A stretch of DNA of 59,217 nucleotides from Candidatus Nomurabacteria bacterium (GTDB lineage: Bacteria; Patescibacteriota; Minisyncoccia; Phycocordibacterales; UBA9973). This document shows positions 1 to 59,217 of this stretch, piece by piece. The notes beneath the pieces were generated by a model. The model was not told where the DNA came from. It was given only the letters and a program-made list of their open reading frames with translations, and did not search any database. The stretch is taken from assembly GCA_943359485.1 (NCBI GenBank), contig CALRHR010000003.1, positions 1 to 59,217 on the forward strand, given 5' to 3'. The translations under genes and the position numbers were made by a program. Position 1 is the first letter of the stretch. Each line of letters begins with the position of its first letter.

Positions 1-1
1 C

Positions 2-352
2 CAATTAAGGGAAAGCTTTTCAAGCAAGAAAGACCAACCCAATGGGGTTACCAAAGTATTATTGAAAATGAAGCACCCCGCCGGTTATGAACATATATCA
101 AAAATTGAACCATTGCTCATTTACTGGATGCCCATTTCGGCAGATGAAAATATATTTGAGCCATTTTCCACTGTTTCTTTGAAAAATTTTGATTTGCCCA
201 CTATCACCACTGAATTTTCAGAACTCCACATTTTTTCCGTGTCCCTATACCTGCGCCAATTATTCAAAAGACAAAATTACATTGATTTGGACTTACCACA
301 TCTTGAACGAAGAATTAAGACGTTGTCCAGCTTACAAAACCTAAATAACTAG
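2..352 (+). CDS. hypothetical protein, 5' end outside window
   Basis: Reading frame is open from base 2 (QLRESFSSKKDQ..) into the listed 62..352 ORF. No recognisable motif. Confidence 0.3.
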   Translation, partial: QLRESFSSKKDQPNGVTKVLLKMKHPAGYEHISKIEPLLIYWMPISADENIFEPFSTVSLKNFDLPTITTEFSELHIFSVSLYLRQLFKRQNYIDLDLPHLERRIKTLSSLQNLNN

Positions 353-702
353 GAGAGTTGGAATTCCCTCATTTCTTTTTTTAGGCTTTCCATTTCCTTT
401 ATTACTTTTTTATACAATTTTGATTTTTTCTTTACTTCTTTTTTGTCTTTGCTTTGAAAACTCTCTATCAAAAAATCCACGTTCTCATCGCTGACGAATG
501 AGGCCAGTGATATATAAGCGCTAGCTAAAAGCCGGATTCGTTCTTTTATTGACCGCTTCAGTTTTACCTTGGAAGTTGGCAGAGAGGAAATGCGGTTTAG
601 GATGCAGTCCTCAAATTCATCCTCGAACCTGTAATGCTCGGCTTTTTTAATGACTTCCTCAATATCATCCATTCCTAATGGATGACGCTGATTAGCTTGC
701 AA
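349..702 (-). CDS. hypothetical protein (ATG at 672 is a more likely start than TTG at 702)
   Basis: 117-aa ORF rich in charged residues, no recognised domain. The internal MDDIEEV start uses ATG. Confidence 0.35.
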   Translation of the reverse strand: MQANQRHPLGMDDIEEVIKKAEHYRFEDEFEDCILNRISSLPTSKVKLKRSIKERIRLLASAYISLASFVSDENVDFLIESFQSKDKKEVKKKSKLYKKVIKEMESLKKEMREFQLS

Positions 703-739
703 GTCCAGACTCTAAAGCCTAGAAATAATAAATAATTTG

Positions 740-1030
740 TAAATGAGACAGCGCCTAAAACGGCCTTTTAGTGTCTCATCTGTAGCATTCACAAAAATCT
801 AGCCCCTACCGAGAGGGCTAATTATGATATACTGAAATTGCTGAAAGAACCCTTACAACGTCTCACCTTACAATTTCCGAGACCGTGAGGGGGCACCACA
901 CCTAAAACAAGCCCACTGCTGGGCTTTTTTAGTGTGTGGTGCCGACCGCAGTGCTGTTTTGTCAGTAGACAAAACCACGAGGGGCGGGTCGTTCTGACTC
1001 TGAGAGTCATCAGACTCGAATGAGCTTGCG
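740..1030. other. GC-rich, densely hairpinned intergenic block (possible small RNA or stacked repeat units)
   Basis: Hairpins: ATGAGACAGCGCCTAAAACGGCCTTTTAGTGTCTCAT (745-781) and GGCACCACACCTAAAAC..AGCCCACTGCTGGGCT..TTTTAGTGTGTGGTGCC (~885-938). Also GTTTTGTCAGTAGACAAAAC, then a CTCTGAGAGT..CAGACTCGAATGAG unit (994-1024). Confidence 0.3.
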
Positions 1031-1034
1031 AAAA

Positions 1035-1054
1035 TTTTCTGCGACGGCAGAAAA
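1035..1054 (-). terminator. putative rho-independent terminator downstream of holA-like gene
   Basis: TTTTCTGC-GACG-GCAGAAAA, an 8-bp stem with tetraloop. On the minus strand it is followed by TTTTCG. Confidence 0.45.
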
Positions 1055-1098
1055 TTATTTGTAGTCACAAAAAAGATTTTTGCCATCATAACTGGTTT

Positions 1099-1755
1099 TT
1101 AGAAAACTTCAAGCAAAAACTTTTCAAAAACTGCTTCAGCATCGAGGCCTTGCTTACGAGCCTGTGGTAATAGATAGCTTAGTTTGGCAGCAGAATTTTT
1201 AAGTTCAGTTTCGGAGAATTTTCGAAAATCTTTTTTTAAAATCATATCTTTGATTTTCCAAAAAAGTACCCCTATAAGCTCCTCCATCCCTACCCCCCGA
1301 GATATGGCCTGGCGAAAATAAATCCAAAGATTTAGTTTATCCTTAACTGAGAAAGCATTCGCTACTAGAAAATTATCAAACTTCTCTTTTTTTTCTTTAG
1401 GTAATTCGAAAATATTAATCTGAAGTTTATTCGACTCTACCTTTTTAAAAGCGTCAAGTATTAATTTGTTTAACTTACCCTCTGAAAAGATAAAAAGATT
1501 GGAAGATTCACCCATTAAATCTAATTTTTCTAAGACAAATTCCCGAGTTTCTTCGTGTTCAAAGATATTTTCAAAAACCACCGCGGACAAAGACGAAAAG
1601 AGGCTGGCTCCAGAATACAAGTTCTCCAGCTCCATCTCATCGAAATTATTTCTGTTAATATGAAAATTAACTGCGCCCTTTGGTATAGATTTTATGAATT
1701 TTTCATAATTTAGGCTTTTGTTTTTAACATCATCGCCATAAAAAAGGTAGATCAT
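1099..1755 (-). CDS. holA: DNA polymerase III delta subunit-like protein (short form)
   Basis: N-terminus MIYLFYGDD.. and overall helical layout resemble the HolA clamp-loader delta subunit. At 218 aa it is shorter than the E. coli protein. Confidence 0.5.
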   Translation of the reverse strand: MIYLFYGDDVKNKSLNYEKFIKSIPKGAVNFHINRNNFDEMELENLYSGASLFSSLSAVVFENIFEHEETREFVLEKLDLMGESSNLFIFSEGKLNKLILDAFKKVESNKLQINIFELPKEKKEKFDNFLVANAFSVKDKLNLWIYFRQAISRGVGMEELIGVLFWKIKDMILKKDFRKFSETELKNSAAKLSYLLPQARKQGLDAEAVFEKFLLEVF

Positions 1756-1758
1756 GTT

Positions 1759-2253
1759 TTAAAATTTTACTAATTTTTTGTATTCTTGATAAGCCGTCCC
1801 ATATTTCTCTTCCAGAATTTTATGATACTTATCAACAAATAAAAATTTAGAAATTAAAAAGGCAACAATCATCGAAAGAATTACAAAGAATGAATTAGTA
1901 ACGATTCCAAATCCTAAAATTAACAAAAGAAGCCCGCAGTGGGTCGGAATGCGAGTATAACGATACGGTCCACGATAAAAATGTTCAGCTCTTTTTTCTG
2001 CTACCTTGGTAAGCTCGTTTCCAGACTTCTGTGCCCAGATTATTAGGGCAGTGGATAATATCAAGAAAAAAAGCCCGACCGGCACCATGACAGAATCCGC
2101 AAAAATTTTTACTTTAAAAATGATATCAAGACCAACCCCCACCAAAAGCAATACAAAATAAACCGTATATGAATGGGCTAAAATCTTGTGTACATTATTC
2201 TTATGTGGATTTTCGCTTAGAGTTTCCATATTTATATTATAGCATAAATTCAA
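1759..2253 (-). CDS. isoprenylcysteine carboxyl / phospholipid methyltransferase family membrane protein
   Basis: Multi-TM protein with RGPYRYTRIPTHCGLLLL, matching the GPYRxxRHPxYxG signature of the ICMT/PEMT family. Confidence 0.6.
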   Translation of the reverse strand: MNLCYNINMETLSENPHKNNVHKILAHSYTVYFVLLLVGVGLDIIFKVKIFADSVMVPVGLFFLILSTALIIWAQKSGNELTKVAEKRAEHFYRGPYRYTRIPTHCGLLLLILGFGIVTNSFFVILSMIVAFLISKFLFVDKYHKILEEKYGTAYQEYKKLVKF

Positions 2254-2266
2254 CTATTTTTCTTCA

Positions 2267-2287
2267 GTGAGGACTTTAGACCCTCAC
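2267..2287. repeat. REP-like hairpin, family A, inverted orientation (GTGAGGACTTTAGACCCTCAC)
   Basis: 6-bp stem GTGAGG/CCTCAC around the CTTTAGA core. It lies in the last codons of the transposase-like ORF. Confidence 0.6.
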
Positions 2288-2761
2288 TAGGAAGTTCATC
2301 GAACTCTTCTAGGCCAGTCTTTCCTCTTTCCCTTCTAATAAGGTTAACAATTTCGTCGCAATGCTTCTTTAATTCATTTTTACCACCAAAAACTTTTAGC
2401 ATATCTTTGCCTTCAGTTTCTGAAACAAAATCAAAATTACCATTTTTATACTCTGTATCACTAGCAAAAACAAACTGTGTTTTGTTCTTTGGAATATTAT
2501 GCACATCATAATTTTTATTTACATAGGCAAATGTTTTACGAAAATAATTTTCGTTTTTAATTAGCTTAGACTTGAAAGTTCCTTGGAATAAGGAACCTGC
2601 TCTTTGGTGTCTTAGATTAAAATAAGAAGTATATCCTCCTTGGAATTTTTGCAAAAACTTAGCTATGCCGCCATCCATTAATTGTTTTAATAAAAAGTGA
2701 AAATGATTAGGATTAATACAAAAAGCAACAATCGCTACAAGTGGCTTTGACTGCTCTCGAT

Positions 2762-2778
2762 GAGGGTCTAAAGCCCTC
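2762..2778. repeat. REP-like hairpin, family A (GAGGGTCTAAAGCCCTC)
   Basis: Stem GAGGG/CCCTC with loop TCTAAAG. Its outer stem base lies 11 nt from the in-frame stop of the transposase-like gene. Confidence 0.6.
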
Positions 2779-2977
2779 TCTGAGATTGATTAATGATACA
2801 TCTCCAAACTTCCTATCGCTTTAATTTGATTAAACTGCTTAATGCTTTCTTTTAAGCGCGCAATGTCTTTTAAGTTGCTAACTATGTCGCGCTTGTCTAC
2901 CCCCCTATTATAGATATGATAATACTCCCCTGTTACAAGTGGTTCTTTTCTCATATATAATAGTATAACACAACAAA

Positions 2978-2998
2978 GTGAGAGTCTAAAGCTCTCAC
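2978..2998. repeat. REP-like hairpin, family A (GTGAGAGTCTAAAGCTCTCAC)
   Basis: Perfect 7-bp stem with TCTAAAG loop, just upstream of the transposase-like start (2954). Confidence 0.65.
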
Positions 2999-3006
2999 TG
3001 GGTAAT

Positions 3007-3046
3007 AAACATAAATACGACCCGTGAATAGGTCGCATTTATGTTT
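3007..3046 (-). terminator. long hairpin, probable terminator of ORF 3090..3431
   Basis: AAACATAAATACGACC-CGTGAATA-GGTCGCATTTATGTTT, with 15 of 16 stem positions paired and T-rich flanks on both strands. Confidence 0.45.
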
Positions 3047-3089
3047 CTTTTATTCCACTTTCTTCTAGGATTTAAAACACATTAACAAA

Positions 3090-3431
3090 CTACATATTTT
3101 CCAAAATCGTTACCGAAATTGAGATGTTACTTGCTGGTGAAACAACTTCTGCGAACAAAGAACCCAATCTTTTTCTCGCATCGTTGGATATATTTGGGTC
3201 CCTAAGTAAAGGGAGATTAGTTTTAAAAAATTCACCCCTAACTCCAAGTTTTGTTCTACACTTTTCACGCAGAGAATCCATTTCTGATTTTGTAGCGTTA
3301 GGATTATGGATGCAACTTTCTAACTCTCCAGACAAAGAATCAACTTCTGTTTGAAACTCATCAATTCTTGCATCAATATCTTCATTTGTGTGTTCTGGAG
3401 TCGCTCCCGGTGGTATTCCTTCCATTCCCAT
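3090..3431 (-). CDS. hypothetical protein
   Basis: 113-aa ORF, acidic and helical, no recognised motif. Confidence 0.35.
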   Translation of the reverse strand: MGMEGIPPGATPEHTNEDIDARIDEFQTEVDSLSGELESCIHNPNATKSEMDSLREKCRTKLGVRGEFFKTNLPLLRDPNISNDARKRLGSLFAEVVSPASNISISVTILENM

Positions 3432-3574
3432 AAATTTTTTTTAATTAAATTTATAATTTCGACCTTTCTGGAAGTTTTATAGAGTCTTGCCAATCTCTTT
3501 ATATTTATTGTAGACATAATAACATACTTTATTTCTTATTTCCATTTTCCCCTTTAGATAAAAAATACTAACCA

Positions 3575-3595
3575 GTGAGAGTCTAAAGCTCTCAC
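3575..3595. repeat. REP-like hairpin, family A (GTGAGAGTCTAAAGCTCTCAC)
   Basis: Identical 21-mer to 2978-2998, located 4 nt downstream of the polA stop. Confidence 0.65.
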
Positions 3596-3598
3596 CGA

Positions 3599-6106
3599 TT
3601 ATTTAACTTCCTCTAAATTGTCCCCAAACCCAGAATGCACACTAAGCGGTATATCTGTTTTATAATGCAAATATGATCTTTCTAAAACACTTTCCATTGC
3701 ATTTTTTATTATTTTATCAGCTTTTTCTAAGATATTTTCTTCTACTTCGTATACTAACTCATCGTGTATTTGAAGTACAAGGTGAACTTTATCTAAAATC
3801 CCCATACTTTGCAAATCCTCTTCCACATATCTAATAGCTAGCTTGATGATGTCTGCAGTAGCAGTCCCCTGAATCGGTGCGTTAGTCGCAGTCCGCTCCG
3901 CCATACTTTTCAAAAAAGGAATTCTAGAATTTATATTCGGGAAATATCTGCGTCGACCAAATAAAGTTTCAGTGTAAGAATTTTTTAAAGCAAATTTTTT
4001 CGTTTCCTCTAAATACTCCTGCACACCGGAGAACTGCTGGAAATAATTGTCATAAAATTTCTGTGCTTCCTCCCGTGTACCACCCAGATTTTTCCGCAAA
4101 GAGGAAACCCCCATACCATAAATAATACCAAAATTTATAACTTTTGCCTTTCGACGCATTTCAGCATCGACTTTTTCTAAAGGAACCCCAAAAACAAAAG
4201 AAGCAACCCCCGCATGAATATCCTTTTTATCTCGAAAAATTTCTGTCATTTTTTTATCTCCCGAAAGCATCGCTGCCACCCGTAGCTCAATCTGACTATA
4301 ATCATACGCGCAAAGTTTATATCCTTTTTGAGCAACAAATCCTCCCCGAATTCTCTTGCCGAGTTCTGTCTTGATTGGTAAATTTTGTAAATTCGGATCC
4401 TGTGAAGAAAATCTTCCTGTTGTAGTATTGTTTTGTAAAAACTTGGCATGCAATCTTCCATCTTTATGAGTCATTTTAGGAATTACATCAATATAAGTAG
4501 AAAGTAGCTTCTGTAATTCTCGATAAGCCATAATTTCTTTGATAATTTCGTTTTCATCTTCTAATTCTTCTAAAACGGAAATTTTAGTAGAGAAATTGCC
4601 ACTTGCACTTTTCTTCGTTGATTTTCCCGGGGACTTGAGACCTAGTTTCCCAAAAAGAATCTCCCCTAATTGTTTGGGTGAATTTATATTAAACTCAGTA
4701 CCGGCCATTTTGTAAATTTCTTTCGTTAATTTATCTAATTCTCCATGGTATTCCTTTGAAAGCTTTTCAAAATATTTTTTATCTATCAGAATTCCATGGT
4801 CTTCCATTTCTTTTACTATGTGTATTATCGGTTGTTCTATTTCGCTGTAGACTTTATCCAACTTTTCCTCTTTTAATTTTTTAAAAATATATTCATAAGC
4901 TACATCAAATGAATCACTTCCAGCAAACATCAAAATGTCTCCTTGATTTGGGTTGCTTATGTCAGAATTTAGAAGCCATAATGCAATACTAGCTTCTTGG
5001 AGCTTGGTGGGGTCTGTTTCAAAATGCTGATTTTTAGAATTTTGGATTGGACTAGTTGGAATTTGGACCCCATGGTTTGGAATTACAGATTTCGAAAGGA
5101 TATCAGAAAATTCCGCTAAACCAGATTTTTCATTTTTGTTAAAAAAATTCTTTAGCCGCATAAACAAACTTCTAAACTCAAATTTCATGAACATTTGTTC
5201 TACCTTCTTTGGATCCGCATTTTCCCAAAACGACTTCTCTGGTATTTTAAAATCAATCGGTGCATCAGTACGAATCGTCGCTAAAGTTTTAGAAAAAATA
5301 GCCTCTTCTCGGCCTTCCTTTATTAGCTTTAGCATTCTATCTGTCAGGCCGACCCCGAGTAGGATCGAGGGGTTCTTATCTAATTGTTTATAAATCTCTT
5401 CTATCGTCCCAAAATTGACAATAAGGGTTTGCGCTGTTTTCTCCCCAATACCCTTTATCCCTTTAATGTTGTCTGACGGGTCTCCTCGCAAACCTTTGTA
5501 ATCCGGCAGGAGTTTGGGTCGAAACCCAAACCTTTCCACAACTTTTTCTTCATCATATAAAATAGTGTCGTTAATTCCTTTTTTCAAAGTATAAACTTGT
5601 ACTTTCTTGTCATCCACTAATTGCATTGTATCCATATCACCAGAAGCAATAATGATATTTAGACCCCCACCCAGCCTCCCCCTTAATAAGGGGGAGGTGT
5701 CAGAATGACGGAGGGGGTTCTTCATTTTCTCAACTATAGTCCCCAAAATATCATCTGCCTCAAATCCCGGCGCATCATAAATGGGAATATTGAACGCTTC
5801 GAAAATTTGCCGGGAATTTTTAAGCTGAGTGATAAGTGCCTCATCTGCCTTAATTCTCCCCTCTTTATACTCTTTATATGCTTCGTGCCGAAAAGTTTTC
5901 CCAGGCAAGTCATAACAAGCCACCATATAGTCCGGCTTGAGATCCGTCACGATTTTCATCAGCATACTGGAAAGTCCGTACAAGGCCCCTGTCGGCTCGC
6001 CTTTAGACGACAAGAACTCTGGCAAGGCATGATAAGCCCGGTGGATTATGGCATGAGCATCAAGCAATATTAAGGTTTTTTTCTTATCATTATTTTCTTT
6101 AGACAT
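3599..6106 (-). CDS. polA: DNA polymerase I
   Basis: 835 aa. N-terminal 5' nuclease domain (LILLDAHAIIHRAYHA, GFEADDILGT) and C-terminal family A polymerase motifs (DYSQIELR, QIHDELV). Confidence 0.95.
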   Translation of the reverse strand: MSKENNDKKKTLILLDAHAIIHRAYHALPEFLSSKGEPTGALYGLSSMLMKIVTDLKPDYMVACYDLPGKTFRHEAYKEYKEGRIKADEALITQLKNSRQIFEAFNIPIYDAPGFEADDILGTIVEKMKNPLRHSDTSPLLRGRLGGGLNIIIASGDMDTMQLVDDKKVQVYTLKKGINDTILYDEEKVVERFGFRPKLLPDYKGLRGDPSDNIKGIKGIGEKTAQTLIVNFGTIEEIYKQLDKNPSILLGVGLTDRMLKLIKEGREEAIFSKTLATIRTDAPIDFKIPEKSFWENADPKKVEQMFMKFEFRSLFMRLKNFFNKNEKSGLAEFSDILSKSVIPNHGVQIPTSPIQNSKNQHFETDPTKLQEASIALWLLNSDISNPNQGDILMFAGSDSFDVAYEYIFKKLKEEKLDKVYSEIEQPIIHIVKEMEDHGILIDKKYFEKLSKEYHGELDKLTKEIYKMAGTEFNINSPKQLGEILFGKLGLKSPGKSTKKSASGNFSTKISVLEELEDENEIIKEIMAYRELQKLLSTYIDVIPKMTHKDGRLHAKFLQNNTTTGRFSSQDPNLQNLPIKTELGKRIRGGFVAQKGYKLCAYDYSQIELRVAAMLSGDKKMTEIFRDKKDIHAGVASFVFGVPLEKVDAEMRRKAKVINFGIIYGMGVSSLRKNLGGTREEAQKFYDNYFQQFSGVQEYLEETKKFALKNSYTETLFGRRRYFPNINSRIPFLKSMAERTATNAPIQGTATADIIKLAIRYVEEDLQSMGILDKVHLVLQIHDELVYEVEENILEKADKIIKNAMESVLERSYLHYKTDIPLSVHSGFGDNLEEVK
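5664..5717. repeat. GC-rich hairpin element (family D) inserted in frame in polA
   Basis: CCTCCCCCTT-AAT-AAGGGGGAGG (5675-5697) within a GC-rich patch. It encodes ..RHSDTSPLLRGRLGGGL.. between the conserved EADD and SGDxD segments. Confidence 0.7.
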
Positions 6107-6144
6107 TATGTAAATTGTAGCATTTAAGGTACAATTTATGTATT

Positions 6145-7842
6145 ATGTTGGATTTTGACGATGAAAAGCAAAAAAAACAACTGGAGGACTTGTATAAACA
6201 AGAAGAAGAAGATCTGGTGGCAAGCTTAGCGGAATCAAAATATCATATTCCCTATATCAATCTCTATCAAGTAACCATAGACAATGAAGCCCTTCGCGCC
6301 ATATCAGAAAAAGATGCAACTGAAATGAATGTTGCACCTTTTAAGCTTTTTGGGAAAAATATTTATATTGCTATCCGTTCACCATCTCCCAATCTTTTTA
6401 AAACCCTTAAAGAAATAGCCGAGAGGCATGGTTTGGTTGCCAATTTTTACATGGCTTCAATGGCAAGCTTGAAAAAAGTCTGGGAAAGATATAGAGAGAT
6501 TTCCATGGCAGAAAGTTCACAGGTTGGAGGATTGGAAATTTCTGGAGAAGTTTTAAAAGAAATTGCAAAAAACATCAACCACATCCAAGATATTGAAAAA
6601 CTAGTAACAGAAGCATTGGAAGGAAATAAAATTCATAAAATTTCCAAACTACTTGAAATAATTTTAGCTGGAGCCATTGCCATAAAAGCCTCTGACATCC
6701 ACATTGAACCGGAAAAAGATAGAGGTAGACTACGACTTCGTTTAGATGGCATACTAACAGATATAAATTTCTTCGGATTGAATGTATACCATTTGCTCAA
6801 CTCTCGCATCAAGCTTCTCTCTGGTATGAAATTAAGTTCCAAAATAGCGCAGGATGGACGGTTTAGTATTATGAAAGGAGAAGAGGAATTAAATATTCGT
6901 ACTTCGCTGATTCCAGGAGCCTACGGCGAAAGTATCGTTATGCGTATCCTCGATCCAAAATCCATCCAAGTTCCGTTTGAAGAACTTGGCATTGAACCAT
7001 ACCTTTTTGAAATCGTCAAAGAAGAAATCGCCAAGCCAAATGGCATGATTTTGGTTACCGGTCCGACTGGATCCGGAAAAACCACCACCCTTTACGCATT
7101 TTTGAAAAAAATATATTCAACAGAAATAAATATCATCACCATCGAGGACCCGATAGAATACCATCTGCCCGGTATAACTCAAACCCAAATAAACCTCGAT
7201 AAGGGATACTCGTTCCCCGAAGGGCTCCGTTCTAGCTTGCGTCAAGATCCGGATGTAATAATGGTCGGAGAAATTCGTGACAGCGATACGGCAGATATAG
7301 CCGTGCAGTCTGCCCTCACTGGACACATGGTCTTCTCTACCCTTCACACCAACAATGCCGCCGGTGTTATCCCCCGACTCATCGATCTTGGAGTCAATCC
7401 AAAGATTATGGTTTCAGCGCTCTCTCTATCCATAGCTCAGCGTTTGGTCCGCAAGCTATGTAAATTTTGCAAAAAGGAATCTGACCCCAATGCAGATGAA
7501 ACTAAAAAAATACAACTTATCTTGGATGGTATGAAAATGGAAGGCAAAGATTTCTTAAAACACAATATTAACATAGATAAATCTTTTAAAATTTTTTCTC
7601 CCACGGGTTGTGAAAAATGCAATAACACAGGCTACAGTGGGCGTATTGGGATATTTGAAGCAATCCAAACAGACGAAACCATAGAAAAAATAATGCCAGA
7701 AAATCCAAGCGAAAGAGAAATAAAAAAAGTGGCAAGCAAACAAGGTATTTTATCTATGCGCCAAGATGGCATTGTAAAAATCTTAAACGGTATTACTTCA
7801 CTCGAAGAAGTGGCAAGTGTAGTGGATCTACAAGAAGAGTAG
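6145..7842 (+). CDS. pilB: GspE/PilB-family secretion/type IV pilus assembly ATPase
   Basis: T2SSE N-terminal domain, Walker A GPTGSGKTT, and Asp/His boxes. C-terminal tetracysteine CKFCKKE..CEKCNNTGYSGRIGIFE. Confidence 0.9.
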   Translation: MLDFDDEKQKKQLEDLYKQEEEDLVASLAESKYHIPYINLYQVTIDNEALRAISEKDATEMNVAPFKLFGKNIYIAIRSPSPNLFKTLKEIAERHGLVANFYMASMASLKKVWERYREISMAESSQVGGLEISGEVLKEIAKNINHIQDIEKLVTEALEGNKIHKISKLLEIILAGAIAIKASDIHIEPEKDRGRLRLRLDGILTDINFFGLNVYHLLNSRIKLLSGMKLSSKIAQDGRFSIMKGEEELNIRTSLIPGAYGESIVMRILDPKSIQVPFEELGIEPYLFEIVKEEIAKPNGMILVTGPTGSGKTTTLYAFLKKIYSTEINIITIEDPIEYHLPGITQTQINLDKGYSFPEGLRSSLRQDPDVIMVGEIRDSDTADIAVQSALTGHMVFSTLHTNNAAGVIPRLIDLGVNPKIMVSALSLSIAQRLVRKLCKFCKKESDPNADETKKIQLILDGMKMEGKDFLKHNINIDKSFKIFSPTGCEKCNNTGYSGRIGIFEAIQTDETIEKIMPENPSEREIKKVASKQGILSMRQDGIVKILNGITSLEEVASVVDLQEE

Positions 7843-7898
7843 CCCTTCGCTATGCTCAGGTCATTCAAACTCTGAGAGTTTTCAGACTCGAACGAGGT
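7843..7898. repeat. family B repeat (..CTCTGAGAGTTTTCAGACTCGAACGAG..)
   Basis: Shares CTCTGAGAGT-N-TCAGACTCGAAYGAG with 994-1024 and, in reverse complement, with 10081-10135. Confidence 0.55.
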
Positions 7899-7930
7899 GA
7901 TTTTTAAAAAATAAAAATCAAATAAAAAAA

Positions 7931-8073
7931 GCATTAATCTCTAAACAATCCTTTCGAAGCTAGGCTCCAAGAGTAACAAATTATTATAGGATAGATCCAG
8001 TGAACTAATAAAAGTACCAAATCGTCCTACGCAAACTCGTATAACCAGTGGCTGATTGCTTAGAGATTAATGC
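7931..8073. repeat. 143-bp element bounded by 20-bp terminal inverted repeats (MITE-like or structured RNA)
   Basis: GCATTAATCTCTAAACAATC (7931-7950) versus GATTGCTTAGAGATTAATGC (8054-8073), complementary at 19 of 20 positions. Confidence 0.5.
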
Positions 8074-8182
8074 TCTCTAATGAATACATTTTACTACATA
8101 TAAAATATAGCAAATGCTATAATGTGTATAGCTATGTTAATAGCATGTGTATAAATGTACTATTTGCATAGTATAGCACAAT

Positions 8183-9223
8183 ATGGATAAAAAGTCAACC
8201 CCAAAAACAAAAGACTCGGCAGGTAAGACTGAGGACTCATTCCTAGACACCACTCTCCGCCCAAGAGTCTGGGATGAATATATCGGCCAAAAACACATAA
8301 AAGACAATGTGAAGATTCTATTGCGGGCGGCTCTAGAGCGAGGACACATCCCCGAGCATATTCTTTTTTATGGGCCACCAGGACTCGGCAAGACTACCCT
8401 TGCACACTTGATTGCCAAGGAAACTGGCCGACAGATGAAAATAACTTCCGGGCCAGCCATAGAAAAAGTTGGCGACTTGGCTTCCATTCTGACCAATCTA
8501 TCTCCAGGTGACATTCTTTTTATAGATGAAATTCACCGTCTAAACAGAATGGTGGAAGAGATTCTCTACCCCGCGATGGAGTCTGGCGTACTCGACATCA
8601 TTATAGGCAAGGGTCCTTCGGCTCGAACCATTCAGCTTGACCTCCCTCCCTTTACACTCATTGCTGCCACCACTCGCGTGGCGCTCGTATCCTCACCTTT
8701 GCGTTCTCGATTCTCTGGTGGAGTTTTCCGATTAGAATTTTATTCGAATGAAGAGATTGCTCAAATTATAGACAGATCCAGTAAACTTTTAGAAATTGTA
8801 TTCGACAAAGACGCCTTAGAAGAAATAGCCAAGAGAAGCCGGTTCACTCCACGCACGGCAAATTATTTTTTAAAAAGAGTTCGCGACTTTGCGCAAGTAA
8901 ATAAAAAAACTGAAGAAAAATACTTAAATAAACAAACAGTCAAAGATGCATTAAATATGCTAGCCATAGATGATATCGGGCTAAACTCATCAGATAGAAA
9001 ATTTTTGGAAATACTTATAGAAAAATTTAATGGTGGACCTGTGGGACTCAAAACCATCAGCGCGGCTATGTCAGAAGAAGAAGCCACAGTAGAAGAAGTG
9101 ATAGAGCCATACCTAATCCAGCTCGGGCTCCTCGAACGCACCGCCCGCGGTCGTGTAGCGACAAAGAAAGCGTACGAGCATTTGGGGTTTAAACAGGAAA
9201 CTGAACAAGAAAAACTTTTATGA
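8183..9223 (+). CDS. ruvB: Holliday junction branch migration helicase RuvB
   Basis: RPRVWDEYIGQ, Walker A GPPGLGKTT, Walker B IDEIHRL, and a C-terminal winged-helix region typical of RuvB. Confidence 0.95.
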   Translation: MDKKSTPKTKDSAGKTEDSFLDTTLRPRVWDEYIGQKHIKDNVKILLRAALERGHIPEHILFYGPPGLGKTTLAHLIAKETGRQMKITSGPAIEKVGDLASILTNLSPGDILFIDEIHRLNRMVEEILYPAMESGVLDIIIGKGPSARTIQLDLPPFTLIAATTRVALVSSPLRSRFSGGVFRLEFYSNEEIAQIIDRSSKLLEIVFDKDALEEIAKRSRFTPRTANYFLKRVRDFAQVNKKTEEKYLNKQTVKDALNMLAIDDIGLNSSDRKFLEILIEKFNGGPVGLKTISAAMSEEEATVEEVIEPYLIQLGLLERTARGRVATKKAYEHLGFKQETEQEKLL

Positions 9224-9717
9224 GAATTTTAGGAATAGACCCGGGGTATGAAAGGTTGGGCATAGCAGTTTTAGAACAGCCCCACTACGCTGAAGCTTCG
9301 CGGGGTGGAAAAAAACACACAGTGGTTTTTTCCGAATGTTTTAAAACTTCCAGTAAGTTAGAATTTTCTCGGAGGTTGTCTTTGATTGGTGAAGAAATAA
9401 AAAATGTAATAAAAAAATACAAGCCGGAAGTGCTAGCGATTGAATCATTATTTTTAAATACCAATCAAAAGACAGTGATGCGCGTGGCGGAAGCCCGCGG
9501 TGTAGTGGTATATGAAGCTGCGCAAGCGGGATTAAAAATTTTCGAAGCTACCCCGCTACAAATAAAAATAGCCACCACAGGTTATGGTCGCGCAGATAAA
9601 ACACAGGTCATGAAGATGACCAGAATTTTGGTAAAAATAGATGATTCTAAAAAGTCAGACGACGAACTCGACGCTATCGCCATTGCTTTAACTATTTTTG
9701 CACATAAAAAATTTTAG
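9220..9717 (+). CDS. ruvC: crossover junction endodeoxyribonuclease RuvC
   Basis: MRILGIDPGY.., AIESLF, DELDAIAIAL catalytic acidic signature. Overlaps the ruvB stop by 4 nt. Confidence 0.9.
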   Translation: MRILGIDPGYERLGIAVLEQPHYAEASRGGKKHTVVFSECFKTSSKLEFSRRLSLIGEEIKNVIKKYKPEVLAIESLFLNTNQKTVMRVAEARGVVVYEAAQAGLKIFEATPLQIKIATTGYGRADKTQVMKMTRILVKIDDSKKSDDELDAIAIALTIFAHKKF

Positions 9718-9720
9718 AAC

Positions 9721-9852
9721 CTAAACATCTTTATCTGGATCTTCTTCATCTAAACCAAAATCTTCATGCATACCTTCTGGTATCTCTAATTCTGCATCTT
9801 CATCATCATTGATCTTAAAACCACTATTTACTTCATCATCATCGTAACTCAT
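9721..9852 (-). CDS. small highly acidic hypothetical protein
   Basis: Start taken at the internal ATG (MSYDDDEVNSG..DEEDPDKDV). The upstream part of the listed ORF runs through a hairpin (9918-9939). Confidence 0.2.
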   Translation of the reverse strand: MSYDDDEVNSGFKINDDEDAELEIPEGMHEDFGLDEEDPDKDV

Positions 9853-10080
9853 ATTATAAAAATTTTTTATTAAATAAAAGGGATTAAACCTTATGTTACG
9901 ACTTCGACTCGGACATTGTGAGTGAGAATACTCACTCACATGCTCCTTACTTATCGTAATAAGCGACCTAAAAATAAACTTCTGATTAATTTCCTACTTT
10001 GTAGCAAAATAAAAAAGTCTTGGCAATAGAAAATGTGGATAACTCCCAATTTTTTATTTTTGGAGAAAATTTTAAAAATT

Positions 10081-10135
10081 GAGGATCTCATTCGAGCCTG
10101 AGACTCTCAGAGCCGATGGCCCGAATGTAATAAGG
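10081..10135. repeat. family B repeat, reverse orientation
   Basis: The reverse complement reads ..GGCTCTGAGAGTCTCAGGCTCGAATGAGATCCTC. Confidence 0.55.
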
Positions 10136-10142
10136 GATAATT

Positions 10143-11339
10143 TTAGATTAAAATCTTAACAAACCTTTTTTTGCCTATTTTAAGGGTTAAATTCTGTGAA
10201 ATTTTCAGATTCACATCTGTAATATTTTTGTCTTGAATTAAATCATGAACAGCATTTTCCAACACCAACCTGCGCCATTCACTCTTGGAAGATAAAATCT
10301 TATTTTTTACCAGAAACTCAGAAAGAAGCTCCCCTGTTTTTGCTTTTATTTCTTCTATTTCATCTGGAATTTCTTTTTTCTGGAAAGTGTTTTCCCAAAC
10401 TTCTTGCGCTTTTTTAGCTTGGTTGATATTATTTAAATCTTTGACAATCTCAAAGGCTAGGAGTTTTTTATTTTCTAAAGGATTTTTATTTGGAATTTCG
10501 CCCATCGGTATACTAGTTAGAGATTCAAAGCATTGTGAAATTGTTTCATCTGGAAAAGCCATTATTTTACCAAATAGGTTTTCTGGTTTATCATCTATGG
10601 CAATCGCATTACCTTCGGTTTTACCTATTTTTACACCCTGACTATCTTCCAAAAGTTTGGTGGTCATAACAAATTTTTCTTTCTTTAAAATTTGTTTCAT
10701 TAGTTTTCGACCCATCATCATATTAAACATTTGATCTCTACCACCGACTTCCAAATCAACATCCATAGCAACGGAATCGTAAGCTTGCATAACCGGATAT
10801 AAAAATTCGCTAGTAGCAATATCTTGGCCCCGTTTTAATCTTTCTTGAAACATGTCTCTCTCGATGACCTGGCTATATGTTAAATTCCCTGCAATTTCTA
10901 AAAATTCTAATGCGCTTAGTTTTCCAAGCCAATCTCCATTGAAAAGTACTTGTACCGGGTTATCACCATCAAATTTCAAAATTTTAGAAGCTTGATGTTG
11001 GTAGTTCTTGGCATTAGCAAGAGTTTCTTTATGAGTAAGAACTTTTCTAGAAGAAAGTTTCCCGGAGGGATCACCTATCCTTGCAGTATAGTCGCCAATC
11101 AAAAATATAACGTGATGCCCAAGTGCTTGCCACTCTGCAAGCTTTTTCAAACCCACCATATGCCCAATATGAAGCTTATCCCCTGTTGGGTCAAATCCTT
11201 GATATAACCTAAGCTTTTTGCCAGAACGCAAAACTTTTTCCAAGTCTTCTTTTGAGGGATAAATCTTATCTACCCCCCGGGTCAGTAATTCACTTATTTT
11301 GTCAGTATTTTCTGAATGCATATTCGGATTATAGCACAT
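10143..11339 (-). CDS. tyrS: tyrosine--tRNA ligase
   Basis: HIGH motif (LHIGHMVG), GGRDQMFN, KMSKS-equivalent KIGKT, and a C-terminal S4-like domain. 398 aa. Confidence 0.9.
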   Translation of the reverse strand: MCYNPNMHSENTDKISELLTRGVDKIYPSKEDLEKVLRSGKKLRLYQGFDPTGDKLHIGHMVGLKKLAEWQALGHHVIFLIGDYTARIGDPSGKLSSRKVLTHKETLANAKNYQHQASKILKFDGDNPVQVLFNGDWLGKLSALEFLEIAGNLTYSQVIERDMFQERLKRGQDIATSEFLYPVMQAYDSVAMDVDLEVGGRDQMFNMMMGRKLMKQILKKEKFVMTTKLLEDSQGVKIGKTEGNAIAIDDKPENLFGKIMAFPDETISQCFESLTSIPMGEIPNKNPLENKKLLAFEIVKDLNNINQAKKAQEVWENTFQKKEIPDEIEEIKAKTGELLSEFLVKNKILSSKSEWRRLVLENAVHDLIQDKNITDVNLKISQNLTLKIGKKRFVKILI

Positions 11340-11361
11340 TTTCTGTTATGATTAACCTTAA

Positions 11362-13878
11362 ATGAAAAAGTTGTTAAAAACTAATAGACTATTAAGAAAT
11401 TTATTGTGGTTTGGCGCGGGTGTTTTCGTTTTAGTGACAGGACTAGTGATTTTCTGGCTTGCTTCATTCCAAATTCCAGACTTCCATTCTTTTAATAACA
11501 GAAGAGTCGAAAGTTCCACAAAACTATATGATCGCACAGGAGAAATTTTGCTCTACGATATTCACCGTGATGTTAAAAGAACTGATATATCTTTTGAAAA
11601 CATGGGGATAAATATTAAAAATGCCACAGTAGCCATTGAGGATTCCGAGTTTTATAACCATAGTGGAGTCCGAATAACTTCTACTATTCGCGCAATTCTT
11701 TCAAATATATTTGGCTTTGGAATAGGCGGTGGTGGTTCAACCATCACCCAACAACTAGTAAAGAACACTCTTTTAACAAAAGAGAAATCTTACACCCGTA
11801 AAATAAAGGAGTGGGTTTTGGCGACTAAAATAGATAAGACTTTGTCGAAAGAAAAAATTCTTGAATATTATTTAAATGAGGCTCCGTATGGAGGCACGGT
11901 TTATGGTATTGAAGAAGCCAGTAAAACTTATTTTAATAAAAGTGCATTAGACTTAACACTAGCTGAAGCGGCATATCTCGCTGCCATCCCACAGTCCCCG
12001 ACCACACTCTCGCCTTATGGTAAGAACAAAGATAAATTGGAAACTAGAAAAAATTTAGTGCTTTCAAGAATGCTCCAAATAAATTTTACAACACAGGAAG
12101 AACATGATAAAGCAAAAAGCGAAACAGTGTTATTCATACCCCAGGATACAACTGGAATCAAGGCACCTCATTTCGTTTTCTTTATTAAAAATTATTTAGA
12201 AGAAAAATATGGAAGTGAACTGGTGGAAAAAGGCGGACTGAAAGTTACCACTACTCTGGATTATAAATTACAAGAGGTGGGAGAAAAAATAGTGAAAGAG
12301 GGAGCGTTAAAAAATGAAAAAGACTGGGATGGAAACAATGCCTCTTTGGTATCCATAGACCCAAAAACGGGACAGATTTTGACTATGGTGGGATCAAGAG
12401 ATTATTTTGATAAGAATATTGATGGAAATTTCAATGTCGCCACCGCCCTACGACAACCAGGGTCTTCTTTTAAACCCTTTATTTACGCTACAGCTTTCAA
12501 CAAGGGTTTTACAGCGGATACTGTACTCTTTGACCTACCTACAGAATTTCAGACAACCTGTGACCCTTATGGTAGGGCTTTGGCAGGACACAATCAAAAA
12601 GATTGTTATATGCCGGAAAATTATGATGGTAAAACTCGCGGACCGATGAGCTTGCGAGATGCTTTGGCTCAATCAATCAACATCCCGGCGGTAAAACTTT
12701 TTTATCTAGTGGGTATGACAGATGCATTAAAGACTGCAGAAGATATGGGTATAAATTCATTAGGTGCTATCGGTCGGTACGGACTTACACTTGTTATTGG
12801 GGGTGGAGAAGTATCATTGCTCGATATGTCGTCGGCTTTTGGGGTTTTTGCAAACGACGGAGTTCGAAATCCACATACAGGAATTTTAAAAATTGAAGAT
12901 CTTAACGGAAAAATTTTAGAAGAATATCAACCAACTCTACGCAAAGTTCTACCCAAAAATACAGCACTCCTTATCTCTGCTATTATGTCGAATGAAAAGG
13001 CCCGTACGCCAACTTTTGGGATACATTCAGCTCTGTACATACCTGGGAAGGATGTGGCAGTAAAAACTGGAACAACTAACAACAATAAAGATGCCTGGAC
13101 TATCGGCTACACCCCATCAATTGTGGTTGGAGTTTGGGCCGGCAATAATGATAATAAACCAATGAAAAAGGGTGGAGTTAGTTTAGCTGGACCGATTTGG
13201 AATAAATTTATAAGTGAAGCGCTGAAAACATTACCAGATGATAAATTTGAAGAACCAGATCTAGAAATTGACCCACTATTAGTAAAACCAGTACTTCGGG
13301 GTTTTTGGCAAGGCAACGAAAATTTTTTCATAGATAAAATTTCAGGTAGATTGGCAACAGAACTGACTCCTAGAGAAACTTTACAGGAAAAAGTGATTAC
13401 CAATGTGCATTCGATTTTGTACTGGGTAAATAAAAAAGACATTACTGGACCACCACCTCCCAATCCAGAAAAAGACCCACAATTTAATCACTTTGAAATT
13501 CCTGTGCAGAATTGGTGGAGGGAAAACAAAGGGAGATACCCAATTACAACCTTCGAAGACAAACCAACCACAACAGACAATGTGCATACTGAAAAATCAA
13601 AACCATCAATTACTATCCTTGAGCCTAATGAAAATAAAATTTATAAATCTGACCAAAAAATAAGATTAAGATTTTCTAATTCTAGCCCTTACCCTATAAC
13701 CAAAATGGATATTTTTGTTAACAATTCATACCTCGGAACTTTAAATGGAACTTCCGACTTTTCTTTTACTCCTGCCGAATTAGAAAATTTACAGAAAAAT
13801 AATGAACTCAAAATAGTAGCCTACGATAATGTTTACAACACTAGCGAAACTTCTTTAATATTTAAAGTACAAAATTAG
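11362..13878 (+). CDS. bifunctional penicillin-binding protein 1A (glycosyltransferase + transpeptidase)
   Basis: N-terminal TM segment, GT51 motif EDSEFYNHSGV, and transpeptidase motifs SSFKP and KTGTT. C-terminal Ig-like extension. Confidence 0.9.
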   Translation: MKKLLKTNRLLRNLLWFGAGVFVLVTGLVIFWLASFQIPDFHSFNNRRVESSTKLYDRTGEILLYDIHRDVKRTDISFENMGINIKNATVAIEDSEFYNHSGVRITSTIRAILSNIFGFGIGGGGSTITQQLVKNTLLTKEKSYTRKIKEWVLATKIDKTLSKEKILEYYLNEAPYGGTVYGIEEASKTYFNKSALDLTLAEAAYLAAIPQSPTTLSPYGKNKDKLETRKNLVLSRMLQINFTTQEEHDKAKSETVLFIPQDTTGIKAPHFVFFIKNYLEEKYGSELVEKGGLKVTTTLDYKLQEVGEKIVKEGALKNEKDWDGNNASLVSIDPKTGQILTMVGSRDYFDKNIDGNFNVATALRQPGSSFKPFIYATAFNKGFTADTVLFDLPTEFQTTCDPYGRALAGHNQKDCYMPENYDGKTRGPMSLRDALAQSINIPAVKLFYLVGMTDALKTAEDMGINSLGAIGRYGLTLVIGGGEVSLLDMSSAFGVFANDGVRNPHTGILKIEDLNGKILEEYQPTLRKVLPKNTALLISAIMSNEKARTPTFGIHSALYIPGKDVAVKTGTTNNNKDAWTIGYTPSIVVGVWAGNNDNKPMKKGGVSLAGPIWNKFISEALKTLPDDKFEEPDLEIDPLLVKPVLRGFWQGNENFFIDKISGRLATELTPRETLQEKVITNVHSILYWVNKKDITGPPPPNPEKDPQFNHFEIPVQNWWRENKGRYPITTFEDKPTTTDNVHTEKSKPSITILEPNENKIYKSDQKIRLRFSNSSPYPITKMDIFVNNSYLGTLNGTSDFSFTPAELENLQKNNELKIVAYDNVYNTSETSLIFKVQN

Positions 13879-13906
13879 CTTAAAAAAAGACTAATGTGAC
13901 AGGGTT

Positions 13907-15004
13907 CTACCGATTCATCGGCATGATGAGATAAGTAAAGGATGTGTCGGAAATGGGTGAGATGACTATAGGACTACCGGATCCAGAAAGTTTGATAGAC
14001 AAGCTGTCTGTGGTTATGGATTGGAAACAGTCTAAAAAATATTTATAATTAAAACCAAGTTCAACAGACTCCCCAGTTATAGCAGCATCCAAAACAGTTT
14101 TATTTTCTCCGATGTCATTGTTGGAAGATGAAAGTTGAAAAACTTTTTCTTTCGGTATGATTTTTAAATCAACCTGATTAAATTTATCTGAAAAGATATT
14201 AGAAAGTTTTAATGCATTTAGTAAATCTTGTTTTAATATCACCGCCTCAGTCGTAGAATTCTTTGGAATAATCTGCCTGTAGTCAGGGAAAACCCCATCA
14301 ATCACCCGTGAGGTTAAGTAAATATCTTCCGAAGAAAAAGAAATTTGGTTTTTACTAAAAAATACTTTAATAATTCCATTAAAATCACCAAAAACTCTTA
14401 ATATTTCAGAAATGTTTTTAAATGGGATTAATATACCTCCAATCTCAGGAAGACCTTTCACTTTAACTTTTTTCTCAGCCAATCTAAAAGAATCCGTAGA
14501 AACAAACACTAAGTTGTCTTCATAAGTATACAAAAAAACACTTGAAATCTCTGGCTTAATGTCAGAAATTGAAGCACTATAATAAACTGATTTTATTCCA
14601 TCAATTAGTTTCTTGGCTTCTATATCAAAACTTTCTCCTACTACCCTAGGGATGGTTGGGAAATCTTCATTGGGTTGTCCTTTTAATTTTATTTTACTTT
14701 TTTTAGTTTGAATTAATAAATTACCTTCAATCCCTTCGAGTTTAACAGTCTCATTTTGAAAAAAATTAGCAAAAGTATTATTCAACACAACTCCAGGAAC
14801 AGCCAATACTCCTTCTTGTTCAACTTTCGCAAGAATTTCTATTTCAATACCAAGACTAAGATTAGTAGATCTAAGTTTTAATGATTTACCAGATGCTACT
14901 AAAAGAATCGAGTTTAAAACCGGCAATGATAAATTTTTTCCAGTTACTCTTTCTGTTTGAGAAATTTTATTTTTAATTTCTTCTATTTTGCATTCTAATT
15001 TCAT
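13907..15004 (-). CDS. dnaN: DNA polymerase III beta sliding clamp
   Basis: 365 aa, three-domain clamp-like pattern, located immediately downstream of dnaA. Confidence 0.9.
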   Translation of the reverse strand: MKLECKIEEIKNKISQTERVTGKNLSLPVLNSILLVASGKSLKLRSTNLSLGIEIEILAKVEQEGVLAVPGVVLNNTFANFFQNETVKLEGIEGNLLIQTKKSKIKLKGQPNEDFPTIPRVVGESFDIEAKKLIDGIKSVYYSASISDIKPEISSVFLYTYEDNLVFVSTDSFRLAEKKVKVKGLPEIGGILIPFKNISEILRVFGDFNGIIKVFFSKNQISFSSEDIYLTSRVIDGVFPDYRQIIPKNSTTEAVILKQDLLNALKLSNIFSDKFNQVDLKIIPKEKVFQLSSSNNDIGENKTVLDAAITGESVELGFNYKYFLDCFQSITTDSLSIKLSGSGSPIVISPISDTSFTYLIMPMNR

Positions 15005-15210
15005 GTGTTTGTTTATATTTTCTATTTTAAATTTATTAATACTATTATTGGTGTGGATAAGTGGATAAACTATTTTATACTTATTTTATATGACTTTTTT
15101 GTTTAATTTGTTTTTAATTTTTGACTAATAACCTTCGTTTTATTTTAGATTAAATATTAGATTTCTAATTTTCTTTTGTTTTATTATTTTTTATCCCCAT
15201 AATTCTAACA
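15005..15210. promoter_or_regulatory. candidate oriC (dnaA-dnaN intergenic, DnaA boxes plus AT-rich tract)
   Basis: TGTGGATAA (15052-15060, perfect DnaA box in reverse complement) abuts AGTGGATAA (15060-15068). An extremely AT-rich ~140 bp follows. Confidence 0.6.
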
Positions 15211-16557
15211 CTATTTAAACATAATTCTAATTTGCTCTAATTCTTGTAATAACTGCGGGTCATTTTTAAGGTCTGCTTTTATTTTTAAACACGAGTGTAT
15301 AACAGTTGTATGATCTTTTCCGCCAAGCTTTTGCCCGATTAGTGGATATGATACATTAAAATCTTCTCGTAATAAATACATAACTATTTGTCTTGCTTTG
15401 ACGATTTCTTTTTTTCTAGTTTTTTCGTAAACAGAAGCCTCTTCTAATTTATAATGCTCACTGACTATTCTTACAACATCCTTTATTGCCATATTTTTCT
15501 TTGGTCGCATGTTGTTTTTGAGTAAAAGTTTTACTTCAGGGAGCGAAAGAGGTTTGTTCTTTAATTGGTACTGGCAAACTATGATATTCAGACTTCCCTC
15601 TAGCTCTCTAATATTACCTTCCACAGCTGAGGCGACATATTCTAAAACCTCTTTTTCCAAGGTAACATTCAATTCCCCTAATTTTACCTTTAAAATAGCT
15701 AGACGGGATTCATATTCTGGTGGAGAAATGTCTACAATCATACCGGCGGCAAAACGAGATTTTAGTCGGTCCGCCAGCTCTGGTATATAATTTGGGTGTT
15801 TATCTGAAGAAAAAATTATTTGTTTGTTGTTTTCATAAAAAGTGTTGAAGGTATGAAAGAGTTCTTCTTGGATTTTCTCCATTTTTCCGATAAATTGGAT
15901 GTCGTCGATGATAAGAAGGTCATACTTGCGATATTTTTCCTTAAATGAATTTGCTTTATTATTTTGTAATGAGTTAATAAAATCAGTCGCGAATTTTTCT
16001 AAAGTCATGTAATGCACTTTTTTGTTTGGATATTTTTGTTTGATTGAATTTCCTACAGCTTGAATTAAATGAGTTTTACCAAGTCCTGTACCTCCATAGA
16101 TGAAAAAAGGGTTGTATTTTGTACCAGGATTTTCAATAATCGCCTGTGAGGCGGCATAGGCAAGTTCATTAAAAGCTCCTACAATAAAAGAATTGAAGTG
16201 GTAGCGTGGGTTTAAGTTGTCTTCTTGATTTATATAAAGGTCTTTAAGTGGTAATTCTTTGTTGACATAAGTTTCATTGCTTATTATTGGAAGTTCTTCC
16301 TTAGTATTTTCTACTTTTGCAATAATGTATTCTACCGCCCGCATGTTTTCGTAGGTGTCAGCAATGGTTTTAGTAATTAGTTTATGGTATTTATTCATAA
16401 GCCAATCACGAACAAATTCATTTGGCACGCCGATATAAATAATACCTGTTTCCTCTCTTAAAATAGATGTGTTTTTAAACCAAGTGCTGAAGTTTGCTTT
16501 TGAAATACCTGTTTCTATTTCTGCTAAACAATTTTTCCAAAGTTGTTTTGGATTCAT
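15211..16557 (-). CDS. dnaA: chromosomal replication initiator DnaA
   Basis: AAA+ Walker A GGTGLGKTHL, Walker B LLIIDDIQF, and the C-terminal DNA-binding signature ..IGQKLGGKDHTTVIHS. Confidence 0.95.
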   Translation of the reverse strand: MNPKQLWKNCLAEIETGISKANFSTWFKNTSILREETGIIYIGVPNEFVRDWLMNKYHKLITKTIADTYENMRAVEYIIAKVENTKEELPIISNETYVNKELPLKDLYINQEDNLNPRYHFNSFIVGAFNELAYAASQAIIENPGTKYNPFFIYGGTGLGKTHLIQAVGNSIKQKYPNKKVHYMTLEKFATDFINSLQNNKANSFKEKYRKYDLLIIDDIQFIGKMEKIQEELFHTFNTFYENNKQIIFSSDKHPNYIPELADRLKSRFAAGMIVDISPPEYESRLAILKVKLGELNVTLEKEVLEYVASAVEGNIRELEGSLNIIVCQYQLKNKPLSLPEVKLLLKNNMRPKKNMAIKDVVRIVSEHYKLEEASVYEKTRKKEIVKARQIVMYLLREDFNVSYPLIGQKLGGKDHTTVIHSCLKIKADLKNDPQLLQELEQIRIMFK

Positions 16558-16624
16558 GATTTCATATTACACTATTAATTTTTGAAACCCAAGGTTAGAA
16601 AACTTACTAACTATGTTGATAATC

Positions 16625-16633
16625 TGTGGATAA
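16625..16633. promoter_or_regulatory. DnaA box upstream of dnaA
   Basis: Perfect TGTGGATAA 9-mer. Confidence 0.55.
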
Positions 16634-16634
16634 G

Positions 16635-16713
16635 ATAGGCGCTAGGCCCTAGGAAATTTAGGCGCTAGTTTTTTAAATTGCTAATGCCTAAAGCCTAGTT
16701 GCTTAATGCCTAC
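16635..16713. repeat. CTAGGC-type palindromic repeat (family C, copy 1)
   Basis: ATAGGCGCTAGGCCCTAGG..TTAGGCGCTAGTTTTTTAAATTGCTAATGCCTAAAGCCTAGTTGCTTAATGCCTAC. About 45 nt are near-identical to 25735-25782. Confidence 0.7.
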
Positions 16714-16735
16714 TTCTAATGTATATTAGAAGCAT

Positions 16736-16870
16736 ATGTCATTTACATATAAACCGAAAAAAAGAAAAAGAGCCAAGACTCATGGGTTTTTAGTTAGATC
16801 TAGAATCAAGACTGGCAAAAGAGTTATCAAGCGAAGGCGTCAAAAAGGTAGAAAAAAACTGACCGTGTAG
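16736..16870 (+). CDS. rpmH: 50S ribosomal protein L34 (not in the supplied ORF track)
   Basis: Hand translation gives [44 protein letters not shown]. Canonical position upstream of rnpA. Confidence 0.9.
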
Positions 16871-16875
16871 TTTTT

Positions 16876-17199
16876 ATGCTTCCTAAAAGAAACAGGGTAA
16901 ATAAAAAAGGTATAGACCTTATTTTTAAAACAGGCAAGCTTGTTATCTCCCCAAGCTTTACTTTTAAATTTATTAAAACAAAATTTTCAGCCGTGCAGAT
17001 TTCTTTTATTGTTCCTAAAAGTGTTGCCAAGTTTGCAGTTAAAAGGAATTTATTAAGAAGACTTGGATATAGAACACTAAGAAAATATATTTCTCAGTTC
17101 CCGACTGGGATAATGGGAGTGTTTGTTTTTAAAAAATATCAAGACAATATTTTAAATCTCGAAAATGAAATCAAAAACATATTTAGTAAAATTAATTAA
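16876..17199 (+). CDS. rnpA: ribonuclease P protein component
   Basis: Basic 107-aa protein (MLPKRNRVNKK.., ..AVKRNLLRRLGYR) in the conserved rpmH-rnpA-yidD-yidC order. Confidence 0.85.
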   Translation: MLPKRNRVNKKGIDLIFKTGKLVISPSFTFKFIKTKFSAVQISFIVPKSVAKFAVKRNLLRRLGYRTLRKYISQFPTGIMGVFVFKKYQDNILNLENEIKNIFSKIN

Positions 17200-17374
17200 T
17201 TTTTACCAAAAATTTATTTCCCCTGCTAATAAGTGTGTATTTTACCCATCTTGCTCTGAATACACGAAGCAAGCCATAGAAAAATACGGTTCATTAAAAG
17301 GAATCTGGTTGGGGTTTTCTCGTATTTTGCGCTGTCATCCTTGGCAGAAAAATTGTATTGATCCTTTGCGGTAA
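17165..17374 (+). CDS. yidD: membrane protein insertion efficiency factor YidD
   Basis: FYQKFISP..C.FYPSCSEYTKQAIEKYG..G..LGFSRILRCHPW signature. Confidence 0.85.
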   Translation: MKSKTYLVKLINFYQKFISPANKCVFYPSCSEYTKQAIEKYGSLKGIWLGFSRILRCHPWQKNCIDPLR

Positions 17375-17418
17375 TTATTTTTCTGGTGTTTTCCTACTTT
17401 TTCATATAGAATGAAGAA

Positions 17419-18171
17419 ATGCTAACAAGTATTTGGAATGCTGTTTTATATCAGCCTTTATTGAACGCATTGGCTTTCTTGGTTTCTATTATTCCCGGCG
17501 GGGATATTGGTTTTGCCATTATAATTCTTACTATTTTAGTGAAAATTATACTTTTCCCCCTTTCTCAAAAATCCATTCAAAGCCAGGCTGCCATGAACAT
17601 ACTCGCGCCTGAACTTGAAAAAATAAAAAAAAGTGGGACTTCCAAAGAAGAACAAGCGCGTCTAACTTTTGAGCTATACAAAACACACAAGACTAATCCG
17701 TTTTCTGGATGTTTATTGGTTTTAATCCAGATTCCAATAATTTTTGCACTCTATTATGTTTTTTTCAAAGGAATAAATTTTGAGGGTGATCTACTTTATT
17801 CTTTTATTCATGTTCCAGAAAAGGTAAATACGATGTTTTTGGGAGTTTTGGATATGGGTGGGAAAAGTTTAGTTTTAGCAGTCTTGGCAGGGGTATCTCA
17901 GTATCTACAAGCGTACTACATGCCTAAGCCAGTCTCCCCTACTCCAGTCGCTAATTCTACTCCATCTTTTGGAGAGACTTTTGGGAAAAGTATGAATATG
18001 CAAATGAAGTATGTTTTTCCATTTGTTGTTGCTTTCATTTCTTACACAATTTCTGGGGCAATTGCATTATACTGGATTACTAGTAATATATTTACTGTGG
18101 GACAACAAATCTATGTCGCTAGAGAAAAACCAAGAAATACCTTATTTGTAAAGGCTAAAATCAATGAATAA
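17419..18171 (+). CDS. yidC: membrane protein insertase YidC (short form)
   Basis: Multi-TM protein with ..ELYKTHKTNPFSGCLLVLIQIPIIFALY.. typical of YidC/Oxa1. Confidence 0.85.
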   Translation: MLTSIWNAVLYQPLLNALAFLVSIIPGGDIGFAIIILTILVKIILFPLSQKSIQSQAAMNILAPELEKIKKSGTSKEEQARLTFELYKTHKTNPFSGCLLVLIQIPIIFALYYVFFKGINFEGDLLYSFIHVPEKVNTMFLGVLDMGGKSLVLAVLAGVSQYLQAYYMPKPVSPTPVANSTPSFGETFGKSMNMQMKYVFPFVVAFISYTISGAIALYWITSNIFTVGQQIYVAREKPRNTLFVKAKINE

Positions 18172-18670
18172 AGATGAAATACAAAATTTAATAAAAGAAT
18201 TAGTGGAAAAGACTGGAGTCATGGCAACAGCGATTACCGTGAATAAAGAAACTGAGGTGAATACTTGGTTTAGAGTAGAAGTAAATGAGCCACATTTTTT
18301 TCTTGAGCGCGATGGTGAAGCGTTGCATGCTCTTAACCATCTTGTTCGTAGAATAGTGGAAAAACACCTCTCCCCAACCCCTCTCCTTGCCAAGGAGAGG
18401 GGCGAAGGGGTGAGGTCCGAGTTTGAGAACAATATTTTAATTGATATTAATGATTTTCAAAAAAAACGAGTAGAAAATATTCGTGCTGTGGCGCATATGA
18501 TGTCTGAGCGGGCAAGATATTTTAAATCAAGTATTGAAGTTGATCCAATGTCTTCTTTTGAACGAAGAGTTGTACACGAATTTTTATCTGATGCCACAGA
18601 TTTAAAGACCGAATCGGTCGGCTTTGGTCCAACTCGACGAGTGGTGATCAAATATATCGGGGCTATGTAA
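18164..18670 (+). CDS. jag: Jag/KhpB-type RNA-binding protein (KH + R3H)
   Basis: C-terminal R3H region ..MSSFERRVVHEFLSD.., and its position after yidC. Confidence 0.8.
   Translation: MNKDEIQNLIKELVEKTGVMATAITVNKETEVNTWFRVEVNEPHFFLERDGEALHALNHLVRRIVEKHLSPTPLLAKERGEGVRSEFENNILIDINDFQKKRVENIRAVAHMMSERARYFKSSIEVDPMSSFERRVVHEFLSDATDLKTESVGFGPTRRVVIKYIGAM
18365..18416. repeat. GC-rich hairpin element (family D) in frame in jag
   Basis: CACCTCTCCCCAACCCCTCTCCTTGCCAAGGAGAGGGGCGAAGGGGTGAGGT encodes HLSPTPLLAKERGEGVRS. Confidence 0.7.
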
Positions 18671-18671
18671 T

Positions 18672-18786
18672 GAGTTTGGTCTGAAATCAAATTTTTTCGG
18701 TACGGATTTTTTGAAGCTTAAAAAATCCTGAAGTTCTCGGCTCGACAGCCTCGAAACCCCTTCAAAATTTATTTCAGACCAAACTC
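18672..18786. repeat. 115-bp element closed by a perfect 16-bp inverted repeat (bidirectional terminator, MITE or RNA)
   Basis: GAGTTTGGTCTGAAAT (18672-18687) pairs with ATTTCAGACCAAACTC (18771-18786). Inner hairpin GGATTTTTT-GAAGCTT-AAAAAATCC (18704-18728). Confidence 0.55.
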
Positions 18787-20133
18787 CCAAAGAAAAGAAT
18801 CTTTTTTGTTTACAAAAAATAGATAATTTTCGTTTTCATCGAGTGCGAGTTTGATTCCGTCAATTTCTTCTCCGCCCGGAGTCGTACTTGGGTCTATTAA
18901 GAGAGTAGTATTTCCATTTTTCAAATCTATTTTCCAAAGTTGGTCGGAGAAAGATACTTCTCCTTGATACCAGGCGTCCGGGTAAGCCCCAAAAGGAATA
19001 CTCGTCGGCACAGAGCAATATACAACATCACTGACCTTACCCCAGACACATTTTTCTGGCAGGGTTCCTACCCCCAGGGTTGTTGAGTTTCCATTTCCGA
19101 TGTCGTATGTATACAACGACAAATTATTGTCGCTATAAAGAATTGTTTTTCCGTCAGGACTCATGCGCGTGGTCAATCCATTTATGTTGCCCAAAATTTT
19201 AGATGGCATACCTTCGGCTGGACTTAATCTATATGCAAAACCCGGGACATTTGCAGAAGGTTTAGTAGAGAGAGTGATTGTCTTTTCAGTCCCCCACCAA
19301 GGACTCCATTCTGTGAAAACAGAATCAAAGATTTGAGTTTTTTTGTTATCCTTAAGATTTAAGGTTATTCCAACAATCCCATTTCCATTCTCAAATAAAT
19401 AGAATATTTTCGTTGTGTCTGGAGAAATACTCATGTCTAAAATATTCCTTCTCTGGAATTCCCCCTTAAATTTTGTATTTATTATATCTGCGCCCAGGTA
19501 TTCTTTTGGCAGGGAGCCGGCGAATGATTCTATTGTCTTTTCATCTGTCCCTAAATATCGCATAACCACTACCTCTCCGTGATTGCCGAAATAAGCTTCG
19601 TGCACTTTTGGGATTGTGATATCTAAGAATTTTCTTTCTTCGATTTTGTCTGCGAATGTTTGGAAAATATTTCCTGTTTCTCTCGCTACATATCTTAATG
19701 TCGTTGCAAATTCAGTTAATGGTGGGGTTGGTTTGGGCGTCCCAGTGCCGATTTTACTACCTTCTTGGGGTGAGGTTTCAACATCGGATGGGACAGTTTC
19801 AACAGCAGTCAATATCGGCATTGGGGCGACCAGTCTTTCTTTTTGATATGTTACAAATCCAGCGATGGGCTGACTTGAAACTTTTTTCAAGTTCACTACT
19901 TGTATTTCTCCTTCGGGGGGCGGAGTGTACCCCGATACATCTACAGGAGGTGTATCCACTTTAGGTTTCTGGCCACCAGTTCCAAAAGGATTAAATTGTG
20001 AAAAGAAATTTGTTCCGGTATTGTCTCCTGCGTCTGGAGTAGTTGCGTCAGGACGGAAATACAAAAACAAAGAAACGGAAACCATGATGATTACCAGAAT
20101 TATTATTAAAAGTGTAAAATTTCTTCTTTGCAT
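18769..20133 (-). CDS. membrane-anchored hypothetical protein with TolB/PD40-like beta-propeller features
   Basis: N-terminal TM segment, Pro-rich linker, and repeated motifs such as SPDGKTILYSDNN and SPDTTKIFY. Confidence 0.45.
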   Translation of the reverse strand: MQRRNFTLLIIILVIIMVSVSLFLYFRPDATTPDAGDNTGTNFFSQFNPFGTGGQKPKVDTPPVDVSGYTPPPEGEIQVVNLKKVSSQPIAGFVTYQKERLVAPMPILTAVETVPSDVETSPQEGSKIGTGTPKPTPPLTEFATTLRYVARETGNIFQTFADKIEERKFLDITIPKVHEAYFGNHGEVVVMRYLGTDEKTIESFAGSLPKEYLGADIINTKFKGEFQRRNILDMSISPDTTKIFYLFENGNGIVGITLNLKDNKKTQIFDSVFTEWSPWWGTEKTITLSTKPSANVPGFAYRLSPAEGMPSKILGNINGLTTRMSPDGKTILYSDNNLSLYTYDIGNGNSTTLGVGTLPEKCVWGKVSDVVYCSVPTSIPFGAYPDAWYQGEVSFSDQLWKIDLKNGNTTLLIDPSTTPGGEEIDGIKLALDENENYLFFVNKKDSFLWEFGLK

Positions 20134-20142
20134 AAATTTAAT

Positions 20143-21273
20143 TTAATCAAAAGCAGAAGCACAGATAGGAATATCTCCGCCCCACGCTATTCTTTGTCCA
20201 TTTCGGTAATTAAATAATATTTTTGCGACCGCTATATTTTGTGCTGGGTCTTTTAGGACTGCTACGCAGTCATTATACTTGTTTTCCATTCCAGATTTAA
20301 GTTTGGCATCATAATAAATTCTTCCACTTGAGTTTGTTTTTATGTAGTTTACTCCATTGATTGGAGAACCGTCAGTTAATGTAAATAAATTAGCACAAGA
20401 ATTTCCACTGGAATCTTTAACATAAACACCATTAGCTAATAAATTTATTTGGAATAAACCAAAAGAAAAAGACTTACCATCTGCGCCAACATCGGTTTGA
20501 CTTGATGAAGCTGGATTTCCGCCGCTTTCGATATTGCAAAGTTTTGACATACCTTCTGCTTTTGATCCAAAGGTGCTTAAATTTGCAGTGGCACAAGGTC
20601 CAGAAGTTACTGGAGTACAGCGTGCAATATTACCAGCTGTAACAGGTTTCTGGTATACACTATTTGCTTGTACACCAACCTCAAATGTTGCTGGAGTAAT
20701 TTTAATGTCAGTTTTGAGTAAATTAGGATTTATTGTGTAAAGAAGCGTATAAGCACCGAGAATTAAAATAATTCCGAGTAAAGCTCCTTGAATTCTGTCT
20801 TTACCATGCTCTTTGCTTGACACCAACTCACTTGTCATATACTCCATACCTCCTATGACGATCATTACCACTGCCAAAACTGCGCATAGACCAATAAATA
20901 GTTTTAGCATGAGGTTTAAATAATTTCCCAGTTGATCGCCTTTAGGGTCAAAAGTTTCCAAAATTCCATTTGGACATTTGGGACCGACTTCGCAGGGTAG
21001 TGGTGCTAGAAAAGTATATTTTGGATCTGCTGTGGTTGCTGCTGCTGGGGGGGGTGTAGATGTAGGTATAGGGCCATCCCAGCGGTATTCGTTTGGATAT
21101 TTTATACAATCTTCGTAAGATTTAGAAGGATTGACTGGATCGTTTGCTCTGCGGGTTCCTATTCCTGCTCTATAACGGCATACACCACCAACTTGTGCTT
21201 GTATCTTTTCGGTAATACCAAAAAAACTTATGAAGACAATTAATATGAGAATGTATGATGAAATTTTTTTCAT
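20143..21273 (-). CDS. T4SS pilin-like (TrbC/VirB2-type two-TM hairpin) protein fused to a lytic transglycosylase-like domain
   Basis: Signal peptide and central ..LFIGLCAVLAVVMIVIGGMEYMTS..GALLGIILILGAYTLLYTINPNLL. The C-terminus has CNIESGGNP..GLFQIN, an SLT-like ES..GLxQI motif. Confidence 0.55.
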   Translation of the reverse strand: MKKISSYILILIVFISFFGITEKIQAQVGGVCRYRAGIGTRRANDPVNPSKSYEDCIKYPNEYRWDGPIPTSTPPPAAATTADPKYTFLAPLPCEVGPKCPNGILETFDPKGDQLGNYLNLMLKLFIGLCAVLAVVMIVIGGMEYMTSELVSSKEHGKDRIQGALLGIILILGAYTLLYTINPNLLKTDIKITPATFEVGVQANSVYQKPVTAGNIARCTPVTSGPCATANLSTFGSKAEGMSKLCNIESGGNPASSSQTDVGADGKSFSFGLFQINLLANGVYVKDSSGNSCANLFTLTDGSPINGVNYIKTNSSGRIYYDAKLKSGMENKYNDCVAVLKDPAQNIAVAKILFNYRNGQRIAWGGDIPICASAFD

Positions 21274-22248
21274 TTAAAATTCTATACTTATTTCTTTATT
21301 TGTCGTCTGAAAAATTCTGTCCATATTTTCTATTACGAGCTTTAATTTAGATGTTCCAGAAACTCCATCTTGCACTTGTAGTGGCATAAAGTTTTTTCTG
21401 TAATTTGGCACAGGAACTGTGTTGTCGTTTATAGACCAATTCCATATTAGTCTAGGGTTCTGTAATTCTTTTGGTGAAATAAAATACGGAACGGCTTCCA
21501 CCACCTCTTTTCCTTCGATCCTGTATGGGTCGGTGAGCGCGTGTTCAAAGACGGTTCCCATTTTTGAATTATTTTTATAAAAGACTATTTTTGGTTCGGT
21601 TGTTGTTACATCCAGACTAGCTTCAGCTGTGAATTTTTGATCAGTTGTCGAAGCTACTACTCCTACATTGTTCGAATTTTCTAAATAGTCATTGGTATAA
21701 GTATAAGAGTTTTTACCATAACCAGAAGCTTCTTGGTCATTCGTGTAATCCTTCTTCCAGGTATAAGTCATATTTTTTGAGTTAACCAAACTTCCATCTA
21801 CACTGGTTTTTACTTCTGGCATGGCTATTACTTTTATTTCGCTGTCAGCTACAGGAAGAGCCTTGCCTTTGTAAAATGGTGGAACAAAAGAGTCTGTTGC
21901 TTGCCAGAGCAAGATCATCTCATTTGGTCGTATGGTTATAGTTTTTTCAAGTTCGCCTTCCGGTAAGGATATAAGAGCTCGGACACTGGAAAAACTTCCA
22001 GCTGGTGGAGCTTTTAATAAAAATGTTTTTTTGCCAACCCCAGATAAAATTACAGTGCCGTTAAGAGACCAACTTATTTGGACACTATCTAAATTGTTGG
22101 CATAACTTGACAGGGTTATGCTGATGTTTTCACCAGGCACCGGGTTAGGGGGCACCATATTTACTAAAATACTACTAGACGAAGCAGAAAAAACTTTTGT
22201 TGCGAACAATGTGAGCATTAAACACAATAATAAAAATTTAAATTTCAT
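21274..22248 (-). CDS. secreted hypothetical protein (beta-rich, Ig-like repeats likely)
   Basis: Signal peptide MKFKFLLLCLMLTLFATKVFS. No catalytic motif recognised. Confidence 0.45.
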   Translation of the reverse strand: MKFKFLLLCLMLTLFATKVFSASSSSILVNMVPPNPVPGENISITLSSYANNLDSVQISWSLNGTVILSGVGKKTFLLKAPPAGSFSSVRALISLPEGELEKTITIRPNEMILLWQATDSFVPPFYKGKALPVADSEIKVIAMPEVKTSVDGSLVNSKNMTYTWKKDYTNDQEASGYGKNSYTYTNDYLENSNNVGVVASTTDQKFTAEASLDVTTTEPKIVFYKNNSKMGTVFEHALTDPYRIEGKEVVEAVPYFISPKELQNPRLIWNWSINDNTVPVPNYRKNFMPLQVQDGVSGTSKLKLVIENMDRIFQTTNKEISIEF

Positions 22249-22259
22249 AACTCCTTTTA

Positions 22260-24110
22260 TTATATCACTTTTGTTTGGGGGTTCATATTTCCTGCCTCAT
22301 GGTCTTCTTTGGCTTTTTTGTTTGATAATATCTGTGAAGGGTCTGAAGTGATAATTTGGTCTTCAGTGTAAGAAGAAAGAGTTTTTATAGCAATGTGTTT
22401 TAGCCCTGCAAAGAATATTCCCTCTCCTACAGAGGATTCCAGAAGTAGGTATTTTTCCTCATCAGTCAAGTTGAAAGTTTTTTGCAGTAGATCAATGGTG
22501 GTAGGAGATTGCTTTAAGAGAAGCTGGATGGAAGAGTTTGTGATGATAGGTATTCCATAGGGAGAATTTAAAAAGTCAGCCGCGTCTTGGGTGATAGTAG
22601 AAAGGCCGAGGTAGTATTTTCTGCCTCGCTTGGCAATAGAATAAAGAAAAGAAGCTGTGTCTTCGGACTTCATCATCCACCAAGCTTCGTCGACGACGAG
22701 CAGGCGTTTTTTCAAAGTTTTTCTAATTGCATTCCAGATGTAATGCATGATGATATACATGGCTACTGGCTTTAGCTCATCTTCCATGTCGCGAACAGAG
22801 AAAACAACAAATTTTTTATTTATATCCACATTACTTGGTCTATTTAAAAATGTTGCCCAAGAACCCCTAGTGTATTTAACCAATCTTTGTACCACAGAAT
22901 CACTTCCCTCCATTCCTGAGAGGACCATTTCAAAATCAGAAAGTAATGGTGGTTCAATGTTAGAGAAATCTGACTCCGGGGTAATATCTTTTATGGCATA
23001 AGTTTCGGAAATAGCTCTGTCCACCATAGAATCTTCCTCTGGAGTAAGTCCACCCAACATTAATCGGAAAAGCCCAACTAGGTTGATAATATTTGAACGC
23101 AACACATCCTCGGCTGTTTCATCTTCTCGGGGTATTGGCAAGTCAAAGGGGTTTATATGGTGGTCGCTTGAAAGAGATATATTGAAATATCTTCCACCAA
23201 CAGCTTCGGCCAAAAATTCATATTCCCGCTCGGGGTCTATTACCATGACATCAATATCAAACATCAGAGATCTGAGAATTTCTAATTTTGTAGCGTAACT
23301 TTTCCCGGCGCCAGCCTTGGCGAAGGTCACCGAATTATAATTTTCTAGTGAAAATCTGTCAAAAATAACCAAGCTTGAATTGTGTCTGTTCATACCATAG
23401 AGAATCCCTCTGTCGGAAGTAAGATCGAAAGATATAAATGGGAAAACAGACGAAAGTGGTTCAGAGTTCAATTTTTGATTAATGTTTAACAGATCCATGT
23501 TGAGTGGGATGACACTTTTAAAACCATCTTCTTGTTGAAAAATCGCCGGTTTGATGTATATCAACTTTGACTCTAATATTGATTTTATTTCATTTTCAAT
23601 CTTGAAAAGTTCCATTTCATTATCGGCATAGATCGTTATATAAATACCAACATCAAACATTTTTTCTTGTGCTTGCATTAAAGTATCACGCAATCCTTCT
23701 AGGTCCTGGTAAGCAGTGTCGAGCATTGGGTCGCGCACCATTCCACGCGTTTCACGCATGGAAATCTGGCTTTGCACTTCGGCCACCTTTTTTTGAAATT
23801 GTCGTAATATCAAGGATGTGTCAATCGGATGAATAAAAATTGAAATGTCAAAAACTTTATCCAAGTTGATTATCGGAGAAAACCAATTATCTGATAAAAA
23901 TCTCGGGTAAGAAATTATGAAAAATGTGCGAGCGATTTTGTCACCTAGACTTATGGATTTAGATTCGATCTTGAGCCCAGAAGGCGCGATAACATCTTGA
24001 AGCTCTAGACTAGCTTGGTCATATATCTGCAATGGCAGTATCGGAGAGACAGAAGCTCTCACACTTTCGACTCCACTACTTTTTTTAAATAATTTATCAA
24101 ATATTCCCAT
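22260..24110 (-). CDS. virB4: VirB4/TrbE/PrgJ-family T4SS ATPase (middle + ATPase domains)
   Basis: Walker A AKAGAGKSYATK, ..VIDPEREY.., and Walker B LLVVDEAWWMM. The YPRFLSDNWFSPI region is typical of VirB4 of Gram-positive systems. Confidence 0.85.
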   Translation of the reverse strand: MGIFDKLFKKSSGVESVRASVSPILPLQIYDQASLELQDVIAPSGLKIESKSISLGDKIARTFFIISYPRFLSDNWFSPIINLDKVFDISIFIHPIDTSLILRQFQKKVAEVQSQISMRETRGMVRDPMLDTAYQDLEGLRDTLMQAQEKMFDVGIYITIYADNEMELFKIENEIKSILESKLIYIKPAIFQQEDGFKSVIPLNMDLLNINQKLNSEPLSSVFPFISFDLTSDRGILYGMNRHNSSLVIFDRFSLENYNSVTFAKAGAGKSYATKLEILRSLMFDIDVMVIDPEREYEFLAEAVGGRYFNISLSSDHHINPFDLPIPREDETAEDVLRSNIINLVGLFRLMLGGLTPEEDSMVDRAISETYAIKDITPESDFSNIEPPLLSDFEMVLSGMEGSDSVVQRLVKYTRGSWATFLNRPSNVDINKKFVVFSVRDMEDELKPVAMYIIMHYIWNAIRKTLKKRLLVVDEAWWMMKSEDTASFLYSIAKRGRKYYLGLSTITQDAADFLNSPYGIPIITNSSIQLLLKQSPTTIDLLQKTFNLTDEEKYLLLESSVGEGIFFAGLKHIAIKTLSSYTEDQIITSDPSQILSNKKAKEDHEAGNMNPQTKVI

Positions 24111-24116
24111 TGCATT

Positions 24117-24185
24117 CTAGGCTCTAGGCTCTAGGCTCTAGGCATTAGCATTGTGCTAGCGCCTAAGGCCTAAGGCCTAGCTGCC
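24117..24185. repeat. CTAGGC-type palindromic repeat (family C, copy 2)
   Basis: CTAGGCTCTAGGCTCTAGGCTCTAGGCATTAGCATTGTGCTAGCGCCTAAGGCCTAAGGCCTAGCTGCC. The arms are imperfect reverse complements. Confidence 0.75.
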
Positions 24186-24818
24186 TATATTAATTTTCCC
24201 TTCTACTTCTCCGGGGTTAAAGACTTTATAAAATACTTCTACCACTTCTTCTGTGCCCAGTTGAACCGATTTTATACCACAACGAGAGAGTCCTTGTTCG
24301 ATTACTCCCACCCTTTCTTCCAGTTGGGATCTTTTTTCTTCAAAATCTGCTTCTTTTGCTACTTGTGCTTCTTCTCTACTTCTACCCCCGAATAATCTTT
24401 TCAATATTCCAGAATCTGTTTTAAAGGTAGTACTGGTATAAGGCACGACTACGAAAAAACTTTTAGTCATAATATTGACCGACTCAGTAAAATTTCGAAT
24501 AAACTCGATGTATTCTTTTGTTTGCAGTTTAAGTAAAGCTTCACTCTGTACTTTCATTCGCTCTTCTAGGGTTAAAAGATATGGTCTTATGTCGAGTCTT
24601 CTGCTCTGTACTGATATTTGTACTGGGAAATCTAAAGTATTTAGAAAACTTTGGAATTGAAAAATGGTGGCTTTTTGTTCATCATCCGATTTGAGTGATA
24701 AATTAATAGAATTGGCCAGAACTATAGCCCGCAAGTCACCGTCTTTGAGCACAATCACACCATCACGGACTTCCTTGATCGGTACAAACTCTTGAGTTGC
24801 TTTTGCATTTAATGCCAT
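24177..24818 (-). CDS. VirB4 N-terminal-domain-like protein (probable detached N-terminal part of VirB4)
   Basis: ..TQEFVPIKEVRDGVIVLKDGDLRAIVLANSINLSLKSDDEQKATIFQFQSFLNTLDFPVQI.. resembles the N-terminal domain of Gram-positive VirB4 ATPases. The stop codon lies in repeat copy 2. Confidence 0.5.
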   Translation of the reverse strand: MALNAKATQEFVPIKEVRDGVIVLKDGDLRAIVLANSINLSLKSDDEQKATIFQFQSFLNTLDFPVQISVQSRRLDIRPYLLTLEERMKVQSEALLKLQTKEYIEFIRNFTESVNIMTKSFFVVVPYTSTTFKTDSGILKRLFGGRSREEAQVAKEADFEEKRSQLEERVGVIEQGLSRCGIKSVQLGTEEVVEVFYKVFNPGEVEGKINIGS

Positions 24819-24826
24819 AAATATTT

Positions 24827-24899
24827 CTAGGCTTTGGGCTCTAGGCGTTAGGCTTTAGCTTTTTTTGTGCTAGAGCCTAGTGCCTAAGGCCTAGCTGCC
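24827..24899. repeat. CTAGGC-type palindromic repeat (family C, copy 3)
   Basis: CTAGGCTTTGGGCTCTAGGCGTTAGGCTTTAGCTTTTTTTGTGCTAGAGCCTAGTGCCTAAGGCCTAGCTGCC. Confidence 0.75.
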
Positions 24900-25325
24900 T
24901 GTGTTCTGATGTTTATTTAAATCTAACACATCTAGACTCCAAGCCAAATCTCGTAATTTGTTTCCACCTAATCGTGCCGCATTTTGAAGCATTTGCGTTT
25001 GTTTACTTATTTCGGTAGTTTTTAGTGTATCTTCATTTGGCTCTTTTGTGCGTCTTTTCCATATATACAGTTTGCTCTGTAAAAGAAAATTAAATCCAGC
25101 AGCAACCATATTAATAAAAGGTTTATTATTTGGTCGGTAGAAAGTAAGAGCTAATGAAAATCCGGCGATAACCACAATCGGGATAGAGCCCCACATAATT
25201 CCGAGCAATCTATACAAAACAAAACACAAACCAGCCCCGCCGGCGAGGTAGACGAATTCTCTGAAGGTAAACGGACCAAAAATTTTGTCTTCTATGTCTA
25301 AAAATTGTGGAACTTTAAATTGCAT
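24891..25325 (-). CDS. PrgI-family (VirB3-like) T4SS membrane protein
   Basis: MQFKVPQFLDIEDKIFGPFTFREFVYLAGG.. followed by two TM segments, the classical PrgI N-terminus. The last codons and stop lie in repeat copy 3. Confidence 0.7.
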   Translation of the reverse strand: MQFKVPQFLDIEDKIFGPFTFREFVYLAGGAGLCFVLYRLLGIMWGSIPIVVIAGFSLALTFYRPNNKPFINMVAAGFNFLLQSKLYIWKRRTKEPNEDTLKTTEISKQTQMLQNAARLGGNKLRDLAWSLDVLDLNKHQNTGS

Positions 25326-25330
25326 AACGC

Positions 25331-25386
25331 AGGCTCTAGGCTTTAGGCGCTAGGCCCTAGTTGGACTAATTACTAGGTTCTAGCTG
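25331..25386. repeat. CTAGGC-type repeat (family C, copy 4)
   Basis: AGGCTCTAGGCTTTAGGCGCTAGGCCCTAG..ACTAATTACTAGGTTCTAGCTG. Confidence 0.7.
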
Positions 25387-25725
25387 TGAAATTAATTTAT
25401 TCAACATTTTCATAACTTCTTCCAGTATGGAATCTACTTTATTATAATCTAATTTTATTGTTTTGGGTAATTTTTTTACTATTACCAACTGGGTTTCTAT
25501 TTCAGCGCCAGATGCAAAAGCAATAAGCAAAAACCTTTTAAATTCAATATTTCCTCCACGCATTTTTCCTTCCGCTATATTTGAAGGTATGGATACCGTT
25601 GCTCTTCGGATTTGTGAAGTTAAACCGTAAATTTCTTCCCTAGGAAAATTACTTGTAAGTTCGTATATGGCAATCACTAGATCTATAGATTTTTGCCAAA
25701 TTGTTAAATCTTTATAAGTTTTCAT
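25366..25725 (-). CDS. four-helix-bundle protein (23S rRNA intervening-sequence protein family; Avd-like fold)
   Basis: MKTYKDLTIWQKSIDLV..IYELT..FP.EE.YGLTSQIRRA.VSIPSNIAEG.. is the hallmark of this family. Confidence 0.85.
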   Translation of the reverse strand: MKTYKDLTIWQKSIDLVIAIYELTSNFPREEIYGLTSQIRRATVSIPSNIAEGKMRGGNIEFKRFLLIAFASGAEIETQLVIVKKLPKTIKLDYNKVDSILEEVMKMLNKLISQLEPSN

Positions 25726-25730
25726 GATAT

Positions 25731-25817
25731 AGGATCTAGCTTTTTGAATTGCTAATGCCTAACGCCTAGTTGCCTGATTAATTACTGCTAAAGCCTAGAG
25801 CCTAACGCCTAGTGCCT
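25731..25817. repeat. CTAGGC-type repeat (family C, copy 5)
   Basis: ..TCTAGCTTTTTGAATTGCTAATGCCTAACGCCTAGTTGCCTGATTAATTACTGCTAAAGCCTAGAGCCTAACGCCTAGTGCC. Confidence 0.75.
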
Positions 25818-25824
25818 TCCCTCA

Positions 25825-26526
25825 CTACTCAGGTAGTTCTCGATAGGGGTCTATTTTGGGAACTTTGGGTGTTGTGGGTTGTGGGGTTGATGGTATGGCT
25901 GATTTTGATATATTTTCCAGGGTGTGCTCTGTTCTAACTGTTGGAGTTTGAATGGAACCAGATAACTTTTGTGCCAGTAATGAATGAATTTTTTCTGCAG
26001 GCTCTATTTTCCCCGCCTGCATTAGCTGTGCTGAAGGAACTACGGGCAGGTCCGGAACAGGTAATTTTTCATCTCTTATTATTTGTATACCTGCTTCTTG
26101 GAATGCTAAAGTATCATTTGTTTTTTCTTCTTCGGGTGTACTCTCTTCTTGGCTCAGTTGGGACGGAGTATTTTCTCTTTGCTGGAATGTTTTTTTTCTG
26201 TCGGTATTTTTAATCAACTCCTCTTTGATTTTTTTGAAAACTAAATTGTTCATTTCCACGACCAATTCATTTGCCGCCATTTTAGAAATCCCCATTCTTT
26301 TTTCTAATTCTTCCGGATAATCTCTCGTACTCAAAAGCCCACAGAGCAGTAACTCTGTTTCAATTTCCAGGTCTCCCAGCTGTTCGAAGGTGTAGCCCTT
26401 TTTTGTTCGCAATTCTAAAATTGATGCCTTCCAGTCCACTGTGGCAATGGCATTTTGCGTCTCTATCGGCAAAGCCGATTTTGCTTTTTCTATTTTTATT
26501 TGTAGTAAATCTATTGGGTCGTTCAT
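25825..26526 (-). CDS. hypothetical protein (paralogous N-terminal domain with 26600..27019)
   Basis: N-terminal ~95 aa align with the neighbouring ORF. C-terminal low-complexity Pro/Thr/Gln-rich tail. Confidence 0.45.
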   Translation of the reverse strand: MNDPIDLLQIKIEKAKSALPIETQNAIATVDWKASILELRTKKGYTFEQLGDLEIETELLLCGLLSTRDYPEELEKRMGISKMAANELVVEMNNLVFKKIKEELIKNTDRKKTFQQRENTPSQLSQEESTPEEEKTNDTLAFQEAGIQIIRDEKLPVPDLPVVPSAQLMQAGKIEPAEKIHSLLAQKLSGSIQTPTVRTEHTLENISKSAIPSTPQPTTPKVPKIDPYRELPE

Positions 26527-26530
26527 AATT

Positions 26531-26613
26531 TAGGCCTTAGGCCGCTAGGCTCTAGGCCTTAGCTTTTTTAATAATAACACAATTTTTCCCTACTAGTGCC
26601 TAAAGCCTAGAAC
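26531..26613. repeat. CTAGGC-type repeat (family C, copy 6)
   Basis: TAGGCCTTAGGCCGCTAGGCTCTAGGCCTTAGCTTTTTTAATAATAACAC..CTACTAGTGCCTAAAGCCTAGAACC. Confidence 0.75.
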
Positions 26614-27019
26614 CTGTGTCTACAAATGCTGAATAATCTCCACCAGAGAGGATGAAATCAAGATTTTGCTTTGGAGTTGTATTTCTGGTTGGCAGATTTT
26701 TTCTAATCTTTTCTTCTAGAAGGTTGCTCATTGGAGTGAATATTTTTTCCAATGCTTCGTTGGCTATCTTTTCTGCTTCAGCTTTGCTGGTGCCGACATT
26801 GTTTTCAATATTAGTTGCATAAAAATCGCCATCTTCAATTCCAACTAAAACTAATAGAGTTTCCACTTGCAGGTCGTTTGTCTCATTTTCATCAAGTAGA
26901 TATTTTTTACCAATTTTTTCGATAATCATTCCCCAATTCAAAGAATTTATCACCTCTTGTGCCTCTTTTGGCAGTTTCCCTACTTCGTCTTTAATTATTT
27001 GTTTTAATTTGTCTGTCAT
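26600..27019 (-). CDS. hypothetical protein (paralogue of the N-terminal domain of 25825..26526)
   Basis: Shared pattern: ..LP.E.Q..I....W...I..........E...L..ET.L.L.G....... The stop codon and last 4 residues lie in repeat copy 6. Confidence 0.45.
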   Translation of the reverse strand: MTDKLKQIIKDEVGKLPKEAQEVINSLNWGMIIEKIGKKYLLDENETNDLQVETLLVLVGIEDGDFYATNIENNVGTSKAEAEKIANEALEKIFTPMSNLLEEKIRKNLPTRNTTPKQNLDFILSGGDYSAFVDTGSRL

Positions 27020-27025
27020 AAATTT

Positions 27026-29362
27026 TTATGTTTTTGTTCCACTATCTAACTTTGTTTCTGATCTTATTTTTGCTGCTGCCTCTCTATCAGCCCTACTTCC
27101 TAAGTCTGCACCTGACCAAATACCAAGAGTAAGTCCACTTGTGATACTTTTTGTCCAGCGATTTCCCCTTGTTATCTTGTTTGCATAAGCTTGTTTTCTT
27201 TGCGCAGTTTCTGTTTTTATAGCCTGAACTTGCGATTTTTTCTGGTCTTCTAAAGCGTCAATACTTACCCCAGTTCCAGTTTCAATTCTAGTCATTCCAG
27301 TTGTTGGATCTGTTATCATATAATCTAATCCTTTATGGAAATCTTTTTTGTTTTGTTTTGCAAAATCTAACTCACCATTTGCTGTGATTAATGTTGCTCT
27401 TGCAGCTCCTTCTCCAGGAGTACCTTTGGCCGCATTCAGTTTGCTACTTGCATCATTTACTTCTTGTCTTTTCTTTTCAATTGTCTTATCAAGTGTTTCA
27501 ATCTTTTGAGCATTTTCCGCTAATAGTGCCTGCAAATCACCTTCTGTTTTATTCAATGCTTGCTTTAGCCTCTCATCTTCACCAACCTTGAGTTCATCCG
27601 CTCTCTTCATTCTTTTTTCTACTTTTTCTTTTCTCATTTTCGTCCATCCGCCTTCTTGTGTTTTGATAGCGCCTGCGCCACTAGCTAAGCCCGCTGCGCC
27701 CAAAAGCTTGCCAGCTCCCGGGATTGCGCGCGCATCATAACTCTTGCTTTGTAGATAATTTCCTGTTCTTTTAAGGCCGACTTTGTTTGCAAGCCCGCCC
27801 AGGCCTCCACCAATGACCGTCCTTCCAGCCAGTGCTGCTCCGCCTGTGGCTACGCCGAGCGCAAGACCTGCCGCAAGTCCACCAACTTTCATCACTGCCT
27901 CCCCCAATGCTCCGGAACTCTCTTTAGCAAAGCTGGTGGCTTTTATAAGCAGAATTAAAGTTATCATTGCTGGTATAACCAAAAGTAAAATAGTTTCCAT
28001 CCATCCTCGTTGCGTTACATCTCTGGCTGCCAGACTTCCGAGTGGGTCTGCTTTTATTACTAAAAATATAAAATACAAGAAAAACATAAAAATCGGCGCC
28101 ATAAAAGACACAGTGAGTAAGCGATGCGTCCATTCTTTCCAGCCTATGTATTTAACACCCTCCAGGATTGGTATTGTCAGAGACATAAAAGCGAAAGGAG
28201 AAAAAACAATTAAAACCCAAAGTTCAATTAACCTGCTTACAAAACTCAAACCAGCTATAAAAAAGGCATAAGAAGCAAAAGCCATAATTACACCGGTAAC
28301 GAATATTATTCCAAGCAGTAGGGGAATCGGGACTGCGGGGTCGCTTGAACTTAAAAAATAAGCTCCCAAGCCGGCAAGCGCTCCGAGACCCGCCCCAACC
28401 CCGGGTATTGGGATAAAGTTTCCTATTAATGCCCCGGTTCCTACATAACCAGCAAGATTGGTGCCACTAAATTCAGTATTTTTCTCTTGGATGGTTTTAA
28501 AAAATTTTTCAGATAGCAATCTGCTTGGGTCAAAACCACTTACCAATGCCGCAGACAAACCCTTGTCTTCCACGGTTTTCGCCAAGTCGAGCACAGGGAT
28601 ATGGTTTCTGTCTAATGGCTTTCCATCTTTTTTTACGGTCACATCGATTTTGTTATAAAAAATTAAAGCTAGGACATTTGAAGTGTCGATAACTACTTTG
28701 GTAAAGAACATGGAGAAGTTTATAAGTAATGCCATGATTATGACATGGGCGATCATTTTTTTTGTTTCACCTCCGAGACCTAAAATTAATCTAATTGCAA
28801 TATATAGAAGAACGAGAATAAAAAAAAGATTTGAAAGATCTCGGACAATTTCCCAAAGCTTTCCTATGAATTCGCCAGTCAAAAGAGCGCTACTTAATCC
28901 CAAAGCCACCACAATATCAAAGAACCTTGCCGTGATGACAAGTACAAATGAAGTCAGTGTGTAGAAAATATAATAAAAAAGAAGCACTAAGCATCCACCC
29001 ACACTTCCAGATATAATTTTTCCGCAAGCCTTTTCAACTGCTTGCTGGAGCGGTGAGCCGGAGGTTGCCTCTGCCTCTGCCGCCTTATTTGCCGCCGCTT
29101 GTTCTACTGGACCGAGGATTCGTGCTGATGGAGTTGTTGCACCAGCTGGTATCCATTCCGCATTAGCATTAAGACCACATTGTTCTTGTGGGGTATTTTC
29201 TTGGCCCGGTGTGTATGCAATAATATCTCCCTTTTTGTTAAAAGCTCCATCTGCTTTATGACGACAAGTTCCACTCGGACTTTGTGCTTGTGCTTCCCTC
29301 CCCGCGCCCAAAAATCCGACGAGGATGATGACTATTAGTATGTATGGCAAAAATTTTCGCAT
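27026..29362 (-). CDS. polytopic membrane protein, VirB6/TrbL-like T4SS channel candidate, with C-terminal coiled coil
   Basis: Signal peptide, at least 8 predicted TM segments, Gly/Ala-rich segments, and a charged coiled-coil tail. It sits in an operon with VirB4 and PrgI. Confidence 0.5.
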   Translation of the reverse strand: MRKFLPYILIVIILVGFLGAGREAQAQSPSGTCRHKADGAFNKKGDIIAYTPGQENTPQEQCGLNANAEWIPAGATTPSARILGPVEQAAANKAAEAEATSGSPLQQAVEKACGKIISGSVGGCLVLLFYYIFYTLTSFVLVITARFFDIVVALGLSSALLTGEFIGKLWEIVRDLSNLFFILVLLYIAIRLILGLGGETKKMIAHVIIMALLINFSMFFTKVVIDTSNVLALIFYNKIDVTVKKDGKPLDRNHIPVLDLAKTVEDKGLSAALVSGFDPSRLLSEKFFKTIQEKNTEFSGTNLAGYVGTGALIGNFIPIPGVGAGLGALAGLGAYFLSSSDPAVPIPLLLGIIFVTGVIMAFASYAFFIAGLSFVSRLIELWVLIVFSPFAFMSLTIPILEGVKYIGWKEWTHRLLTVSFMAPIFMFFLYFIFLVIKADPLGSLAARDVTQRGWMETILLLVIPAMITLILLIKATSFAKESSGALGEAVMKVGGLAAGLALGVATGGAALAGRTVIGGGLGGLANKVGLKRTGNYLQSKSYDARAIPGAGKLLGAAGLASGAGAIKTQEGGWTKMRKEKVEKRMKRADELKVGEDERLKQALNKTEGDLQALLAENAQKIETLDKTIEKKRQEVNDASSKLNAAKGTPGEGAARATLITANGELDFAKQNKKDFHKGLDYMITDPTTGMTRIETGTGVSIDALEDQKKSQVQAIKTETAQRKQAYANKITRGNRWTKSITSGLTLGIWSGADLGSRADREAAAKIRSETKLDSGTKT

Positions 29363-29368
29363 AATGTT

Positions 29369-32191
29369 TTATGGTTGCGGATTGGGTTCGGATTGTGGCA
29401 GTGGCTCATTTGGAACCCAATCTCCTCCCACGGTATTACATTCGTCTTTTGTTATTCCCGATTCTTCCGGAAATACAAATCCCGTAGATCTATCAGGGAC
29501 ATTACTGCAAGTACCTAAATCAGAACCAATGGTATCATTCGGCAAAATATAATCGTTTCCTATCTGGGTTGTCCCGGGCAGGTTCCCCTTGTAGTCTAGG
29601 ACATTTGCTTTCCATATAATATTGCAACTCAATTCTATATCAACAGTATAATTACCAAAGATGCCACCCCAGCGCCTCCACTTCAAGACATCGTTTGCAT
29701 TTACATATGGAACTTCCGGATGGGTTATAGGATTCCCACTTGAACCAGAAAGTGCTCCTGCGACACCTCCAACAACTACACTAATACCGCCAGTAGCAAC
29801 AGCCCCAGCGCCTCCAAGAATTGCACCCAAAATTCCACGCCCAGGATCATCGTTTTTGTGGTCAAAAGTTTCATGATTATATCCTCCTTTAATGGGCGCA
29901 TCGCAATAAATTTCCTTCTCCGTATTTCCAATGGTGGTGCTGCCAGTTCTTGCTGTGAGGGTAGAAAATGGTCCGCCTTGCGTACTCCAGCCTTTTACTG
30001 GCCTTTCTGCATTACATTGTGTCGTCAGTGAAATTAACTTAGCTAATTTTTCTTTGGCGATAAACAAGTCATTTTGTATTTCATTTACAGTATTACTATT
30101 AGAGACTCCAATTTTGTTTGCATTATATTGTTTTCTTAACGAAATTAAAGTTTTTTCATTTCCAGAGTCTGAAGGTGGTTGGATGATTTTCCCTGCTGAA
30201 TCAAATGTAGAAATAGCGTTCAAGCCCGCATTAATTGCTTGTAGCCTTACCAGTGCTTGAGCCCTTGTTCGTCTTCTGTCTGTCAACTCGTCTGACTGTT
30301 GCGCCAGCTTCCCTATTTCATCTACGGCATCCATATAGATCGCTGAATTTGGAAGTTCGGTCATCATGTTATTAATTATCCAATCTTTTAGAAATTTTAC
30401 AGCAAAGTTTAATTCTTTAAGAGCCAGGTCAGCTTGAGCCGACTTATTTCCATCACTATCACTTTGTTTTCCTTGAAGTTTTTGGCTGTTTCTATTCATT
30501 TCATTCATCAATCTTTCTTGCCATCCCAAGTCTGGACCTGGTTGACAGATGTCGAGCAGTCTGGCTTGTGGCCAGATCTTTCCTAGCATTTGTGTTAGGC
30601 CCGGGCTACATGCATTGTTTACTGTTACTCCACCATTCTGTGTATTTATAACAGGGTTACATGTGACTGGATTATCTATTAACCAAATTTCTGCTTCTGT
30701 ATTTTTTATGTCACCGGGGATGTATTGAGCTCCTGGTGGGCAATCCCAATTTTTCAGAATTTGGTTATAAATACAGTTTCGGCTGTTGCCCGTTTCTTCG
30801 GTAACTGTCGTTATTTCTCCTGTTTCATCTCCTGTAGTTTTTGTGGTGATAATGGTTCTTCCTTCTAATTGTTTTTTGAATTCACTCAACACAACTTCTT
30901 CATCTGGACCCATATTCCAAGCATCATTGGTGCCATCACCTGGACCGCCAAGTTTTTGCCCCTCGTACTCCCATTCATCTACAGAGGGTCTTGGATTTAC
31001 TTTAGTTGCGAGAGCACTTAAACCATCTCCTATAAACTTATTTAACAAAGCATCTACAATGGCTGATATGCTGGTACCTACTGCCATGGCTAATTCACTT
31101 TGTCTATAACTTGAACTAAGAGCGGTCATAATCTGGTTACCGACTACTGAGCCTGGGGTTGTAACTTTCAATCCACCTGGACAGGTATTACTTTCTGCCC
31201 AGTCAGATTTTTCTTTATCAAAATCTTGGTCATATTTAGTATCGTAGGCTTCTCGAGCTTGGATAGAGGCTTGAGATTCTCTTTGTCTTTCAAGATTTTC
31301 AATTACTTCTTCATTTTCTCCAGTTGTAGGATTATATCTATAAGTAGTACTCTGCTCGGTATATGTTTCATATTGTATATCTGGTGGATCATAAACCGAA
31401 TTATTATGAAAAGTTGGCTTTTGGAATTCGTTTTTGCCGTTGTTATAGCTAGGATTTGTTGGGCAAGTTTTGGGTGATAAAAATCCCAAACCCTGCTGGA
31501 GTGTATCTTTTACTTGATTTGCTTTGCTAACTAGCGTACCGTCGAGTCGATTGGCTAGTTCTTCTGTTGCTAGCATTCTGTAACCCAAGTAATTATTTTG
31601 TGGATACTGAGTGTTGATTAAAAATCCATTCCATCCACCGATGTCAAAGTCAGTCTGGAAGCGGTAGAGCAACTGTGGGTCTCTGATAGCCTTACTCAGT
31701 GTATACTGCGCGTTGTCGCTAAATTGTCTTTTGTATGCGCCTATTGTGCTTAGAGCAAAGGCTTTTCCAAATGGAAACTTGCTATTGTCATAGCCGGTCA
31801 TATCTACAAAATCCTTGATCTGGAATTTGGCGATGTCTTTAAAAAAAGAACTGGGGTTTTGTACGAAAAGTGGAGAGCCATGAAAACCGGAATTTATCCA
31901 GTTTATAGTGCTTGTGGTCATTTTCTGCAAAAATCTTTTAGCAACAGTCATGACTATTTGTTTTAAAACTTCTTGGGCAACATTTTTTATTGAAATTGAA
32001 GTGGAAGTTACTGTTGACGCTGTGTTTGTTCCAAGTAAAACTGTTCTGATAAAACCATTAGGTCCTAAATCAAAAACCGGCCAGGCTGCTTGTGTCTGTT
32101 TTGGTGTAGAAAATAAAACAGTGGGTACTATTATTGCAACAATGAGAAGAGAGGAGATTAATTTTGTAATTTTATTGTTTTTAGCTAGCAT
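29369..32191 (-). CDS. large membrane-anchored extracellular hypothetical protein (940 aa)
   Basis: N-terminal TM/signal anchor, many paired Cys residues, and a C-terminal Gly-rich hydrophobic segment GILGAILGGAGAVATGGISVVVGGVAGAL. No enzyme motif recognised. Confidence 0.5.
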   Translation of the reverse strand: MLAKNNKITKLISSLLIVAIIVPTVLFSTPKQTQAAWPVFDLGPNGFIRTVLLGTNTASTVTSTSISIKNVAQEVLKQIVMTVAKRFLQKMTTSTINWINSGFHGSPLFVQNPSSFFKDIAKFQIKDFVDMTGYDNSKFPFGKAFALSTIGAYKRQFSDNAQYTLSKAIRDPQLLYRFQTDFDIGGWNGFLINTQYPQNNYLGYRMLATEELANRLDGTLVSKANQVKDTLQQGLGFLSPKTCPTNPSYNNGKNEFQKPTFHNNSVYDPPDIQYETYTEQSTTYRYNPTTGENEEVIENLERQRESQASIQAREAYDTKYDQDFDKEKSDWAESNTCPGGLKVTTPGSVVGNQIMTALSSSYRQSELAMAVGTSISAIVDALLNKFIGDGLSALATKVNPRPSVDEWEYEGQKLGGPGDGTNDAWNMGPDEEVVLSEFKKQLEGRTIITTKTTGDETGEITTVTEETGNSRNCIYNQILKNWDCPPGAQYIPGDIKNTEAEIWLIDNPVTCNPVINTQNGGVTVNNACSPGLTQMLGKIWPQARLLDICQPGPDLGWQERLMNEMNRNSQKLQGKQSDSDGNKSAQADLALKELNFAVKFLKDWIINNMMTELPNSAIYMDAVDEIGKLAQQSDELTDRRRTRAQALVRLQAINAGLNAISTFDSAGKIIQPPSDSGNEKTLISLRKQYNANKIGVSNSNTVNEIQNDLFIAKEKLAKLISLTTQCNAERPVKGWSTQGGPFSTLTARTGSTTIGNTEKEIYCDAPIKGGYNHETFDHKNDDPGRGILGAILGGAGAVATGGISVVVGGVAGALSGSSGNPITHPEVPYVNANDVLKWRRWGGIFGNYTVDIELSCNIIWKANVLDYKGNLPGTTQIGNDYILPNDTIGSDLGTCSNVPDRSTGFVFPEESGITKDECNTVGGDWVPNEPLPQSEPNPQP

Positions 32192-32216
32192 TTATTTATA
32201 TTATATAGATTCTTAC

Positions 32217-33134
32217 TTAATTATTCAATTTTTGTTGTATCGTAATCAAAAGACTGTCGATAGATGACTCCAGGGTGTCAGTATTTGGCGCATATTGAGC
32301 TATTGCGCTTAAGGCGACAATGGTGTCGCTCTCATATAGCCTTATGTCGCTTATGTTTTCTAGTATCTTTTCTAAGATGTTTACTACAGCTAAGTGTTGC
32401 GTAGAGAGGGATTTTGGTACGGGAATCTTTACCATAGCAGTTACTGTATCTCTCATATTTTCTACAATGAGGTCAAGTTTTGATAAGACATTGACATCAA
32501 CATTGTCTTCATCAATAAAAAATTCTTGCAAGACATCAATAACTGTATAATTTGCTGGATTTTTTATTTTAATATTCTTTAACGCATTATTGTAAGTTGT
32601 GATAGTTTGTTTGCTATTATCATCTAGTATTTTCAATTCGGAGAGTAAAAATACTTTTCTAGTAGGGGTGTTCTTTATATGTTCTGCTAATGATTCTCCT
32701 AATTTATTTATTGTAGCTTGGTCCATTTCTCCGGCTTGGTTTAGGGTGGCGACAGTAGAAAAGAATTCTCTGGAAAATTTATCTGTTTCTGTTAGTGTTT
32801 CTGTTTCTCCTGTGCTCGTATTTCCTTCTCCGCCCAAACTCATCTCTTGTGCAGATTTTAACTTTGCTATTTCGACACTGTCAGAAGTTCCATCATCATT
32901 TGTGTCTTTCTTTAATGGGTCTGTGCCCCACAAGGTTTCTTCCCAGTCCAATACTCCATCTCCATCTGTATCTTTTATTATTATATTCTCCAGTGTTTCG
33001 TTGCCGTAAGCTAAACCTTCTTGACTAAGTTGGTTCTGTGGATTTTGAAACACTGTTTTGTTCTTTAAGAAAAAAAGAACAACAAGAAAAACTATCGCGC
33101 AGGCGAGTAAGAGCACTACTTTTTTATGTTGCAA
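32217..33134 (-). CDS. membrane-anchored hypothetical protein with thrombospondin type 3-like Ca-binding repeats
   Basis: N-terminal TM segment. DTDGDGVLDWEETLWGTDPLKKDTNDDGTSD matches the DxDxDG calcium-binding repeat pattern. Confidence 0.5.
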   Translation of the reverse strand: MQHKKVVLLLACAIVFLVVLFFLKNKTVFQNPQNQLSQEGLAYGNETLENIIIKDTDGDGVLDWEETLWGTDPLKKDTNDDGTSDSVEIAKLKSAQEMSLGGEGNTSTGETETLTETDKFSREFFSTVATLNQAGEMDQATINKLGESLAEHIKNTPTRKVFLLSELKILDDNSKQTITTYNNALKNIKIKNPANYTVIDVLQEFFIDEDNVDVNVLSKLDLIVENMRDTVTAMVKIPVPKSLSTQHLAVVNILEKILENISDIRLYESDTIVALSAIAQYAPNTDTLESSIDSLLITIQQKLNN

Positions 33135-33242
33135 CCAAATTAATTTAATTATGCTTTAATTATAACAATAAACGAGGAGCATAAACAAGTTTATTTGTTT
33201 AATGTCCGAGTGTCATTGTTATATGGTACTCCATATACACTG

Positions 33243-33278
33243 GCTAGGCCCTAGGCGCTAGGCTTTAGGCACTAGCTA
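33243..33278. repeat. CTAGGC-type repeat (family C, copy 7)
   Basis: GCTAGGCCCTAGGCGCTAGGCTTTAGGCACTAGCTA. It overlaps the rsmA stop and last three codons (..ASA*). Confidence 0.7.
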
Positions 33279-34146
33279 AAGCAATCCAGTCCGCGAGTTC
33301 TAGGTTTTCTGGCCTTTTGTCGCCAAATTTTACTAGAGATGTTTCAGGAATAATACCTTTCAAGTTACTTGAGAGCTTTTTTCTCTTATGCGCAAAGCCG
33401 GCTTTTACTATTTCCCAAAATTTATGTTCATCTATTTTATTCCCCTCCCCCTTAACAAGGGGGAGGTTGGGAGGGGGTGAACTTAAGAACCTCACCCCAG
33501 CCCTCTCCTTATCAAGGAGAGGGGGATAGTCTTCAAAAGCTTTGCGCGAAATATTTTTTATAGAAATAATAGCTGAGTCCACTTTCGGGGCAGGCGAGAA
33601 ATACCGTGCAGGTACTTTCATGATCAGCTTTGGGTTCCCATATGCTTTGACTGAAATCGAAAGAATACTCTCTTTGTTGCCTGCCCCGCCGTGGCGTGGG
33701 TCTCTGGCGATTATTCTGCGCGCCACTTCGTGCTGAACCATTAGCACCATGAGTTCGGGCTGATATTTTTCGGTTAAAAATTTTTTTAAAATTGCGCCGG
33801 TAATGTTGTAGGGAATATTGGCGATGATTTTATAGGCGCTAGGCTTTAGGCTGTAGGCGCTAGCTTGAAAATTCAAGATATCTTCGTTTCTTAAAATCAG
33901 TTTTCCAGATTTAATTTGCTCACTAAATTTATTTTCTAAAAATGTGAACAATCTATTATCTTTTTCAATTGCAATAACTTGAATTCCAGTTTCCAATAGT
34001 TTGTTTGTAAGGGCTCCCGTACCTGGACCTATTTCTAAAATTATGTCATCTTTTTTTATTTCACCGGCTTCAATAATTTTTCGCAATGCCGGCTCTGACT
34101 TTAAAAAGTTTTGACCTAAAGATTTTTTCGCTTTGTAATTTTTCAT
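33265..34146 (-). CDS. rsmA: 16S rRNA (adenine1518/1519-N6)-dimethyltransferase RsmA/KsgA
   Basis: KKSLGQNFL, SAM motif ILEIGPGTGALT, and NIPYNITG. It carries extra in-frame segments (see repeats). Confidence 0.9.
   Translation of the reverse strand: MKNYKAKKSLGQNFLKSEPALRKIIEAGEIKKDDIILEIGPGTGALTNKLLETGIQVIAIEKDNRLFTFLENKFSEQIKSGKLILRNEDILNFQASAYSLKPSAYKIIANIPYNITGAILKKFLTEKYQPELMVLMVQHEVARRIIARDPRHGGAGNKESILSISVKAYGNPKLIMKVPARYFSPAPKVDSAIISIKNISRKAFEDYPPLLDKERAGVRFLSSPPPNLPLVKGEGNKIDEHKFWEIVKAGFAHKRKKLSSNLKGIIPETSLVKFGDKRPENLELADWIALASA
33442..33526. repeat. two tandem GC-rich hairpin elements (family D) in frame in rsmA
   Basis: CCTCCCCCTT-AAC-AAGGGGGAGG (33444-33466) and CCCTCTCCTT-ATC-AAGGAGAGGG (33501-33523). 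Together they encode PPLLDKERAGVRFLSSPPPNLPLVKGEG. Confidence 0.7.
33832..33865. repeat. CTAGGC-type repeat (family C, copy 8) in frame inside rsmA
   Basis: ATAGGCGCTAGGCTTTAGGCTGTAGGCGCTAGC is read on the minus strand as ASAYSLKPSAY, in a frame that avoids TAG. Confidence 0.7.
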
Positions 34147-34155
34147 TTTGATTTT

Positions 34156-34178
34156 CTAGTGCCTAGCGCCTAAAGACT
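34156..34178. repeat. CTAGGC-type repeat (family C, short copy 9)
   Basis: CTAGTGCCTAGCGCCTAAAGACTAATTACT between pcrA and rsmA. Confidence 0.55.
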
Positions 34179-34187
34179 AATTACTAT

Positions 34188-36218
34188 TTATATGTAAATT
34201 GTTTTTATACCACCTTTCTCTTCTTCTCGTTCCAATAAATCTACTGGAATATCTGAAATAAATTCCGATGGCGTATTTATTTGTCTCGAACCGAAGATTG
34301 TACGGAAATTCGTAAATGATAAAAATAATTTATTTCGGGCGCGAGTAACTGCTACATAAAAAAGCCTTCTTTCTTCTTCGGTGTCGGCACCTGCTTCTTC
34401 ATTTTGTCTCTGGTGTGGGAAAAGTCCATCTTCAAGTCCCACAACAAAAACATACTTAAATTCAAGCCCTTTTGAAGCATGCACCGTCATTAGTTTAACG
34501 GCCCCTCCTGTCGTCGGGACCTCGATTTTGGCCTCGGCATTAATCATCAGTGAATCCTGGTCTGATGCAAGCGAGGCATCCTCTAAAAGCCTTTCAATTC
34601 CTGTACCATTTACTAAATTATCATATTTGAGTGCTAATGTGGCGAGCTCTTTTATGTTCTCTAGCCTTTCTTTATCTTCTTCTCCCCCATTTTCAAGTTC
34701 GTACTCAATGCCAGAATATTTTACCACAAATTTTATCACTTCACTAGTTTTAAGTGTAGTGATTTTTTCTTTTATTTCTTCCAAAATATTGTAAAAATTT
34801 TCGATTTTTATTCTCATCTTGATTGGTAAATTCTCCATGTCGCCTGCAAATATTTTTACCAATGATGCTTTGCCAATGCCTCGCGTTGGGAAGTTAATTA
34901 TTCTTTTTATATCCGACAAGCTGTCTCTGTTTTGTGCGGCACGCAAGTAGGCTAGAGTGTCTTTGATTTCTTTTCTTTCGAAAAATTTTACACCTAAAAC
35001 TTGATAAGGAATATTATAACGAAGCATCGCCTCTTCGAGTGTGCGGGACTGAAAGTTGGCGCGGTACAAAACTGCTATGTCAGAAAGGGCGGAATCTCTT
35101 TCAATTTTTTGTTCGTGTCGGAGCCCGTCGGATTTTGACGGGTAAAGCGACGAAAAATTGGAAGAGAGGGAGCCATCCATGACTTCTAGAATTTTTGTCG
35201 CTACGAAGTCTGCTTCGTCATTTTCATCCAGCGCTTCATACAAACTTATTTTCTCTCCCGTCACATTATTAGTAAATAAATTCTTATCTGGTCTAAATTT
35301 ATTTTTCTTGATTACAGTATTAGCCGCCTCCAAAATATTTTTAGTCGACCGATAATTTTGCTCCAAAAGGACTATCTTTGCGTCCGGATAATCTTTTTCG
35401 AAACTCAAAATATTTTTTAGATTTGCTCCGCGCCAGGAATAGATATTTTGATCAGCGTCCCCTACCACACAAATATTTTTATTGTTTTCAGAAAGTAATT
35501 TCGACATCAAGTACTGTACTTCGTTAGTGTCTTGGTATTCATCAATATGGACAAATTCCCATTTCTCTTGGTAAATTTTCCTGATTTCCTCATTGTCTTT
35601 TAATAATTTTGTACTTTTTAAAAGTAGATCATCAAAGTCCAAGCTATTTTCTTTCATCTTTTTTTGTTCATATAAATTCCAAACCTGTGCCACGATTCCG
35701 GCCATAAATCCGGACATTGGGTCGTTCGCTCTTTCTTTATAATCTGCCAAATGGATAAACTTTCCTTTTTCTCGCGAGATTATGTTTTTTATTTTCTTTG
35801 GATCATATTGTTTTGGATCAAAGGCAAGTTCTTTTAATGATTCTTTGATGAGCGCCGTGGCGTCGCCCTCATCTAGAATGGTAAAATATTTTGTTAGTCC
35901 CAAAATTCTGGCGTTTTCTTTGATAATAAAAACTCCGAGGGAGTGGAAAGTACTGACGAAAGGAATTTTGTCCTGACCCTTGGCATTTTTTTTAATTTCG
36001 GCGATAATCCGTTCGCGCATTTCCTTGGCAGCTTTGTTGGTGAAGGTTACAGCCAAAATTTTCTCTGGGGCAACCCCCGAGCGTATTAAATTCACGATTC
36101 TATGCGTGATGGTTTTAGTTTTTCCTGCTCCAGCACCAGCTAAAATCAAGAGTGGACCGTTCTTGTGTTCCGCTGCCTCTTTTTGTTCTTTATTTAGCCC
36201 TTCCAAATGTTGGTCCAT
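34188..36218 (-). CDS. pcrA: ATP-dependent DNA helicase PcrA/UvrD family
   Basis: LILAGAGAGKTKT (motif I), DEYQDTN (motif II), and ..TVHASKGLEF.. with ..RRLFYVAVTRA.. (motifs V/VI). Confidence 0.9.
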   Translation of the reverse strand: MDQHLEGLNKEQKEAAEHKNGPLLILAGAGAGKTKTITHRIVNLIRSGVAPEKILAVTFTNKAAKEMRERIIAEIKKNAKGQDKIPFVSTFHSLGVFIIKENARILGLTKYFTILDEGDATALIKESLKELAFDPKQYDPKKIKNIISREKGKFIHLADYKERANDPMSGFMAGIVAQVWNLYEQKKMKENSLDFDDLLLKSTKLLKDNEEIRKIYQEKWEFVHIDEYQDTNEVQYLMSKLLSENNKNICVVGDADQNIYSWRGANLKNILSFEKDYPDAKIVLLEQNYRSTKNILEAANTVIKKNKFRPDKNLFTNNVTGEKISLYEALDENDEADFVATKILEVMDGSLSSNFSSLYPSKSDGLRHEQKIERDSALSDIAVLYRANFQSRTLEEAMLRYNIPYQVLGVKFFERKEIKDTLAYLRAAQNRDSLSDIKRIINFPTRGIGKASLVKIFAGDMENLPIKMRIKIENFYNILEEIKEKITTLKTSEVIKFVVKYSGIEYELENGGEEDKERLENIKELATLALKYDNLVNGTGIERLLEDASLASDQDSLMINAEAKIEVPTTGGAVKLMTVHASKGLEFKYVFVVGLEDGLFPHQRQNEEAGADTEEERRLFYVAVTRARNKLFLSFTNFRTIFGSRQINTPSEFISDIPVDLLEREEEKGGIKTIYI

Positions 36219-36234
36219 TAATTTATACTAGCAC

Positions 36235-36265
36235 AAAAAGAACCCATTTATCATGGGGTCTTTTT
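36235..36265 (-). terminator. rho-independent terminator after ORF 36274..36570
   Basis: AAAAAGAACCCAT-TTATC-ATGGGGTCTTTTT, 12 of 13 bp paired, with T runs on both strands. Confidence 0.55.
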
Positions 36266-36273
36266 GTTTTTTA

Positions 36274-36570
36274 CTATTTAGTCAGGCTGTTTCTTAAATC
36301 TTCAATCTTTTTCTTATCCTCAAGAATTTTTCTAGCTTTTTCTATCTGACTAAGGGCTTCTAGGCCTTGCTTTTGTATTTCGGCGACATCTTTTATACCC
36401 TTTGTTTCGTCGAGCAATGCTTCTTCAAAAAATGCAAAAGTTAATTTGTCCTGTATTTCTTCTGGAAATTTCTGCAAGTTATCAATCAAAAAACTTCGCG
36501 CGCCTTGCTCGTCGCCTTTTTCGACATACGCCATAAACTCATTATATAGATCTGAAAATGTATCGTTCAT
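36274..36570 (-). CDS. hypothetical protein
   Basis: 98-aa helical acidic ORF, translationally coupled (3-nt gap) to the upstream ORF. Confidence 0.4.
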   Translation of the reverse strand: MNDTFSDLYNEFMAYVEKGDEQGARSFLIDNLQKFPEEIQDKLTFAFFEEALLDETKGIKDVAEIQKQGLEALSQIEKARKILEDKKKIEDLRNSLTK

Positions 36571-36572
36571 AG

Positions 36573-37658
36573 TTATTTTAATGTATCTTTTTTATCATCA
36601 ATTTTTCCTTCAAATAAGGCTCCAAAAATACTAGTCCAAAATCCTTCATGACCCTTATTTTTTGTTCTGTATGCTTTTTTTTGATCATCGATAAACAGAT
36701 CTTTTAAATTATCTTTTTCATCGTCATCAGATCCATCATAATTCATTTTCTTTTTATATTCTGTCCAATCTTTATTAAATTGATTTTCATCAAAAGCGCC
36801 TAAAGCTTCTTTTTTACCACCTTCAAATCCGGACTTTGGTTCTACTGCCGGGGCACTTTCGGAAAGTAATTCCCTGGCGAAAGCATCTCTCATGTCTTTG
36901 TTTCCGCTCACACTAGTATAAAGCATATCACCAACGGCCTCTTTATATTTATCTAGCTCGGCGATAGAAAGTTCCATCTCTGCTTCCGCACTCTGCAACC
37001 CTTTTAAATTTCTAGCCGTTTTCAAAGTAATTGCATTCCAAACTTTCCAGCCTTCTTGTTTTTCTCCAGCTAACTTCTTTAAGGCCTCCTCTTTTTCTTT
37101 GGGGTCTTCTATATCCAAAGCTTCTAGGTATCCTTTTATAGAAATGTTATTATCCTTACAGAATTTCTCAACTTTGTCATTGGTTTTTTTATACTCTCCA
37201 TTTTTATAGCTATCATACTCTACTATCGGTTCTGCTATCCTGCTGAACCTCTCTCCATCAGTAAAACACATTTCTCTTAACTGACTTCGGATTGCCCGGA
37301 TGGCTTTTTGAGGACCCAGTATATTGATTATTTTTGCAAAATCAGGCTGACTACGAGCAATTTCAATTACATTTTCTTCGGTTAATAGTTTTTCAATTGT
37401 TTCTGACTCAATAACTTTTTCCGAATATTTTTTTCTATATTCTTCCAGAAGCTCAATGTCATCTTCTTCAAGATTCCCAGTGGCCACTCTTTTCCCAAGA
37501 CTTTCTTGTCCATCGTTATCAAGTAAAGTACCAAAAAGATGACTATTGGTCTTGTCATTTAATATCTCCGCTAAAGCATGACCCTTCGGAGGAGGTGTCG
37601 TGTGTTCTTCTTCCTGGCTTGCTTCTTTCTTTTTTCTAAAAGAGTCTATTATTCCCAT
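36573..37658 (-). CDS. hypothetical protein
   Basis: 361-aa soluble, charged protein, no motif recognised. Confidence 0.45.
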   Translation of the reverse strand: MGIIDSFRKKKEASQEEEHTTPPPKGHALAEILNDKTNSHLFGTLLDNDGQESLGKRVATGNLEEDDIELLEEYRKKYSEKVIESETIEKLLTEENVIEIARSQPDFAKIINILGPQKAIRAIRSQLREMCFTDGERFSRIAEPIVEYDSYKNGEYKKTNDKVEKFCKDNNISIKGYLEALDIEDPKEKEEALKKLAGEKQEGWKVWNAITLKTARNLKGLQSAEAEMELSIAELDKYKEAVGDMLYTSVSGNKDMRDAFARELLSESAPAVEPKSGFEGGKKEALGAFDENQFNKDWTEYKKKMNYDGSDDDEKDNLKDLFIDDQKKAYRTKNKGHEGFWTSIFGALFEGKIDDKKDTLK

Positions 37659-37736
37659 GGATTTTTATCTTAGTCTCTATTATATTCTACCTTTAATTTT
37701 TTGGCAAGGGACTGAGATTGGTGCGTTCATTAATGT

Positions 37737-40667
37737 TTAAGGCTTTATTTGAAAACCAAAATCCTCATTTAATTCTTTTATAATCTCTGGAGGCATTGGA
37801 AGTCTCTTCCCCTTTATACCATCTTCAGTAAAGTTCTCTGATGTTCCATCCTGGTATATTATTTTTCTTTTTGGTTTTCCCTCTGGGTAATAAGAAGTCC
37901 ATTCTTTTTTTCCTTCACTGTCAGTAGTTTCTATAAATCCTCCAGCTCGGAAAACTTTTCCTAGTCTTTCTTCCTCCGTCATTTTTGTTTCTAATTTGGC
38001 TTTTGCCTCTGTTTGAGGTTTTGTGGTGGGTGTTGTTGGTTGTATTCGTGGTGGACGTGGTGGAATCGTTGATGCTTCTGATGAAGCTCTTTGTTCTGGC
38101 TGGGGTGGTGGGGTAGGTTCTTGTGACATAGGTGGCTCTGCGGGGCTCTCTGTTTTTGGTATTGGTGAGGGTTTTGGGACTTCGATTGGTCCCGCTTCAC
38201 CTCTGGATAAATCAGGTGCTGATTTTTTATTTTTTGCTTTAGGATTTATCCTGCCGGCTGGTTCTTCTATTTTTTCTTTATTCAAATTTCTTGGTTCACC
38301 TGATTTTTTACCAAGATAACTAACTCCAGCCAGACCCCCCAGAATTCCAAGTCCAGCCAATATTGCAGTTCGCATTCTATTTTTCCCCCTATCAAAGAAT
38401 CCTGGTTTGCGAGGTGGAACGACACGACGAATTGGTTTAGGTTTTTCCCGTGGTGTGGGTGGGGTAAATGATGCAAGGGGTTGGGATGGTGGTGTACCTA
38501 CCGTTGTTTCATTATAAAATTTCTTTGCATAGACAAGGCCATTTTCTAGTTGAATACTTCCATCCGGATATGTAGTATCAACACCAGTGTGTCTTATGGC
38601 ATCACCAGATTTAATTAATTCTTCAATTATTTTAATACAATATAATGTATATTTTCCAGGTATAAGTTCTGTGTTACTTAAACCAAATGTATATTTTCCA
38701 GGTATACGTTTTACGCTAATTAAATCATCTGAAAATACATACTTACCATTAAAATCATAAAAAATATCATCACCTTCCCCAAAACAACCCGCGAAATCTC
38801 CTGGAATTATATGTTGTGTAAAATTAGCTGTTATTAATCTTGCTTTTTCTATATCTTCCTCCGTCGGCTCGGCGTTAGGATCAGCTCGGTGTTGGCGCTT
38901 TTGATCAGGAGTGAGTGTCGCGGGATGTCGGTCACCTTTGATTTTGTCATAATATTTTTTAGTATAAATACCATTCTGCTCAATTACAGGTTTCTGATTT
39001 TTGTCTAAAAAGCTATTAGGCGCTTGCACTAGAAACCCTTCTCTAAGCAAAACCCCAATAATTTTTTGAATGTAGGGCTTTTTTGTGTTATTATCTTCCC
39101 ATTCAAGATAATTTAAAATTGAATAGATACTAATAGGAAAAATTTCTCTTTCGAAGTTAGCCAAACCATCTTTAACTGTTTGGATATCCTCTGGCGTCGG
39201 CTCGCCTGCCAAATCTCGTACTTCTTCTGCTGGCTTTTTTACACCAGCTGGCTGTGCTGGGGGTGCAGTGGGTTCGGGCTGGGCCATAGCGGTTCTTGGT
39301 TGTTGCTCTGCTTCAATTTCTATATCATCAGGTTTTGGTTCAAAAGATGGGACTTTAACAGTATAAGGAGGTTTATCCATATTAATTACATAATCATTAC
39401 TATTAGTTACACCACCACTATTTGTTTGTGAAAAATTAGGACGTCTTGCTATATAACCATTATTGAATAGGAAAATTCTCAAAGCTTCTTTAAAACTAAC
39501 TGGAAAAAGGTCTGGTATAGGTTGTTTATCTCTGTCCACAAGAGTGTCTTTTGTATATAAAAAATCATCAAAAAAACTAAATACATTTTGTAATTCGTTG
39601 GGTATTTTGCCGGGCGTATCACCTCTTTCTTCCCTCGTTACAACAACAGCCCGTAGTAATTCTAAAAAGAAATTAGCAATTTCAATAAAATTTTGATTAA
39701 TTTCTACATTTTCTATATCTGAATATACAGGCTTACCATTATCAGTATATCTTGAAATAAGATTTTGCTTAAACACAAAAATCTTGGATTTTATGCTTTT
39801 ACATTTTTCACTTGCAATTAATTCATCAAAATCCGCCGGCTTGGCATCAGGATCAGCTCGGCGCTTTCGATCAAGAGTGGGTGTCGCGGGAGGTTGGTCA
39901 CCTTCTGATCCTGCACTAGCTGGGGCTGGGTCTGAAGTTGCCGCTGGTTGAGGTGGCTGTTTAGGTGTTTCAATAACAAATTCAGTATTTAAATTTTTTA
40001 AAGTTGAAACTAAACGATCTAAAAGACTACTACGATTATTTTCTAAAAGATTAGAACAAAGTAAAATAGTACTATTGCTACCAATAGTACCAAATGATGT
40101 TTCTAATATATTTGTAGCAGCAGCAAAATTTTTGATAAAAATTTCGAAACTAGATATCATTTTTCTAACTTCCTTTCTTTCTGTTTCTGGCAAAACTGAC
40201 CTACCCTGACTCTGAAAACATAATGATTCCAGTTCCCTCGTAATCCTTTGAATAAGTCCTTCGAATTCCTTAAATGTTTCGTAATTACGATATATAAGTG
40301 GCTGTCTATCAAAAGAAGCTATCTCTCTACTGGGCTCATAAAGTGGGCGCATATTATCAATGCTCGGTAAGTTGCTCAGAGCTTCTTGAAGAGAATTTAT
40401 TTCAGAATCATGATATTCGATTTTGATGACCACTTTTTCTTGTTGCCTTCTAGCTTCCACCTCTTCTGCAGCTCTATGGGCTCTAGCTGTTTCTTCTGCC
40501 TTAGCCCTAGCACGAGCTACTTCTTCCGCCGCCTCCTGGGTTCTTTGTTGTCTAAATCTTTCCGCTTCTGCTTCGGCCTTAGTACGGGCTTCTTCAGTTG
40601 TCTTCTTTTTTCCTTCCATGATACTTGTATTATATATTTTTTTAATATTTAACTCTAATTTCTCCAA
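37737..40667 (-). CDS. large modular hypothetical protein (976 aa) with coiled coil, three repeated modules, one TM segment and Pro-rich tail
   Basis: N-terminal Ala/Glu/Arg coiled coil and repeated linkers (RADPDAKPADFDELI / RADPNAEPTEEDIEK / GEPTPEDIQT). TM segment RTAILAGLGILGGLAGVSYLG and a Pro-rich C-terminus. Confidence 0.5.
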   Translation of the reverse strand: MEKLELNIKKIYNTSIMEGKKKTTEEARTKAEAEAERFRQQRTQEAAEEVARARAKAEETARAHRAAEEVEARRQQEKVVIKIEYHDSEINSLQEALSNLPSIDNMRPLYEPSREIASFDRQPLIYRNYETFKEFEGLIQRITRELESLCFQSQGRSVLPETERKEVRKMISSFEIFIKNFAAATNILETSFGTIGSNSTILLCSNLLENNRSSLLDRLVSTLKNLNTEFVIETPKQPPQPAATSDPAPASAGSEGDQPPATPTLDRKRRADPDAKPADFDELIASEKCKSIKSKIFVFKQNLISRYTDNGKPVYSDIENVEINQNFIEIANFFLELLRAVVVTREERGDTPGKIPNELQNVFSFFDDFLYTKDTLVDRDKQPIPDLFPVSFKEALRIFLFNNGYIARRPNFSQTNSGGVTNSNDYVINMDKPPYTVKVPSFEPKPDDIEIEAEQQPRTAMAQPEPTAPPAQPAGVKKPAEEVRDLAGEPTPEDIQTVKDGLANFEREIFPISIYSILNYLEWEDNNTKKPYIQKIIGVLLREGFLVQAPNSFLDKNQKPVIEQNGIYTKKYYDKIKGDRHPATLTPDQKRQHRADPNAEPTEEDIEKARLITANFTQHIIPGDFAGCFGEGDDIFYDFNGKYVFSDDLISVKRIPGKYTFGLSNTELIPGKYTLYCIKIIEELIKSGDAIRHTGVDTTYPDGSIQLENGLVYAKKFYNETTVGTPPSQPLASFTPPTPREKPKPIRRVVPPRKPGFFDRGKNRMRTAILAGLGILGGLAGVSYLGKKSGEPRNLNKEKIEEPAGRINPKAKNKKSAPDLSRGEAGPIEVPKPSPIPKTESPAEPPMSQEPTPPPQPEQRASSEASTIPPRPPRIQPTTPTTKPQTEAKAKLETKMTEEERLGKVFRAGGFIETTDSEGKKEWTSYYPEGKPKRKIIYQDGTSENFTEDGIKGKRLPMPPEIIKELNEDFGFQIKP

Positions 40668-40730
40668 AGTCTCATTATATTAAACAATAAATTACATAAT
40701 TCTGTCAAATTTTAGACCAAAACCACTTAT

Positions 40731-41047
40731 CCCCTACACCTTTCGTTTCATTGAAGACTTTTGGAAATTCTTTTCTTGAGTTGTCCGAGCGCCCGCCCAT
40801 CTTTTTTTAAGCTGTGTTCTAGTGTTCTTGCATCATATTCATTTGTGTAAGCTTCGTAATATCTAAGTTCAAAAGGCACTCTTGCTTTGGTTGAACGATT
40901 AAGTCCGTTGTTGTGTTCCGAAAGTCTTCGCTTCAGATCATTCGTTGAACCGATATATAATTTGTCATCTTGAAGACTTTTTAATATATAAACATAATAC
41001 ATAGATAGTATTGTACGATCTGAAGCGATAAAACGAAAGGTGTGGGG
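40731..41047. mobile_element. GIY-YIG gene cassette bracketed by 18-bp inverted repeats
   Basis: CCCCTACACCTTTCGTTT (40731-40748) versus AAACGAAAGGTGTGGGGG (41030-41047), complementary at 17 of 18 positions. Confidence 0.45.
40748..41002 (-). CDS. GIY-YIG nuclease family protein (UPF0213-like)
   Basis: MYYVYILKSLQDDKLYIGSTNDLKRRLSEHN.. Start taken at the ATG at 41002; the longer listed ORF runs into the inverted repeat. Confidence 0.75.
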   Translation of the reverse strand: MYYVYILKSLQDDKLYIGSTNDLKRRLSEHNNGLNRSTKARVPFELRYYEAYTNEYDARTLEHSLKKDGRALGQLKKRISKSLQ

Positions 41048-41162
41048 GTTATCCACACCACCCCCTTCCCAGATTGACTTTGACCCTTTTTTGGGCTACC
41101 CTATAAAGGTACCTTTCGAAGGCAGTTATGAAAAAATGGTTGAAATCAGGGACGATGGTACT

Positions 41163-42212
41163 ATGATGAGAACTTTACCTAAAATATTCAGCAATTTACT
41201 GGCCTTTTCCCTTTTATTGGGGGTCTTTTTTTTGCCATTACAAGCAGAAGCTCAGTTTTTTACTTCTCTCTTTGGAGGTGAGGTATATGCGCAAGAATCT
41301 TCTCAATCTGACTGTAATAATACAAATTGCGCGCTTATGGCTGGTGTTTCTCCTGCCTCAGGAGATGAAAATAATGATGTAAATATTGTTTTAGATAATA
41401 CCATTCTTTCTGTAGTCGGTACACGAGGGATGTCTGATGGGTTTCTGGGCGAAGGGTTGTTTTCTGATCAAGTAACTAATTATAAAGTGCGAGATGGTGA
41501 TTCAGTATCTGCGATAGCCAAGATGTTTGGGGTGTCAGTTAATACTATTTACTGGGCAAACGACTTAAAAAAAGGAGACAAGTTGAAAACTGGGCAAGAT
41601 TTGATCGTTCTGCCTTTTGATGGTCTGACTCACACAGTGAAAATAAAAGAAACCTTGGATGGTATTGCCAAGTTGTATGACGCCGATGTTGCTGACATTC
41701 TTGCTTTTAACGGACTTACCAAAGAGGACAAGCTGATCGTAGGTGAAGAGTTGGTGATTCCTGATGGGCAGAAAGCCGAAGAACGCAATAAAACAGTGGC
41801 GAGCTCTAGCTCTAGCTCTAGCCCTAGATCGAGTTCCTATAGTCAAAATTTAAAAAGTGTTGACGGCTACTTCATTTATCCTTTACCTAAAGGCCCTAGA
41901 ATCAGAAAAACTCAAGGTATCCATGATAAATATGCTATCGACATAGGTGCCCCAGCTGGTACACCGATCTATGCAGCCGCTTCAGGTTCAGTTGTTATTG
42001 CTAGGACTGGATATAATGGAGGTTATGGGACTTTTGTAGTTATTAAGCATCCAAATGGCACAGAGAGCCGTTATGCGCATATGTCCAAGCTTGGCACTAG
42101 CACCGGCAAACAAGTTTCACAAGGAGAAGTTATAGGTTTTGTGGGTACCACTGGCCGTTCCACAGGCAACCACTTACACATTGAAATTCGGGGAGCAAAA
42201 AATCCTTTCTAA
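41163..42212 (+). CDS. LysM-domain M23 family metallopeptidase
   Basis: Signal peptide from MMRTLPKIF.., two LysM repeats (YKVRDGDSVSAIAKMFG.., HTVKIKETLDGIAKLYD..), and M23 motifs HxxxD-like GIHDKYAIDI and GNHLHIEIR. Confidence 0.85.
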   Translation: MMRTLPKIFSNLLAFSLLLGVFFLPLQAEAQFFTSLFGGEVYAQESSQSDCNNTNCALMAGVSPASGDENNDVNIVLDNTILSVVGTRGMSDGFLGEGLFSDQVTNYKVRDGDSVSAIAKMFGVSVNTIYWANDLKKGDKLKTGQDLIVLPFDGLTHTVKIKETLDGIAKLYDADVADILAFNGLTKEDKLIVGEELVIPDGQKAEERNKTVASSSSSSSPRSSSYSQNLKSVDGYFIYPLPKGPRIRKTQGIHDKYAIDIGAPAGTPIYAAASGSVVIARTGYNGGYGTFVVIKHPNGTESRYAHMSKLGTSTGKQVSQGEVIGFVGTTGRSTGNHLHIEIRGAKNPF

Positions 42213-42246
42213 TCTAATTTAGTAATTCACAGATATGGTTTTTATG

Positions 42247-42317
42247 TGCGGGATAGGCGAATCGAACGCCTGCCAAAAGATTGGAAATCTTTTGTTCTAC
42301 CACTAAACTAATCCCGC
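42247..42317 (-). tRNA. tRNA-Gly (anticodon UCC)
   Basis: Minus strand reads GCGGGATTAGTTTAGTGGTAGAACAAAAGATTTCCAATCTTTTGGCAGGCGTTCGATTCGCCTATCCCGCA. Cloverleaf arms pair and the loop TTTCCAA gives UCC. No encoded CCA. Confidence 0.9.
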
Positions 42318-42406
42318 AGTATTTTCATATTACCATATAATCTAGTTAATTCAAGAATTTTTTTGAATTTTCTTCTCATTGTGTTATAGTAAAAAAGTTT
42401 CAACTG

Positions 42407-42477
42407 CGGGCTGTAGTATATCGGTTGTACAAGTGCTTTGGGAGCATTTAGGCTGGGTTCGACTCCCAGCAGCCCGA
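42407..42477 (+). tRNA. tRNA-Pro (anticodon UGG)
   Basis: CGGGCTGTAGTATATCGGTTGTACAAGTGCTTTGGGAGCATTTAGGCTGGGTTCGACTCCCAGCAGCCCGA. C1-G72 pair, loop TTTGGGA with G37. No encoded CCA. Confidence 0.85.
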
Positions 42478-42479
42478 AT

Positions 42480-42905
42480 TTATAAAATAATATCACTGAC
42501 CACTTTTACTCTCGCTTTCCTTTCTTTTAAACTTAAGTAAACAACTAGTAAATCCACTTGCCACTCCACAGCATCAAGTTTTTTCGCTAAAATATAAGTT
42601 TGAATAACTCGGGATAACCTTTTAAGCTTTTGAGTGTGCATATTGTCTTCAGGTCTGTGCTCGTATCTTTCATCGTTATCGTCATAAGATTTTGGCATGA
42701 AAATATTTAATGTTTCACGGGAAACAGACTTAACTTCAACGAAATACAGTTTATTCTTTTTTTGAGCTACGATGTCTATCTCGCCCCATTTTTTAGTGTA
42801 ATTGCGGTCTAATATTTTAAAGTCATGTTTCATGAGAAACTTTACAGCTATATTTTCACCAATTTCTCCGGTCTTTTGAGTGTCAGATGTAAATATTTTC
42901 GGCAT
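42480..42905 (-). CDS. yraN: YraN-family (UPF0102) endonuclease
   Basis: GEIGENIAVKFLMKHDFKILDRNYTKKWGEIDIVAQKKNKLYFVEVKS.. matches the YraN core. An internal insertion follows VEVKS. Confidence 0.8.
   Translation of the reverse strand: MPKIFTSDTQKTGEIGENIAVKFLMKHDFKILDRNYTKKWGEIDIVAQKKNKLYFVEVKSVSRETLNIFMPKSYDDNDERYEHRPEDNMHTQKLKRLSRVIQTYILAKKLDAVEWQVDLLVVYLSLKERKARVKVVSDIIL
42711..42726. promoter_or_regulatory. parS-like site (TGTTTCACGGGAAACA) inside yraN
   Basis: One mismatch from the palindromic ParB-binding consensus TGTTTCACGTGAAACA. Confidence 0.55.
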
Positions 42906-42913
42906 ATTTTGGT

Positions 42914-42945
42914 TGTTTCACGAGAAACATGTTTCATGTGAAACA
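42914..42945. promoter_or_regulatory. two abutting parS-like sites (TGTTTCACGAGAAACA + TGTTTCATGTGAAACA)
   Basis: Each 16-mer has one mismatch from TGTTTCACGTGAAACA. The pair is intergenic and directly adjacent. Confidence 0.6.
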
Positions 42946-43040
42946 AAAAAGGTAATTTTTATGTCTTTTGCTAATTTAGTTCTATTTTTTAACATATTTT
43001 CGATAAAATTTTTTGTAAAAGACAGTTTTTAATATGTCCG

Positions 43041-43069
43041 TTATACACATATCAACAGACTTATCCACA
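43041..43069. promoter_or_regulatory. pair of DnaA boxes (TTATACACA, TTATCCACA) in an AT-rich intergenic region
   Basis: Perfect TTATCCACA at 43061-43069 and a one-mismatch box at 43041-43049, same orientation, 20-bp phasing. Confidence 0.45.
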
Positions 43070-43135
43070 GTTTTTAACTAAATCTGCATATAAAACAAAA
43101 GAAAAAATAAAAATATAAAGGACAAATATTTTCTG

Positions 43136-43206
43136 TGCGGCCATGGAGAATCGAACTCCAATTTCATCCTTGGCAAGGACGTGTTTTACCACTAAACTAT
43201 GACCGC
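43136..43206 (-). tRNA. tRNA-Gly (anticodon GCC)
   Basis: Minus strand reads GCGGTCATAGTTTAGTGGTAAAACACGTCCTTGCCAAGGATGAAATTGGAGTTCGATTCTCCATGGCCGCA. Loop TTGCCAA. No encoded CCA. Confidence 0.9.
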
Positions 43207-43335
43207 AATTTTAAAAAATCTTCTAAATTATAGTATTTTATATAAACTAATGCAACCACAAAATAATCTTATAAAACAAGTATTTTTTGTCTTTTTTTAA
43301 AATAGTGTATAATATTAATATTAATAAATAATTTT

Positions 43336-43407
43336 GCGCCTGTAGCTCAACGGATAGAGTACTCGTCTTCGGAACGAGTGATGTGGGTTCAATTCCTGCC
43401 GGGCGCA
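43336..43407 (+). tRNA. tRNA-Arg (anticodon UCG)
   Basis: GCGCCTGTAGCTCAACGGATAGAGTACTCGTCTTCGGAACGAGTGATGTGGGTTCAATTCCTGCCGGGCGCA. Loop CTTCGGA. No encoded CCA. Confidence 0.85.
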
Positions 43408-43417
43408 CAAAAGTTTC

Positions 43418-45085
43418 ATGGAAAACTATAAAAACTTAATACAAAAAGTCCCCAAAGAAGTTTCACATGTAACACAAACTCTAGAGAAAGGAGGTTTTGA
43501 GGCATACCTGGTTGGTGGATGTGTCCGTGATTTAGTTATCGGTAGGGATCCCAAAGATTGGGATGTTACAACTAATGCCAAGCCAGAAGAAATAATCAGT
43601 CTGTTCGAAAAGACTGTTTATGAGAATACTTTTGGAACAGTCGCGGTTTGTGTCCCTCACCTATCCGTCAAAGCGTTAGCGTCGAAGGATGAAACAGTTT
43701 CACAAGAAACATTCGAAAACAATGTTTCCCGTGAAACACAAGAATATATTGTGGTTGAAGTAACCCCTTACAGGTTAGAAGCAAAATATACTGATTTTAG
43801 ACATCCAGATGGTGTAAAATTCAGCAATAACTTGGAAGATGATTTAAAAAGACGCGATTTTACAGTGAATGCTCTGGCGCTGAATTCTCAAGGACACCTA
43901 ATTGATTTGTTTGGTGGGGTAAAAGATATAAAGGACAAAATGCTACGGACAGTAGGGGAGCCTTATGATCGTTTTAGTGAAGATGCGCTGCGAATGTTGA
44001 GAGTAGTGCGTTTTGCTTGCCAACTTAGCTTTTTTATGTCGCATGAAACTACTGAGAGTATTCTGAAAAACTCGGATTTGATAAAACAAATTTCAGCAGA
44101 AAGGATTCATGATGAGTTTGCGAAAATAATTATGTCGAAAACTCCGGCGAGCGGGGTTGCGATGCTTCAAAAGTTTGGTTTGTTAAAACATATAATTCCT
44201 GAGTTAGAAGAGGGGATAGGTTGTGAGCAACTTGGGGAGCATATTTATGATGTTTGGGACCACTTATTACATGCCCTGCAACACGTGGCGGACAAAAATT
44301 GGCCTTTAGAAATAAGGCTTGCAGCTCTTTTTCATGATATTGGGAAGCCAAAGACAAGAAGGCTGGCTACTCCACACAAATTAGCCTCGCCTGAGAACTT
44401 TTCCTCAGGATTTCCTGCTATGCAACGTCAACCATTCGGAAAAGTTTCAGGCTCGACCATAGCGACTCCAAAGAAAAAATACACCTTCTACGGCCATGAA
44501 GTTGTGGGTGCGAGGATGGTGAAAAAAATAATGGAACGATTAAAGTTTCCCAAAAAAGAAATTGAACTTGTTGAAAAATTGGTTCGTAATCATATGTTTT
44601 TTTCAGATACTGAACTTATCACTCTTTCTGCCGTGCGGCGCATAATTCAGAAAGTGGGGGTGGAAAATATTTGGCTTCTAATGAATGTCCGTGAGTGCGA
44701 CAGGGTGGGGATGAAGAAAAAAGAAGCGCCGTATCGATTGCGAAAATATTTTGCTATGATCGAAGAAGCCTTGCGGGATCCGATTTCCGTCAGTCAGTTA
44801 AAAATAAATGGGGAATTTATGATGAAAGAATTGGGGATCAAACCAGGGCCGAGGATGGGATGGATGCTAAATGCGCTTCTCGAAGAAGTATTGGATGCAC
44901 CGGAGAAAAATACCGTGGAACATCTCTCTGAACTTGTTAAATCACTCAACAGGCTCGATGACGGAGAGCTGAAAGCACTTGGCGACAGGGGAAAAGAAAA
45001 AAAAGAAGAACTTGAAGAAGAAGAGGTTGCGAAACTTCACGAGAAGCATGGAGTGCGCCCCGCCAAGGATGGGGTAAAAAAGTAG
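43418..45085 (+). CDS. cca: CCA-adding tRNA nucleotidyltransferase with HD domain
   Basis: GGCVRDLVIGRDPKDWDVTT head domain, RRDFTVNA, and HD motif LFHDIGKP. Two apparent in-frame insertions plus an acidic/basic C-terminal tail. Confidence 0.85.
   Translation: MENYKNLIQKVPKEVSHVTQTLEKGGFEAYLVGGCVRDLVIGRDPKDWDVTTNAKPEEIISLFEKTVYENTFGTVAVCVPHLSVKALASKDETVSQETFENNVSRETQEYIVVEVTPYRLEAKYTDFRHPDGVKFSNNLEDDLKRRDFTVNALALNSQGHLIDLFGGVKDIKDKMLRTVGEPYDRFSEDALRMLRVVRFACQLSFFMSHETTESILKNSDLIKQISAERIHDEFAKIIMSKTPASGVAMLQKFGLLKHIIPELEEGIGCEQLGEHIYDVWDHLLHALQHVADKNWPLEIRLAALFHDIGKPKTRRLATPHKLASPENFSSGFPAMQRQPFGKVSGSTIATPKKKYTFYGHEVVGARMVKKIMERLKFPKKEIELVEKLVRNHMFFSDTELITLSAVRRIIQKVGVENIWLLMNVRECDRVGMKKKEAPYRLRKYFAMIEEALRDPISVSQLKINGEFMMKELGIKPGPRMGWMLNALLEEVLDAPEKNTVEHLSELVKSLNRLDDGELKALGDRGKEKKEELEEEEVAKLHEKHGVRPAKDGVKK
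43723..43738. promoter_or_regulatory. parS-like site (TGTTTCCCGTGAAACA) inside cca
   Basis: One mismatch from the consensus. A weaker neighbour, AGTTTCACAAGAAACA, lies at 43696-43711. Confidence 0.55.
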
Positions 45086-45086
45086 C

Positions 45087-45114
45087 TTGACAATTCTATA
45101 CCAAAATATATACT
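45087..45114 (+). promoter_or_regulatory. sigma70-like promoter and inverted-repeat operator of the TA pair
   Basis: TTGACA (45087-45092), 16-nt spacer, TATACT (45109-45114). It overlaps the inverted repeat ATACCAA..TTGGGTAT. Confidence 0.4.
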
Positions 45115-45121
45115 TGGGTAT

Positions 45122-45394
45122 ATGGATACAACAATGTTAATAAAAACAAATAAGGTTCTAAAAACTAAAGCTCAAAAATTAGCCAAAGAAATGGGTTTGC
45201 CTTTAGGTACTTTAGTTAACAACTATCTCAAGGATTTTGTCATTGAGAGGCAGGTTACTTTTAACGCTCCCCTCATACCGAATAAAGAAACCATAAGAGC
45301 AATAGAACAGGCAAGAAGGGACTATAAAGCAGGCAGAAATATTTCTGGTCCATTTACGGCAAAGGAGTTTATTACTCACTTAAAAAGCTTGTAG
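45122..45394 (+). CDS. type II antitoxin, RelB/DinJ family
   Basis: N-terminal ribbon-helix-helix-like segment MLIKTNKVLKTKAQKLAKEMGLPLGTLVNNYL, located 4 nt upstream of the toxin gene. Confidence 0.65.
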   Translation: MDTTMLIKTNKVLKTKAQKLAKEMGLPLGTLVNNYLKDFVIERQVTFNAPLIPNKETIRAIEQARRDYKAGRNISGPFTAKEFITHLKSL

Positions 45395-45398
45395 TCTC

Positions 45399-45656
45399 AT
45401 GCAATATTTTTCCTCCAAAAGGTTTAACAAACAGTTTGCCAAACTCCCGGGAAAAATTAGAGAGCAATGCATTGAGAAAATAAAATTTTTTTTAGAAAAT
45501 CCTTTTGACCAGAGATTAAATAATCATGCAGTTTACCACCCCTATGATGGTTGCCGGAGTATAAATGTTACCGGGGACATTCGAGCTATCTATGAACCAG
45601 GAGAAGATGTAGCTCTCTTTATCTGCATTGGTTCTCACAGTGAGCTGTATAAATAG
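45399..45656 (+). CDS. type II toxin, RelE/YafQ-family mRNA interferase
   Basis: 85 aa. ..FNKQFAKLP..I.....I..F..NP.....NH......G.RS..V.GDIRAIY......V.L...GSHSELY pattern. Confidence 0.7.
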   Translation: MQYFSSKRFNKQFAKLPGKIREQCIEKIKFFLENPFDQRLNNHAVYHPYDGCRSINVTGDIRAIYEPGEDVALFICIGSHSELYK

Positions 45657-47336
45657 CTACGAAACCTCTTGCTGGTAACATTTTTCACAGTAGACCATTT
45701 CTTTGCGATCTGGAGAATAAGATGTTTCAAATTCGTTTGGGCATTTGGTGTCAGCGTGTTGGTGATTTTTTAATTTACACATACAGGAACGGTGCCAGAG
45801 CTGGCGGGGGTTGCGTTTAGACATTCGGTCTTGATGGCGGCACTCGAAATCCTTGTGGGGTAGTGGCAGATTCATTCGTTTGTAGAAATCTAATTCGGAT
45901 TTTGTGATACGAAAATTTTTCTTACAATCCTTACAGATTAAAATTTCGTTTAAAATTTCCTCACCAATTTCTTCGATAGTCTCTGGTATATTCTCTTCTT
46001 TAATTGTTTCTTTGTCGTATGTGCCAGTGGCCTGGTTTTGCCAGTTAAAACCTTTTTCCTTAGCTTCTTGCTCAGTCATCGGTAAATATTCTTGAGCCAG
46101 AGTTTCATTGTATCCAAAAGGGGAGAATGTTGGTGGGAAAAATTCTCCATAGGTTTTTTCTTCTAACATTTGTTTCTGGATTTGTTCTTTTAGTTTTTGA
46201 TATTCTTCTTTAGAATATTCTTTATTTAGAATCATATAGTTTCCTTTGCGTATGGCTATACAGCCAAAAGCATTGGAAAGATTGTGACAATTTTCAGAAT
46301 AAGCTACTTCATTGCAGTAGAAAATATAAGCACAGTTATGGGATTTACTACATTGGAGAGCACCCATAATATTGTAACAAAGCTCATTTTTATAATAAAA
46401 ATTATTACAGTCCATACTGTCGATTGATTCTTCGGCATCTGCTAGATAAGAGCAATTTTTTGTGCCGGTGGTGTCAAAAACTCTCACTCCATCGTAGCAA
46501 TTGTGTAAATAATCTCCGGTGACATTGTTGCATTTTGTCGCGGATGCATACTTCACTATTGTGGTACTTTTCAAAGCAGCAAATTCTTTTTTAGCTGCTT
46601 CTATGTTTTCATAACTGGAAAAAATTTCTTTTTTCTTTTTCTCATATTCTTCCTTTGAGTATTTTACATTCAAAATTGCGTTAGAAAGGTTCCTGCCATT
46701 TACACAAAAAATGCAGTTGGTAGAGTTTCGCATGTTGTAGCAGAAAATCAAATCAGTCGATGACTGGCATTGTTCGCAGTACATGCATTTAAAGCATTCG
46801 CGAGTGTCTATACACTCATAGCAGAGTTCAGATTGGTGAATGAAAGCGCAGTCCACGCATCCTTTGCATTTTTGAATCAGCCTACTATACATACAGTCCT
46901 CGTTGTATTCTGCGGCAAAAATTAAATAACAATCTTTATTGTCTGATGCGCCGTTGGTATATTCACTGCGTACAGAATTCAACATCATTAAGGCTAGTCG
47001 GGGGACTTTCTTTTGTAACTCCGAATATTGTTCTAAAAATGATTGATTTGGATTGTAATCTTTTCCGAAATCTTTTGGGTCCCATTTGTCACTCCACCAA
47101 CATTCGTGACAATAAATAGTGTAAGGACTTTTATTTGAATAAAGAGAAATGATGTCTTTTTTGCAAAGATCACAAGCTCTTTTATAGAAAGTTCTTTCAT
47201 TTCTAAATGCCAATCTGCGCATTGCGCGACAGTCTGGACAATGAGAAGGAGGAATAGTTTTTACTTGTTCGTAAAAAATCAAGTCCTCCTTTCTAATTTC
47301 AAAATCTTTTTTACATGTTTTGCAATTTTTTTGCAT
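45657..47336 (-). CDS. cysteine-rich hypothetical protein with terminal zinc-ribbon modules and an internally duplicated Cys-repeat core
   Basis: N-terminal CKTCKKDFEIRKEDLIFYE..CPDCR and C-terminal CKDCKKNFRITKSELDFYKR.. are homologous. Two Cys-rich blocks each end in N.ILN..YSKEEY.K.K. Confidence 0.5.
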   Translation of the reverse strand: MQKNCKTCKKDFEIRKEDLIFYEQVKTIPPSHCPDCRAMRRLAFRNERTFYKRACDLCKKDIISLYSNKSPYTIYCHECWWSDKWDPKDFGKDYNPNQSFLEQYSELQKKVPRLALMMLNSVRSEYTNGASDNKDCYLIFAAEYNEDCMYSRLIQKCKGCVDCAFIHQSELCYECIDTRECFKCMYCEQCQSSTDLIFCYNMRNSTNCIFCVNGRNLSNAILNVKYSKEEYEKKKKEIFSSYENIEAAKKEFAALKSTTIVKYASATKCNNVTGDYLHNCYDGVRVFDTTGTKNCSYLADAEESIDSMDCNNFYYKNELCYNIMGALQCSKSHNCAYIFYCNEVAYSENCHNLSNAFGCIAIRKGNYMILNKEYSKEEYQKLKEQIQKQMLEEKTYGEFFPPTFSPFGYNETLAQEYLPMTEQEAKEKGFNWQNQATGTYDKETIKEENIPETIEEIGEEILNEILICKDCKKNFRITKSELDFYKRMNLPLPHKDFECRHQDRMSKRNPRQLWHRSCMCKLKNHQHADTKCPNEFETSYSPDRKEMVYCEKCYQQEVS

Positions 47337-47450
47337 ATTGATATTTTATATCAATTTAAAAACATTGTCAAATTGTATGACCAAAATATGTGGATAAATA
47401 GGGTTATTATAAAGAATAAAAATAAATAAGAGAAATTCTGTTGATAGACA

Positions 47451-47479
47451 TTGACAAAGTTTGGAGCTTTGTATATACT
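47451..47479 (+). promoter_or_regulatory. sigma70-like promoter upstream of the TrmB-family regulator
   Basis: TTGACA (47451-47456), 17-nt spacer, TATACT (47474-47479). Confidence 0.45.
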
Positions 47480-47514
47480 TATTTTAGCCACGCTTTAATG
47501 GACGATTGCGCGGC

Positions 47515-48321
47515 ATGATTTCGCAAAATCAAATGAAAAATGAAAACTTACGACTTACTAAAACGCTCGAATTTATCGGCTTTTCCGAGAAGGAAGTTTT
47601 GGTATATCTGGCGCTTCTGGAATTGGGCAAAGGAACAGTTACCCAAATTTCTCGCAAGGCTGGAATTAACCGCCCCACTGGTTACCATGTGTTAGCTTCG
47701 CTCGAAGTAAAAGAACTCGTGCGAGCTTCCGGCAAAGAGCCCAAGCAAGAATATGTAGCCGAGTCTCCGGACCAAATTGAAAAACTTTTGGTGAAGAAAA
47801 TAAAAAGTGACGAGGCTTTTATTCGTGAAGCGCGTAAAATTATTCCGGAATTAAAATCAATGCACAATGTTTCCGACCGCCCAAAGGTTTTATTTTACGA
47901 AGGGAGAGAGGGTTTGGAAAAAGTTTACGAAGACACTCTCTCTTCACATGAAGAAATTCGCGCGTATGCTACTTATGACGATATGCAGAATGCTTTGCCG
48001 GGATATTTTCCAGAATATTTTTATCGCCGAGCCAAGAAGGGGATAAGTATCAGAGCTATTTTCCCATATACGCAGGCAGGTATAGAATTAAGTGGCTATA
48101 ATAAAGAGCAAATGCGCGAAACAGCCATAGTGCCAGCTGACAAATATTATTTTTCTCCGGAAATAAATATTTATGATAACAAAGTGATGATTGCTTCCTG
48201 GAAGGAAAAGCTTGGGATTATCATCGAATCGCATGAAATTGCGGATGCTATGAAAAAAGTCTTCGAACTTGCGTGGACGGAGGCGAAAAGACTAGATGGG
48301 GAATTGAAAAAGAACCCATAA
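47515..48321 (+). CDS. TrmB-family transcriptional regulator
   Basis: Winged HTH FSEKEVLVYLALLELGKGTVTQISRKAGINRPTGYHVLASLEVKELV. Start taken at the first ATG (47515) rather than TTG at 47506. Confidence 0.8.
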   Translation: MISQNQMKNENLRLTKTLEFIGFSEKEVLVYLALLELGKGTVTQISRKAGINRPTGYHVLASLEVKELVRASGKEPKQEYVAESPDQIEKLLVKKIKSDEAFIREARKIIPELKSMHNVSDRPKVLFYEGREGLEKVYEDTLSSHEEIRAYATYDDMQNALPGYFPEYFYRRAKKGISIRAIFPYTQAGIELSGYNKEQMRETAIVPADKYYFSPEINIYDNKVMIASWKEKLGIIIESHEIADAMKKVFELAWTEAKRLDGELKKNP

Positions 48322-48367
48322 CATATTAGACGCTACCATTACCAATGTGTTATTTAGAAAAGATAAC

Positions 48368-48997
48368 TTAATTGTGGTTGAGATAGAAAATCTTCTCAAA
48401 AAGCTTTGTGCTATAGGTAGATAGGTTAAAGATAACCGTTAAGGTAAAAAGAATTAGAGAAAGTTTAATACTGAAAAATGCCAAGGGCATAGCGATAAGG
48501 GCAAAGATGACTGGTACCATAGTGCGGATGGTACTACCATGGATTTCTCTTTTGCTTATTTCTGGATTTTTTATATGCTCAGAATACAGGACATAGCTAC
48601 GCATCCAAAATAAAGTCAGTCCGATTAAAATAATGTGAGCACCAAAGAGTATGACAGATAATTCATTTTGACCGAATTGTCCGAGGACGCTCGAGGAGAA
48701 AGGGATCAAACTGATGAGCATGAAAAACAGAGCGTTGATGTTCGTCAACATTGAATCTATGTTTTTTGCATAAATAGAAATAAAAAAGTGATGTGCTCGC
48801 CAGTAAGTGAAAAGCAGTGCAAAGGAAAGGACATAAGAGAATAGGAGTGGCAATAATTTTTCGATTTCGGTCCAAAGTGCGGAGTTGGCTATTGACCCAA
48901 AAATTTCTACTGGCAACTTAATCTGAAAAACTAAAATAGTCATAACGATGGCAAAAATTCCGTCCGAAAGCTGGTCTAATCTTGTGTGGTTCATCAT
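48368..48997 (-). CDS. TMEM175/DUF1211-family potassium channel-like membrane protein
   Basis: RLDQLSDGIFAIVMTILVFQI signature plus six TM segments. Confidence 0.75.
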   Translation of the reverse strand: MMNHTRLDQLSDGIFAIVMTILVFQIKLPVEIFGSIANSALWTEIEKLLPLLFSYVLSFALLFTYWRAHHFFISIYAKNIDSMLTNINALFFMLISLIPFSSSVLGQFGQNELSVILFGAHIILIGLTLFWMRSYVLYSEHIKNPEISKREIHGSTIRTMVPVIFALIAMPLAFFSIKLSLILFTLTVIFNLSTYSTKLFEKIFYLNHN

Positions 48998-49148
48998 GAT
49001 TTTTAGAGTATATCATAAAACTTTTTCTTGGCATACTTTTTATAAAGCAATCTATCTGGCGTTGCTACGCCAGCGAACTTCTCGGCCCGTCGGCCTGCGA
49101 AAGGCTTTCTGAAAAGTACGCCTACGACAAGTTTATGAAAAATTATAA

Positions 49149-49919
49149 TTATGAAAGCTCTAGTAAAATCGGGCAATGATCGGAACCCATATAATTATTG
49201 AGCATTCCCACATTTTTTATTTTAGAGATAATTTTTGAGTCAGCAAAGAAATAATCTATTCTCCAGCCGACATTTCTGTCTCGCGCTCTGGTCTTTTGGT
49301 CCCAGTATGTATAAGTATCTTTTTTATTTGGGTTTTTATGTCTCCAGATATCAATAAAATTATTTTTTACTACCTTAGTAATCCAAGCTCGCTCAATAGG
49401 TAGAAAACCAGTATTTTCTTCATTTGCTTTAGGGCGAGCAAGGTCGATAGCTTCGTGCGCGGTATTTATATCTCCGCAGAAAATTACATTCTCGTTATTT
49501 CTTCGTAACTTCAGGATAAACTTTAAAAAAGCATCATAAAATTCTAATTTATATTTGAGTCGTTCTGGTCCTTGCCCACCATTTGGGAAATAGCCATTTA
49601 TAATTGTAAAATTTTTAAATTTAGCGCCGATCAATCTGCCTTCATTGTCTAATTTTTTTATTCCCATGCCATAAAATATTTCTTTGGGTTTTTCTTTTGT
49701 ATATATTGCCACCCCACTATAACCCTTTTTAATTTCTGGATGTGAAAAATATGAAAAATATCCGGGAATATTCCGTACCTCTTCTGGTAATTGGTTCGGC
49801 TCTACTTTGGTTTCTTGGAGACATAAAATATCAGGTTTGTGTTGTTCAAAAATGGGAGTGAAGAAGCCTTGTTTGGCTGTTGCTCGCAATCCGTTTGTGT
49901 TCCAAGAAATTATTTTCAT
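49149..49919 (-). CDS. xth: exodeoxyribonuclease III
   Basis: MKIISWNTNGLRA.., ..DILCLQETK.., ..SDHCPILLEL. Start placed at the ATG at 49919; the longer listed ORF overlaps xerC. Confidence 0.9.
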   Translation of the reverse strand: MKIISWNTNGLRATAKQGFFTPIFEQHKPDILCLQETKVEPNQLPEEVRNIPGYFSYFSHPEIKKGYSGVAIYTKEKPKEIFYGMGIKKLDNEGRLIGAKFKNFTIINGYFPNGGQGPERLKYKLEFYDAFLKFILKLRRNNENVIFCGDINTAHEAIDLARPKANEENTGFLPIERAWITKVVKNNFIDIWRHKNPNKKDTYTYWDQKTRARDRNVGWRIDYFFADSKIISKIKNVGMLNNYMGSDHCPILLELS

Positions 49920-49932
49920 TTTTTTTATTATA

Positions 49933-50871
49933 CTATTTTTTGTTATGAAATTTCTTGTGTATATCTCGCAAATGTTTATCCGTGACATGGGTGTAAATTT
50001 GGGTGGTGCCGATGTTGGCGTGGCCCAGAATCGCCTGCACCGAGCGCAGGTCAGCGCCGTTACTAAGTAAATCGGTAGCAAACATGTGGCGCATGACATG
50101 CGGGGTTACCTTTTTGGAAATTCCGGACTTGATGGCATGAGCTTTTACTATTCGTTCGACGGATCTGCGTGATAGTGGCTTCATGTCCATATTTTCTTTT
50201 TTTAATTTATTTTTATTTCCAATTTTACTTTCTATCTGAACAAAAAGTGCCTCGTTCATATCCTTGCGAGCAGCCAAATATTTTCTTACTGCATTTTTAG
50301 CTTCATCGGAAATAAAAACTACGCGTACTTTTCCGCCCTTCCCACGGATAGAGAGTTCTTCTGAACCTAGATTTATATCAGAAGTTAGGGAACAGAGCTC
50401 TGAAACGCGCAGGCCAGTGGAGAACAAAAGTTCCAAGATGGCTTTGTCTCGCAAATCCTTTAGATCGGTGCCACTAGGGGACTTGAGAAGTCTTTCGAGT
50501 TCTTCGTGGGTGATTAGGTCGAGAGACCTTTCGTTGGTTTTTGCTAGCTCGATGCGTTCGGGCGCCATAGATTTTATATTTTCTCTAGCTAAATATTTTA
50601 AAAAAGCGCGGATGGCAATCAGATAATAATTTTGGGTTTTCTTAGATAAAGTTTCTCCTGTAGCTCTGTTGTTGCCGGTCGCTTGTCTGTTGAGCCACAT
50701 ACGGAATTCTCTGATGTTAGCGTCATTTATTTTCTCCGGGTTGTCGGTTTTTATAAATCCTAAAAAGCGAGTGAGGTAATGGTCATAATTTTCCACTGTC
50801 TTGATTGCTCGGCCTTTTTCTATCTCTACATATTCCAGAAATTGAGTTTTTAGCTGTTTAAGAGAGGACAT
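49933..50871 (-). CDS. xerC: site-specific tyrosine recombinase XerC/XerD family
   Basis: ..GLRVSELCSL.., ..HVMRHMFATDLLSNGADLRSVQAILGHANIGTTQIYTHV (R-H-R-Y catalytic pattern). Confidence 0.9.
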   Translation of the reverse strand: MSSLKQLKTQFLEYVEIEKGRAIKTVENYDHYLTRFLGFIKTDNPEKINDANIREFRMWLNRQATGNNRATGETLSKKTQNYYLIAIRAFLKYLARENIKSMAPERIELAKTNERSLDLITHEELERLLKSPSGTDLKDLRDKAILELLFSTGLRVSELCSLTSDINLGSEELSIRGKGGKVRVVFISDEAKNAVRKYLAARKDMNEALFVQIESKIGNKNKLKKENMDMKPLSRRSVERIVKAHAIKSGISKKVTPHVMRHMFATDLLSNGADLRSVQAILGHANIGTTQIYTHVTDKHLRDIHKKFHNKK

Positions 50872-50940
50872 GTCTCTATATTATACCAAATATTGTGCGA
50901 CAAGACTCAGGTTGCAATTTTTCGTGTTTTATGCTAATAT

Positions 50941-51210
50941 ATGAATATGTTAGTAACTAAGAAAAAGCAGACAATTATTAAGAAAAATCAGATACATGAT
51001 AAGGATACAGGCTCTCCAGAGGTGCAAGTGGCAGTGATTTCTGCGGCGATTGATGAGCTTGCCAAGCATTTAAAGAAGCATAAAAAGGACAATCATTCTC
51101 GCCGTGGGCTTATCAAGATGGTGGCTGATAGACGCACTCATTTGAAGTATTTGGAAAGAACAAACAAGACTCGTTACAACGCCTTGATGAAGAAGATGGA
51201 GCTTGTCTAA
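50941..51210 (+). CDS. rpsO: 30S ribosomal protein S15
   Basis: ..DTGSPEVQVAVISAAIDELAKHLKKHKKDNHSRRGLIKMV..R..LKYL. Confidence 0.9.
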   Translation: MNMLVTKKKQTIIKKNQIHDKDTGSPEVQVAVISAAIDELAKHLKKHKKDNHSRRGLIKMVADRRTHLKYLERTNKTRYNALMKKMELV

Positions 51211-51230
51211 AACTCTGCTATACTTAACAT

Positions 51231-51740
51231 ATGACAGTTATAAAACATAAAGAACAAAGAGTCGGAGTTTTTATTGATACTCAAAATTTATACCACAGTG
51301 CTCGCAATCTATATAAAGCGCGAGTGAATTTTGGTGCGGTTTTGAAGGATGCGGTTGCGGGGCGAAAGCTGGTGCGTGCGGTGGCTTATGTCATTACCAC
51401 AGAGGCGGGGGATGAGAAGAACTTCTTCGAAGCACTAGAAAAATTAGGCATCGAAACTAAAACAAAAGATCTGCAAATATTCGCAGGTGGAAGCAAAAAA
51501 GCAGACTGGGATGTCGGGCTCGCTGTGGACGCTATTAAAATGACGGCACGGCTCGACTCGGTAGTAATAGTTTCCGGCGACGGAGACTTTATTCCGTTGG
51601 TAGAATATTTACAGACTATGGGTGTGCAGGTGGAAGTAGTATCATTTGGGCAATCAACTTCTGGAAAACTTCGCGAAGCTGTGGATGACTTTGTGGACCT
51701 TTCTGAAAATCCTAGAAAATATTTAATCGGGGGGAGGTAG
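51231..51740 (+). CDS. NYN-domain (LabA-like) protein
   Basis: RVGVFIDTQNLYHSAR.. and ..VIVSGDGDFIPLVEYLQTMGVQVEVVSF. Confidence 0.8.
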   Translation: MTVIKHKEQRVGVFIDTQNLYHSARNLYKARVNFGAVLKDAVAGRKLVRAVAYVITTEAGDEKNFFEALEKLGIETKTKDLQIFAGGSKKADWDVGLAVDAIKMTARLDSVVIVSGDGDFIPLVEYLQTMGVQVEVVSFGQSTSGKLREAVDDFVDLSENPRKYLIGGR

Positions 51741-51755
51741 AAAGTTTTGTAGGTT

Positions 51756-53534
51756 ATGAAATTTTATTCTCAAGAAGATTTGAAAAATGAGAAATATTCT
51801 TTATTTGAGCTGTTGAAGGATACACTTCAGCTCCTGAAACCATATAAATGGCGTTTCTTTTTCGCCTCCATTATAAGATTGTCTGGTGACCTGGCCAACC
51901 TGTATCCGGTTTTTGCTTTGGCTTCCATAGTTACCTTTCTCGCCCAATATAAAACGGGCGATTCACTACAGTATATTTGGTTCTTGGTAGGATTTTTTCT
52001 TTTAGCCATTATTATTAGAAATTTGAGCCAATATTTTTCTAAATATTTAGGCTTTAATATTGCTGCACAAGTAGCCATAGATTCAAACTTAAAAGCTTTA
52101 CAGCATATGTTTTTATTGGACATGTCCTGGCATGAAAAAGAAAATTCTGGGAATAAAATAAAAAGAATTCAAAATGCTGGCGAGGGTTTTACTAAAGTTG
52201 TCCGGATTTGGTTTAATGACATTATAGAGATAATTGTAAATTTAATTGCAATTAATATTATTATTTACGGGTTTGATCGCAAGGTTTTATTTATATTGCT
52301 AATATTTCTATTTTCTTATTTTATTATTTCTTTCTTCCTAACAAGGAGAGCTGGGCAAGCTTATTATCAAGTGAATAAACAAGAGGAAAAAGTTAATGGA
52401 ATGACCTTTGAGGCAATCAGTAATATAAAAACGGTAAAAGTGATGTCTATGTCTCAAAATCTGCATAAGATTATTGGTGATCTTATGCATGAGTTGATGA
52501 AAAAAATCAAGGACAGAATTATGTGGTTTCAATTTAGGGGAAGTTTTCTTAATTTTTGGACGGCACTTTTTAAAGTCGGCATTATCGTGGTAATCATTTA
52601 TGGAATCATAAATGGTCAGTATGAAGTAGGATTCCTCATCTTATTTAATGGCTACTTTTCGGATTTGCGAGCTTCTATTGAAGAATTATCAAATGCTAAT
52701 CAAGAATTTGTAAATTCTAAATTTAGTATTGCTAGGATGAAAGATATCCTCAATGAACCTATAACTATTGATGATGAGACTGGTAAGATTTCACTCATAG
52801 CGGATTGGGGAAAAATTGTAGTGCAAGATGTATCTTTTTCATACGAAGAAAACAAGGTTCTGAATAACATTTCCTTTCAAGTTAACCGTGGTGAAAAAGT
52901 GGGGATTGTAGGTCTTTCGGGTGCAGGAAAATCAACTTTATTTAAATTACTTCTAAAAGAACGAGAAGAATTTACTGGCGAGATTTGTTTTGACAATATT
53001 TCAATAAAAAGAATAAAGAAAAACGATTATTTCAAACAAGTTTCTGTGGTACTACAAGATACCGAAGTTTTCAATTTTTCACTTCGCGACAACATCACTA
53101 TCACAAACTCTTCCCAAAAAGAAAATGAAAAGTTAGTAAATCAAGCTCTAAAGACCGCTCATCTGTTAGAATTTATTAAAAAACTTCCGCAAGGATTAGA
53201 CACAATCATTGGGGAAAAAGGAGTGAAGCTTTCTGGTGGCGAACGGCAAAGGCTAGGTATTGCTCGCGCCATATTCAAAGAACCACAAGTATTGTTGCTT
53301 GATGAAGCCACTTCACATCTGGATATAGAATCTGAAGAAAAAATCCAGGACTCACTTCACAAATTTTTTGAAAATGTTACAGCGATTGTTATTGCCCACA
53401 GGCTAACTACCATCAAAGAGATGGACAAAATTTTAGTTATCGAAGATGGAAAAATTATTGAGTCGGGGAATTTTAACGAACTTTACACGAGAAGAGGTAG
53501 GTTCTTTGAGCTTTGGGAGAAGCAGAAATTATAG
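51756..53534 (+). CDS. ABC exporter, fused permease/ATP-binding protein (MsbA-like)
   Basis: Six N-terminal TM helices, Walker A GLSGAGKST, signature LSGGERQRLGIARA, and Walker B LLLDEATSHLD. Confidence 0.9.
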   Translation: MKFYSQEDLKNEKYSLFELLKDTLQLLKPYKWRFFFASIIRLSGDLANLYPVFALASIVTFLAQYKTGDSLQYIWFLVGFFLLAIIIRNLSQYFSKYLGFNIAAQVAIDSNLKALQHMFLLDMSWHEKENSGNKIKRIQNAGEGFTKVVRIWFNDIIEIIVNLIAINIIIYGFDRKVLFILLIFLFSYFIISFFLTRRAGQAYYQVNKQEEKVNGMTFEAISNIKTVKVMSMSQNLHKIIGDLMHELMKKIKDRIMWFQFRGSFLNFWTALFKVGIIVVIIYGIINGQYEVGFLILFNGYFSDLRASIEELSNANQEFVNSKFSIARMKDILNEPITIDDETGKISLIADWGKIVVQDVSFSYEENKVLNNISFQVNRGEKVGIVGLSGAGKSTLFKLLLKEREEFTGEICFDNISIKRIKKNDYFKQVSVVLQDTEVFNFSLRDNITITNSSQKENEKLVNQALKTAHLLEFIKKLPQGLDTIIGEKGVKLSGGERQRLGIARAIFKEPQVLLLDEATSHLDIESEEKIQDSLHKFFENVTAIVIAHRLTTIKEMDKILVIEDGKIIESGNFNELYTRRGRFFELWEKQKL

Positions 53535-53817
53535 ATATATCTTGTATTGACATTGTCATTACAGTGAAAAAGTTTGTTTCACAAAAGCAGGTTTTTAAAA
53601 AACTCAGTCTTTAGTTTTTAATTAGGCCCTTTCTTGCATTTTTATCTCAAAATGCTAATCTAAATATAGATTTTACTAGTTAATCGGTTCGCGTCTAGAC
53701 ACAAAGTAGTGTTTCAATTTTCCTAAAAGTTTTAGTGACATTGTGAAACAACACTGTAGTCTGGATACGAACTATCAATCATCCGCCTTCGCCCAATAAG
53801 CTACGACGGGACAAAGT

Positions 53818-56001
53818 ATGCAAAAAAAAGAATATAGTGTAGAGATAGGAGGGAAAACTTTAACTGCTATTTTTACTGACCTAGCAGAGCAAGCGCATGG
53901 TTCGGTGATGTTGAAATATGGAGAGACAGTAGTACTAGCAACTGTTTGTATGTCCAAGGATAGTCAAAAAGGTTTAGGGTTTTTTAATTTGACTGTGGAC
54001 TATGTAGAGAGGTTCTATGCGGCTGGGAAAATTTCTGGGTCTAAATTTGTGAAAAGAGAAGGTAAGCCAAGCGAAGACGCAATACTGGCGAGTCGTGTTA
54101 TCGACCGCACCTTGCGTCCACTTTTTGATCAGTCTATTCGTCATGCTGTGCAAGTTATTGTCACAGTAATATCTTTAGATGACAACGACTCTACTATTTT
54201 GGCCGTGAATGCAGCTTCACTTGCTCTTGCTGTGTCAAATATTCCTTGGGCGGGACCTATTGGCTGTGTACGAATTGGTAAATATGATGATGATACTCTA
54301 AAAATAAATCCTTCAAACAAATTGCGTGAAGATGATTCTCAATATAAATTTGACCTGACTGTTTGTGGTAAAGATGGAAATATAAATATGATTGAAGCTT
54401 CGGCTCATCAGACTCTTGAAACAGAAATAGAAGAAGCTCTCGAAAAAGCGAGTATGGAGATAGCAAAGCTCGAAGAATTTCAGAAAAAGATTGTCAAAGA
54501 GCTTGGTAAAGAAAAAAGAGTGATAGAAAAAATAGAGATAGATCCGCAGTCGGTGAAACTTTTTAACGAAAATATAATGCCTTCAATGGAAGGAGCTATT
54601 TTTACTGGTCCTGGAAAGAAAGAAATTGATGAGTTGCATAATGTTTGGAATAAGATGGTGAAAGACCATTATCCGGAGCGAGAAGACTTTGCTTTAGAAG
54701 ACAGTCTATTTGATGATACGGAAAATCATATTTTACACGAGAAAGCGATTAACGAAAATAAGAGAGCTGATGGAAGGGCGATGGATGAAGTTCGTGACCT
54801 GTATGCTCAGGCCGGGGGAGTGTCTACTGTGCTTCATGGTTCTGGTATCTTTTATCGTGGAGGGACGCATGTTCTTTCTGTTCTCACCCTCGGTGGTCCA
54901 GAAGATAGACACATGGTTGATGGTATGCAAACTAAATCTGAAAAAAGATTTATGCACCACTACAATTTTCCACCTTACTCTGGAGGAGAAGTAGGCAGAG
55001 CTGGATTTACCAATCGTCGAGAAGTTGGGCACGGAGCACTCGCAGAAAAAGCTCTTGCTATGGTGTTGCCAAGTTTGACAGATTTTCCGTATACCATACG
55101 AGTAGTTTCTGAATCAATGGCTTCCAACGGTTCTACTTCTCAAGCTTCTATCTGTGCATCAGTACTTGCATTGATGGATGGAGGAGTTCCAATACTTGCA
55201 CCAGTTGCGGGTGTCGCCATGGGGCTGATGTTGAGCGAAGCGAAATCCCGAGTACTTGAGGGACAAGAAAACACCTCACCCCAACCCTCTCCTTATAAAG
55301 GAGAGGGAGAAATTCTAAAGTACAAAATCCTTACTGACATCCAGGGCCCTGAAGATCATCACGGAGATATGGATTTTAAAATTGCTGGTACGAGATCCGG
55401 AGTCACTGCTATACAATTAGATGTCAAAGTGGAAGGTGTGCCAATAAAAATTTTAGGAGAAGCTATGAAGCAGTCAAAGAAAGCGCGTGTTACTATTATT
55501 GATAGAATTGAAAAAGAAATTAGCGTACCGAGGGCGGGAATTTCTCCAAATGCTCCGCAGATTTTGATTATTAAAATTGATCCAAATAAAATTGGCTTGG
55601 TTATCGGTGGCGGAGGTAAAACGATCAAAGAAATTAAGGAAAAGACTGGTGCTGAAGTTACTATTGAGGATGACGGCACTGTTTACTTTACTGGTAAGGG
55701 TAACTCGGCAGAGTTGGCGAAAAAAATTGTAGAAGAAATGACACATGAATATGCGGTGGGTGAGGTGATGAAGGGAGAGGTAGTGAAGATTGCTGATTTC
55801 GGTGCTTTTGTCCAGCTAAATGAATATACAGATGGTATGGTGCACATATCTGAAATTGCGCCATTTCGTGTAGAGCGAGTTTCGGATATAATAAAGGAGG
55901 GGATGATTGTGCCGGTAAAAGTGATCAAGGTGGATAAGGAAATGGGAAGAATAAGTTTATCGATTAAACAAGCTGATGACACCTTCTTTGGAAAAAAGTA
56001 A
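53818..56001 (+). CDS. pnp: polyribonucleotide nucleotidyltransferase (PNPase)
   Basis: Two RNase PH-like domains (..RADGR.., GDMDFKIAGT), a KH domain (GGGGKTIKEI) and an S1 domain (GEVVKIADFGAFVQL). Confidence 0.95.
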   Translation: MQKKEYSVEIGGKTLTAIFTDLAEQAHGSVMLKYGETVVLATVCMSKDSQKGLGFFNLTVDYVERFYAAGKISGSKFVKREGKPSEDAILASRVIDRTLRPLFDQSIRHAVQVIVTVISLDDNDSTILAVNAASLALAVSNIPWAGPIGCVRIGKYDDDTLKINPSNKLREDDSQYKFDLTVCGKDGNINMIEASAHQTLETEIEEALEKASMEIAKLEEFQKKIVKELGKEKRVIEKIEIDPQSVKLFNENIMPSMEGAIFTGPGKKEIDELHNVWNKMVKDHYPEREDFALEDSLFDDTENHILHEKAINENKRADGRAMDEVRDLYAQAGGVSTVLHGSGIFYRGGTHVLSVLTLGGPEDRHMVDGMQTKSEKRFMHHYNFPPYSGGEVGRAGFTNRREVGHGALAEKALAMVLPSLTDFPYTIRVVSESMASNGSTSQASICASVLALMDGGVPILAPVAGVAMGLMLSEAKSRVLEGQENTSPQPSPYKGEGEILKYKILTDIQGPEDHHGDMDFKIAGTRSGVTAIQLDVKVEGVPIKILGEAMKQSKKARVTIIDRIEKEISVPRAGISPNAPQILIIKIDPNKIGLVIGGGGKTIKEIKEKTGAEVTIEDDGTVYFTGKGNSAELAKKIVEEMTHEYAVGEVMKGEVVKIADFGAFVQLNEYTDGMVHISEIAPFRVERVSDIIKEGMIVPVKVIKVDKEMGRISLSIKQADDTFFGKK
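55272..55309. repeat. GC-rich hairpin element (family D) in frame in pnp
   Basis: CACCTCACCCCAACCCTCTCCTT-ATA-AAGGAGAGGG encodes ..NTSPQPSPYKGEGE.., just upstream of the conserved ILTDIQGPEDHHGDMDFK segment. Confidence 0.7.
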
Positions 56002-56818
56002 AATAGTTCAAACTTTTGCGGAAGACATGGCGCAGGTACTTAAAGATGATAAAAGTGGTCTGGTAAAAAAGATTATCCATGGAGAGGAAGAGCGGGAAAA
56101 AGAAAAAATGGAGCTTTCTCCAGAGTCTAAGAAAAACAAGTTTTTTATGTTCTTGAGTTTTCTATTTATTTTGGCGGCTTTTAGCACTATTATTTTTTTT
56201 ACCCTCAATAGAGAGGTTTCGACTGTGCCAGTGGAAGAGCAGTTCGTGCCGCTTATCTTCAACGACAAAAGCTCCTACTTTGAAGTGAAAGATTTTCAAA
56301 AAGAGGAAGTCGAGCAAACTGTTTTAAATGAGGTTGGGAAGACGGAAGTAAAAACTGGAGGGGTAGAAGGCATTTACTTAACTAAAGATAAAAAGGTGGT
56401 GGGGTTGCGCGGGTTTTTGGCATTTATAAAAAGCAGTTTAGTTTTGAATAATTTTGTAGATGATAATTTCCTACTGGGAGTTGTAAATGACGACAGTAGC
56501 AAAGATTTTTTTATCTTACTAAAAGTAAGGGAATTACCTGATGTTTTCGATACTCTCCGTTCTTGGGAGGGTAAAATCTTTCTTGATTTACACGGATTTT
56601 TTGGAATTCAAGTTTCTTCCGAGACTAAATATTTACTTACGAAAGATTTCGAAGACGGTATCATCCAGAACAAAAATGCCCGTATTCTCTACGACAAGGA
56701 TGGCAAGATAGTAATGATGTACATCTTCGCGGATGATAATTCGATAATTATTACAAATACCGAAAGTGCCGCACGCGAAGTCATGCTTCGTTTAGCTTCG
56801 AGCAAGGTTAAGAAATAA
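55976..56818 (+). CDS. membrane-anchored hypothetical protein
   Basis: A single TM segment (FFMFLSFLFILAAFSTIIFF) followed by a ~200-aa domain. An alternative start is possible at 56027. Confidence 0.45.
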   Translation: MTPSLEKSKIVQTFAEDMAQVLKDDKSGLVKKIIHGEEEREKEKMELSPESKKNKFFMFLSFLFILAAFSTIIFFTLNREVSTVPVEEQFVPLIFNDKSSYFEVKDFQKEEVEQTVLNEVGKTEVKTGGVEGIYLTKDKKVVGLRGFLAFIKSSLVLNNFVDDNFLLGVVNDDSSKDFFILLKVRELPDVFDTLRSWEGKIFLDLHGFFGIQVSSETKYLLTKDFEDGIIQNKNARILYDKDGKIVMMYIFADDNSIIITNTESAAREVMLRLASSKVKK

Positions 56819-56856
56819 AATTTAGCAATAACAGACGGTCGTCCACTAATGCTATA

Positions 56857-58503
56857 TTACTCTACCGCATCCAACTCCACAAAAAAAGTGGAGCCCTTAT
56901 TTAGTTCAGATTCTACCCATACACGGCCCTTATGGGCTTCAATTATTAGTTTGACTGAATACAGTCCGTAACCAGTCGAGTCCACATTCACTTTGACCGA
57001 GTTCTTGCCTCGTCCACCTTCCGTAAATAAAGTTTTTTTATCTTCATCAGTTATTCCTATTCCAGTATCTTTAATAGAAAGTTTAACTTTTCCATTGCCA
57101 TCTTCGAGTCTGATAGTTATTTTTCCTGTTTTTGTGTATTTAATAGAGTTATCAATTAAATTATTTATCGCTTCTTTGAGCCAGAAAGCATCACCGAGTA
57201 CATTGTAAGTATCTTCTTTTGTTTCGCTCTCTATCTGAAGTCCCTTGGCTTCAGCCTGGATTCTCTTGTCAGATAAAGTTTTCAGAATTATTTCTTTAAA
57301 ATCAATCTTTTTCATTTCATACTTAACATTTCCTTTTTGCAAATTGTCCGCGTTTAGCACCAAGTCCACTGTTTCAATTCCTGTATTATCTGATTCCAAT
57401 CCTTGCTTTGCGTATTTTTTGATTTCTGGAGTTGTCTCGCCAAAAGTTCCGTCCAAAATTCCCGCAAAAATGTATTTGGATCGCGTAAACGAACCCTTCA
57501 CTTTGTGGGTTACAAGGTGCACTAGAGAATCTCTTTGCTGGATTGAATCCTTGAGTTCAGCGTTAAGTTTTGCCAATTCTTCTTTTTGTTCTATTTCGTT
57601 TTTAACACTACGAATCAACAAGTAACCAAAAATTATCGAAGCAATAAATGTAAAACCATTTAAAACAAAATTAATTGGAACTTTAATAAAGAAAAATTGT
57701 GAGCCAATTAGAATTGAGAGACCCCAGACTAGTGCCTGGGTGGCAATTAGTTTGACGTGAAATGTCTGAAACTTTACTATCATATATCCCAATAGTATAA
57801 AGAATACAAGCATTCCAGTGGGACCCCAGAAGTTAAATTCATATACCCTGGTTAGTTCACCGTAAAAATTGGATAAGAAAAATGTAGTTAAGAAAAAAGC
57901 TAAACCTATAGTAAATATTTTTATTTGACTTCTGACCGATTCATTGGTTTCCCTTCGAAGGGATGAAAAACCCATATAAATTAGCAACACAATGACTGCA
58001 GGTTCAAATACATATATCAAATTCCATAATGGCCCAACAACTCCCTCGCAATTCTGTAAATCATATGAAAATATGTTAAATTTGGTCGGAAGTAAAGAAA
58101 TGGCAAATAGTGCCAAAAGCCATAGAGTTAATTTCCCTGTAAAAGGTAGATCTTTCTTATTTAAAAAACAATATGCAAAATAAATAGTCAATAAAAATAA
58201 ACCAATCTCAAAAAGGGCAGTCATTTGCCAGGCAAACATAAGGATGGTGTGGTAGGAAGCTACCCACTGGATGAGAATGTTTAAAATCCAGAAAATAAAA
58301 AACATTATTACAAACAAGAGTGACTCGCTTTGGAGGGACTTTTTATCCTCAATATAAATATAAAATCCTATCAAGATAGATGCGATAATAATTGGGATGT
58401 AAGAATAGAAAAGCAACTGTGGAGCTACCGAAAAATCAAAAATACCCAAAAATGATGGTGTTTCTTCTCCGCAAATTAAATTTCCAATAGTATTAAAATT
58501 CAT
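56857..58503 (-). CDS. sensor histidine kinase with polytopic N-terminal membrane domain
   Basis: About 8 TM segments, a coiled-coil linker, and H-box region LVHLVTHKVKGSF. HATPase_c motifs NLIDNSIKYT, DTGIGI, GYGLY. Confidence 0.85.
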   Translation of the reverse strand: MNFNTIGNLICGEETPSFLGIFDFSVAPQLLFYSYIPIIIASILIGFYIYIEDKKSLQSESLLFVIMFFIFWILNILIQWVASYHTILMFAWQMTALFEIGLFLLTIYFAYCFLNKKDLPFTGKLTLWLLALFAISLLPTKFNIFSYDLQNCEGVVGPLWNLIYVFEPAVIVLLIYMGFSSLRRETNESVRSQIKIFTIGLAFFLTTFFLSNFYGELTRVYEFNFWGPTGMLVFFILLGYMIVKFQTFHVKLIATQALVWGLSILIGSQFFFIKVPINFVLNGFTFIASIIFGYLLIRSVKNEIEQKEELAKLNAELKDSIQQRDSLVHLVTHKVKGSFTRSKYIFAGILDGTFGETTPEIKKYAKQGLESDNTGIETVDLVLNADNLQKGNVKYEMKKIDFKEIILKTLSDKRIQAEAKGLQIESETKEDTYNVLGDAFWLKEAINNLIDNSIKYTKTGKITIRLEDGNGKVKLSIKDTGIGITDEDKKTLFTEGGRGKNSVKVNVDSTGYGLYSVKLIIEAHKGRVWVESELNKGSTFFVELDAVE

Positions 58504-58508
58504 AATTT

Positions 58509-58664
58509 TTATTCAATATCTTGAATATCAGAATCAGATTCAATATTAACAACCTCAAAGTTTTTTTTGATTATTGTTTGATGATATGTAATTCCAACAG
58601 AAATTACTAAAGCAATTACCATAACAACCACGAGAATCGTCTCTTTTCGATTTAAAGATAGCAT
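58509..58664 (-). CDS. small single-TM hypothetical protein (not in the ORF track)
   Basis: Hand translation gives MLSLNRKETILVVVMVIALVISVGITYHQTIIKKNFEVVNIESDSDIQDIE*. It ends 5 nt before the kinase start. Confidence 0.3.
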   Translation of the reverse strand: MLSLNRKETILVVVMVIALVISVGITYHQTIIKKNFEVVNIESDSDIQDIE

Positions 58665-58696
58665 AGCTGAATTATACTATTAAAGTGCCACTTGTA

Positions 58697-59217
58697 TCAA
58701 ACTATATTCTCTACAAAGAATTTTTTTAAAAAAGAATTAGGTTTATAGTTCATCTTTGATTTTCGCAAGCCTAGTATGCCCAGATCTTGCTCCCAGTTGT
58801 AATACTTGATTTTTTTGGTGTTGAGCGATTTTGCTTCTTCCCAATTTAAAATATCGTAAATGGCCGAATGGTGTTTTGTATCCGCTTTTGAGAAGTGGGC
58901 AAGTGCATAATTTTCTGAGATAATTTCATACGCAGTAAATCCTATCAAAGTTGTATTTTTATATAAAGATACAACTTCAATATTGTCATTTTTTATCTCC
59001 ATGAATCTTTTAAGTGCCTGATATTCATTTGATTCAAAATGATTTTCTATTTTTTTAGTTTCTGCCCACTTTCCAAATATTTCCAAATACTCTTTTTTTG
59101 ATATTTCTTTTAAAGGAGAAATTTTTACTAAATAATCGGGGTGTGATTGTAAAAATTTTTCTATGCCCTTACTTGACCGGTGTCCAGACCAATTATGTAT
59201 ATTCTTCAAGTCTTCAA
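58697..59217 (-). CDS. hypothetical protein, possibly GNAT-fold/DUF2156-like; 5' end outside window
   Basis: The frame remains open upstream of the listed TTG start to the window edge. The C-terminal ..EQDLGILGLRKSKMNYKP.. resembles the DUF2156 C-terminal region. Confidence 0.35.
   Translation of the reverse strand, partial: EDLKNIHNWSGHRSSKGIEKFLQSHPDYLVKISPLKEISKKEYLEIFGKWAETKKIENHFESNEYQALKRFMEIKNDNIEVVSLYKNTTLIGFTAYEIISENYALAHFSKADTKHHSAIYDILNWEEAKSLNTKKIKYYNWEQDLGILGLRKSKMNYKPNSFLKKFFVENIV

Follow-up and report, generated by a model that had tools for sequence, protein, structure and literature searches.

A locus near the beginning of the window (the whole 59,217-nucleotide stretch of DNA that was analyzed, from a Patescibacteria host whose tiny genome measures 713 kb) is best explained as a whole as a compact unit of the REPtron type, in which a gene for a RAYT-like Y1/HUH single-stranded DNA nuclease is accompanied by its own private hairpin and of which the window holds an inactivated copy; we put the probability of this reading at about 0.8. 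The preliminary description of this DNA had proposed a broken RAYT/IS200-type Y1 HUH gene bracketed by cognate hairpins in the REPtron manner, and this part of it is supported by the evidence below.

The unit belongs to a family in which the genes have a perfect, element-specific palindrome of their own at fixed places: the -35 promoter region (~45 nt before the ATG), an in-frame position at ~+170 nt that falls in a predicted surface loop ahead of the HUH strand, in some genes a position at ~+445 nt just past the catalytic Tyr helix, and a position over or just after the stop codon. By analogy with relatives of the 4ER8 type, the enzyme would bind and cut its own folded hairpin, and the hairpin copies might be kept alike by short-patch conversion or by enzyme-mediated copying. 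To judge from consensus scans, the promoter copy could allow autoregulation and the 3' copy could act as stop codon plus terminator. The features of the locus are collected in Table 1.

Table 1. Positions of the Y1/HUH gene, its hairpins and its neighbors in the window
Feature	Position	Strand	Description
PEMT-like membrane protein gene	1759..2253	(-)	downstream neighbor; probable ATG at 2229
RAYT-like Y1/HUH nuclease gene	2250..2954	(-)	234 codons read through one stop
3' hairpin	2267..2287		loop inverted relative to the upstream copy, 3 mismatches; read through as SEGLKSSL
Internal in-frame hairpin, degenerate	2760..2780		4/21 positions differ; encodes SERALDPH; family-typical +170 nt site
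In-frame TAA, codon 55	2790..2792	(-)	AAA or AAG (Lys) in three syntenic orthologs
Promoter-like site	2962..2990	(-)	TTTAGA, 17 nt, TG-extended TATACT
Promoter-proximal hairpin	2978..2998		perfect 7-8 bp stem, 7-nt loop; ends 23 nt before ATG
Lineage-specific insert, 576 bp	2999..3574	(-)	between 2 identical hairpins; holds orf113
AT-rich hairpin, 19-nt arms	3004-3049		within the 576-bp insert
orf113, putative orphan ORF, 113 codons	3090-3431		within the 576-bp insert
Distal hairpin duplicate	3575..3595		3 nt past the polA stop; identical to 2978-2998, same orientation
polA	3599..6106	(-)	upstream neighbor of the Y1 gene

The Y1/HUH gene and its predicted protein

Retranslation of the minus-strand frame from 2954 to 2250 gave the YHIYNRG and HFHFLL motifs and the single in-frame TAA that had been reported for it. 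The expectation that its product would match a Y1 transposase profile also held: the read-through product scores 27.6 bits against Pfam Y1_Tnp (PF01797, cut-off 23), and the piece that follows the stop scores 26.6 bits. The gene-caller fragments of 82 aa and 142 aa are two parts of this one broken gene. The same Pfam profile finds all five Y1 paralogs of the genome, four of them above the cut-off; their identities are 30-60%, and no two have the same hairpin. An intact paralog elsewhere in the genome, for which the preliminary description had suggested a search, was found on contig C7; it is 60% identical to the window gene and has an internal hairpin. The family is very abundant in Patescibacteria (Nomurabacteria, Paceibacterota), where it numbers 1-14 genes per ~0.6-Mb genome; its homologs number roughly 2,300.

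All 20 family-invariant residues are kept in the window copy. Among these proteins H84 and H86 (the HUH motif) and Y144 and N148 (Y144-x3-N148) are invariant in 33/33 aligned members, the window copy included. In the AlphaFold model (mean pLDDT 88.5) Y144 sits on helix 135-146, and the hairpin-coded residues 58-65 and the tail past residue 214 form a low-confidence loop and tail; the model has a RAYT-type fold with its catalytic residues in place. The best Foldseek match of the model is 4ER8 (E. coli TnpA-REP bound to REP), followed by IS608 and ISDra2 TnpA, and the top 20 matches are all chains of these three proteins, with target-normalized TM-scores of 0.52-0.67. NCBIfam REP_Tyr_transpos (NF047646) is the top-scoring model in 33/33 members, with a best E-value of 1e-15 among them, and IS200 models match 2/33, weakly. 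The scores against REP_Tyr_transpos lie below its curated equivalog cut-off of 80 bits (30.4 for the window product, 36 for the C7 paralog and 30-36 for the members). Neither a single protein nor the family profile found a significant sequence match in the Protein Data Bank; the best one (E = 0.28) fell on the HUH strand.

Hairpins at the locus and across the family

The four local hairpins were located where they had been described. The 21-mer GTGAGAGTCTAAAGCTCTCAC is exact in the promoter-proximal and distal copies and has 3 mismatches, on the opposite strand, in the 3' copy; shuffled windows gave 0 matches to it. The internal copy retains a 5-bp stem at 2762-2778, 11 nt past the TAA. A promoter/terminator scan finds that the loop of the 2978-2998 hairpin supplies the -35-like TTTAGA of the promoter-like site, that the same hairpin is terminator-like for orf113, and that the 3575-3595 hairpin is terminator-like for polA. 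Because the -10 element (TATACT) ends 7 nt before the ATG of the Y1 gene, the Y1 mRNA may be leaderless.

Are these hairpins a peculiarity of one gene, or do they follow a plan that is common to the family? We scored a non-redundant set of 41 homologous loci from relatives, in which an upstream hairpin was counted when it was perfect. An own hairpin ~45 nt upstream of the start is present in 34/41 of them and in 5/5 Y1 genes of the window's genome, all five of which are flanked by their own hairpin. Among the 34 loci with an upstream hairpin, 32 have a further copy of it at the stop codon, 18 have an in-frame internal copy at about +170 nt (+160 to +190) and 7 have one at about +445 nt (+432 to +477); a control with reversed patterns gave 1 match in total. 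The flanking hairpins are frequently inverted, and their orientation flips between orthologs. Every element has a hairpin sequence of its own: stems vary by compensatory substitutions, as in genome G132, where all six copies read GTTAGGG...CCCTAAC, and stem-breaking variants are common to the copies of one element, as in G093, where ATAAGAG, an arm that breaks the stem, is found in both the upstream and the internal copy and may be a sign of conversion.

This layout bears on a simpler view, that the palindromes are ordinary terminators or operators unrelated to the Y1 protein and are repeated through local duplication. Both polA-side hairpins are indeed terminator-like and the proximal one overlaps the promoter-like site, but such a view leaves unexplained the in-frame copies at two fixed coding positions, the element-specific sequences that are identical from copy to copy within one element, and the dispersed copies in unrelated ORFs (below), and among solved structures the nearest is that of a nuclease in complex with precisely such a hairpin. 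We regard it as very improbable.

The layout likewise contradicts the idea that the hairpin invaded and interrupted its own transposase gene, since the in-frame copy at +160 to +190 occurs in 18/34 loci, intact genes among them. Three intact syntenic orthologs hold a degenerate internal hairpin with the length of the gene unchanged. The internal hairpin is at the equal site in intact genes, and it is therefore inherited family architecture and not an invasion. For annotation this means that an in-frame palindrome within such a Y1 gene should not be equated with damage.

Within this genome the hairpin does not form a large REP family: it is present five times, four times at the locus and once at a distance (C12:19385). 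The genome-wide count of the 21-mer that had been proposed thus yields a single distant copy and no large family. The hairpin is nearly confined to its locus in this genome, and genus-wide the hairpin family is dispersed.

Two further links that had been suggested did not survive closer inspection. The hairpin at 9918-9939, thought to be related, has only GTGAG/CTCAC in common with the hairpins above and is intergenic; an Rfam search of window positions 1-12000 gave no match, that hairpin included. The other link was to the family C units through CTAAAGC, a 7-mer that those units, which are built differently, form where two tandem GCCTAnn heptamers meet. The corollary that family C shares one mobilizing enzyme with the hairpins was rejected: the 7-mer arises from heptamer phasing, and family C units flank no Y1 gene.

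Lesions, insertion site and single-gene inserts

The window copy differs from its syntenic orthologs by two small lesions. In the TAA, one base of a conserved Lys codon has changed; this codon lies outside the internal hairpin, 11 nt upstream. The TAA is read from the assembled consensus alone; a 150-kb contig in another public assembly record matches the window at 100% identity over 3,429 bp, TAA included, which is not independent proof of it. In addition, the window is one base short ahead of the 3' hairpin when compared with three syntenic orthologs, in which this hairpin supplies the TGA stop. Only the loss of that base puts the 3' hairpin within the final codons of the window gene. On sequence comparison the window copy appears to be a recently inactivated ortholog, in which codon 55 has turned from Lys to stop and 1 nt has been lost before the 3' hairpin. 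Genes of relatives that seemed at first to have one in-frame TAA were set aside, as the TAA in each turned out to be the terminal stop, past which the search had read, and not an internal one.

With the lesions defined in this way, the model of the preliminary description, in which a genome-wide REP spread by the enzyme entered that enzyme's gene and contributed to its inactivation, becomes extremely unlikely. A hairpin copy does lie 11 nt from the premature stop, and in-frame REP insertions are documented in tnpA-REP genes of subclass 2.4 (PMC6006769); against it, intact paralogs and orthologs have the internal copy at the equal place with equal length, the stop results from one changed base in a Lys codon outside the hairpin, and this genome has no genome-wide hairpin family.

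The Y1 unit itself is a sporadic presence at this site. Only a minority of species in the genus have it between polA and the PEMT-like gene, which served as the far-side marker of an empty site: polA and this gene are immediate neighbors in 25/29 other species checked (4 filled versus 25 empty), and syntenic orthologs of the window Y1 gene are present in 4 species. The polA tree, built to tell one gain of the unit from several, is too poorly resolved for this, the sole supported pairing being that of G114 and G093 as sisters.

Could the ~730-bp stretch from hairpin to hairpin then be an autonomous IS200-like insertion sequence, with the hairpins as its left and right ends, that moves by way of a single-stranded circle? 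The polA site filled in 4 species and empty in 25, the 1-14 family genes per ~0.6-Mb genome, the hairpins at both ends (in the same orientation in many loci) and the match of IS608 and ISDra2 TnpA structures to the fold all speak for this. However, paralogs in the same genome are only 30-60% identical with differing hairpins, and no identical or near-identical copies were seen among them; orthologs are syntenic across species; the hairpins are in many cases inverted and change orientation from one ortholog to another; the profile and fold comparisons favor REP_Tyr_transpos (33/33 versus 2/33 for IS200) and 4ER8; and the hairpin alone is dispersed where the gene is missing. On balance we think this alternative unlikely.

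Dispersal of the hairpin is most evident at the level of the genus, where the hairpin type occurs in 13/212 genomes with at most 7 copies per genome. The dispersed copies include inverted doublets and copies within ORFs, some of them in the absence of a Y1 gene. A copy lies within the reverse transcriptase (RT) gene of a diversity-generating retroelement (DGR) in three species, and the hairpin seems able to overwrite look-alike coding sequence with the length unchanged, as in this RT gene.

At the polA-RAYT junction the hairpin is associated with different inserts in different genomes. In G114 there is no insert, and the hairpin occurs once. In the window's genome a 113-codon orphan ORF lies between two identical, directly oriented hairpins, in G131 an unrelated methyltransferase gene lies between two hairpin copies, and G093 has another, different small ORF. 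The 576-bp insert of the window is bracketed by the hairpin duplicate that follows polA, and it was seen in this lineage only. Its orf113 has no Pfam family, no homolog in its own genome or in the retrieved homologous loci, and nothing except one weak match in 400 genomes of the order. In six further loci exactly one unrelated ORF is bracketed by hairpin copies (5 upstream and 1 downstream of the family gene). A speculative and rather doubtful interpretation is that the RAYT-proximal hairpin is a recombination site that captures single genes through the Y1/HUH nuclease, loosely like integron attC/attI.

The Patescibacteria family bears on the role of RAYT enzymes and on how enzyme and hairpin are matched, as its units are very small and self-contained: a single gene accompanied by 3-5 private hairpins in fixed positions. 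The many diverged enzyme-hairpin pairs per tiny genome make specificity, co-evolution and possible autoregulation testable with short oligonucleotides. To this the window copy adds dated lesions (a nonsense change plus the loss of 1 nt) and exact empty sites in close relatives, and the differing single-gene inserts between duplicated hairpins at one site are a hint of a role of the hairpin in gene gain.

Comparison with known systems

The TnpA proteins of the IS200/IS605 group (IS608, ISDra2) resemble the window family in fold and catalytic motifs and in having hairpins near both ends of a ~0.7-kb unit. Unlike them, the window family has no identical multi-copy elements, its orthologs are syntenic, and its hairpins are perfect, often inverted and also internal.

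TnpA-REP subclass 2.4 (Bertels RAYT group 4) has tnpA-REP genes that contain REPs inserted in frame (Quentin et al. 2018, PMC6006769). This subclass is reported mainly from Cyanobacteria and Bacteroidetes (PMC6006769), a paper in which we found no mention of Parcubacteria; PMC8266576 makes no mention of in-frame REPs. As in the window family, cognate REPs lie in the gene of their own enzyme in peripheral variable regions and leave the frame unbroken, and some relatives of the window gene (e.g., L014 and L038) have 'double-foot' GTAG...CTAC palindromes. In-frame REPs in tnpA-REP genes are therefore already published (Quentin 2018), but at another position: the fixed sites of the copies in the window family are at +170, ahead of the HUH strand, at +445, past the Y helix, and at the stop codon, and not between the two motifs.

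The REPtron of E. coli consists of TnpA-REP (RAYT, YafM; PDB 4ER8) with flanking REP/BIME (PMC3333891, PMC3479197, PMC8266576). The window family differs from it in having 3-7 hairpins per genome, mostly at the gene, where classical REPs number hundreds; in palindromes that are perfect and free of bulges (the conserved GTAG foot was not seen in the window hairpin); in copies within the coding sequence and over the stop codon; and in up to ~14 diverged family genes in one tiny genome. What the two have in common is a gene for a single-domain Y1/HUH nuclease that is bracketed by palindromes it presumably recognizes, a palindrome type of its own for every enzyme lineage, and, for the window family, 4ER8 as the best fold and REP_Tyr_transpos (below the NCBIfam cut-off) as the best profile.

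The Y1 gene of the window and its lesions

Translation bears out the preliminary description of a RAYT-like Y1 gene in a single minus-strand frame, with YHIYNRG near the N-terminus, HFHFLL and one in-frame TAA, and the hairpins lie around it where they had been placed (table below). The through-translated product passes the Pfam Y1_Tnp cut-off (27.6 bits versus 23), and among NCBIfam models REP_Tyr_transpos fits it best, at 30 bits against a cut-off of 80. This is the top NCBIfam model in 33 of 33 family members, as against 2 of 33 for IS200, and its curated cut-off is reached by none of them. A 33-member alignment has 20 invariant columns, H-x-H and Y-x3-N among them, all of which are kept in the window's copy. 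The AlphaFold prediction for the read-through product reaches a mean pLDDT of 88.5, and Foldseek finds as its best match in the Protein Data Bank 4ER8, E. coli TnpA-REP in complex with a REP hairpin, followed by the IS608 and ISDra2 transposase structures. The hairpin-encoded residues 58-65 are predicted to form the end of helix 50-60 and the next loop, ahead of the HUH-motif strands (pLDDT 74-81), and the tail past residue 214 is modelled as disordered.

Features of the window and of contig C12 of the same genome
Feature	Coordinates	Remarks
Y1 gene	2954->2250	minus strand, 234 codons
In-frame TAA	2790-2792	codon 55
3' hairpin copy	2267-2287	three mismatches, loop inverted
Internal hairpin copy	2760-2780	degenerate, 5-bp stem, 11 nt from TAA
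RAYT hairpin, exact GTGAGAG-TCTAAAG-CTCTCAC	2978-2998 and 3575-3595	21-mer search
Insert between the exact copies	2999-3574	576 bp
AT-rich inverted repeat	3004-3049	19-nt arms, 89% complementary, 8-nt loop
orf113	3090-3431	
Hairpin GTGAGTGAG-AATA-CTCACTCAC	9918-9939	perfect 9-bp stem, in 425-nt intergenic stretch 9718-10142
bAvd-like gene and adjoining reverse transcriptase (RT)	C12:18625-19617	L084:4626-5621
Distant RAYT hairpin copy	C12:19385-19405	in frame inside RT, perfect 10-bp stem, encodes SESLKLSL

Syntenic orthologues (gene order polA, Y1 gene, PEMT-like gene, orf218) are present in three genomes, G114, G131 and G093; all three Y1 genes are open, and their proteins are 72-79% identical to that of the window. 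Where the window has TAA, the three have lysine (AAA or AAG). Their TGA stop lies within the 5' arm of the 3' hairpin, directly ahead of which the window lacks one base relative to all three, so its frame reads through this hairpin and gains 12 extra codons. The hairpin's position within the last codons is therefore the effect of a second small lesion. A second public assembly record, also an assembled consensus, agrees at 100% identity across 3,429 bp of a 150-kb contig, TAA included; its annotation splits the gene into pieces of 82 and 142 aa. No near-identical intact protein was found in public records, the closest being 80% identical; the names under which homologues are deposited indicate Candidatus Nomurabacteria / Paceibacterota. 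As judged from these sequence comparisons, the window's Y1 copy is a recently inactivated family member. Elsewhere, a homologue at 1517-2252 of locus L099 (G548:C32) matches only residues 67-222 of the window protein between two bracketing hairpin copies, and is probably another decayed or decapitated member.

Hairpin sites within the family

Did the hairpin invade its own transposase gene, as was proposed? The genome has five Y1 genes, and the search for an intact paralogue found one on contig C7, 60% identical and 224 codons long from a conserved MRKQP start (237 if the open frame is counted from an upstream GTG). Its palindrome, CAGCGCC-TTA-GGCGCTG, differs from the window's, but the anatomy of the gene is the same, with copies ahead of the start, at the corresponding internal position and across the last codons. 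The paralogues on C1, C9 and C4 each have their own flanking palindrome. We scored 41 non-redundant homologous loci, drawn from the genus itself and from further families of the order. A perfect hairpin lies no more than 100 nt before the start in 34 of them; it is repeated at or just past the stop codon in 32 of these 34, at +160 to +190 nt in 18 and at +432 to +477 nt in 7, and a reversed-pattern control gave one match in total. An equivalent internal copy in the intact C7 gene and in 18 of 34 loci does not support invasion, and we read the internal in-frame hairpin as family architecture.

Each element has a hairpin sequence of its own, but its copies are almost identical to one another. 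Compared with the upstream copy, the internal and 3' copies point either way, and their orientation flips between orthologues. A compensatory stem change (GTTAGGG...CCCTAAC) is present in all six copies of G132. In G093 the stem-breaking arm ATAAGAG is common to the upstream and internal copies and missing from the 3' copy, a pattern that suggests sequence transfer from site to site more than selection on each stem alone.

By consensus scan, the loop of the upstream hairpin contains a -35-like TTTAGA; a TG-extended TATACT follows after 17 nt and ends 7 nt ahead of the Y1 ATG. Both polA-side hairpins score as terminator-like, and the hairpins may overlap the Y1 promoter and terminators. TG-extended -10 boxes (TGnTAnAAT) also lie 7-9 nt before gene starts in window 2227-2249 and in polA-downstream regions (L053-L081), with no Shine-Dalgarno sequence in between, which suggests that leaderless mRNAs are common in the genus.

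The polA junction and hairpin copies elsewhere

Of 29 other species of the genus, 25 lack the Y1 unit, and in these the PEMT-like promoter and start follow within ~10-40 nt of the polA stop. The polA tree is poorly resolved, with only G114 and G093 supported as sisters, and does not separate one gain with losses from several gains. G114 has one hairpin between the polA stop and the Y1 start and no insert. The window's insert, which carries orf113 between identical, directly oriented hairpins, is absent from the syntenic loci, and orf113 has no homologue in this genome, the fetched loci or 400 genomes of the order, bar one weak match. Just downstream of orf113, the AT-rich inverted repeat adjoins the GC-richer RAYT hairpin and may be the terminator of orf113. 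At the same junction in G131, an unrelated 178-aa methyltransferase gene sits between two hairpin copies, and G093 has a different small ORF there with a 24-nt duplicate of the polA 3' end. The G093 insert (L043, G093:C5, ~805-1290) lies downstream of polA and ahead of the duplicate, which is diverged; the arrangement resembles recombination of a foreign segment, complete with a polA end of its own, into this position. Exactly one unrelated ORF is bracketed by hairpins upstream of five more family genes (L020, L024, L025, L038 and the C9 paralogue) and downstream of another (L023). These cases hint at hairpin-associated gene insertion but are anecdotal.

Across the whole genome (713 kb, 20 contigs, rated 99.8% complete, 38% G+C, the window being contig C3) the RAYT hairpin has only four local copies and one distant one (C12:19385), and is not a large REP family there; shuffled window sequences gave 0 matches to the 21-mer. 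The hairpin type is present in 13 of 212 genomes of the genus. As many as 7 copies occur in G548 and G552, where some form inverted doublets and others lie within unrelated ORFs; in G552 the cognate gene is intact and shows the complete layout. The RT that bears the distant copy has the same length at the hairpin site as 13 RT orthologues, which read SENLKLSL, NENLKLSL and similar there, and G116 and G104 have the RAYT hairpin at the identical site; a look-alike stretch seems to have been overwritten here, rather than the hairpin inserted. The bAvd-RT pair is probably a diversity-generating retroelement. Away from its gene, the C9-type hairpin (TACAAGG-TCTTG-CCTTGTA) forms tight, REPIN-like inverted doublets (C2:75122-75164 and C9:24404-24445), and lone copies of the C1-type hairpin are scattered at C5:38178 and C12:15174.

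Two links to other repeats did not hold. Family C, for which a shared mobilising enzyme had been suggested on the basis of CTAAAGC, consists of tandem GCCTAnn heptamers in which CTAAAGC is a heptamer junction, and no family C unit flanks any Y1 gene. The supposedly related hairpin at 9918-9939 has only GTGAG/CTCAC in common with the RAYT hairpin, and no Rfam match.

Comparison with known REPtrons

RAYT genes with cognate REPs on either side, known as REPtrons, are an established class (PMC3333891, PMC3479197, PMC8266576). REPs inserted in frame in tnpA-REP genes, at another position than here, have been published by Quentin et al. (2018, PMC6006769). The present family differs from these systems in that its hairpins occupy fixed positions (ahead of the HUH strand, past the Y helix and at the stop codon), each gene has a perfect palindrome of its own, hairpin copy numbers are very low, many diverged genes occur within one tiny genome, and the hosts are Patescibacteria. 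What is known is the RAYT gene with cognate REPs; what is new is a fixed-site, private-hairpin variant.

Follow-up and report, generated by a model that had tools for sequence, protein, structure and literature searches.

The stretch of DNA analysed here, which we call the window, is a 59,217-nucleotide segment of a metagenome-assembled genome of Candidatus Nomurabacteria (Patescibacteria/CPR), an AT-rich genome of about 37% GC. Inside its conserved genes lie five GC-rich palindromic copies of one element, all in frame: one in polA, one in jag, two in rsmA and one in pnp. By Pfam these genes encode, respectively, DNA_pol_A and 5'-3' exonuclease domains, R3H (Jag), RrnaAD and PNPase; jag directly follows the YidC gene. 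The original prediction placed five such elements, read without a stop, in essential genes. All five are found, with limits refined to 5663-5718 (polA), 18366-18416 (jag), 33442-33479 and 33489-33526 (rsmA) and 55273-55311 (pnp). No stop codon interrupts the host frame across any of them, and the hosts are conserved housekeeping genes, as supposed, but not all are strictly essential. The claim that the copies share sequence above chance is likewise borne out: the pattern CCCTCTCCTTNNNAAGGAGAGGG matches the window three times (starts 18379, 33501 and 55285) and CCTCCCCCTTNNNAAGGGGGAGG twice (starts 5675 and 33444), with at most 3 mismatches, against 0 matches in 100 dinucleotide-preserving shuffles. 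Beyond these five, pattern and repeat searches of the 59-kb window yielded no other copy, and none of the copies in the window is intergenic; as coding density is near 90%, the location of 5/5 copies in genes is not in itself an enrichment. Single-strand folds of the copies beat those of shuffled sequences (-10.5 to -28.4 kcal/mol, z -4.6 to -5.7). The unit is about 36-39 nt long (38 in the rsmA copies), double-sided forms measure 51-56 nt, and each copy inserts a loop of 13-18 residues. Rfam recognises no RNA family at the copies, four tRNAs being its only yield in the window. Heptamer tandem arrays are also present in this window.

The polA copy (5663-5718; gene on the - strand, residues 131-148, PLRHSDTSPLLRGRLGGG) is a double-sided form. 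Its blocks are ACCCCCACCC at 5663-5672, CCTCCCCCTT at 5675-5684, a loop AAT, AAGGGGGAGG at 5688-5697, a mini-hairpin GTCAgaaTGAC at 5699-5709 and GGAGGGGGT at 5710-5718, and it folds at -20.3 kcal/mol (z -5.7). On the - strand the third block, GGTGGGGGT, gives 9 allowed triads of the kind described below; in the + strand reading the second loop is longer, with the mini-hairpin inside it. Neither the M. smegmatis nor the Taq Pol I structure has these 16 residues, and of 80 representative relatives 78 lack them. The jag copy (18366-18416; gene on the + strand, residues 68-85, HLSPTPLLAKERGEGVRS) is also double-sided, its 51 nt making 17 codons, and is built of ACCTCTCCCC at 18366-18375, the hairpin CCCCTCTCCTT-GCC-AAGGAGAGGGG at 18378-18402 and GGGGTGAGGT at 18407-18416 (-19.7 kcal/mol, z -4.8). 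Relatives differ at the Jag loop: the shortest (153 aa) lack it, and in others it varies.

In rsmA two variants, the CCTCCCCCTT type and the CCCTCTCCTT type, form an inverted tail-to-tail pair (33442-33526) that folds into three hairpins (-28.4 kcal/mol, z -5.1). The left copy, of the variant type (33442-33479), has its G-rich (class II) reading on the + strand and encodes SSPPPNLPLVKGEG on the - strand; it consists of CCTCCCCCTT at 33444-33453, a loop AAC, AAGGGGGAGG at 33457-33466, a spacer TTG and the third block GGAGGGGGT at 33470-33478, with 9 of 10 triads allowed, and it is 89% complementary to the polA copy, as an inverted repeat. The right copy, of the canonical type (33489-33526), has its G-rich reading on the - strand and encodes PPLLDKERAGVRF. 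Its blocks are ACCTCACCCC at 33489-33498, which is the complement of a third block, CCCTCTCCTT at 33501-33510, a loop ATC and AAGGAGAGGG at 33514-33523. Structure comparison places the RsmA insert between the methyltransferase domain and the C-terminal domain.

The pnp copy is a basic 39-nt unit (55273-55311; residues 486-498, TSPQPSPYKGEGE, of a + strand gene) whose G-rich class II reading falls on the - strand. It is made up of ACCTCACCCC at 55273-55282, AA, CCCTCTCCTT at 55285-55294, a loop ATA, AAGGAGAGGG at 55298-55307 and AGAA at 55308-55311. Filled orthologues exceed empty ones by exactly 39 nt in two allele backgrounds, one of them the allele of the relative L204, and among 120 pnp relatives at 78% identity or more the empty loop YESDDK is seen in 62 and TSPQPSPYKGEGE in 16. 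Unrelated metagenome contigs from the same lakes share sequence with the window only from 55273/55274 to 55309-55311, and the unit recurs, 38/39 identical, in rsmA of another genome, L235. Next to it lies an older, different insert (55231-55272, + strand, LSEAKSRVLEGQEN), homologous to the AKSR...GQ alleles of relatives and matching L204 codon by codon. The 39-nt unit sits at the 3' edge of this older insert, so that the pnp site contains insertions that are nested or successive. Filled and empty alleles also disagree in their flanking codons, so that more than a clean 39-nt insertion may have been involved originally. Was there a single ancient insertion, inherited vertically? This is unsupported, as carriers of the unit are no closer to each other than random pairs (mean distance 0.171 among carriers versus 0.172 overall) and form no clade. 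Their scatter could mean that the unit entered one codon repeatedly or that alleles were exchanged by recombination, or it could simply reflect a poorly resolved, star-like tree; with such a tree, repeated insertion and allele recombination are inseparable.

Close orthologues with short, empty loops at the same positions confirm, at the level of aligned sequences, that all five copies are derived in-frame insertions, much as the original prediction had it when it placed the elements at short-loop positions. The distant orthologues of solved structure in the PDB lack the inserted segments, most close relatives are short there too, and the rsmA, jag and polA relatives are mostly empty at these sites. 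Homologous peptides, which ancestral sequence would imply, were not found at these positions in distant lineages. The suggested location in surface loops also agrees with the AlphaFold models of RsmA and PNPase, where the inserts have no secondary structure and a pLDDT below 50 (RsmA residues 211-234, PNPase residues 475-499) and lie between well-predicted elements; the inserts are thus predicted to sit in disordered surface loops or linkers. Among close relatives the PNPase, RsmA and Jag loops hold at least five unrelated insert classes, and the same protein loops are repeatedly colonised by several different GC-rich palindromic families in related genomes. It is from such patterns of presence and absence at orthologous sites of close relatives that we infer mobility of the motif.

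What is the element? It is more than a hairpin: the flanking arm, ACCTCACCCC / GGGGTGAGGT, forms a third block, the mirror of the purine arm by the rules of the purine-motif triplex. In this motif the purine block is followed, usually after 3 nt, by a second G-rich block that is its mirror image, with G facing G and either A or T facing A. All five window copies carry a pyrimidine block, its complementary purine block and a reverse-Hoogsteen block on one strand (class II, with loops of 1-6 nt), and each has 9 allowed antiparallel triads (G*G-C, A*A-T, T*A-T). Of the Nomurabacteria variants one reads CCCTCTCCTT-tat-AAGGAGAGGG-ttg-GGGTGAGGT, another being the CCTCCCCCTT type. Among the loci retrieved, the antiparallel rule yields a third block in which 90% or more of the purine-motif triads are allowed for 153 of 201 canonical hairpins and for 23 of 60 of the variant kind; the parallel rule yields one for 7 and 8. 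The third block covaries with the purine block, 19 distinct purine-block variants being matched. Because the third block both mirrors the purine arm and covaries with it, we identify the element as the BoxC / PIT / TMECO intrastrand triplex motif. Four E. coli TMECO sequences (PMC4666352 Table 1) can be aligned co-linearly to those of the window, for example GGAGAGGGTCGGGGTGAGGGT to GGAGAGGGTTGGGGTGAGGT, and a BLAST search with the pnp unit gave hits at 83-90% identity in 3416 of the 5426 complete E. coli genomes, the matched stretches bearing no annotated feature. That the ACCTCACCCC flank serves as third strand in a three-block motif, and is not merely a conserved flank, escaped the original prediction, as did the family identity, the recurrent target loops and the inverted two-variant pair in rsmA.

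Known for some three decades, the BoxC/PIT/TMECO family has been recorded in E. coli and cyanobacteria (Holder et al. 2015, NAR 43:10126, PMC4666352). The triplex of E. coli TMECO has been shown in vitro by CD and NMR (PMC4666352), and by analogy the Nomurabacteria copies would fold, in single-stranded DNA, as a hairpin with a reverse-Hoogsteen third strand. In vivo the triplex is reported as not detected in E. coli, so that the structure may matter only transiently, or not at all. The K-12 copies are reported as always intergenic and without transposon association, occasional inverted pairs of E. coli BoxC combine two sequence types, and in the literature TM loci have been linked to local instability.

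Our scan found the motif in many phyla, including E. coli, cyanobacteria, two archaeal MAGs and viral contigs. Outside the window most copies are intergenic. Copies that fall within ORFs of at least 200 codons number 11/32 in Patescibacteria, 7/76 in cyanobacteria and 6/47 in other phyla. In 136 of 138 copies from other phyla the arm motif lies within 45 nt of the hairpin, and in 94 of the 138 there is one arm only. In 96% of copies an A immediately precedes the arm, giving a sharp 5' boundary; beyond this A at -1, the flanks show no target-site duplication or conserved target.

How did the copies come to lie in these genes? We think it probable that they are BoxC / PIT / TMECO copies that entered genes as insertions and have been kept in permissive loops as tolerated disordered peptides. 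A discrete unit of about 36-39 nt would be inserted, most likely by a structure-dependent route through single-stranded DNA that relies on replication or repair functions of the host. Where a genome is so compact that hardly any intergenic space is left, the copies that survive would be those that add a multiple of three bases, keep the frame in use free of stops and lie in a permissive surface loop or a linker between domains. Such copies would be transcribed and translated as unstructured peptides rich in Pro, Gly, Ser, Glu and Lys, which the enzyme tolerates. Translation is suggested by the intact frames; a search for transcript sequence of this locus gave matches among DNA metagenome contigs only, none in RNA-seq. 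For the host the copies are probably, on balance, neutral to slightly harmful, with local instability, which makes colonised loops hypervariable, as a likely side effect. One might go further, and suppose that BoxC/triplex motifs are a pan-prokaryotic, enzyme-less mobile DNA, a folded single strand of about 39 nt that enters bacterial, archaeal and phage DNA by way of the host's replication or repair and destabilises the site it colonises. This larger proposal is possible, and we put it forward only tentatively.

Might an enzyme acting in trans move the element instead? Were it a hairpin MITE or a REP/REPIN, a RAYT, an IS200/IS605 TnpA or a DDE enzyme would move it, with the ACCTCACCCC / GGGGTGAGGT arms serving as its terminal inverted repeats. 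Several features have that look: the outer arms of the double-sided polA and jag copies are complementary and pair, the A before the arm marks a sharp 5' boundary, the rsmA pair resembles a REPIN doublet, and with 59 kb of the genome in view a transposase could lie elsewhere. Yet the arm obeys the mirror (triplex) rule across all 19 variants, which a terminal-repeat model does not predict, and with a one-armed majority the arm cannot act as a terminal inverted repeat. On these two grounds we rejected that role and took the arms to be third-strand blocks, and the MITE candidate failed both on terminal repeats and on target-site duplication. The GTAG and CGTC tags are absent as well. Nor is a linked enzyme apparent: the 133 ORFs within 500 nt of copies match 207 Pfam families, none in more than two ORFs, with no RAYT or Y1 transposase among them or among the window genes; the window has no transposase, only a XerC/D-like integrase; and the literature, as noted, describes TMECO as not transposon-associated. 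We regard movement in trans as improbable.

Alternatively, nothing has moved. The palindromes might arise in place in hypervariable loops, by slippage, template switching or error-prone repair, and then spread by gene conversion or recombination. The several unrelated insert classes in the PNPase, RsmA and Jag loops, the scatter of carriers of one class over the tree and the instability tied to TM loci would all suit such an origin. It does not explain how a 39-nt sequence comes to be 38/39 identical in two different genes of two genomes, why unrelated contigs share sequence with sharp common boundaries, or why E. coli, cyanobacteria, Patescibacteria, archaeal MAGs and viral contigs have the same three-block sequence. 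Moreover, template switching gives inverted or direct repeats, not mirror repeats with A-to-T substitutions. An origin in place therefore seems to us very unlikely.

A further question is whether DNA or peptide is the conserved object. Insert-encoded peptides of the window genes include TSPQPSPYKGEGE and PLLAKERGEGVR. Suppose that the peptides were selected for a function, say as proline-rich modules for interaction or localisation, with the DNA palindrome incidental. In favour of this, TSPQPSPYKGEGE recurs in PNPase and RsmA of several genomes, and the genes that keep the inserts are intact and conserved. But within the window the same DNA core is read in frames 0, 1 and 2, giving the unrelated peptides PSPYKGEG, PLLxKERG and SPLLRGR, and in pnp orthologues the stems are fixed, changes falling at loop and spacer codons (Y to E/D, Q to R/H/E). 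It is the nucleic acid that is conserved, as three frames in use and constant stems indicate, rather than the peptide. The largely intergenic location of copies elsewhere, the predicted disorder of the inserts and their lack in about half of close orthologues also speak against selected peptides, an idea that we find scarcely credible. It might be thought that the element is stop-free in all six frames by construction. This had to be toned down: the stems are stop-free, but the loops and the TGA in GGGGTGAGG hold stops, and a unit has 2-5 of 6 frames open against a random-window mean of 3.0, a modest excess only. That the segments are never translated, being cut from the mRNA or bypassed like the yeast mitochondrial 'byp' elements or T4 gene 60, seems to us extremely improbable despite the general resemblance of GC-rich hairpins in an AT-rich genome to mitochondrial GC clusters and bypass elements, for no take-off/landing codon pairs are evident and the five window copies, like all orthologous copies seen, add whole codons without stops, a constraint unnecessary if they were skipped.

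In a compact genome, coding copies are informative in ways that intergenic ones cannot be. They provide codon-resolved empty and filled sites, and with them the exact boundaries of the 39-nt unit, and they allow nucleic acid and peptide to be separated as the object of selection, through three frames and conserved stems. They are also a natural experiment on which loops of PolA, PNPase, RsmA and Jag accept extra disordered residues, 13-30 being tolerated. Selfish DNA in protein-coding genes is extended from Rickettsia to Patescibacteria, and our results suggest that part of the unusual protein length variation of CPR bacteria comes from several families of GC-rich palindromic repeats. In work on CPR genomes such inserts can distort alignments, phylogenies and the clustering of protein families. 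Should the pan-prokaryotic mobile reading be true, the compact Patescibacteria would gain a generator of hypervariable surface loops in conserved enzymes, and the sites seen here both empty and filled would offer a first way into the mechanism of BoxC insertion, a puzzle since the 1990s.

How does the element compare with other small palindromic repeats? Yeast mitochondrial GC clusters and bypass elements are GC-rich palindromic mobile units that invade genes of an AT-rich genome; they are, however, organellar and unrelated in sequence, and in some species they are bypassed in translation, whereas the frames here are intact. REP/REPIN sequences are likewise short GC-rich palindromes, often in inverted doublets, and non-autonomous, but here the tags are lacking and the third block, outside the hairpin, follows the mirror rule. 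SDR repeats of Nostocaceae, 21-27 nt hairpins that Elhai et al. 2008 (Genome Res 18:1484) are said to have described, are reportedly known only there. They are abundant in Nostocales, nested, inside coding regions and beside heptamer tandem repeats. Our element is similar to them in its very small hairpins and coding copies, in the peak of its 23-nt core, which in the scan was most abundant in Nostocales, and in the heptamer arrays of this window.

The Rickettsia palindromic elements (RPE), reportedly introduced by Ogata et al. in 2000, were the likeness drawn in the original prediction. Like them, the present copies are palindromic repeats in frame in conserved genes of a small AT-rich genome, adding surface peptides and encoding no transposase. 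The likeness holds for behaviour (in-frame, surface-exposed, tolerated) but not for family membership: RPE are about 105-146 bp and Rickettsia-specific (PMC3184786), while our units of 38-56 nt, in a Patescibacteria host and across phyla, form a three-block triplex, and are set apart by length, host and architecture; no relationship in sequence is to be expected. Literature searches by theme found no report of RPE or in-frame palindromes in Patescibacteria, and one by short sequence words gave nothing relevant.

The closest relatives are BoxC/PIT/TMECO, on which earlier work is said to include that of Bachellier et al. in the 1990s and of Hoyne and Maher in 2000. The order of parts is the same (a pyrimidine block, a short loop, a purine block, a loop of 2-4 nt and a G-rich mirror block), as is, nearly, the sequence, CCCTCTCC...GGAGAGGG..GGGGTGAGG, with variable loops and conserved stems. 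Inverted pairs of two variants occur in both, here in rsmA, and so do dispersed copies with no linked mobile-element genes at loci that are locally variable when colonised. The stems here are slightly more AT-rich, with CCTT/AAGG ends and a third block ending in T; all three blocks change together in this shift and so keep the triads intact. For E. coli an intergenic position is reported in every case, whereas 5/5 here are in frame inside genes. Given these five, and the genic copies elsewhere, an intergenic location describes E. coli and does not define the structure. Further differences are the Patescibacteria host, the copies in archaeal MAGs and viral contigs, and the empty and filled sites that define a 39-nt unit.

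All five GC-rich copies that the original prediction placed in the window, in polA, jag, rsmA (twice) and pnp, are present, three as the canonical hairpin CCCTCTCCTT-NNN-AAGGAGAGGG and two as the variant CCTCCCCCTT-NNN-AAGGGGGAGG. Their similarity does exceed chance: 100 dinucleotide-preserving shuffles gave no match with up to three mismatches allowed. A repeat search returned the copies as a single direct-repeat family (D4), and the polA and left rsmA copies as an inverted pair (I1); no sixth copy turned up when the window was scanned for GC-rich islands and short motifs. Folded as single strands, the copies are far more stable than shuffled controls, at -20.3 kcal/mol for polA (z -5.7), -19.7 for jag (z -4.8), -28.4 for the rsmA pair (z -5.1) and -10.5 for pnp (z -4.6). 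The hosts are full-length ORFs for PolA, Jag (R3H, immediately 3' of YidC), RsmA/KsgA and PNPase, and each is indeed open through its copy.

Are the copies insertions? PNPase residues 473-500 stand where solved structures have a 3-residue turn. Among 120 PNPase relatives at least 78% identical, 62 have a short loop (e.g. LMYESDDKYK) and 16 have TSPQPSPYKGEGE, the remainder carrying other inserts. At the DNA level, the pnp genes of two other genomes (loci L124 and L206) have exactly 39 bases more than ten empty orthologues, ACC TCA CCC CAR CCC TCT CCT TAT MAA GGA GAG GGR GAA, and the window pnp is the allele of a third locus, L204, plus the same 39 bases (55273-55311), three codons 5' of a conserved TAC AAA. 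Contigs from three metagenomes stack only over 55278-55304, at a depth of 168-226 versus a baseline of 14.7, and their similarity ends at 55273/55274 and 55309-55311, the indel boundaries. In yet another genome (L235) a pnp-type 39-nt unit, 38/39 identical, lies in rsmA. The same pnp loop holds, at 55231-55272, a different insert (LSEAKSRVLEGQEN) that predates the 39-nt unit and is related to a 20-30-residue class, AKSR...LPFA.AQGQNLE, found in 19/120 PNPase relatives.

The rsmA copies (33442-33479 and 33489-33526), an inverted pair of two variants, sit in the linker between the methyltransferase and C-terminal domains, where RsmA residues 197-238 align with 11 residues of B. subtilis KsgA; about half of 120 RsmA relatives have a short linker (e.g. 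IFEENKIDEEK). The Jag segment is absent from the shortest relatives (153 aa), and LSPTPLLxKERGEGVRS occurs in many others. In PolA, neither Taq nor M. smegmatis Pol I has the 16 residues PLRHSDTSPLLRGRLG; of 80 representative relatives, 78 lack them too and two have longer inserts of another kind in the same loop. In the RsmA model (mean pLDDT 84), residues 211-234 fall below 50 and have no secondary structure, flanked by strand 191-197 and helix 240-250; in the PNPase model (mean 72.9), residues 475-499 fall below 50, between strands 464-476 and 499-506. Relatives and orthologues of solved structure mostly lack the segments, which supports the predicted insertion at short loops; distant lineages have no homologous peptides there. 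Two further RsmA regions are variable: residues 93-104 (window 33826-33870 region), where some orthologues have 20-60-residue inserts including PLPLIRGGLGRGE...SPLLRGKG, and residues 150-156 (33672-33711), where PRHGGAG, encoded by a GC-rich island, has pLDDT below 50.

The E. coli element named successively BoxC, PIT and TMECO folds in vitro as an intrastrand triplex of class II, purine-motif type (PMC4666352). Do the present copies have a third strand? Either (A)CCTCACCC on one side or GGGTGAGG on the other accompanies 136 of 138 hairpin copies, with such arms on both sides in 42, as in polA and jag, and on one side in 94. An A immediately precedes the arm in 96% of copies; farther out the sequence is random. 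For every pyrimidine/purine hairpin in the fetched DNA we sought a downstream block placing G opposite G and A or T opposite A, antiparallel. At least 90% allowed triads were found for 153/201 canonical and 23/60 variant hairpins, against only 7 and 8, respectively, under the parallel (wrong) rule used as control. For each of nineteen different purine blocks there was a third block to match, separated from it by a 3-nt loop in nearly all cases. The window variants obey the rule, with GGTGGGGGT downstream of AAGGGGGAGG in polA and GGAGGGGGT in the same place in the left rsmA copy; after canonical AAGGAGAGGG comes GGGTGAGGT, whose terminal T fits an extra A-T pair, a lineage difference from E. 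coli. Since the triad rule holds antiparallel, and third blocks match all 19 purine blocks, the arm is, to judge from sequence, the third strand of the motif.

A scan for the 23-nt hairpin, one genome per species, gave at least 120 matches. Among those listed are many Nostocales cyanobacteria and many Patescibacteria classes, Ignavibacteria, Bacteroidota, Armatimonadota, Chloroflexi, Leptospirales, Bdellovibrionales and Proteobacteria, and two Bathyarchaeia MAGs. The unit is discrete, present or absent at orthologous sites, found in different genes in different genomes, and spread across phyla. The motif also occurs in 28 IMG/VR viral contigs, whereas in E. coli it has no association with transposons, phages or plasmids (PMC4666352); one 7.3-kb viral contig (UViG_3300048592_001291) has five copies at 1908-7239, some within ORFs of 165-538 codons. 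Several genomes have dense clusters of 3-4 copies in about 1 kb, irregularly spaced (loci L020, L038 and L120; also Bacteroidota MAG JPMR_metabat.90, L006 2118-3030 and L028 260-958), and in Nostoc the motifs are sometimes embedded within longer repeats.

Unexpectedly, the same loops are occupied time and again, and they are hypervariable. At least five loop classes exist among PNPase relatives whose overall identity is about 83%. RsmA linkers include TSPQPSPYKGEG, the pair PPLLDKERAGVRF...PPPNLPLIKGE, NSPLEEYPLGGGG...STPSRKRATPQEGN and others, sometimes nested, and Jag loops also carry other palindromic peptides such as DHRSDLGESPRSDLW and TPKTVIGDSPMTVFG. Relatives with the pnp unit lie as far apart as random pairs (0.171 versus 0.172); for 5 of 16 the nearest neighbour has the unit too, versus 2 expected. 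The unit occurs at the same codon in two allele backgrounds. Repeated insertion at one spot, recombination of alleles or an unresolved star-like tree would all fit this scatter. The hypervariability agrees with the reported local instability of triplex-motif loci, TMECO being a marker of unstable loci (PMC4666352). Because other GC-rich palindromic families, among them PPLLVEEGVGGGDSK...PPRPSGTPPQKGGE and, in a PolA relative, IPAKAGIQ...LDPVLRRGD, occupy the same loops in related Patescibacteria (RsmA, Jag and PolA alignments; proteins P0122-P0240, P0242-P0360, P0361 and P0375), in-frame colonisation by repeats seems to be general in this lineage.

What is under constraint, peptide or DNA? In the window one core is read in three frames, as PSPYKGEG (pnp), PLLxKERG or LPLVKGEG (jag, rsmA) and SPLLRGR (polA), and among pnp orthologues the changes fall at loop and spacer codons, the stems being fixed; for these reasons the constrained unit is the DNA. 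Copies lie in ORFs of at least 200 codons in 11/32 cases at Patescibacteria loci, 7/76 in Cyanobacteria, 6/47 in other phyla and 4/5 in the window, where the fifth copy, in jag, is coding as well, its ORF having 172 codons. Copies would enter genes as insertions, and in a genome estimated as roughly 90% coding, selection would retain only whole-codon, stop-free copies in permissive loops and linkers, to be translated as disordered peptides. No linked enzyme emerged: the 133 ORFs within 500 nt of copies matched 207 Pfam families, each in at most two ORFs. Since RNA does not form purine-motif triplexes (PMC4666352) and the characteristic feature is the folding of a single DNA strand, we would favour movement by a single-strand DNA route, via host replication or repair.

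The unchanged PNPase is found on a 150-kb ENA contig, a Logan contig and NCBI assembly GCA_965045245.1; its closest relatives bear the names Candidatus Nomurabacteria, Paceibacterota or Patescibacteria, and the runs containing the sequence are only lake-water and freshwater metagenomes. The window (GC about 37%) has dnaA-dnaN, rnpA-yidC-jag, ruvBC, a type IV secretion-like block, uvrD, four tRNAs and a XerC/D-like integrase; no transposase is among its genes. The neighbourhood at 13907-18670 (dnaN, dnaA, rnpA, yidC, jag) is of origin type, and the cumulative GC-skew minimum lies near 37-38 kb, not at dnaA. Large genes without Pfam matches fill 18769-32191, together with a TraG/VirB4-like P-loop ATPase (22260-24110), a PrgI-like protein (24891-25325) and a 23S rRNA intervening-sequence protein gene (25366-25725); the block resembles a type IV secretion system or a conjugation-like one. 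There is also a second family of repeats, tandem (C/T)TAGGCN heptamers, whose pattern CTAGGCNNTAGGC has 27 matches in the window versus 0.33 expected, in arrays at 16635-16698, 24117-24180, 24827-24894, 25336-25355, 25757-25812, 26530-26610, 33244-33270, 33832-33858 and 34161-34173. Opposed arrays in spacers of the secretion-like block form long predicted hairpins (-42 kcal/mol, z -5.2), and one array within rsmA encodes ASAYSLKPSAYK, common to many orthologues. The arrays are reminiscent of cyanobacterial STRR heptamers.

To which known family does the element belong? In behaviour it is like the Rickettsia palindromic elements, as originally proposed; membership of that family is rejected because those elements have three times the length and are confined to Rickettsia (PMC3184786). 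The defining features of REP/RAYT and of MITEs were looked for at the copies, in the window genes and in the 133 neighbouring ORFs and not found, and either identity is unlikely. There may be overlap with Nostoc SDR elements. Nothing in the searched literature describes triplex motifs as in-frame parts of genes, or as present in Patescibacteria. In E. coli K-12 there are 23 copies of CCCTCTCCC-tgt-GGGAGAGGG-cc-GGGGTGAGGG (Holder et al. 2015, PMC4666352), and TMECO occurs in more than 260 genomes, being notably frequent in Enterobacteria and cyanobacteria, with neither promoter nor terminator activity (PMC4666352). Of 5426 complete E. coli genomes, 3416 have a match to the pnp unit, 83-90% identical and in sequence that bears no annotated feature. 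On their G-rich strand the window copies align with TMECO and share its architecture, so that by sequence and predicted structure the element is a BoxC/PIT/TMECO motif, and the original interpretation is supported and made more precise. The rsmA inverted pair of two variants resembles five E. coli sites that are inverted pairs of two sequence types (PMC4666352). The sole departure is from the E. coli description of the motif as always intergenic (PMC4666352).

What the first reader, a model, noticed from the sequence alone, without database searches (positions are those of the whole stretch)
16635..34178. CTAG-based hexamer-phased palindromic repeat family (CTAGGC / GCCTAA) punctuating the T4SS-like operon
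Nine loci are built from phased units such as ctaggctctaggctctaggctctaggc ... gcctaaggcctaaggcctag. They are 16635-16713, 24117-24185, 24827-24899, 25331-25386, 25731-25817, 26531-26613, 33243-33278, 33832-33865 and 34156-34178. The long copies share one architecture. A left arm of NTAGGC units is followed by TAGCTTTTTT and an AT-rich spacer that often contains TAATTACT or GCTAATGCC, then a right arm of GCCTAR units. The arms are imperfect reverse complements, with 4-6 bp helices separated by 2-nt mismatches, so each copy can fold into a long interrupted hairpin. Segments 16665-16712 and 25735-25782 are near-identical over ~45 nt although they lie 9 kb apart. Six copies fill consecutive intercistronic gaps of the T4SS-like cluster. 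The repeat supplies the stop codon and last residues of four ORFs (..IGS*, ..TGS*, ..TGSRL*, ..ASA*), and one copy is read in frame inside rsmA. CTAG is usually a depleted tetranucleotide in bacterial genomes, so a CTAG-rich dispersed family is unexpected. I do not recognise it as a described REP/BIME/MITE type.
Basis: seen in the sequence. Interest (0 to 1): 0.8.

Follow-up and report, generated by a model that had tools for sequence, protein, structure and literature searches.

The report
Heptamer-armed hairpins tied to IVS-protein gene
The CTAGGC repeats are real: they are the 7-base-phased arms of hairpin elements that belong with a small four-helix-bundle gene otherwise known from 23S rRNA intervening sequences, and this pairing of tandem-heptamer arms with that gene recurs across many bacterial phyla without, as far as I could find, having been described as a rule.

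Summary
TAGGCNNTAGGC occurs 25 times against 0.08 expected, only in the nine listed loci. Four loci are complete hairpins (z -3.1 to -4.4). The others are single arms that bracket two genes. One is rsmA.

In about 85 syntenic Patescibacteria loci the same gaps are empty (0-16 nt), hold 70-134 nt hairpins, or hold IVP cassettes of about 450 nt. The arms come in at least four tandem-unit flavours (TAGGC, TAGCT, AATTACG, AAAGTT). Flavour tracks IVP subtype without exception.

IVP is under purifying selection (dN/dS 0.04-0.29). In unrelated viral contigs, and in 8 of 8 finished plasmids, IVP homologues are also flanked by tandem 7-8 nt arrays, mostly inverted. The Coxiella 23S IVS has heptamers upstream of its S23p ORF.

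Best reading: IVS-like palindromic elements embedded in transcripts, with ORF-less derivatives. RNase III processing and IVP binding to the heptamers are inferred, not shown. No Y1 transposase was found. Verdict: a new variant of a known kind.

The parts
16630..16716 (-). Complete ORF-less hairpin between dnaA (15211-16557, -) and rpmH (about 16737-16871, +). A DnaA-box-like TGTGGATAA (16625-16633) abuts it.
   Evidence: (dG -30.2, z -3.2).
24111..24190 (-). Complete ORF-less hairpin in the gap between the TraC-like gene and VirB4. There are 4 + 4 heptamer units. The first unit supplies ..IGS* of the TraC-like protein.
   Evidence: (dG -42, z -4.4). The gap is empty in L123, L126 and L028.
24822..24902 (-). 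Complete ORF-less hairpin in the PrgI | TraC-like gap. It supplies ..TGS* of PrgI.
   Evidence: (dG -32.3, z -4.4). The gap is 0-16 nt in about 49 of 82 related loci.
25331..25360 (-). 3' arm of the IVP cassette (GCCTA units on the sense strand). It lies between the IVP stop and the PrgI start.
25366..25725 (-). IVP gene: a 119-aa four-helix-bundle protein (PF05635 23S_rRNA_IVP; TIGR02436; closest solved structure 2GSC).
   Evidence: (E 1.6e-34). dN/dS is 0.06-0.10 against L028 and L186.
25731..25775 (-). Inner half-hairpin directly upstream of the IVP start: two TAGGC units, TAGC, an A-rich loop and a degenerate partner. It is 39/49 identical to 16665-16712.
25788..25817 (-). Outer 5' arm of the IVP cassette (3 TAGGC units on the sense strand). 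It is complementary to 25331-25360.
26527..26616 (-). Complete ORF-less hairpin between the 139-aa and 233-aa ORFs. It supplies ..TGSRL*. L165 carries an orthologous copy.
   Evidence: (dG -32.7, z -3.1).
33243..33278 (-). Four-unit GCCTA-type array (sense strand) overlapping the rsmA stop (..LASA*).
33832..33865 (-). Four-unit GCCTA-type array read in frame inside rsmA (residues 94-105, QASAYSLKPSAY), just before the conserved YKIIANIPYNITGA.
34156..34178 (-). TAGGC-type array of 2-3 units, 10-32 nt upstream of the rsmA start codon. It is a possible partner of either rsmA array.
25776..25786 (-). AGTAATTARTC motif. Three exact copies occur in the window (also 25364-25374 and 34175-34185), all next to arrays. 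Two of them flank the inner half-hairpin plus IVP as a direct repeat.
   Evidence: Whether this is a target-site duplication or an internal motif of the element is unresolved.

Best explanation
The CTAGGC repeats are the arms of a family of palindromic elements that resemble intervening sequences (IVS).

The full-length member is a cassette: a 5' arm of tandem NTAGGCN heptamers, then a four-helix-bundle IVP/S23p gene (PF05635/TIGR02436), then a 3' arm of the complementary heptamers. The 70-90 nt hairpins are ORF-less derivatives in which an A-rich loop replaces the gene.

Shown:
- The elements sit in transcribed DNA, always in one orientation.
- They are present or absent at orthologous gaps in related genomes.
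- Each unit carries TAG or TAA, and the 7-nt phase puts a stop in all three frames within three units, so an upstream ORF that reads into the array ends at once.
- Arm sequence and IVP subtype change together.
- IVP is under purifying selection.

Inferred, by analogy with 23S rRNA IVSs that RNase III excises in Salmonella, Leptospira and Coxiella:
- In the polycistronic RNA the two arms pair into a stem of about 22-30 bp with a mismatch every 7 bp. That stem would be a processing or stability site that cuts or punctuates the T4SS mRNA and brackets the IVP message. I rate this about 0.5.
- The pentameric IVP ring reads the tandem heptamers (conserved 5-nt core, free 2-nt spacer, typically 3-5 units), as TRAP reads its triplet repeats. 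Binding would serve autoregulation and/or maintenance and spread of the element. I rate this about 0.4.

The insertion chemistry is unknown. The overall confidence given (0.65) is for the identity of the family as IVS/S23p-type cassettes with ORF-less derivatives, not for the two inferred steps.
For: Local anatomy.
- The IVP gene is bracketed by complementary arms.
- The loop of the ORF-less copies (..TAGC / A-rich / GCTAR..) equals the cassette minus its ORF.

Turnover in about 85 syntenic loci.
- Gap lengths are bimodal: 0-16 nt, 70-134 nt, and about 420-530 nt.
- At least five sequence flavours occupy the same PrgI|TraC gap.
- The states are scattered among nearest neighbours on a TraC tree. 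The window has TAGGC, L123 is empty or has the long-inverted-repeat (IR) type, and L125 has AAAGT.
- L164 looks like a footprint that keeps both element ends. L144 and L125 carry half elements.

Covariation of protein and arms.
- All 18 IVP genes are flanked by arms.
- Within a flavour IVP identity is at least 69%; between flavours it is at most 62%.
- The two closest protein types (56-62% identical) have the closest units, TAGGC and TAGCT.
- dN/dS is 0.04-0.29 while dS is saturated, yet the arm cores are conserved.

Generality.
- IVP homologues on viral contigs are flanked by heptamer arrays with other units, usually inverted (TAGGGAG, GTTGGCT, GTAGTCT, GAACGTT and others).
- All 8 finished plasmids checked show tandem 7-8 nt arrays next to the gene: Nostoc (2), Calothrix, Geminocystis, Pseudanabaena, Picosynechococcus, Riemerella and Gemmatirosa.
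- N. punctiforme pNPUN01 has an IVP cassette and, 0.5 kb away, an ORF-less hairpin built from the same unit.
- The Coxiella 23S IVS has terminal inverted repeats cut by RNase III and three tandem heptamers just upstream of its S23p ORF (PMC4990558).

Polarity.
- All 10 unique TAGGC hairpins in T4SS operons share one orientation.
- In 120 cross-phylum loci, 28 have a TAGGC array followed by a GCCTA array within 600 nt, and none has the reverse order.

The flavour of the coding array in rsmA matches the flavour of the hairpins or IVP on the same contig in the window, the L028 genome, L240 and L241.
Against: - No experiment supports RNase III cleavage or IVP-heptamer binding. No rnc gene lies in the window.
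- Covariation of IVP and arms could reflect simple co-inheritance of one cassette plus concerted evolution of tandem repeats, with no recognition involved.
- Only 3 of 120 cross-phylum TAGGC loci have an IVP gene within the 8 kb fetched. Most arrays are therefore not next to an IVP.
- L104 carries TAGGC arms with an IVP only about 30% identical to the window's.
- Some loci mix flavours: L138, L152, L204, L207 and L242.
- AAAGT-type hairpins barely beat shuffled controls (mean z -1.0).
- A 119-aa helical bundle has no catalytic domain for transposition, and no clear target-site duplication was found.
- Only about 68 kb of the source genome was visible, and copies are confined to 16.6-34.2 kb.
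Confidence: 0.65

Rival explanations
1. These are host-selected RNA punctuation marks. In this reading they are intercistronic hairpins that stabilise or segment the T4SS polycistronic mRNA (a REP-like 3'-end protection or processing role), and the IVP gene is merely one more cistron bracketed by them.
For: - The positions lie exactly between stop and start codons.
- All copies share one orientation.
- Four copies are stable.
- PNPase is encoded in the window.
- The rsmA arrays have partner arms that could form long-range stems.
Against: - About half of the related genomes have empty gaps of 0-16 nt at the same sites, so the hairpins are dispensable.
- Flavours differ among nearest relatives.
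- Footprints and half elements exist.
- The same architecture flanks IVP genes in unrelated operons, plasmids and rRNA.
Confidence: 0.15
2. These are double-stranded or cruciform DNA sites for a DNA-binding protein: iteron- or operator-like arrays that control replication or T4SS transcription, possibly bound by IVP itself.
For: - The units are tandem with a conserved core and a free spacer.
- One copy abuts a DnaA-box-like sequence in the dnaA-rpmH spacer.
- The chirality is fixed: a TAGGC arm is always followed by a GCCTA arm.
Against: - Most copies lie inside an operon, between coding regions or within them, and not at promoters.
- A 7-bp phase does not keep sites on one face of B-DNA.
- The orientation bias is relative to transcription.
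- The classical relatives lie inside rRNA transcripts and act as RNA.
Confidence: 0.08
3. These are ordinary heptanucleotide simple-sequence repeats made by polymerase slippage. Their occurrence in inverted pairs and next to IVP genes would be incidental.
For: - Heptanucleotide tandem repeats are reported as the commonest long SSR class in prokaryotes (Mrazek et al. 2007, as cited in PMC4679880).
- Copy number of the Coxiella heptamers varies among strains.
- Arrays reach 19 units in other phyla.
Against: - Arms come as complementary pairs with one fixed polarity (28 to 0).
- Copies share loop and terminal sequences beyond the units.
- The same unit recurs at many sites in one genome and matches the IVP subtype.
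Confidence: 0.05
4. These are REP/REPIN-type elements mobilised by a RAYT (Y1 transposase), or MITEs derived from an IS.
For: They are imperfect palindromes that are dispersed and intergenic, with a TAG-containing head. Presence/absence polymorphism is seen.
Against: - No Y1_Tnp or RAYT, and no other transposase, was found among the window ORFs scanned.
- The only protein consistently nested in the arms is IVP.
- The arms are tandem heptamers, not the 20-40 nt REP stem.
- No consistent target-site duplication was found.
Confidence: 0.04
5. These are intrinsic terminators or attenuators inside the operon.
For: The stems are GC-rich relative to a 37% GC genome. One intra-arm stem followed by TTTTTT is flagged on the antisense strand (26544-26563).
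Against: - On the sense strand no hairpin is followed by a U-tract.
- The T-runs lie in the loop and on the non-transcribed strand.
- The downstream genes are essential parts of the same cluster.
Confidence: 0.03

Closest known systems
23S rRNA intervening sequences that carry an S23p ORF (Leptospira, Coxiella, Xanthomonas, Brucella)
   Same: - The same protein family is nested in the loop (PF05635/TIGR02436; 2GSC at E 2.7e-20).
[quoted passage not shown]
- The ORF is in the sense orientation of a host transcript.
- ORF-less short forms exist.
- Tandem heptamers lie just upstream of the ORF in Coxiella.
   Different: - These elements are not in rRNA. They sit in intercistronic gaps of a T4SS-like operon, in the dnaA-rpmH spacer, and around and inside rsmA.
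- The whole arms, not only a short stretch, are built of tandem heptamers.
- Several copies lie close together.
- RNase III excision is untested here.
Cyanobacterial STRR and other heptanucleotide tandem repeats (long SSRs; the TAACTGA repeats of Beggiatoaceae)
   Same: - The units are tandem 7-nt repeats with genome-specific sequences, mostly intergenic and often just upstream of start codons.
- The distribution is patchy across Cyanobacteria, Bacteroidota and other phyla.
   Different: - Here the arrays come as inverted pairs that form hairpins and are tied to an IVP gene.
- To my knowledge the STRR literature treats them as direct repeats of unknown function, with no associated protein.
REP / BIME / REPIN elements with RAYT
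   Same: They are short imperfect palindromes in intergenic regions of operons, transcribed with the operon, and variably present.
   Different: There is no RAYT. The arms are tandem heptamers. The associated gene is a non-catalytic helical bundle.
Rickettsia palindromic elements (RPE)
   Same: Palindromic repeats are tolerated in frame inside protein-coding genes (rsmA here).
   Different: The rsmA array adds no length relative to relatives with other flavours. It is a short heptamer array, not a 100-150 nt element.
TRAP-RNA recognition and DGR Avd (works-like comparisons only)
   Same: - For TRAP: an oligomeric ring, tandem repeats with a conserved core and free spacers, and a unit number close to the subunit number.
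- For Avd: IVP shows weak homology to Avd, which is a pentameric nucleic-acid-binding bundle.
   Different: There is no evidence of binding. No reverse transcriptase lies nearby. IVP scores far below the Avd equivalog cutoff (24.6 against 80 bits).

Membership tests
23S rRNA IVS (S23p type) | Inserted in a 23S rRNA helix (9, 25 or 45) | tested here: not met
   No rRNA lies in the window. Rfam finds only 4 tRNAs. The elements lie between or inside protein genes.
23S rRNA IVS (S23p type) | Bordered by complementary sequences that form a stem | tested here: met
   Arms 25788-25817 and 25331-25360 are complementary and bracket the ORF. The ORF-less copies fold with z -3.1 to -4.4.
23S rRNA IVS (S23p type) | Loop encodes an S23p / four-helix-bundle protein | tested here: met
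   PF05635 at E 1.6e-34. TIGR02436 at 113.8 bits against a cutoff of 24. 2GSC at E 2.7e-20.
23S rRNA IVS (S23p type) | Excised from the transcript by RNase III | not testable with these tools
   This needs RNA end-mapping or an in vitro cleavage assay.
Heptanucleotide tandem repeats (STRR / long SSR) | Head-to-tail repeats of a 7-nt unit, at least about 3 copies, mostly non-coding | tested here: met
   TRF gives period 7 at all the major loci. Two arrays are coding.
REP/REPIN + RAYT | A Y1 (RAYT) transposase gene associated with the repeats | tested here: not met
   No Y1_Tnp hit among the window ORFs scanned. The rest of the genome was not available.
MITE | Terminal inverted repeats plus a target-site duplication, derived from an IS that has a transposase | tested here: inconclusive
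   Inverted arms are present. AGTAATTARTC flanks the IVP segment as a direct repeat, but it also occurs beside the rsmA arm. No parent IS was seen.
Integron attC cassettes | An IntI integrase with attI next to an array of cassettes ending in attC sites with a GTTRRRY core | tested here: not met
   The only tyrosine recombinase (49933-50871) is Xer-like and about 24 kb away. No attC core lies at the boundaries (read directly from the sequence).
Intrinsic terminator | GC-rich stem followed by a U-tract on the transcribed strand | tested here: not met
   No sense-strand site at any hairpin. Only one weak antisense match.
DGR (Avd accessory protein) | An Avd equivalog next to a reverse transcriptase and a TR/VR pair | tested here: not met
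   NF033474 at 24.6 bits against a cutoff of 80. No RT domain in the window ORFs scanned.

The most novel reading that the evidence does not exclude
S23p/IVP four-helix-bundle proteins are sequence-specific readers of tandem heptamer arrays. The protein and its arrays would then form a widespread, unrecognised class of transcript-embedded elements that are rewritten in concert within a genome, even inside an essential coding region such as the rsmA linker. This would give a protein partner and a mechanism to the long-noted excess of heptanucleotide tandem repeats (STRR / long SSR) in bacteria, and a function to a large orphan family.
Probability: 0.3. Interest if true: 0.9.

Novelty: new variant of a known kind. 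Interest (0 to 1): 0.72.

Why it matters
Three puzzles have been treated separately:
- 23S rRNA intervening sequences with an orphan S23p ORF.
- The very large "four helix bundle protein" family, TIGR02436, of unknown function.
- The heptanucleotide tandem repeats that are the commonest long simple repeats in bacteria.

The window and the comparisons made here suggest these are parts of one thing: a small helical-bundle gene bracketed by inverted arrays of a 7-nt unit, with ORF-less hairpin derivatives nearby.

If the protein reads the heptamers, that is directly testable with one purified 119-aa protein and a few oligonucleotides. It would explain the phase, the core-plus-spacer design and the genome-specific unit sequences.

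For candidate-phyla-radiation (Patescibacteria) genomes, it also shows that the conserved T4SS-like operon and rsmA are hot spots for rapid turnover of such elements.

Tried and rejected
1. Rfam at gathering thresholds over the whole window gave only four tRNAs. No known RNA family covers the hairpins.
2. The Y1 transposase / RAYT link was checked and nothing was found. PADLOC gave no defence-system hit for IVP.
3. The terminator reading was rejected: no sense-strand terminator-like site.
4. I expected IVP genes next to most of the 120 cross-phylum TAGGC arrays. Only 3 have one (L028, L104, L052), even after an iterated profile search. Adjacency is not the rule for ORF-less arrays.
5. I first inferred that hairpin 26527-26616 split one gene, because L028 has a fused 312-aa ORF. 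I retracted this. L125, L126 and L128 have two separate ORFs with short gaps.
6. I looked for a target-site duplication. AGTAATTARTC flanks the IVP segment, but it also sits beside the rsmA arm, so it may be part of the element. Filled and empty junctions are too diverged to define an insertion site.
7. 'One flavour per genome' does not hold strictly. Seven loci mix two flavours.
8. Extending the contig by about 9 kb found no further copies.
9. Literature searches for TIGR02436 or S23p together with heptameric repeats returned only the Coxiella remark. The searchable library lacks most subscription papers (for example Mazel 1990 and Ralph & McClelland 1993), so prior description cannot be excluded.
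10. No control scan with other 5-mers was run on the genome collection. The excess of TAGGC arrays over other heptamers across phyla is therefore not established. Only their inverted-pair polarity is.

Full report

Yes. The window is 37% GC. The nine loci carry phased NTAGGC or GCCTAN units exactly where stated.
- The two-unit pattern TAGGCNNTAGGC occurs 25 times on both strands, against 0.08 expected from dinucleotide shuffles. Every hit lies in the nine loci.
- Tandem Repeats Finder gives period 7 throughout. The family is heptamer-phased: a 5-6 nt core plus a 1-2 nt free spacer. It is not hexamer-phased.
- Folding the transcribed (minus) strand shows four complete hairpins: 16630-16716, 24111-24190, 24822-24902 and 26527-26616. 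They have dG -30 to -42 kcal/mol and z -3.1 to -4.4, with about 6-bp helices separated mostly by single mismatches.
- The other five loci do not beat shuffled controls. They are single arms or composites.
- The claims about stop codons and C-terminal residues, and about the in-frame copy in rsmA, are correct.
- CTAG is not depleted in this window.

**2. Surroundings**

The region is chromosomal and lies next to the origin. The gene order is dnaN, dnaA | rpmH, rnpA, yidD, yidC, jag. A minus-strand T4SS-like cluster follows (pilin-like, VirB4/TraG P-loop, TraC-like, PrgI), then large unknown ORFs, rsmA and a UvrD-like helicase.

The gene at 25366-25725 is a 119-aa PF05635 "23S rRNA intervening sequence protein" (IVP).
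- PF05635 matches at E 1.6e-34. TIGR02436 scores 113.8 bits against a cutoff of 24.
- The closest solved structure is the Xanthomonas S23p 2GSC, described as a homopentamer of four-helix bundles in PMC4990558.
- The 'copies' at 25331-25386 and 25731-25817 are its flanks. An outer 5' arm (25788-25817) is complementary to a 3' arm (25331-25360). An extra half-hairpin sits just upstream of the start codon.

rsmA is bracketed in the same way. A TAGGC-type array lies 10-32 nt upstream of its start and a GCCTA-type array overlaps its stop. A third array lies inside the gene.

None of the window ORFs scanned against Pfam matches a Y1 transposase, a reverse transcriptase or RNase III.

**3. Comparison with relatives**

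The TraC-like protein has thousands of homologues at 76-91% identity. Sources name them Nomurabacteria, Parcubacteria or Paceibacterota. I collected about 85 syntenic loci.
- **Gap lengths.** At three orthologous positions the lengths are bimodal: 0-16 nt, 70-134 nt, or about 420-530 nt.
- **What fills the long gaps.** The long gaps are hairpins or IVP cassettes. Their arms come in different 'flavours' at the same site:
  - TAGGC heptamers: window, L138, L165, L177, L186.
  - AAAGTT/AACTTT units: L125, L126, L146 and others.
  - AATTACG heptamers: L130, L168, L176, L180.
  - TAGCT/AAGCTAA heptamers: L145, L188, L204.
  - A non-tandem long inverted repeat: L133, L139, L154 and others.
- **Turnover.** On a TraC tree these states are scattered among nearest neighbours. 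L164 keeps only the two outer ends of a TAGGC hairpin in a 15-nt gap, which looks like a footprint. L144 and L125 hold half elements. The hairpins are therefore gained, lost and replaced on a short evolutionary scale.
- **Folding.** TAGGC, TAGCT, AATTACG and IR types fold well beyond shuffles (mean z -3.3 to -5.6). The AT-rich AAAGT type hardly does.

**4. The link to IVP**
- All 18 IVP genes in these loci are flanked by arms. Arm flavour follows protein subtype without exception.
- Identity is at least 69% within a flavour and at most 62% between flavours. The two most similar subtypes (56-62%) have the most similar units, TAGGC and TAGCT.
- IVP evolves under purifying selection (dN/dS 0.04-0.29). 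Synonymous sites are saturated, yet the 5-nt cores of the arms are kept. The arms are therefore constrained or continually homogenised.
- The ORF-less loop (..TAGC, A-rich, GCTAR..) is what remains if the ORF is removed from the cassette.
- All ten distinct TAGGC hairpins in T4SS operons, and all IVP genes, have the same orientation relative to transcription.

**5. Generality**

The hits span Acidobacteriota, Bacteroidota, Cyanobacteriota, Planctomycetota, Verrucomicrobiota, Pseudomonadota, Chloroflexota and several Patescibacteria, at 32-73% GC.
- In 28 loci a TAGGC array is followed within 600 nt by a GCCTA array. In none is the order reversed.
- Three of these pairs enclose an IVP gene.

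Searching the other way, IVP homologues on viral contigs are flanked by 7-nt arrays with quite different units, usually inverted. ORF-less arrays of the same unit lie nearby.

In finished plasmids of cultured strains, 8 of 8 four-helix-bundle genes show tandem 7-8 nt arrays beside them. Several of these genes sit between co-oriented operon genes (cas6|cas4, cas10|cmr3).

N. punctiforme pNPUN01 has an IVP flanked by TCAGGAG x7.6 and CTGACTC x4.6. An ORF-less hairpin of the same unit lies 0.5 kb away, along with other inverted heptamer pairs.

The Coxiella paper reports a 23S IVS bordered by inverted repeats and cut by RNase III, with three tandem GACAGAT heptamers directly upstream of the S23p ORF (PMC4990558).

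I found no paper that states the association as a rule. The library is incomplete.

**6. rsmA**

Homologues range from 251 to 360 aa. The linker before YKIIANIPYNITGA is hypervariable, and in many homologues the peptide is what a heptamer array of one flavour or another would encode in frame:
- SAYGLKPSAY from GCCTA units.
- TNYELRNY from AATTACG units.
- ESYKVKSYKV from AAAGT units.
- ESYKLKAKSY from AGCTA units.

On contigs that hold both rsmA and the T4SS cluster, the flavours agree:
- Window: TAGGC in both.
- L028 genome: TAGGC in both.
- L240: AAAGT in both.
- L241: TAGCT in both. Here a second array overwrites a conserved stretch (KLLASSCQLIA) without a length change and pairs with the linker array (dG -44).

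L240 still has a TAGGC remnant upstream of rsmA. Either this linker is a repeatedly hit hot spot for whichever family is active, or arrays are converted in concert. I cannot distinguish the two.

**7. How it most likely works**

Shown:
- The cassette architecture.
- One orientation in transcribed DNA.
- Turnover at orthologous sites.
- Covariation of protein and arms.
- A selected ORF.
- A stop triplet in every unit. Because 7 = 2x3+1, three units close all three frames, so upstream ORFs that run into an array end within a few codons.

Inferred:
- The arms pair in the polycistronic RNA into a stem of about 22-30 bp that RNase III can cut, as in rRNA IVSs.
- The pentameric IVP reads the tandem heptamers, which have a conserved core and a free spacer. 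Arrays next to IVP genes have a median of about 4-5 units.

The orientation bias may simply reflect selection. In the opposite orientation an arm stem followed by a T-run would face the transcript.

How copies spread is unknown.

**8. Limits**
- Taxonomic labels are those of MAG submitters.
- My related loci were chosen around one operon.
- Only about 68 kb of the source genome was seen, and all copies lie within 16.6-34.2 kb.
- No control for other heptamers was run on the genome collection.
- No biochemical evidence exists.

**9. Verdict**

The feature is real and statistically overwhelming.

It is best filed as an IVS/S23p-type palindromic element family with ORF-less derivatives, living in mRNA operons of a Patescibacteria genome rather than in rRNA. 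This is a new variant of a known kind. Beyond this window, the association of tandem-heptamer inverted arms with four-helix-bundle genes appears general and unreported.

Noticed in passing
window 33440-33530 (minus strand, inside rsmA): A GC-rich (52% in a 37% GC window) triple-hairpin segment is read in frame as about 31 residues (DYPPLLDKERAGVRFLSSPPPNLPLVKGEGN), with dG -51.6 kcal/mol. It is absent from the L036 rsmA. L240 and L241 carry different proline/glycine-rich insertions at the same site. This is a second, unrelated palindromic element family using rsmA as a tolerant site.
   Followed up: partly
L133, L139, L154, L178, L192, L197 (PrgI|TraC gap); L123 700-811: A different hairpin element with long non-tandem arms (TCCCGTTAGAAGCCGCGGTCGC ... 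GCGACCTGCTTCTAACGGGA, z about -6) occupies the same gaps in relatives. Its left end supplies the upstream stop (TAG) and its right end abuts the next ATG.
   Followed up: partly
rsmA homologues P0125, P0142, P0190, P0218, P0124, P0192, P0154: The same rsmA linker also hosts longer in-frame insertions that recur between genomes (for example ..ERTLGRSGDDGQRKFSAENFRGES.. and ..PLLISPLAGGE..). This suggests further families of small coding-tolerated repeats in Patescibacteria.
   Followed up: no
window 15053-15068 and 16625-16633: DnaA-box-like sequences occur at two places: GTGGATAA in tandem downstream of dnaA, and TGTGGATAA directly abutting the hairpin in the dnaA-rpmH spacer. One element copy therefore sits in a likely oriC region.
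   Followed up: no
L235 (Pseudanabaena plasmid) and L236 (Picosynechococcus plasmid): Four-helix-bundle genes with heptamer or octamer arms are inserted between cas6 and cas4, and between cas10 and cmr3, co-oriented with the cas genes. The Pseudanabaena arrays reach 11-16 units.
   Followed up: no
L240 2240-2273: A two-unit TAGGC remnant (CTTAGGCTCTAGC + A-run) lies upstream of rsmA in a genome whose other arrays are all of the AAAGT flavour. This hints at flavour replacement over time.
   Followed up: no
window 38644-38724: A 42-bp unit is repeated 1.9 times (84% match) inside the 976-aa ORF of unknown function at 37737-40667.
   Followed up: no
window 42914-42945: A 16-bp palindromic unit, TGTTTCACGAGAAACA, is repeated twice just upstream of the UPF0102-family gene (42480-42905) and next to a cluster of four tRNA genes (42247-43407).
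   Followed up: no
L100 3305-3580 and L055 1910-2340 (MAG labelled Clostridiales): TAGGC and related TAGGG heptamer arms enclose a 190-230 nt GC-rich nested palindrome (GTCATCCCGA...TCGGGATGAC) instead of an ORF. The arms can therefore bracket other small elements.
   Followed up: no
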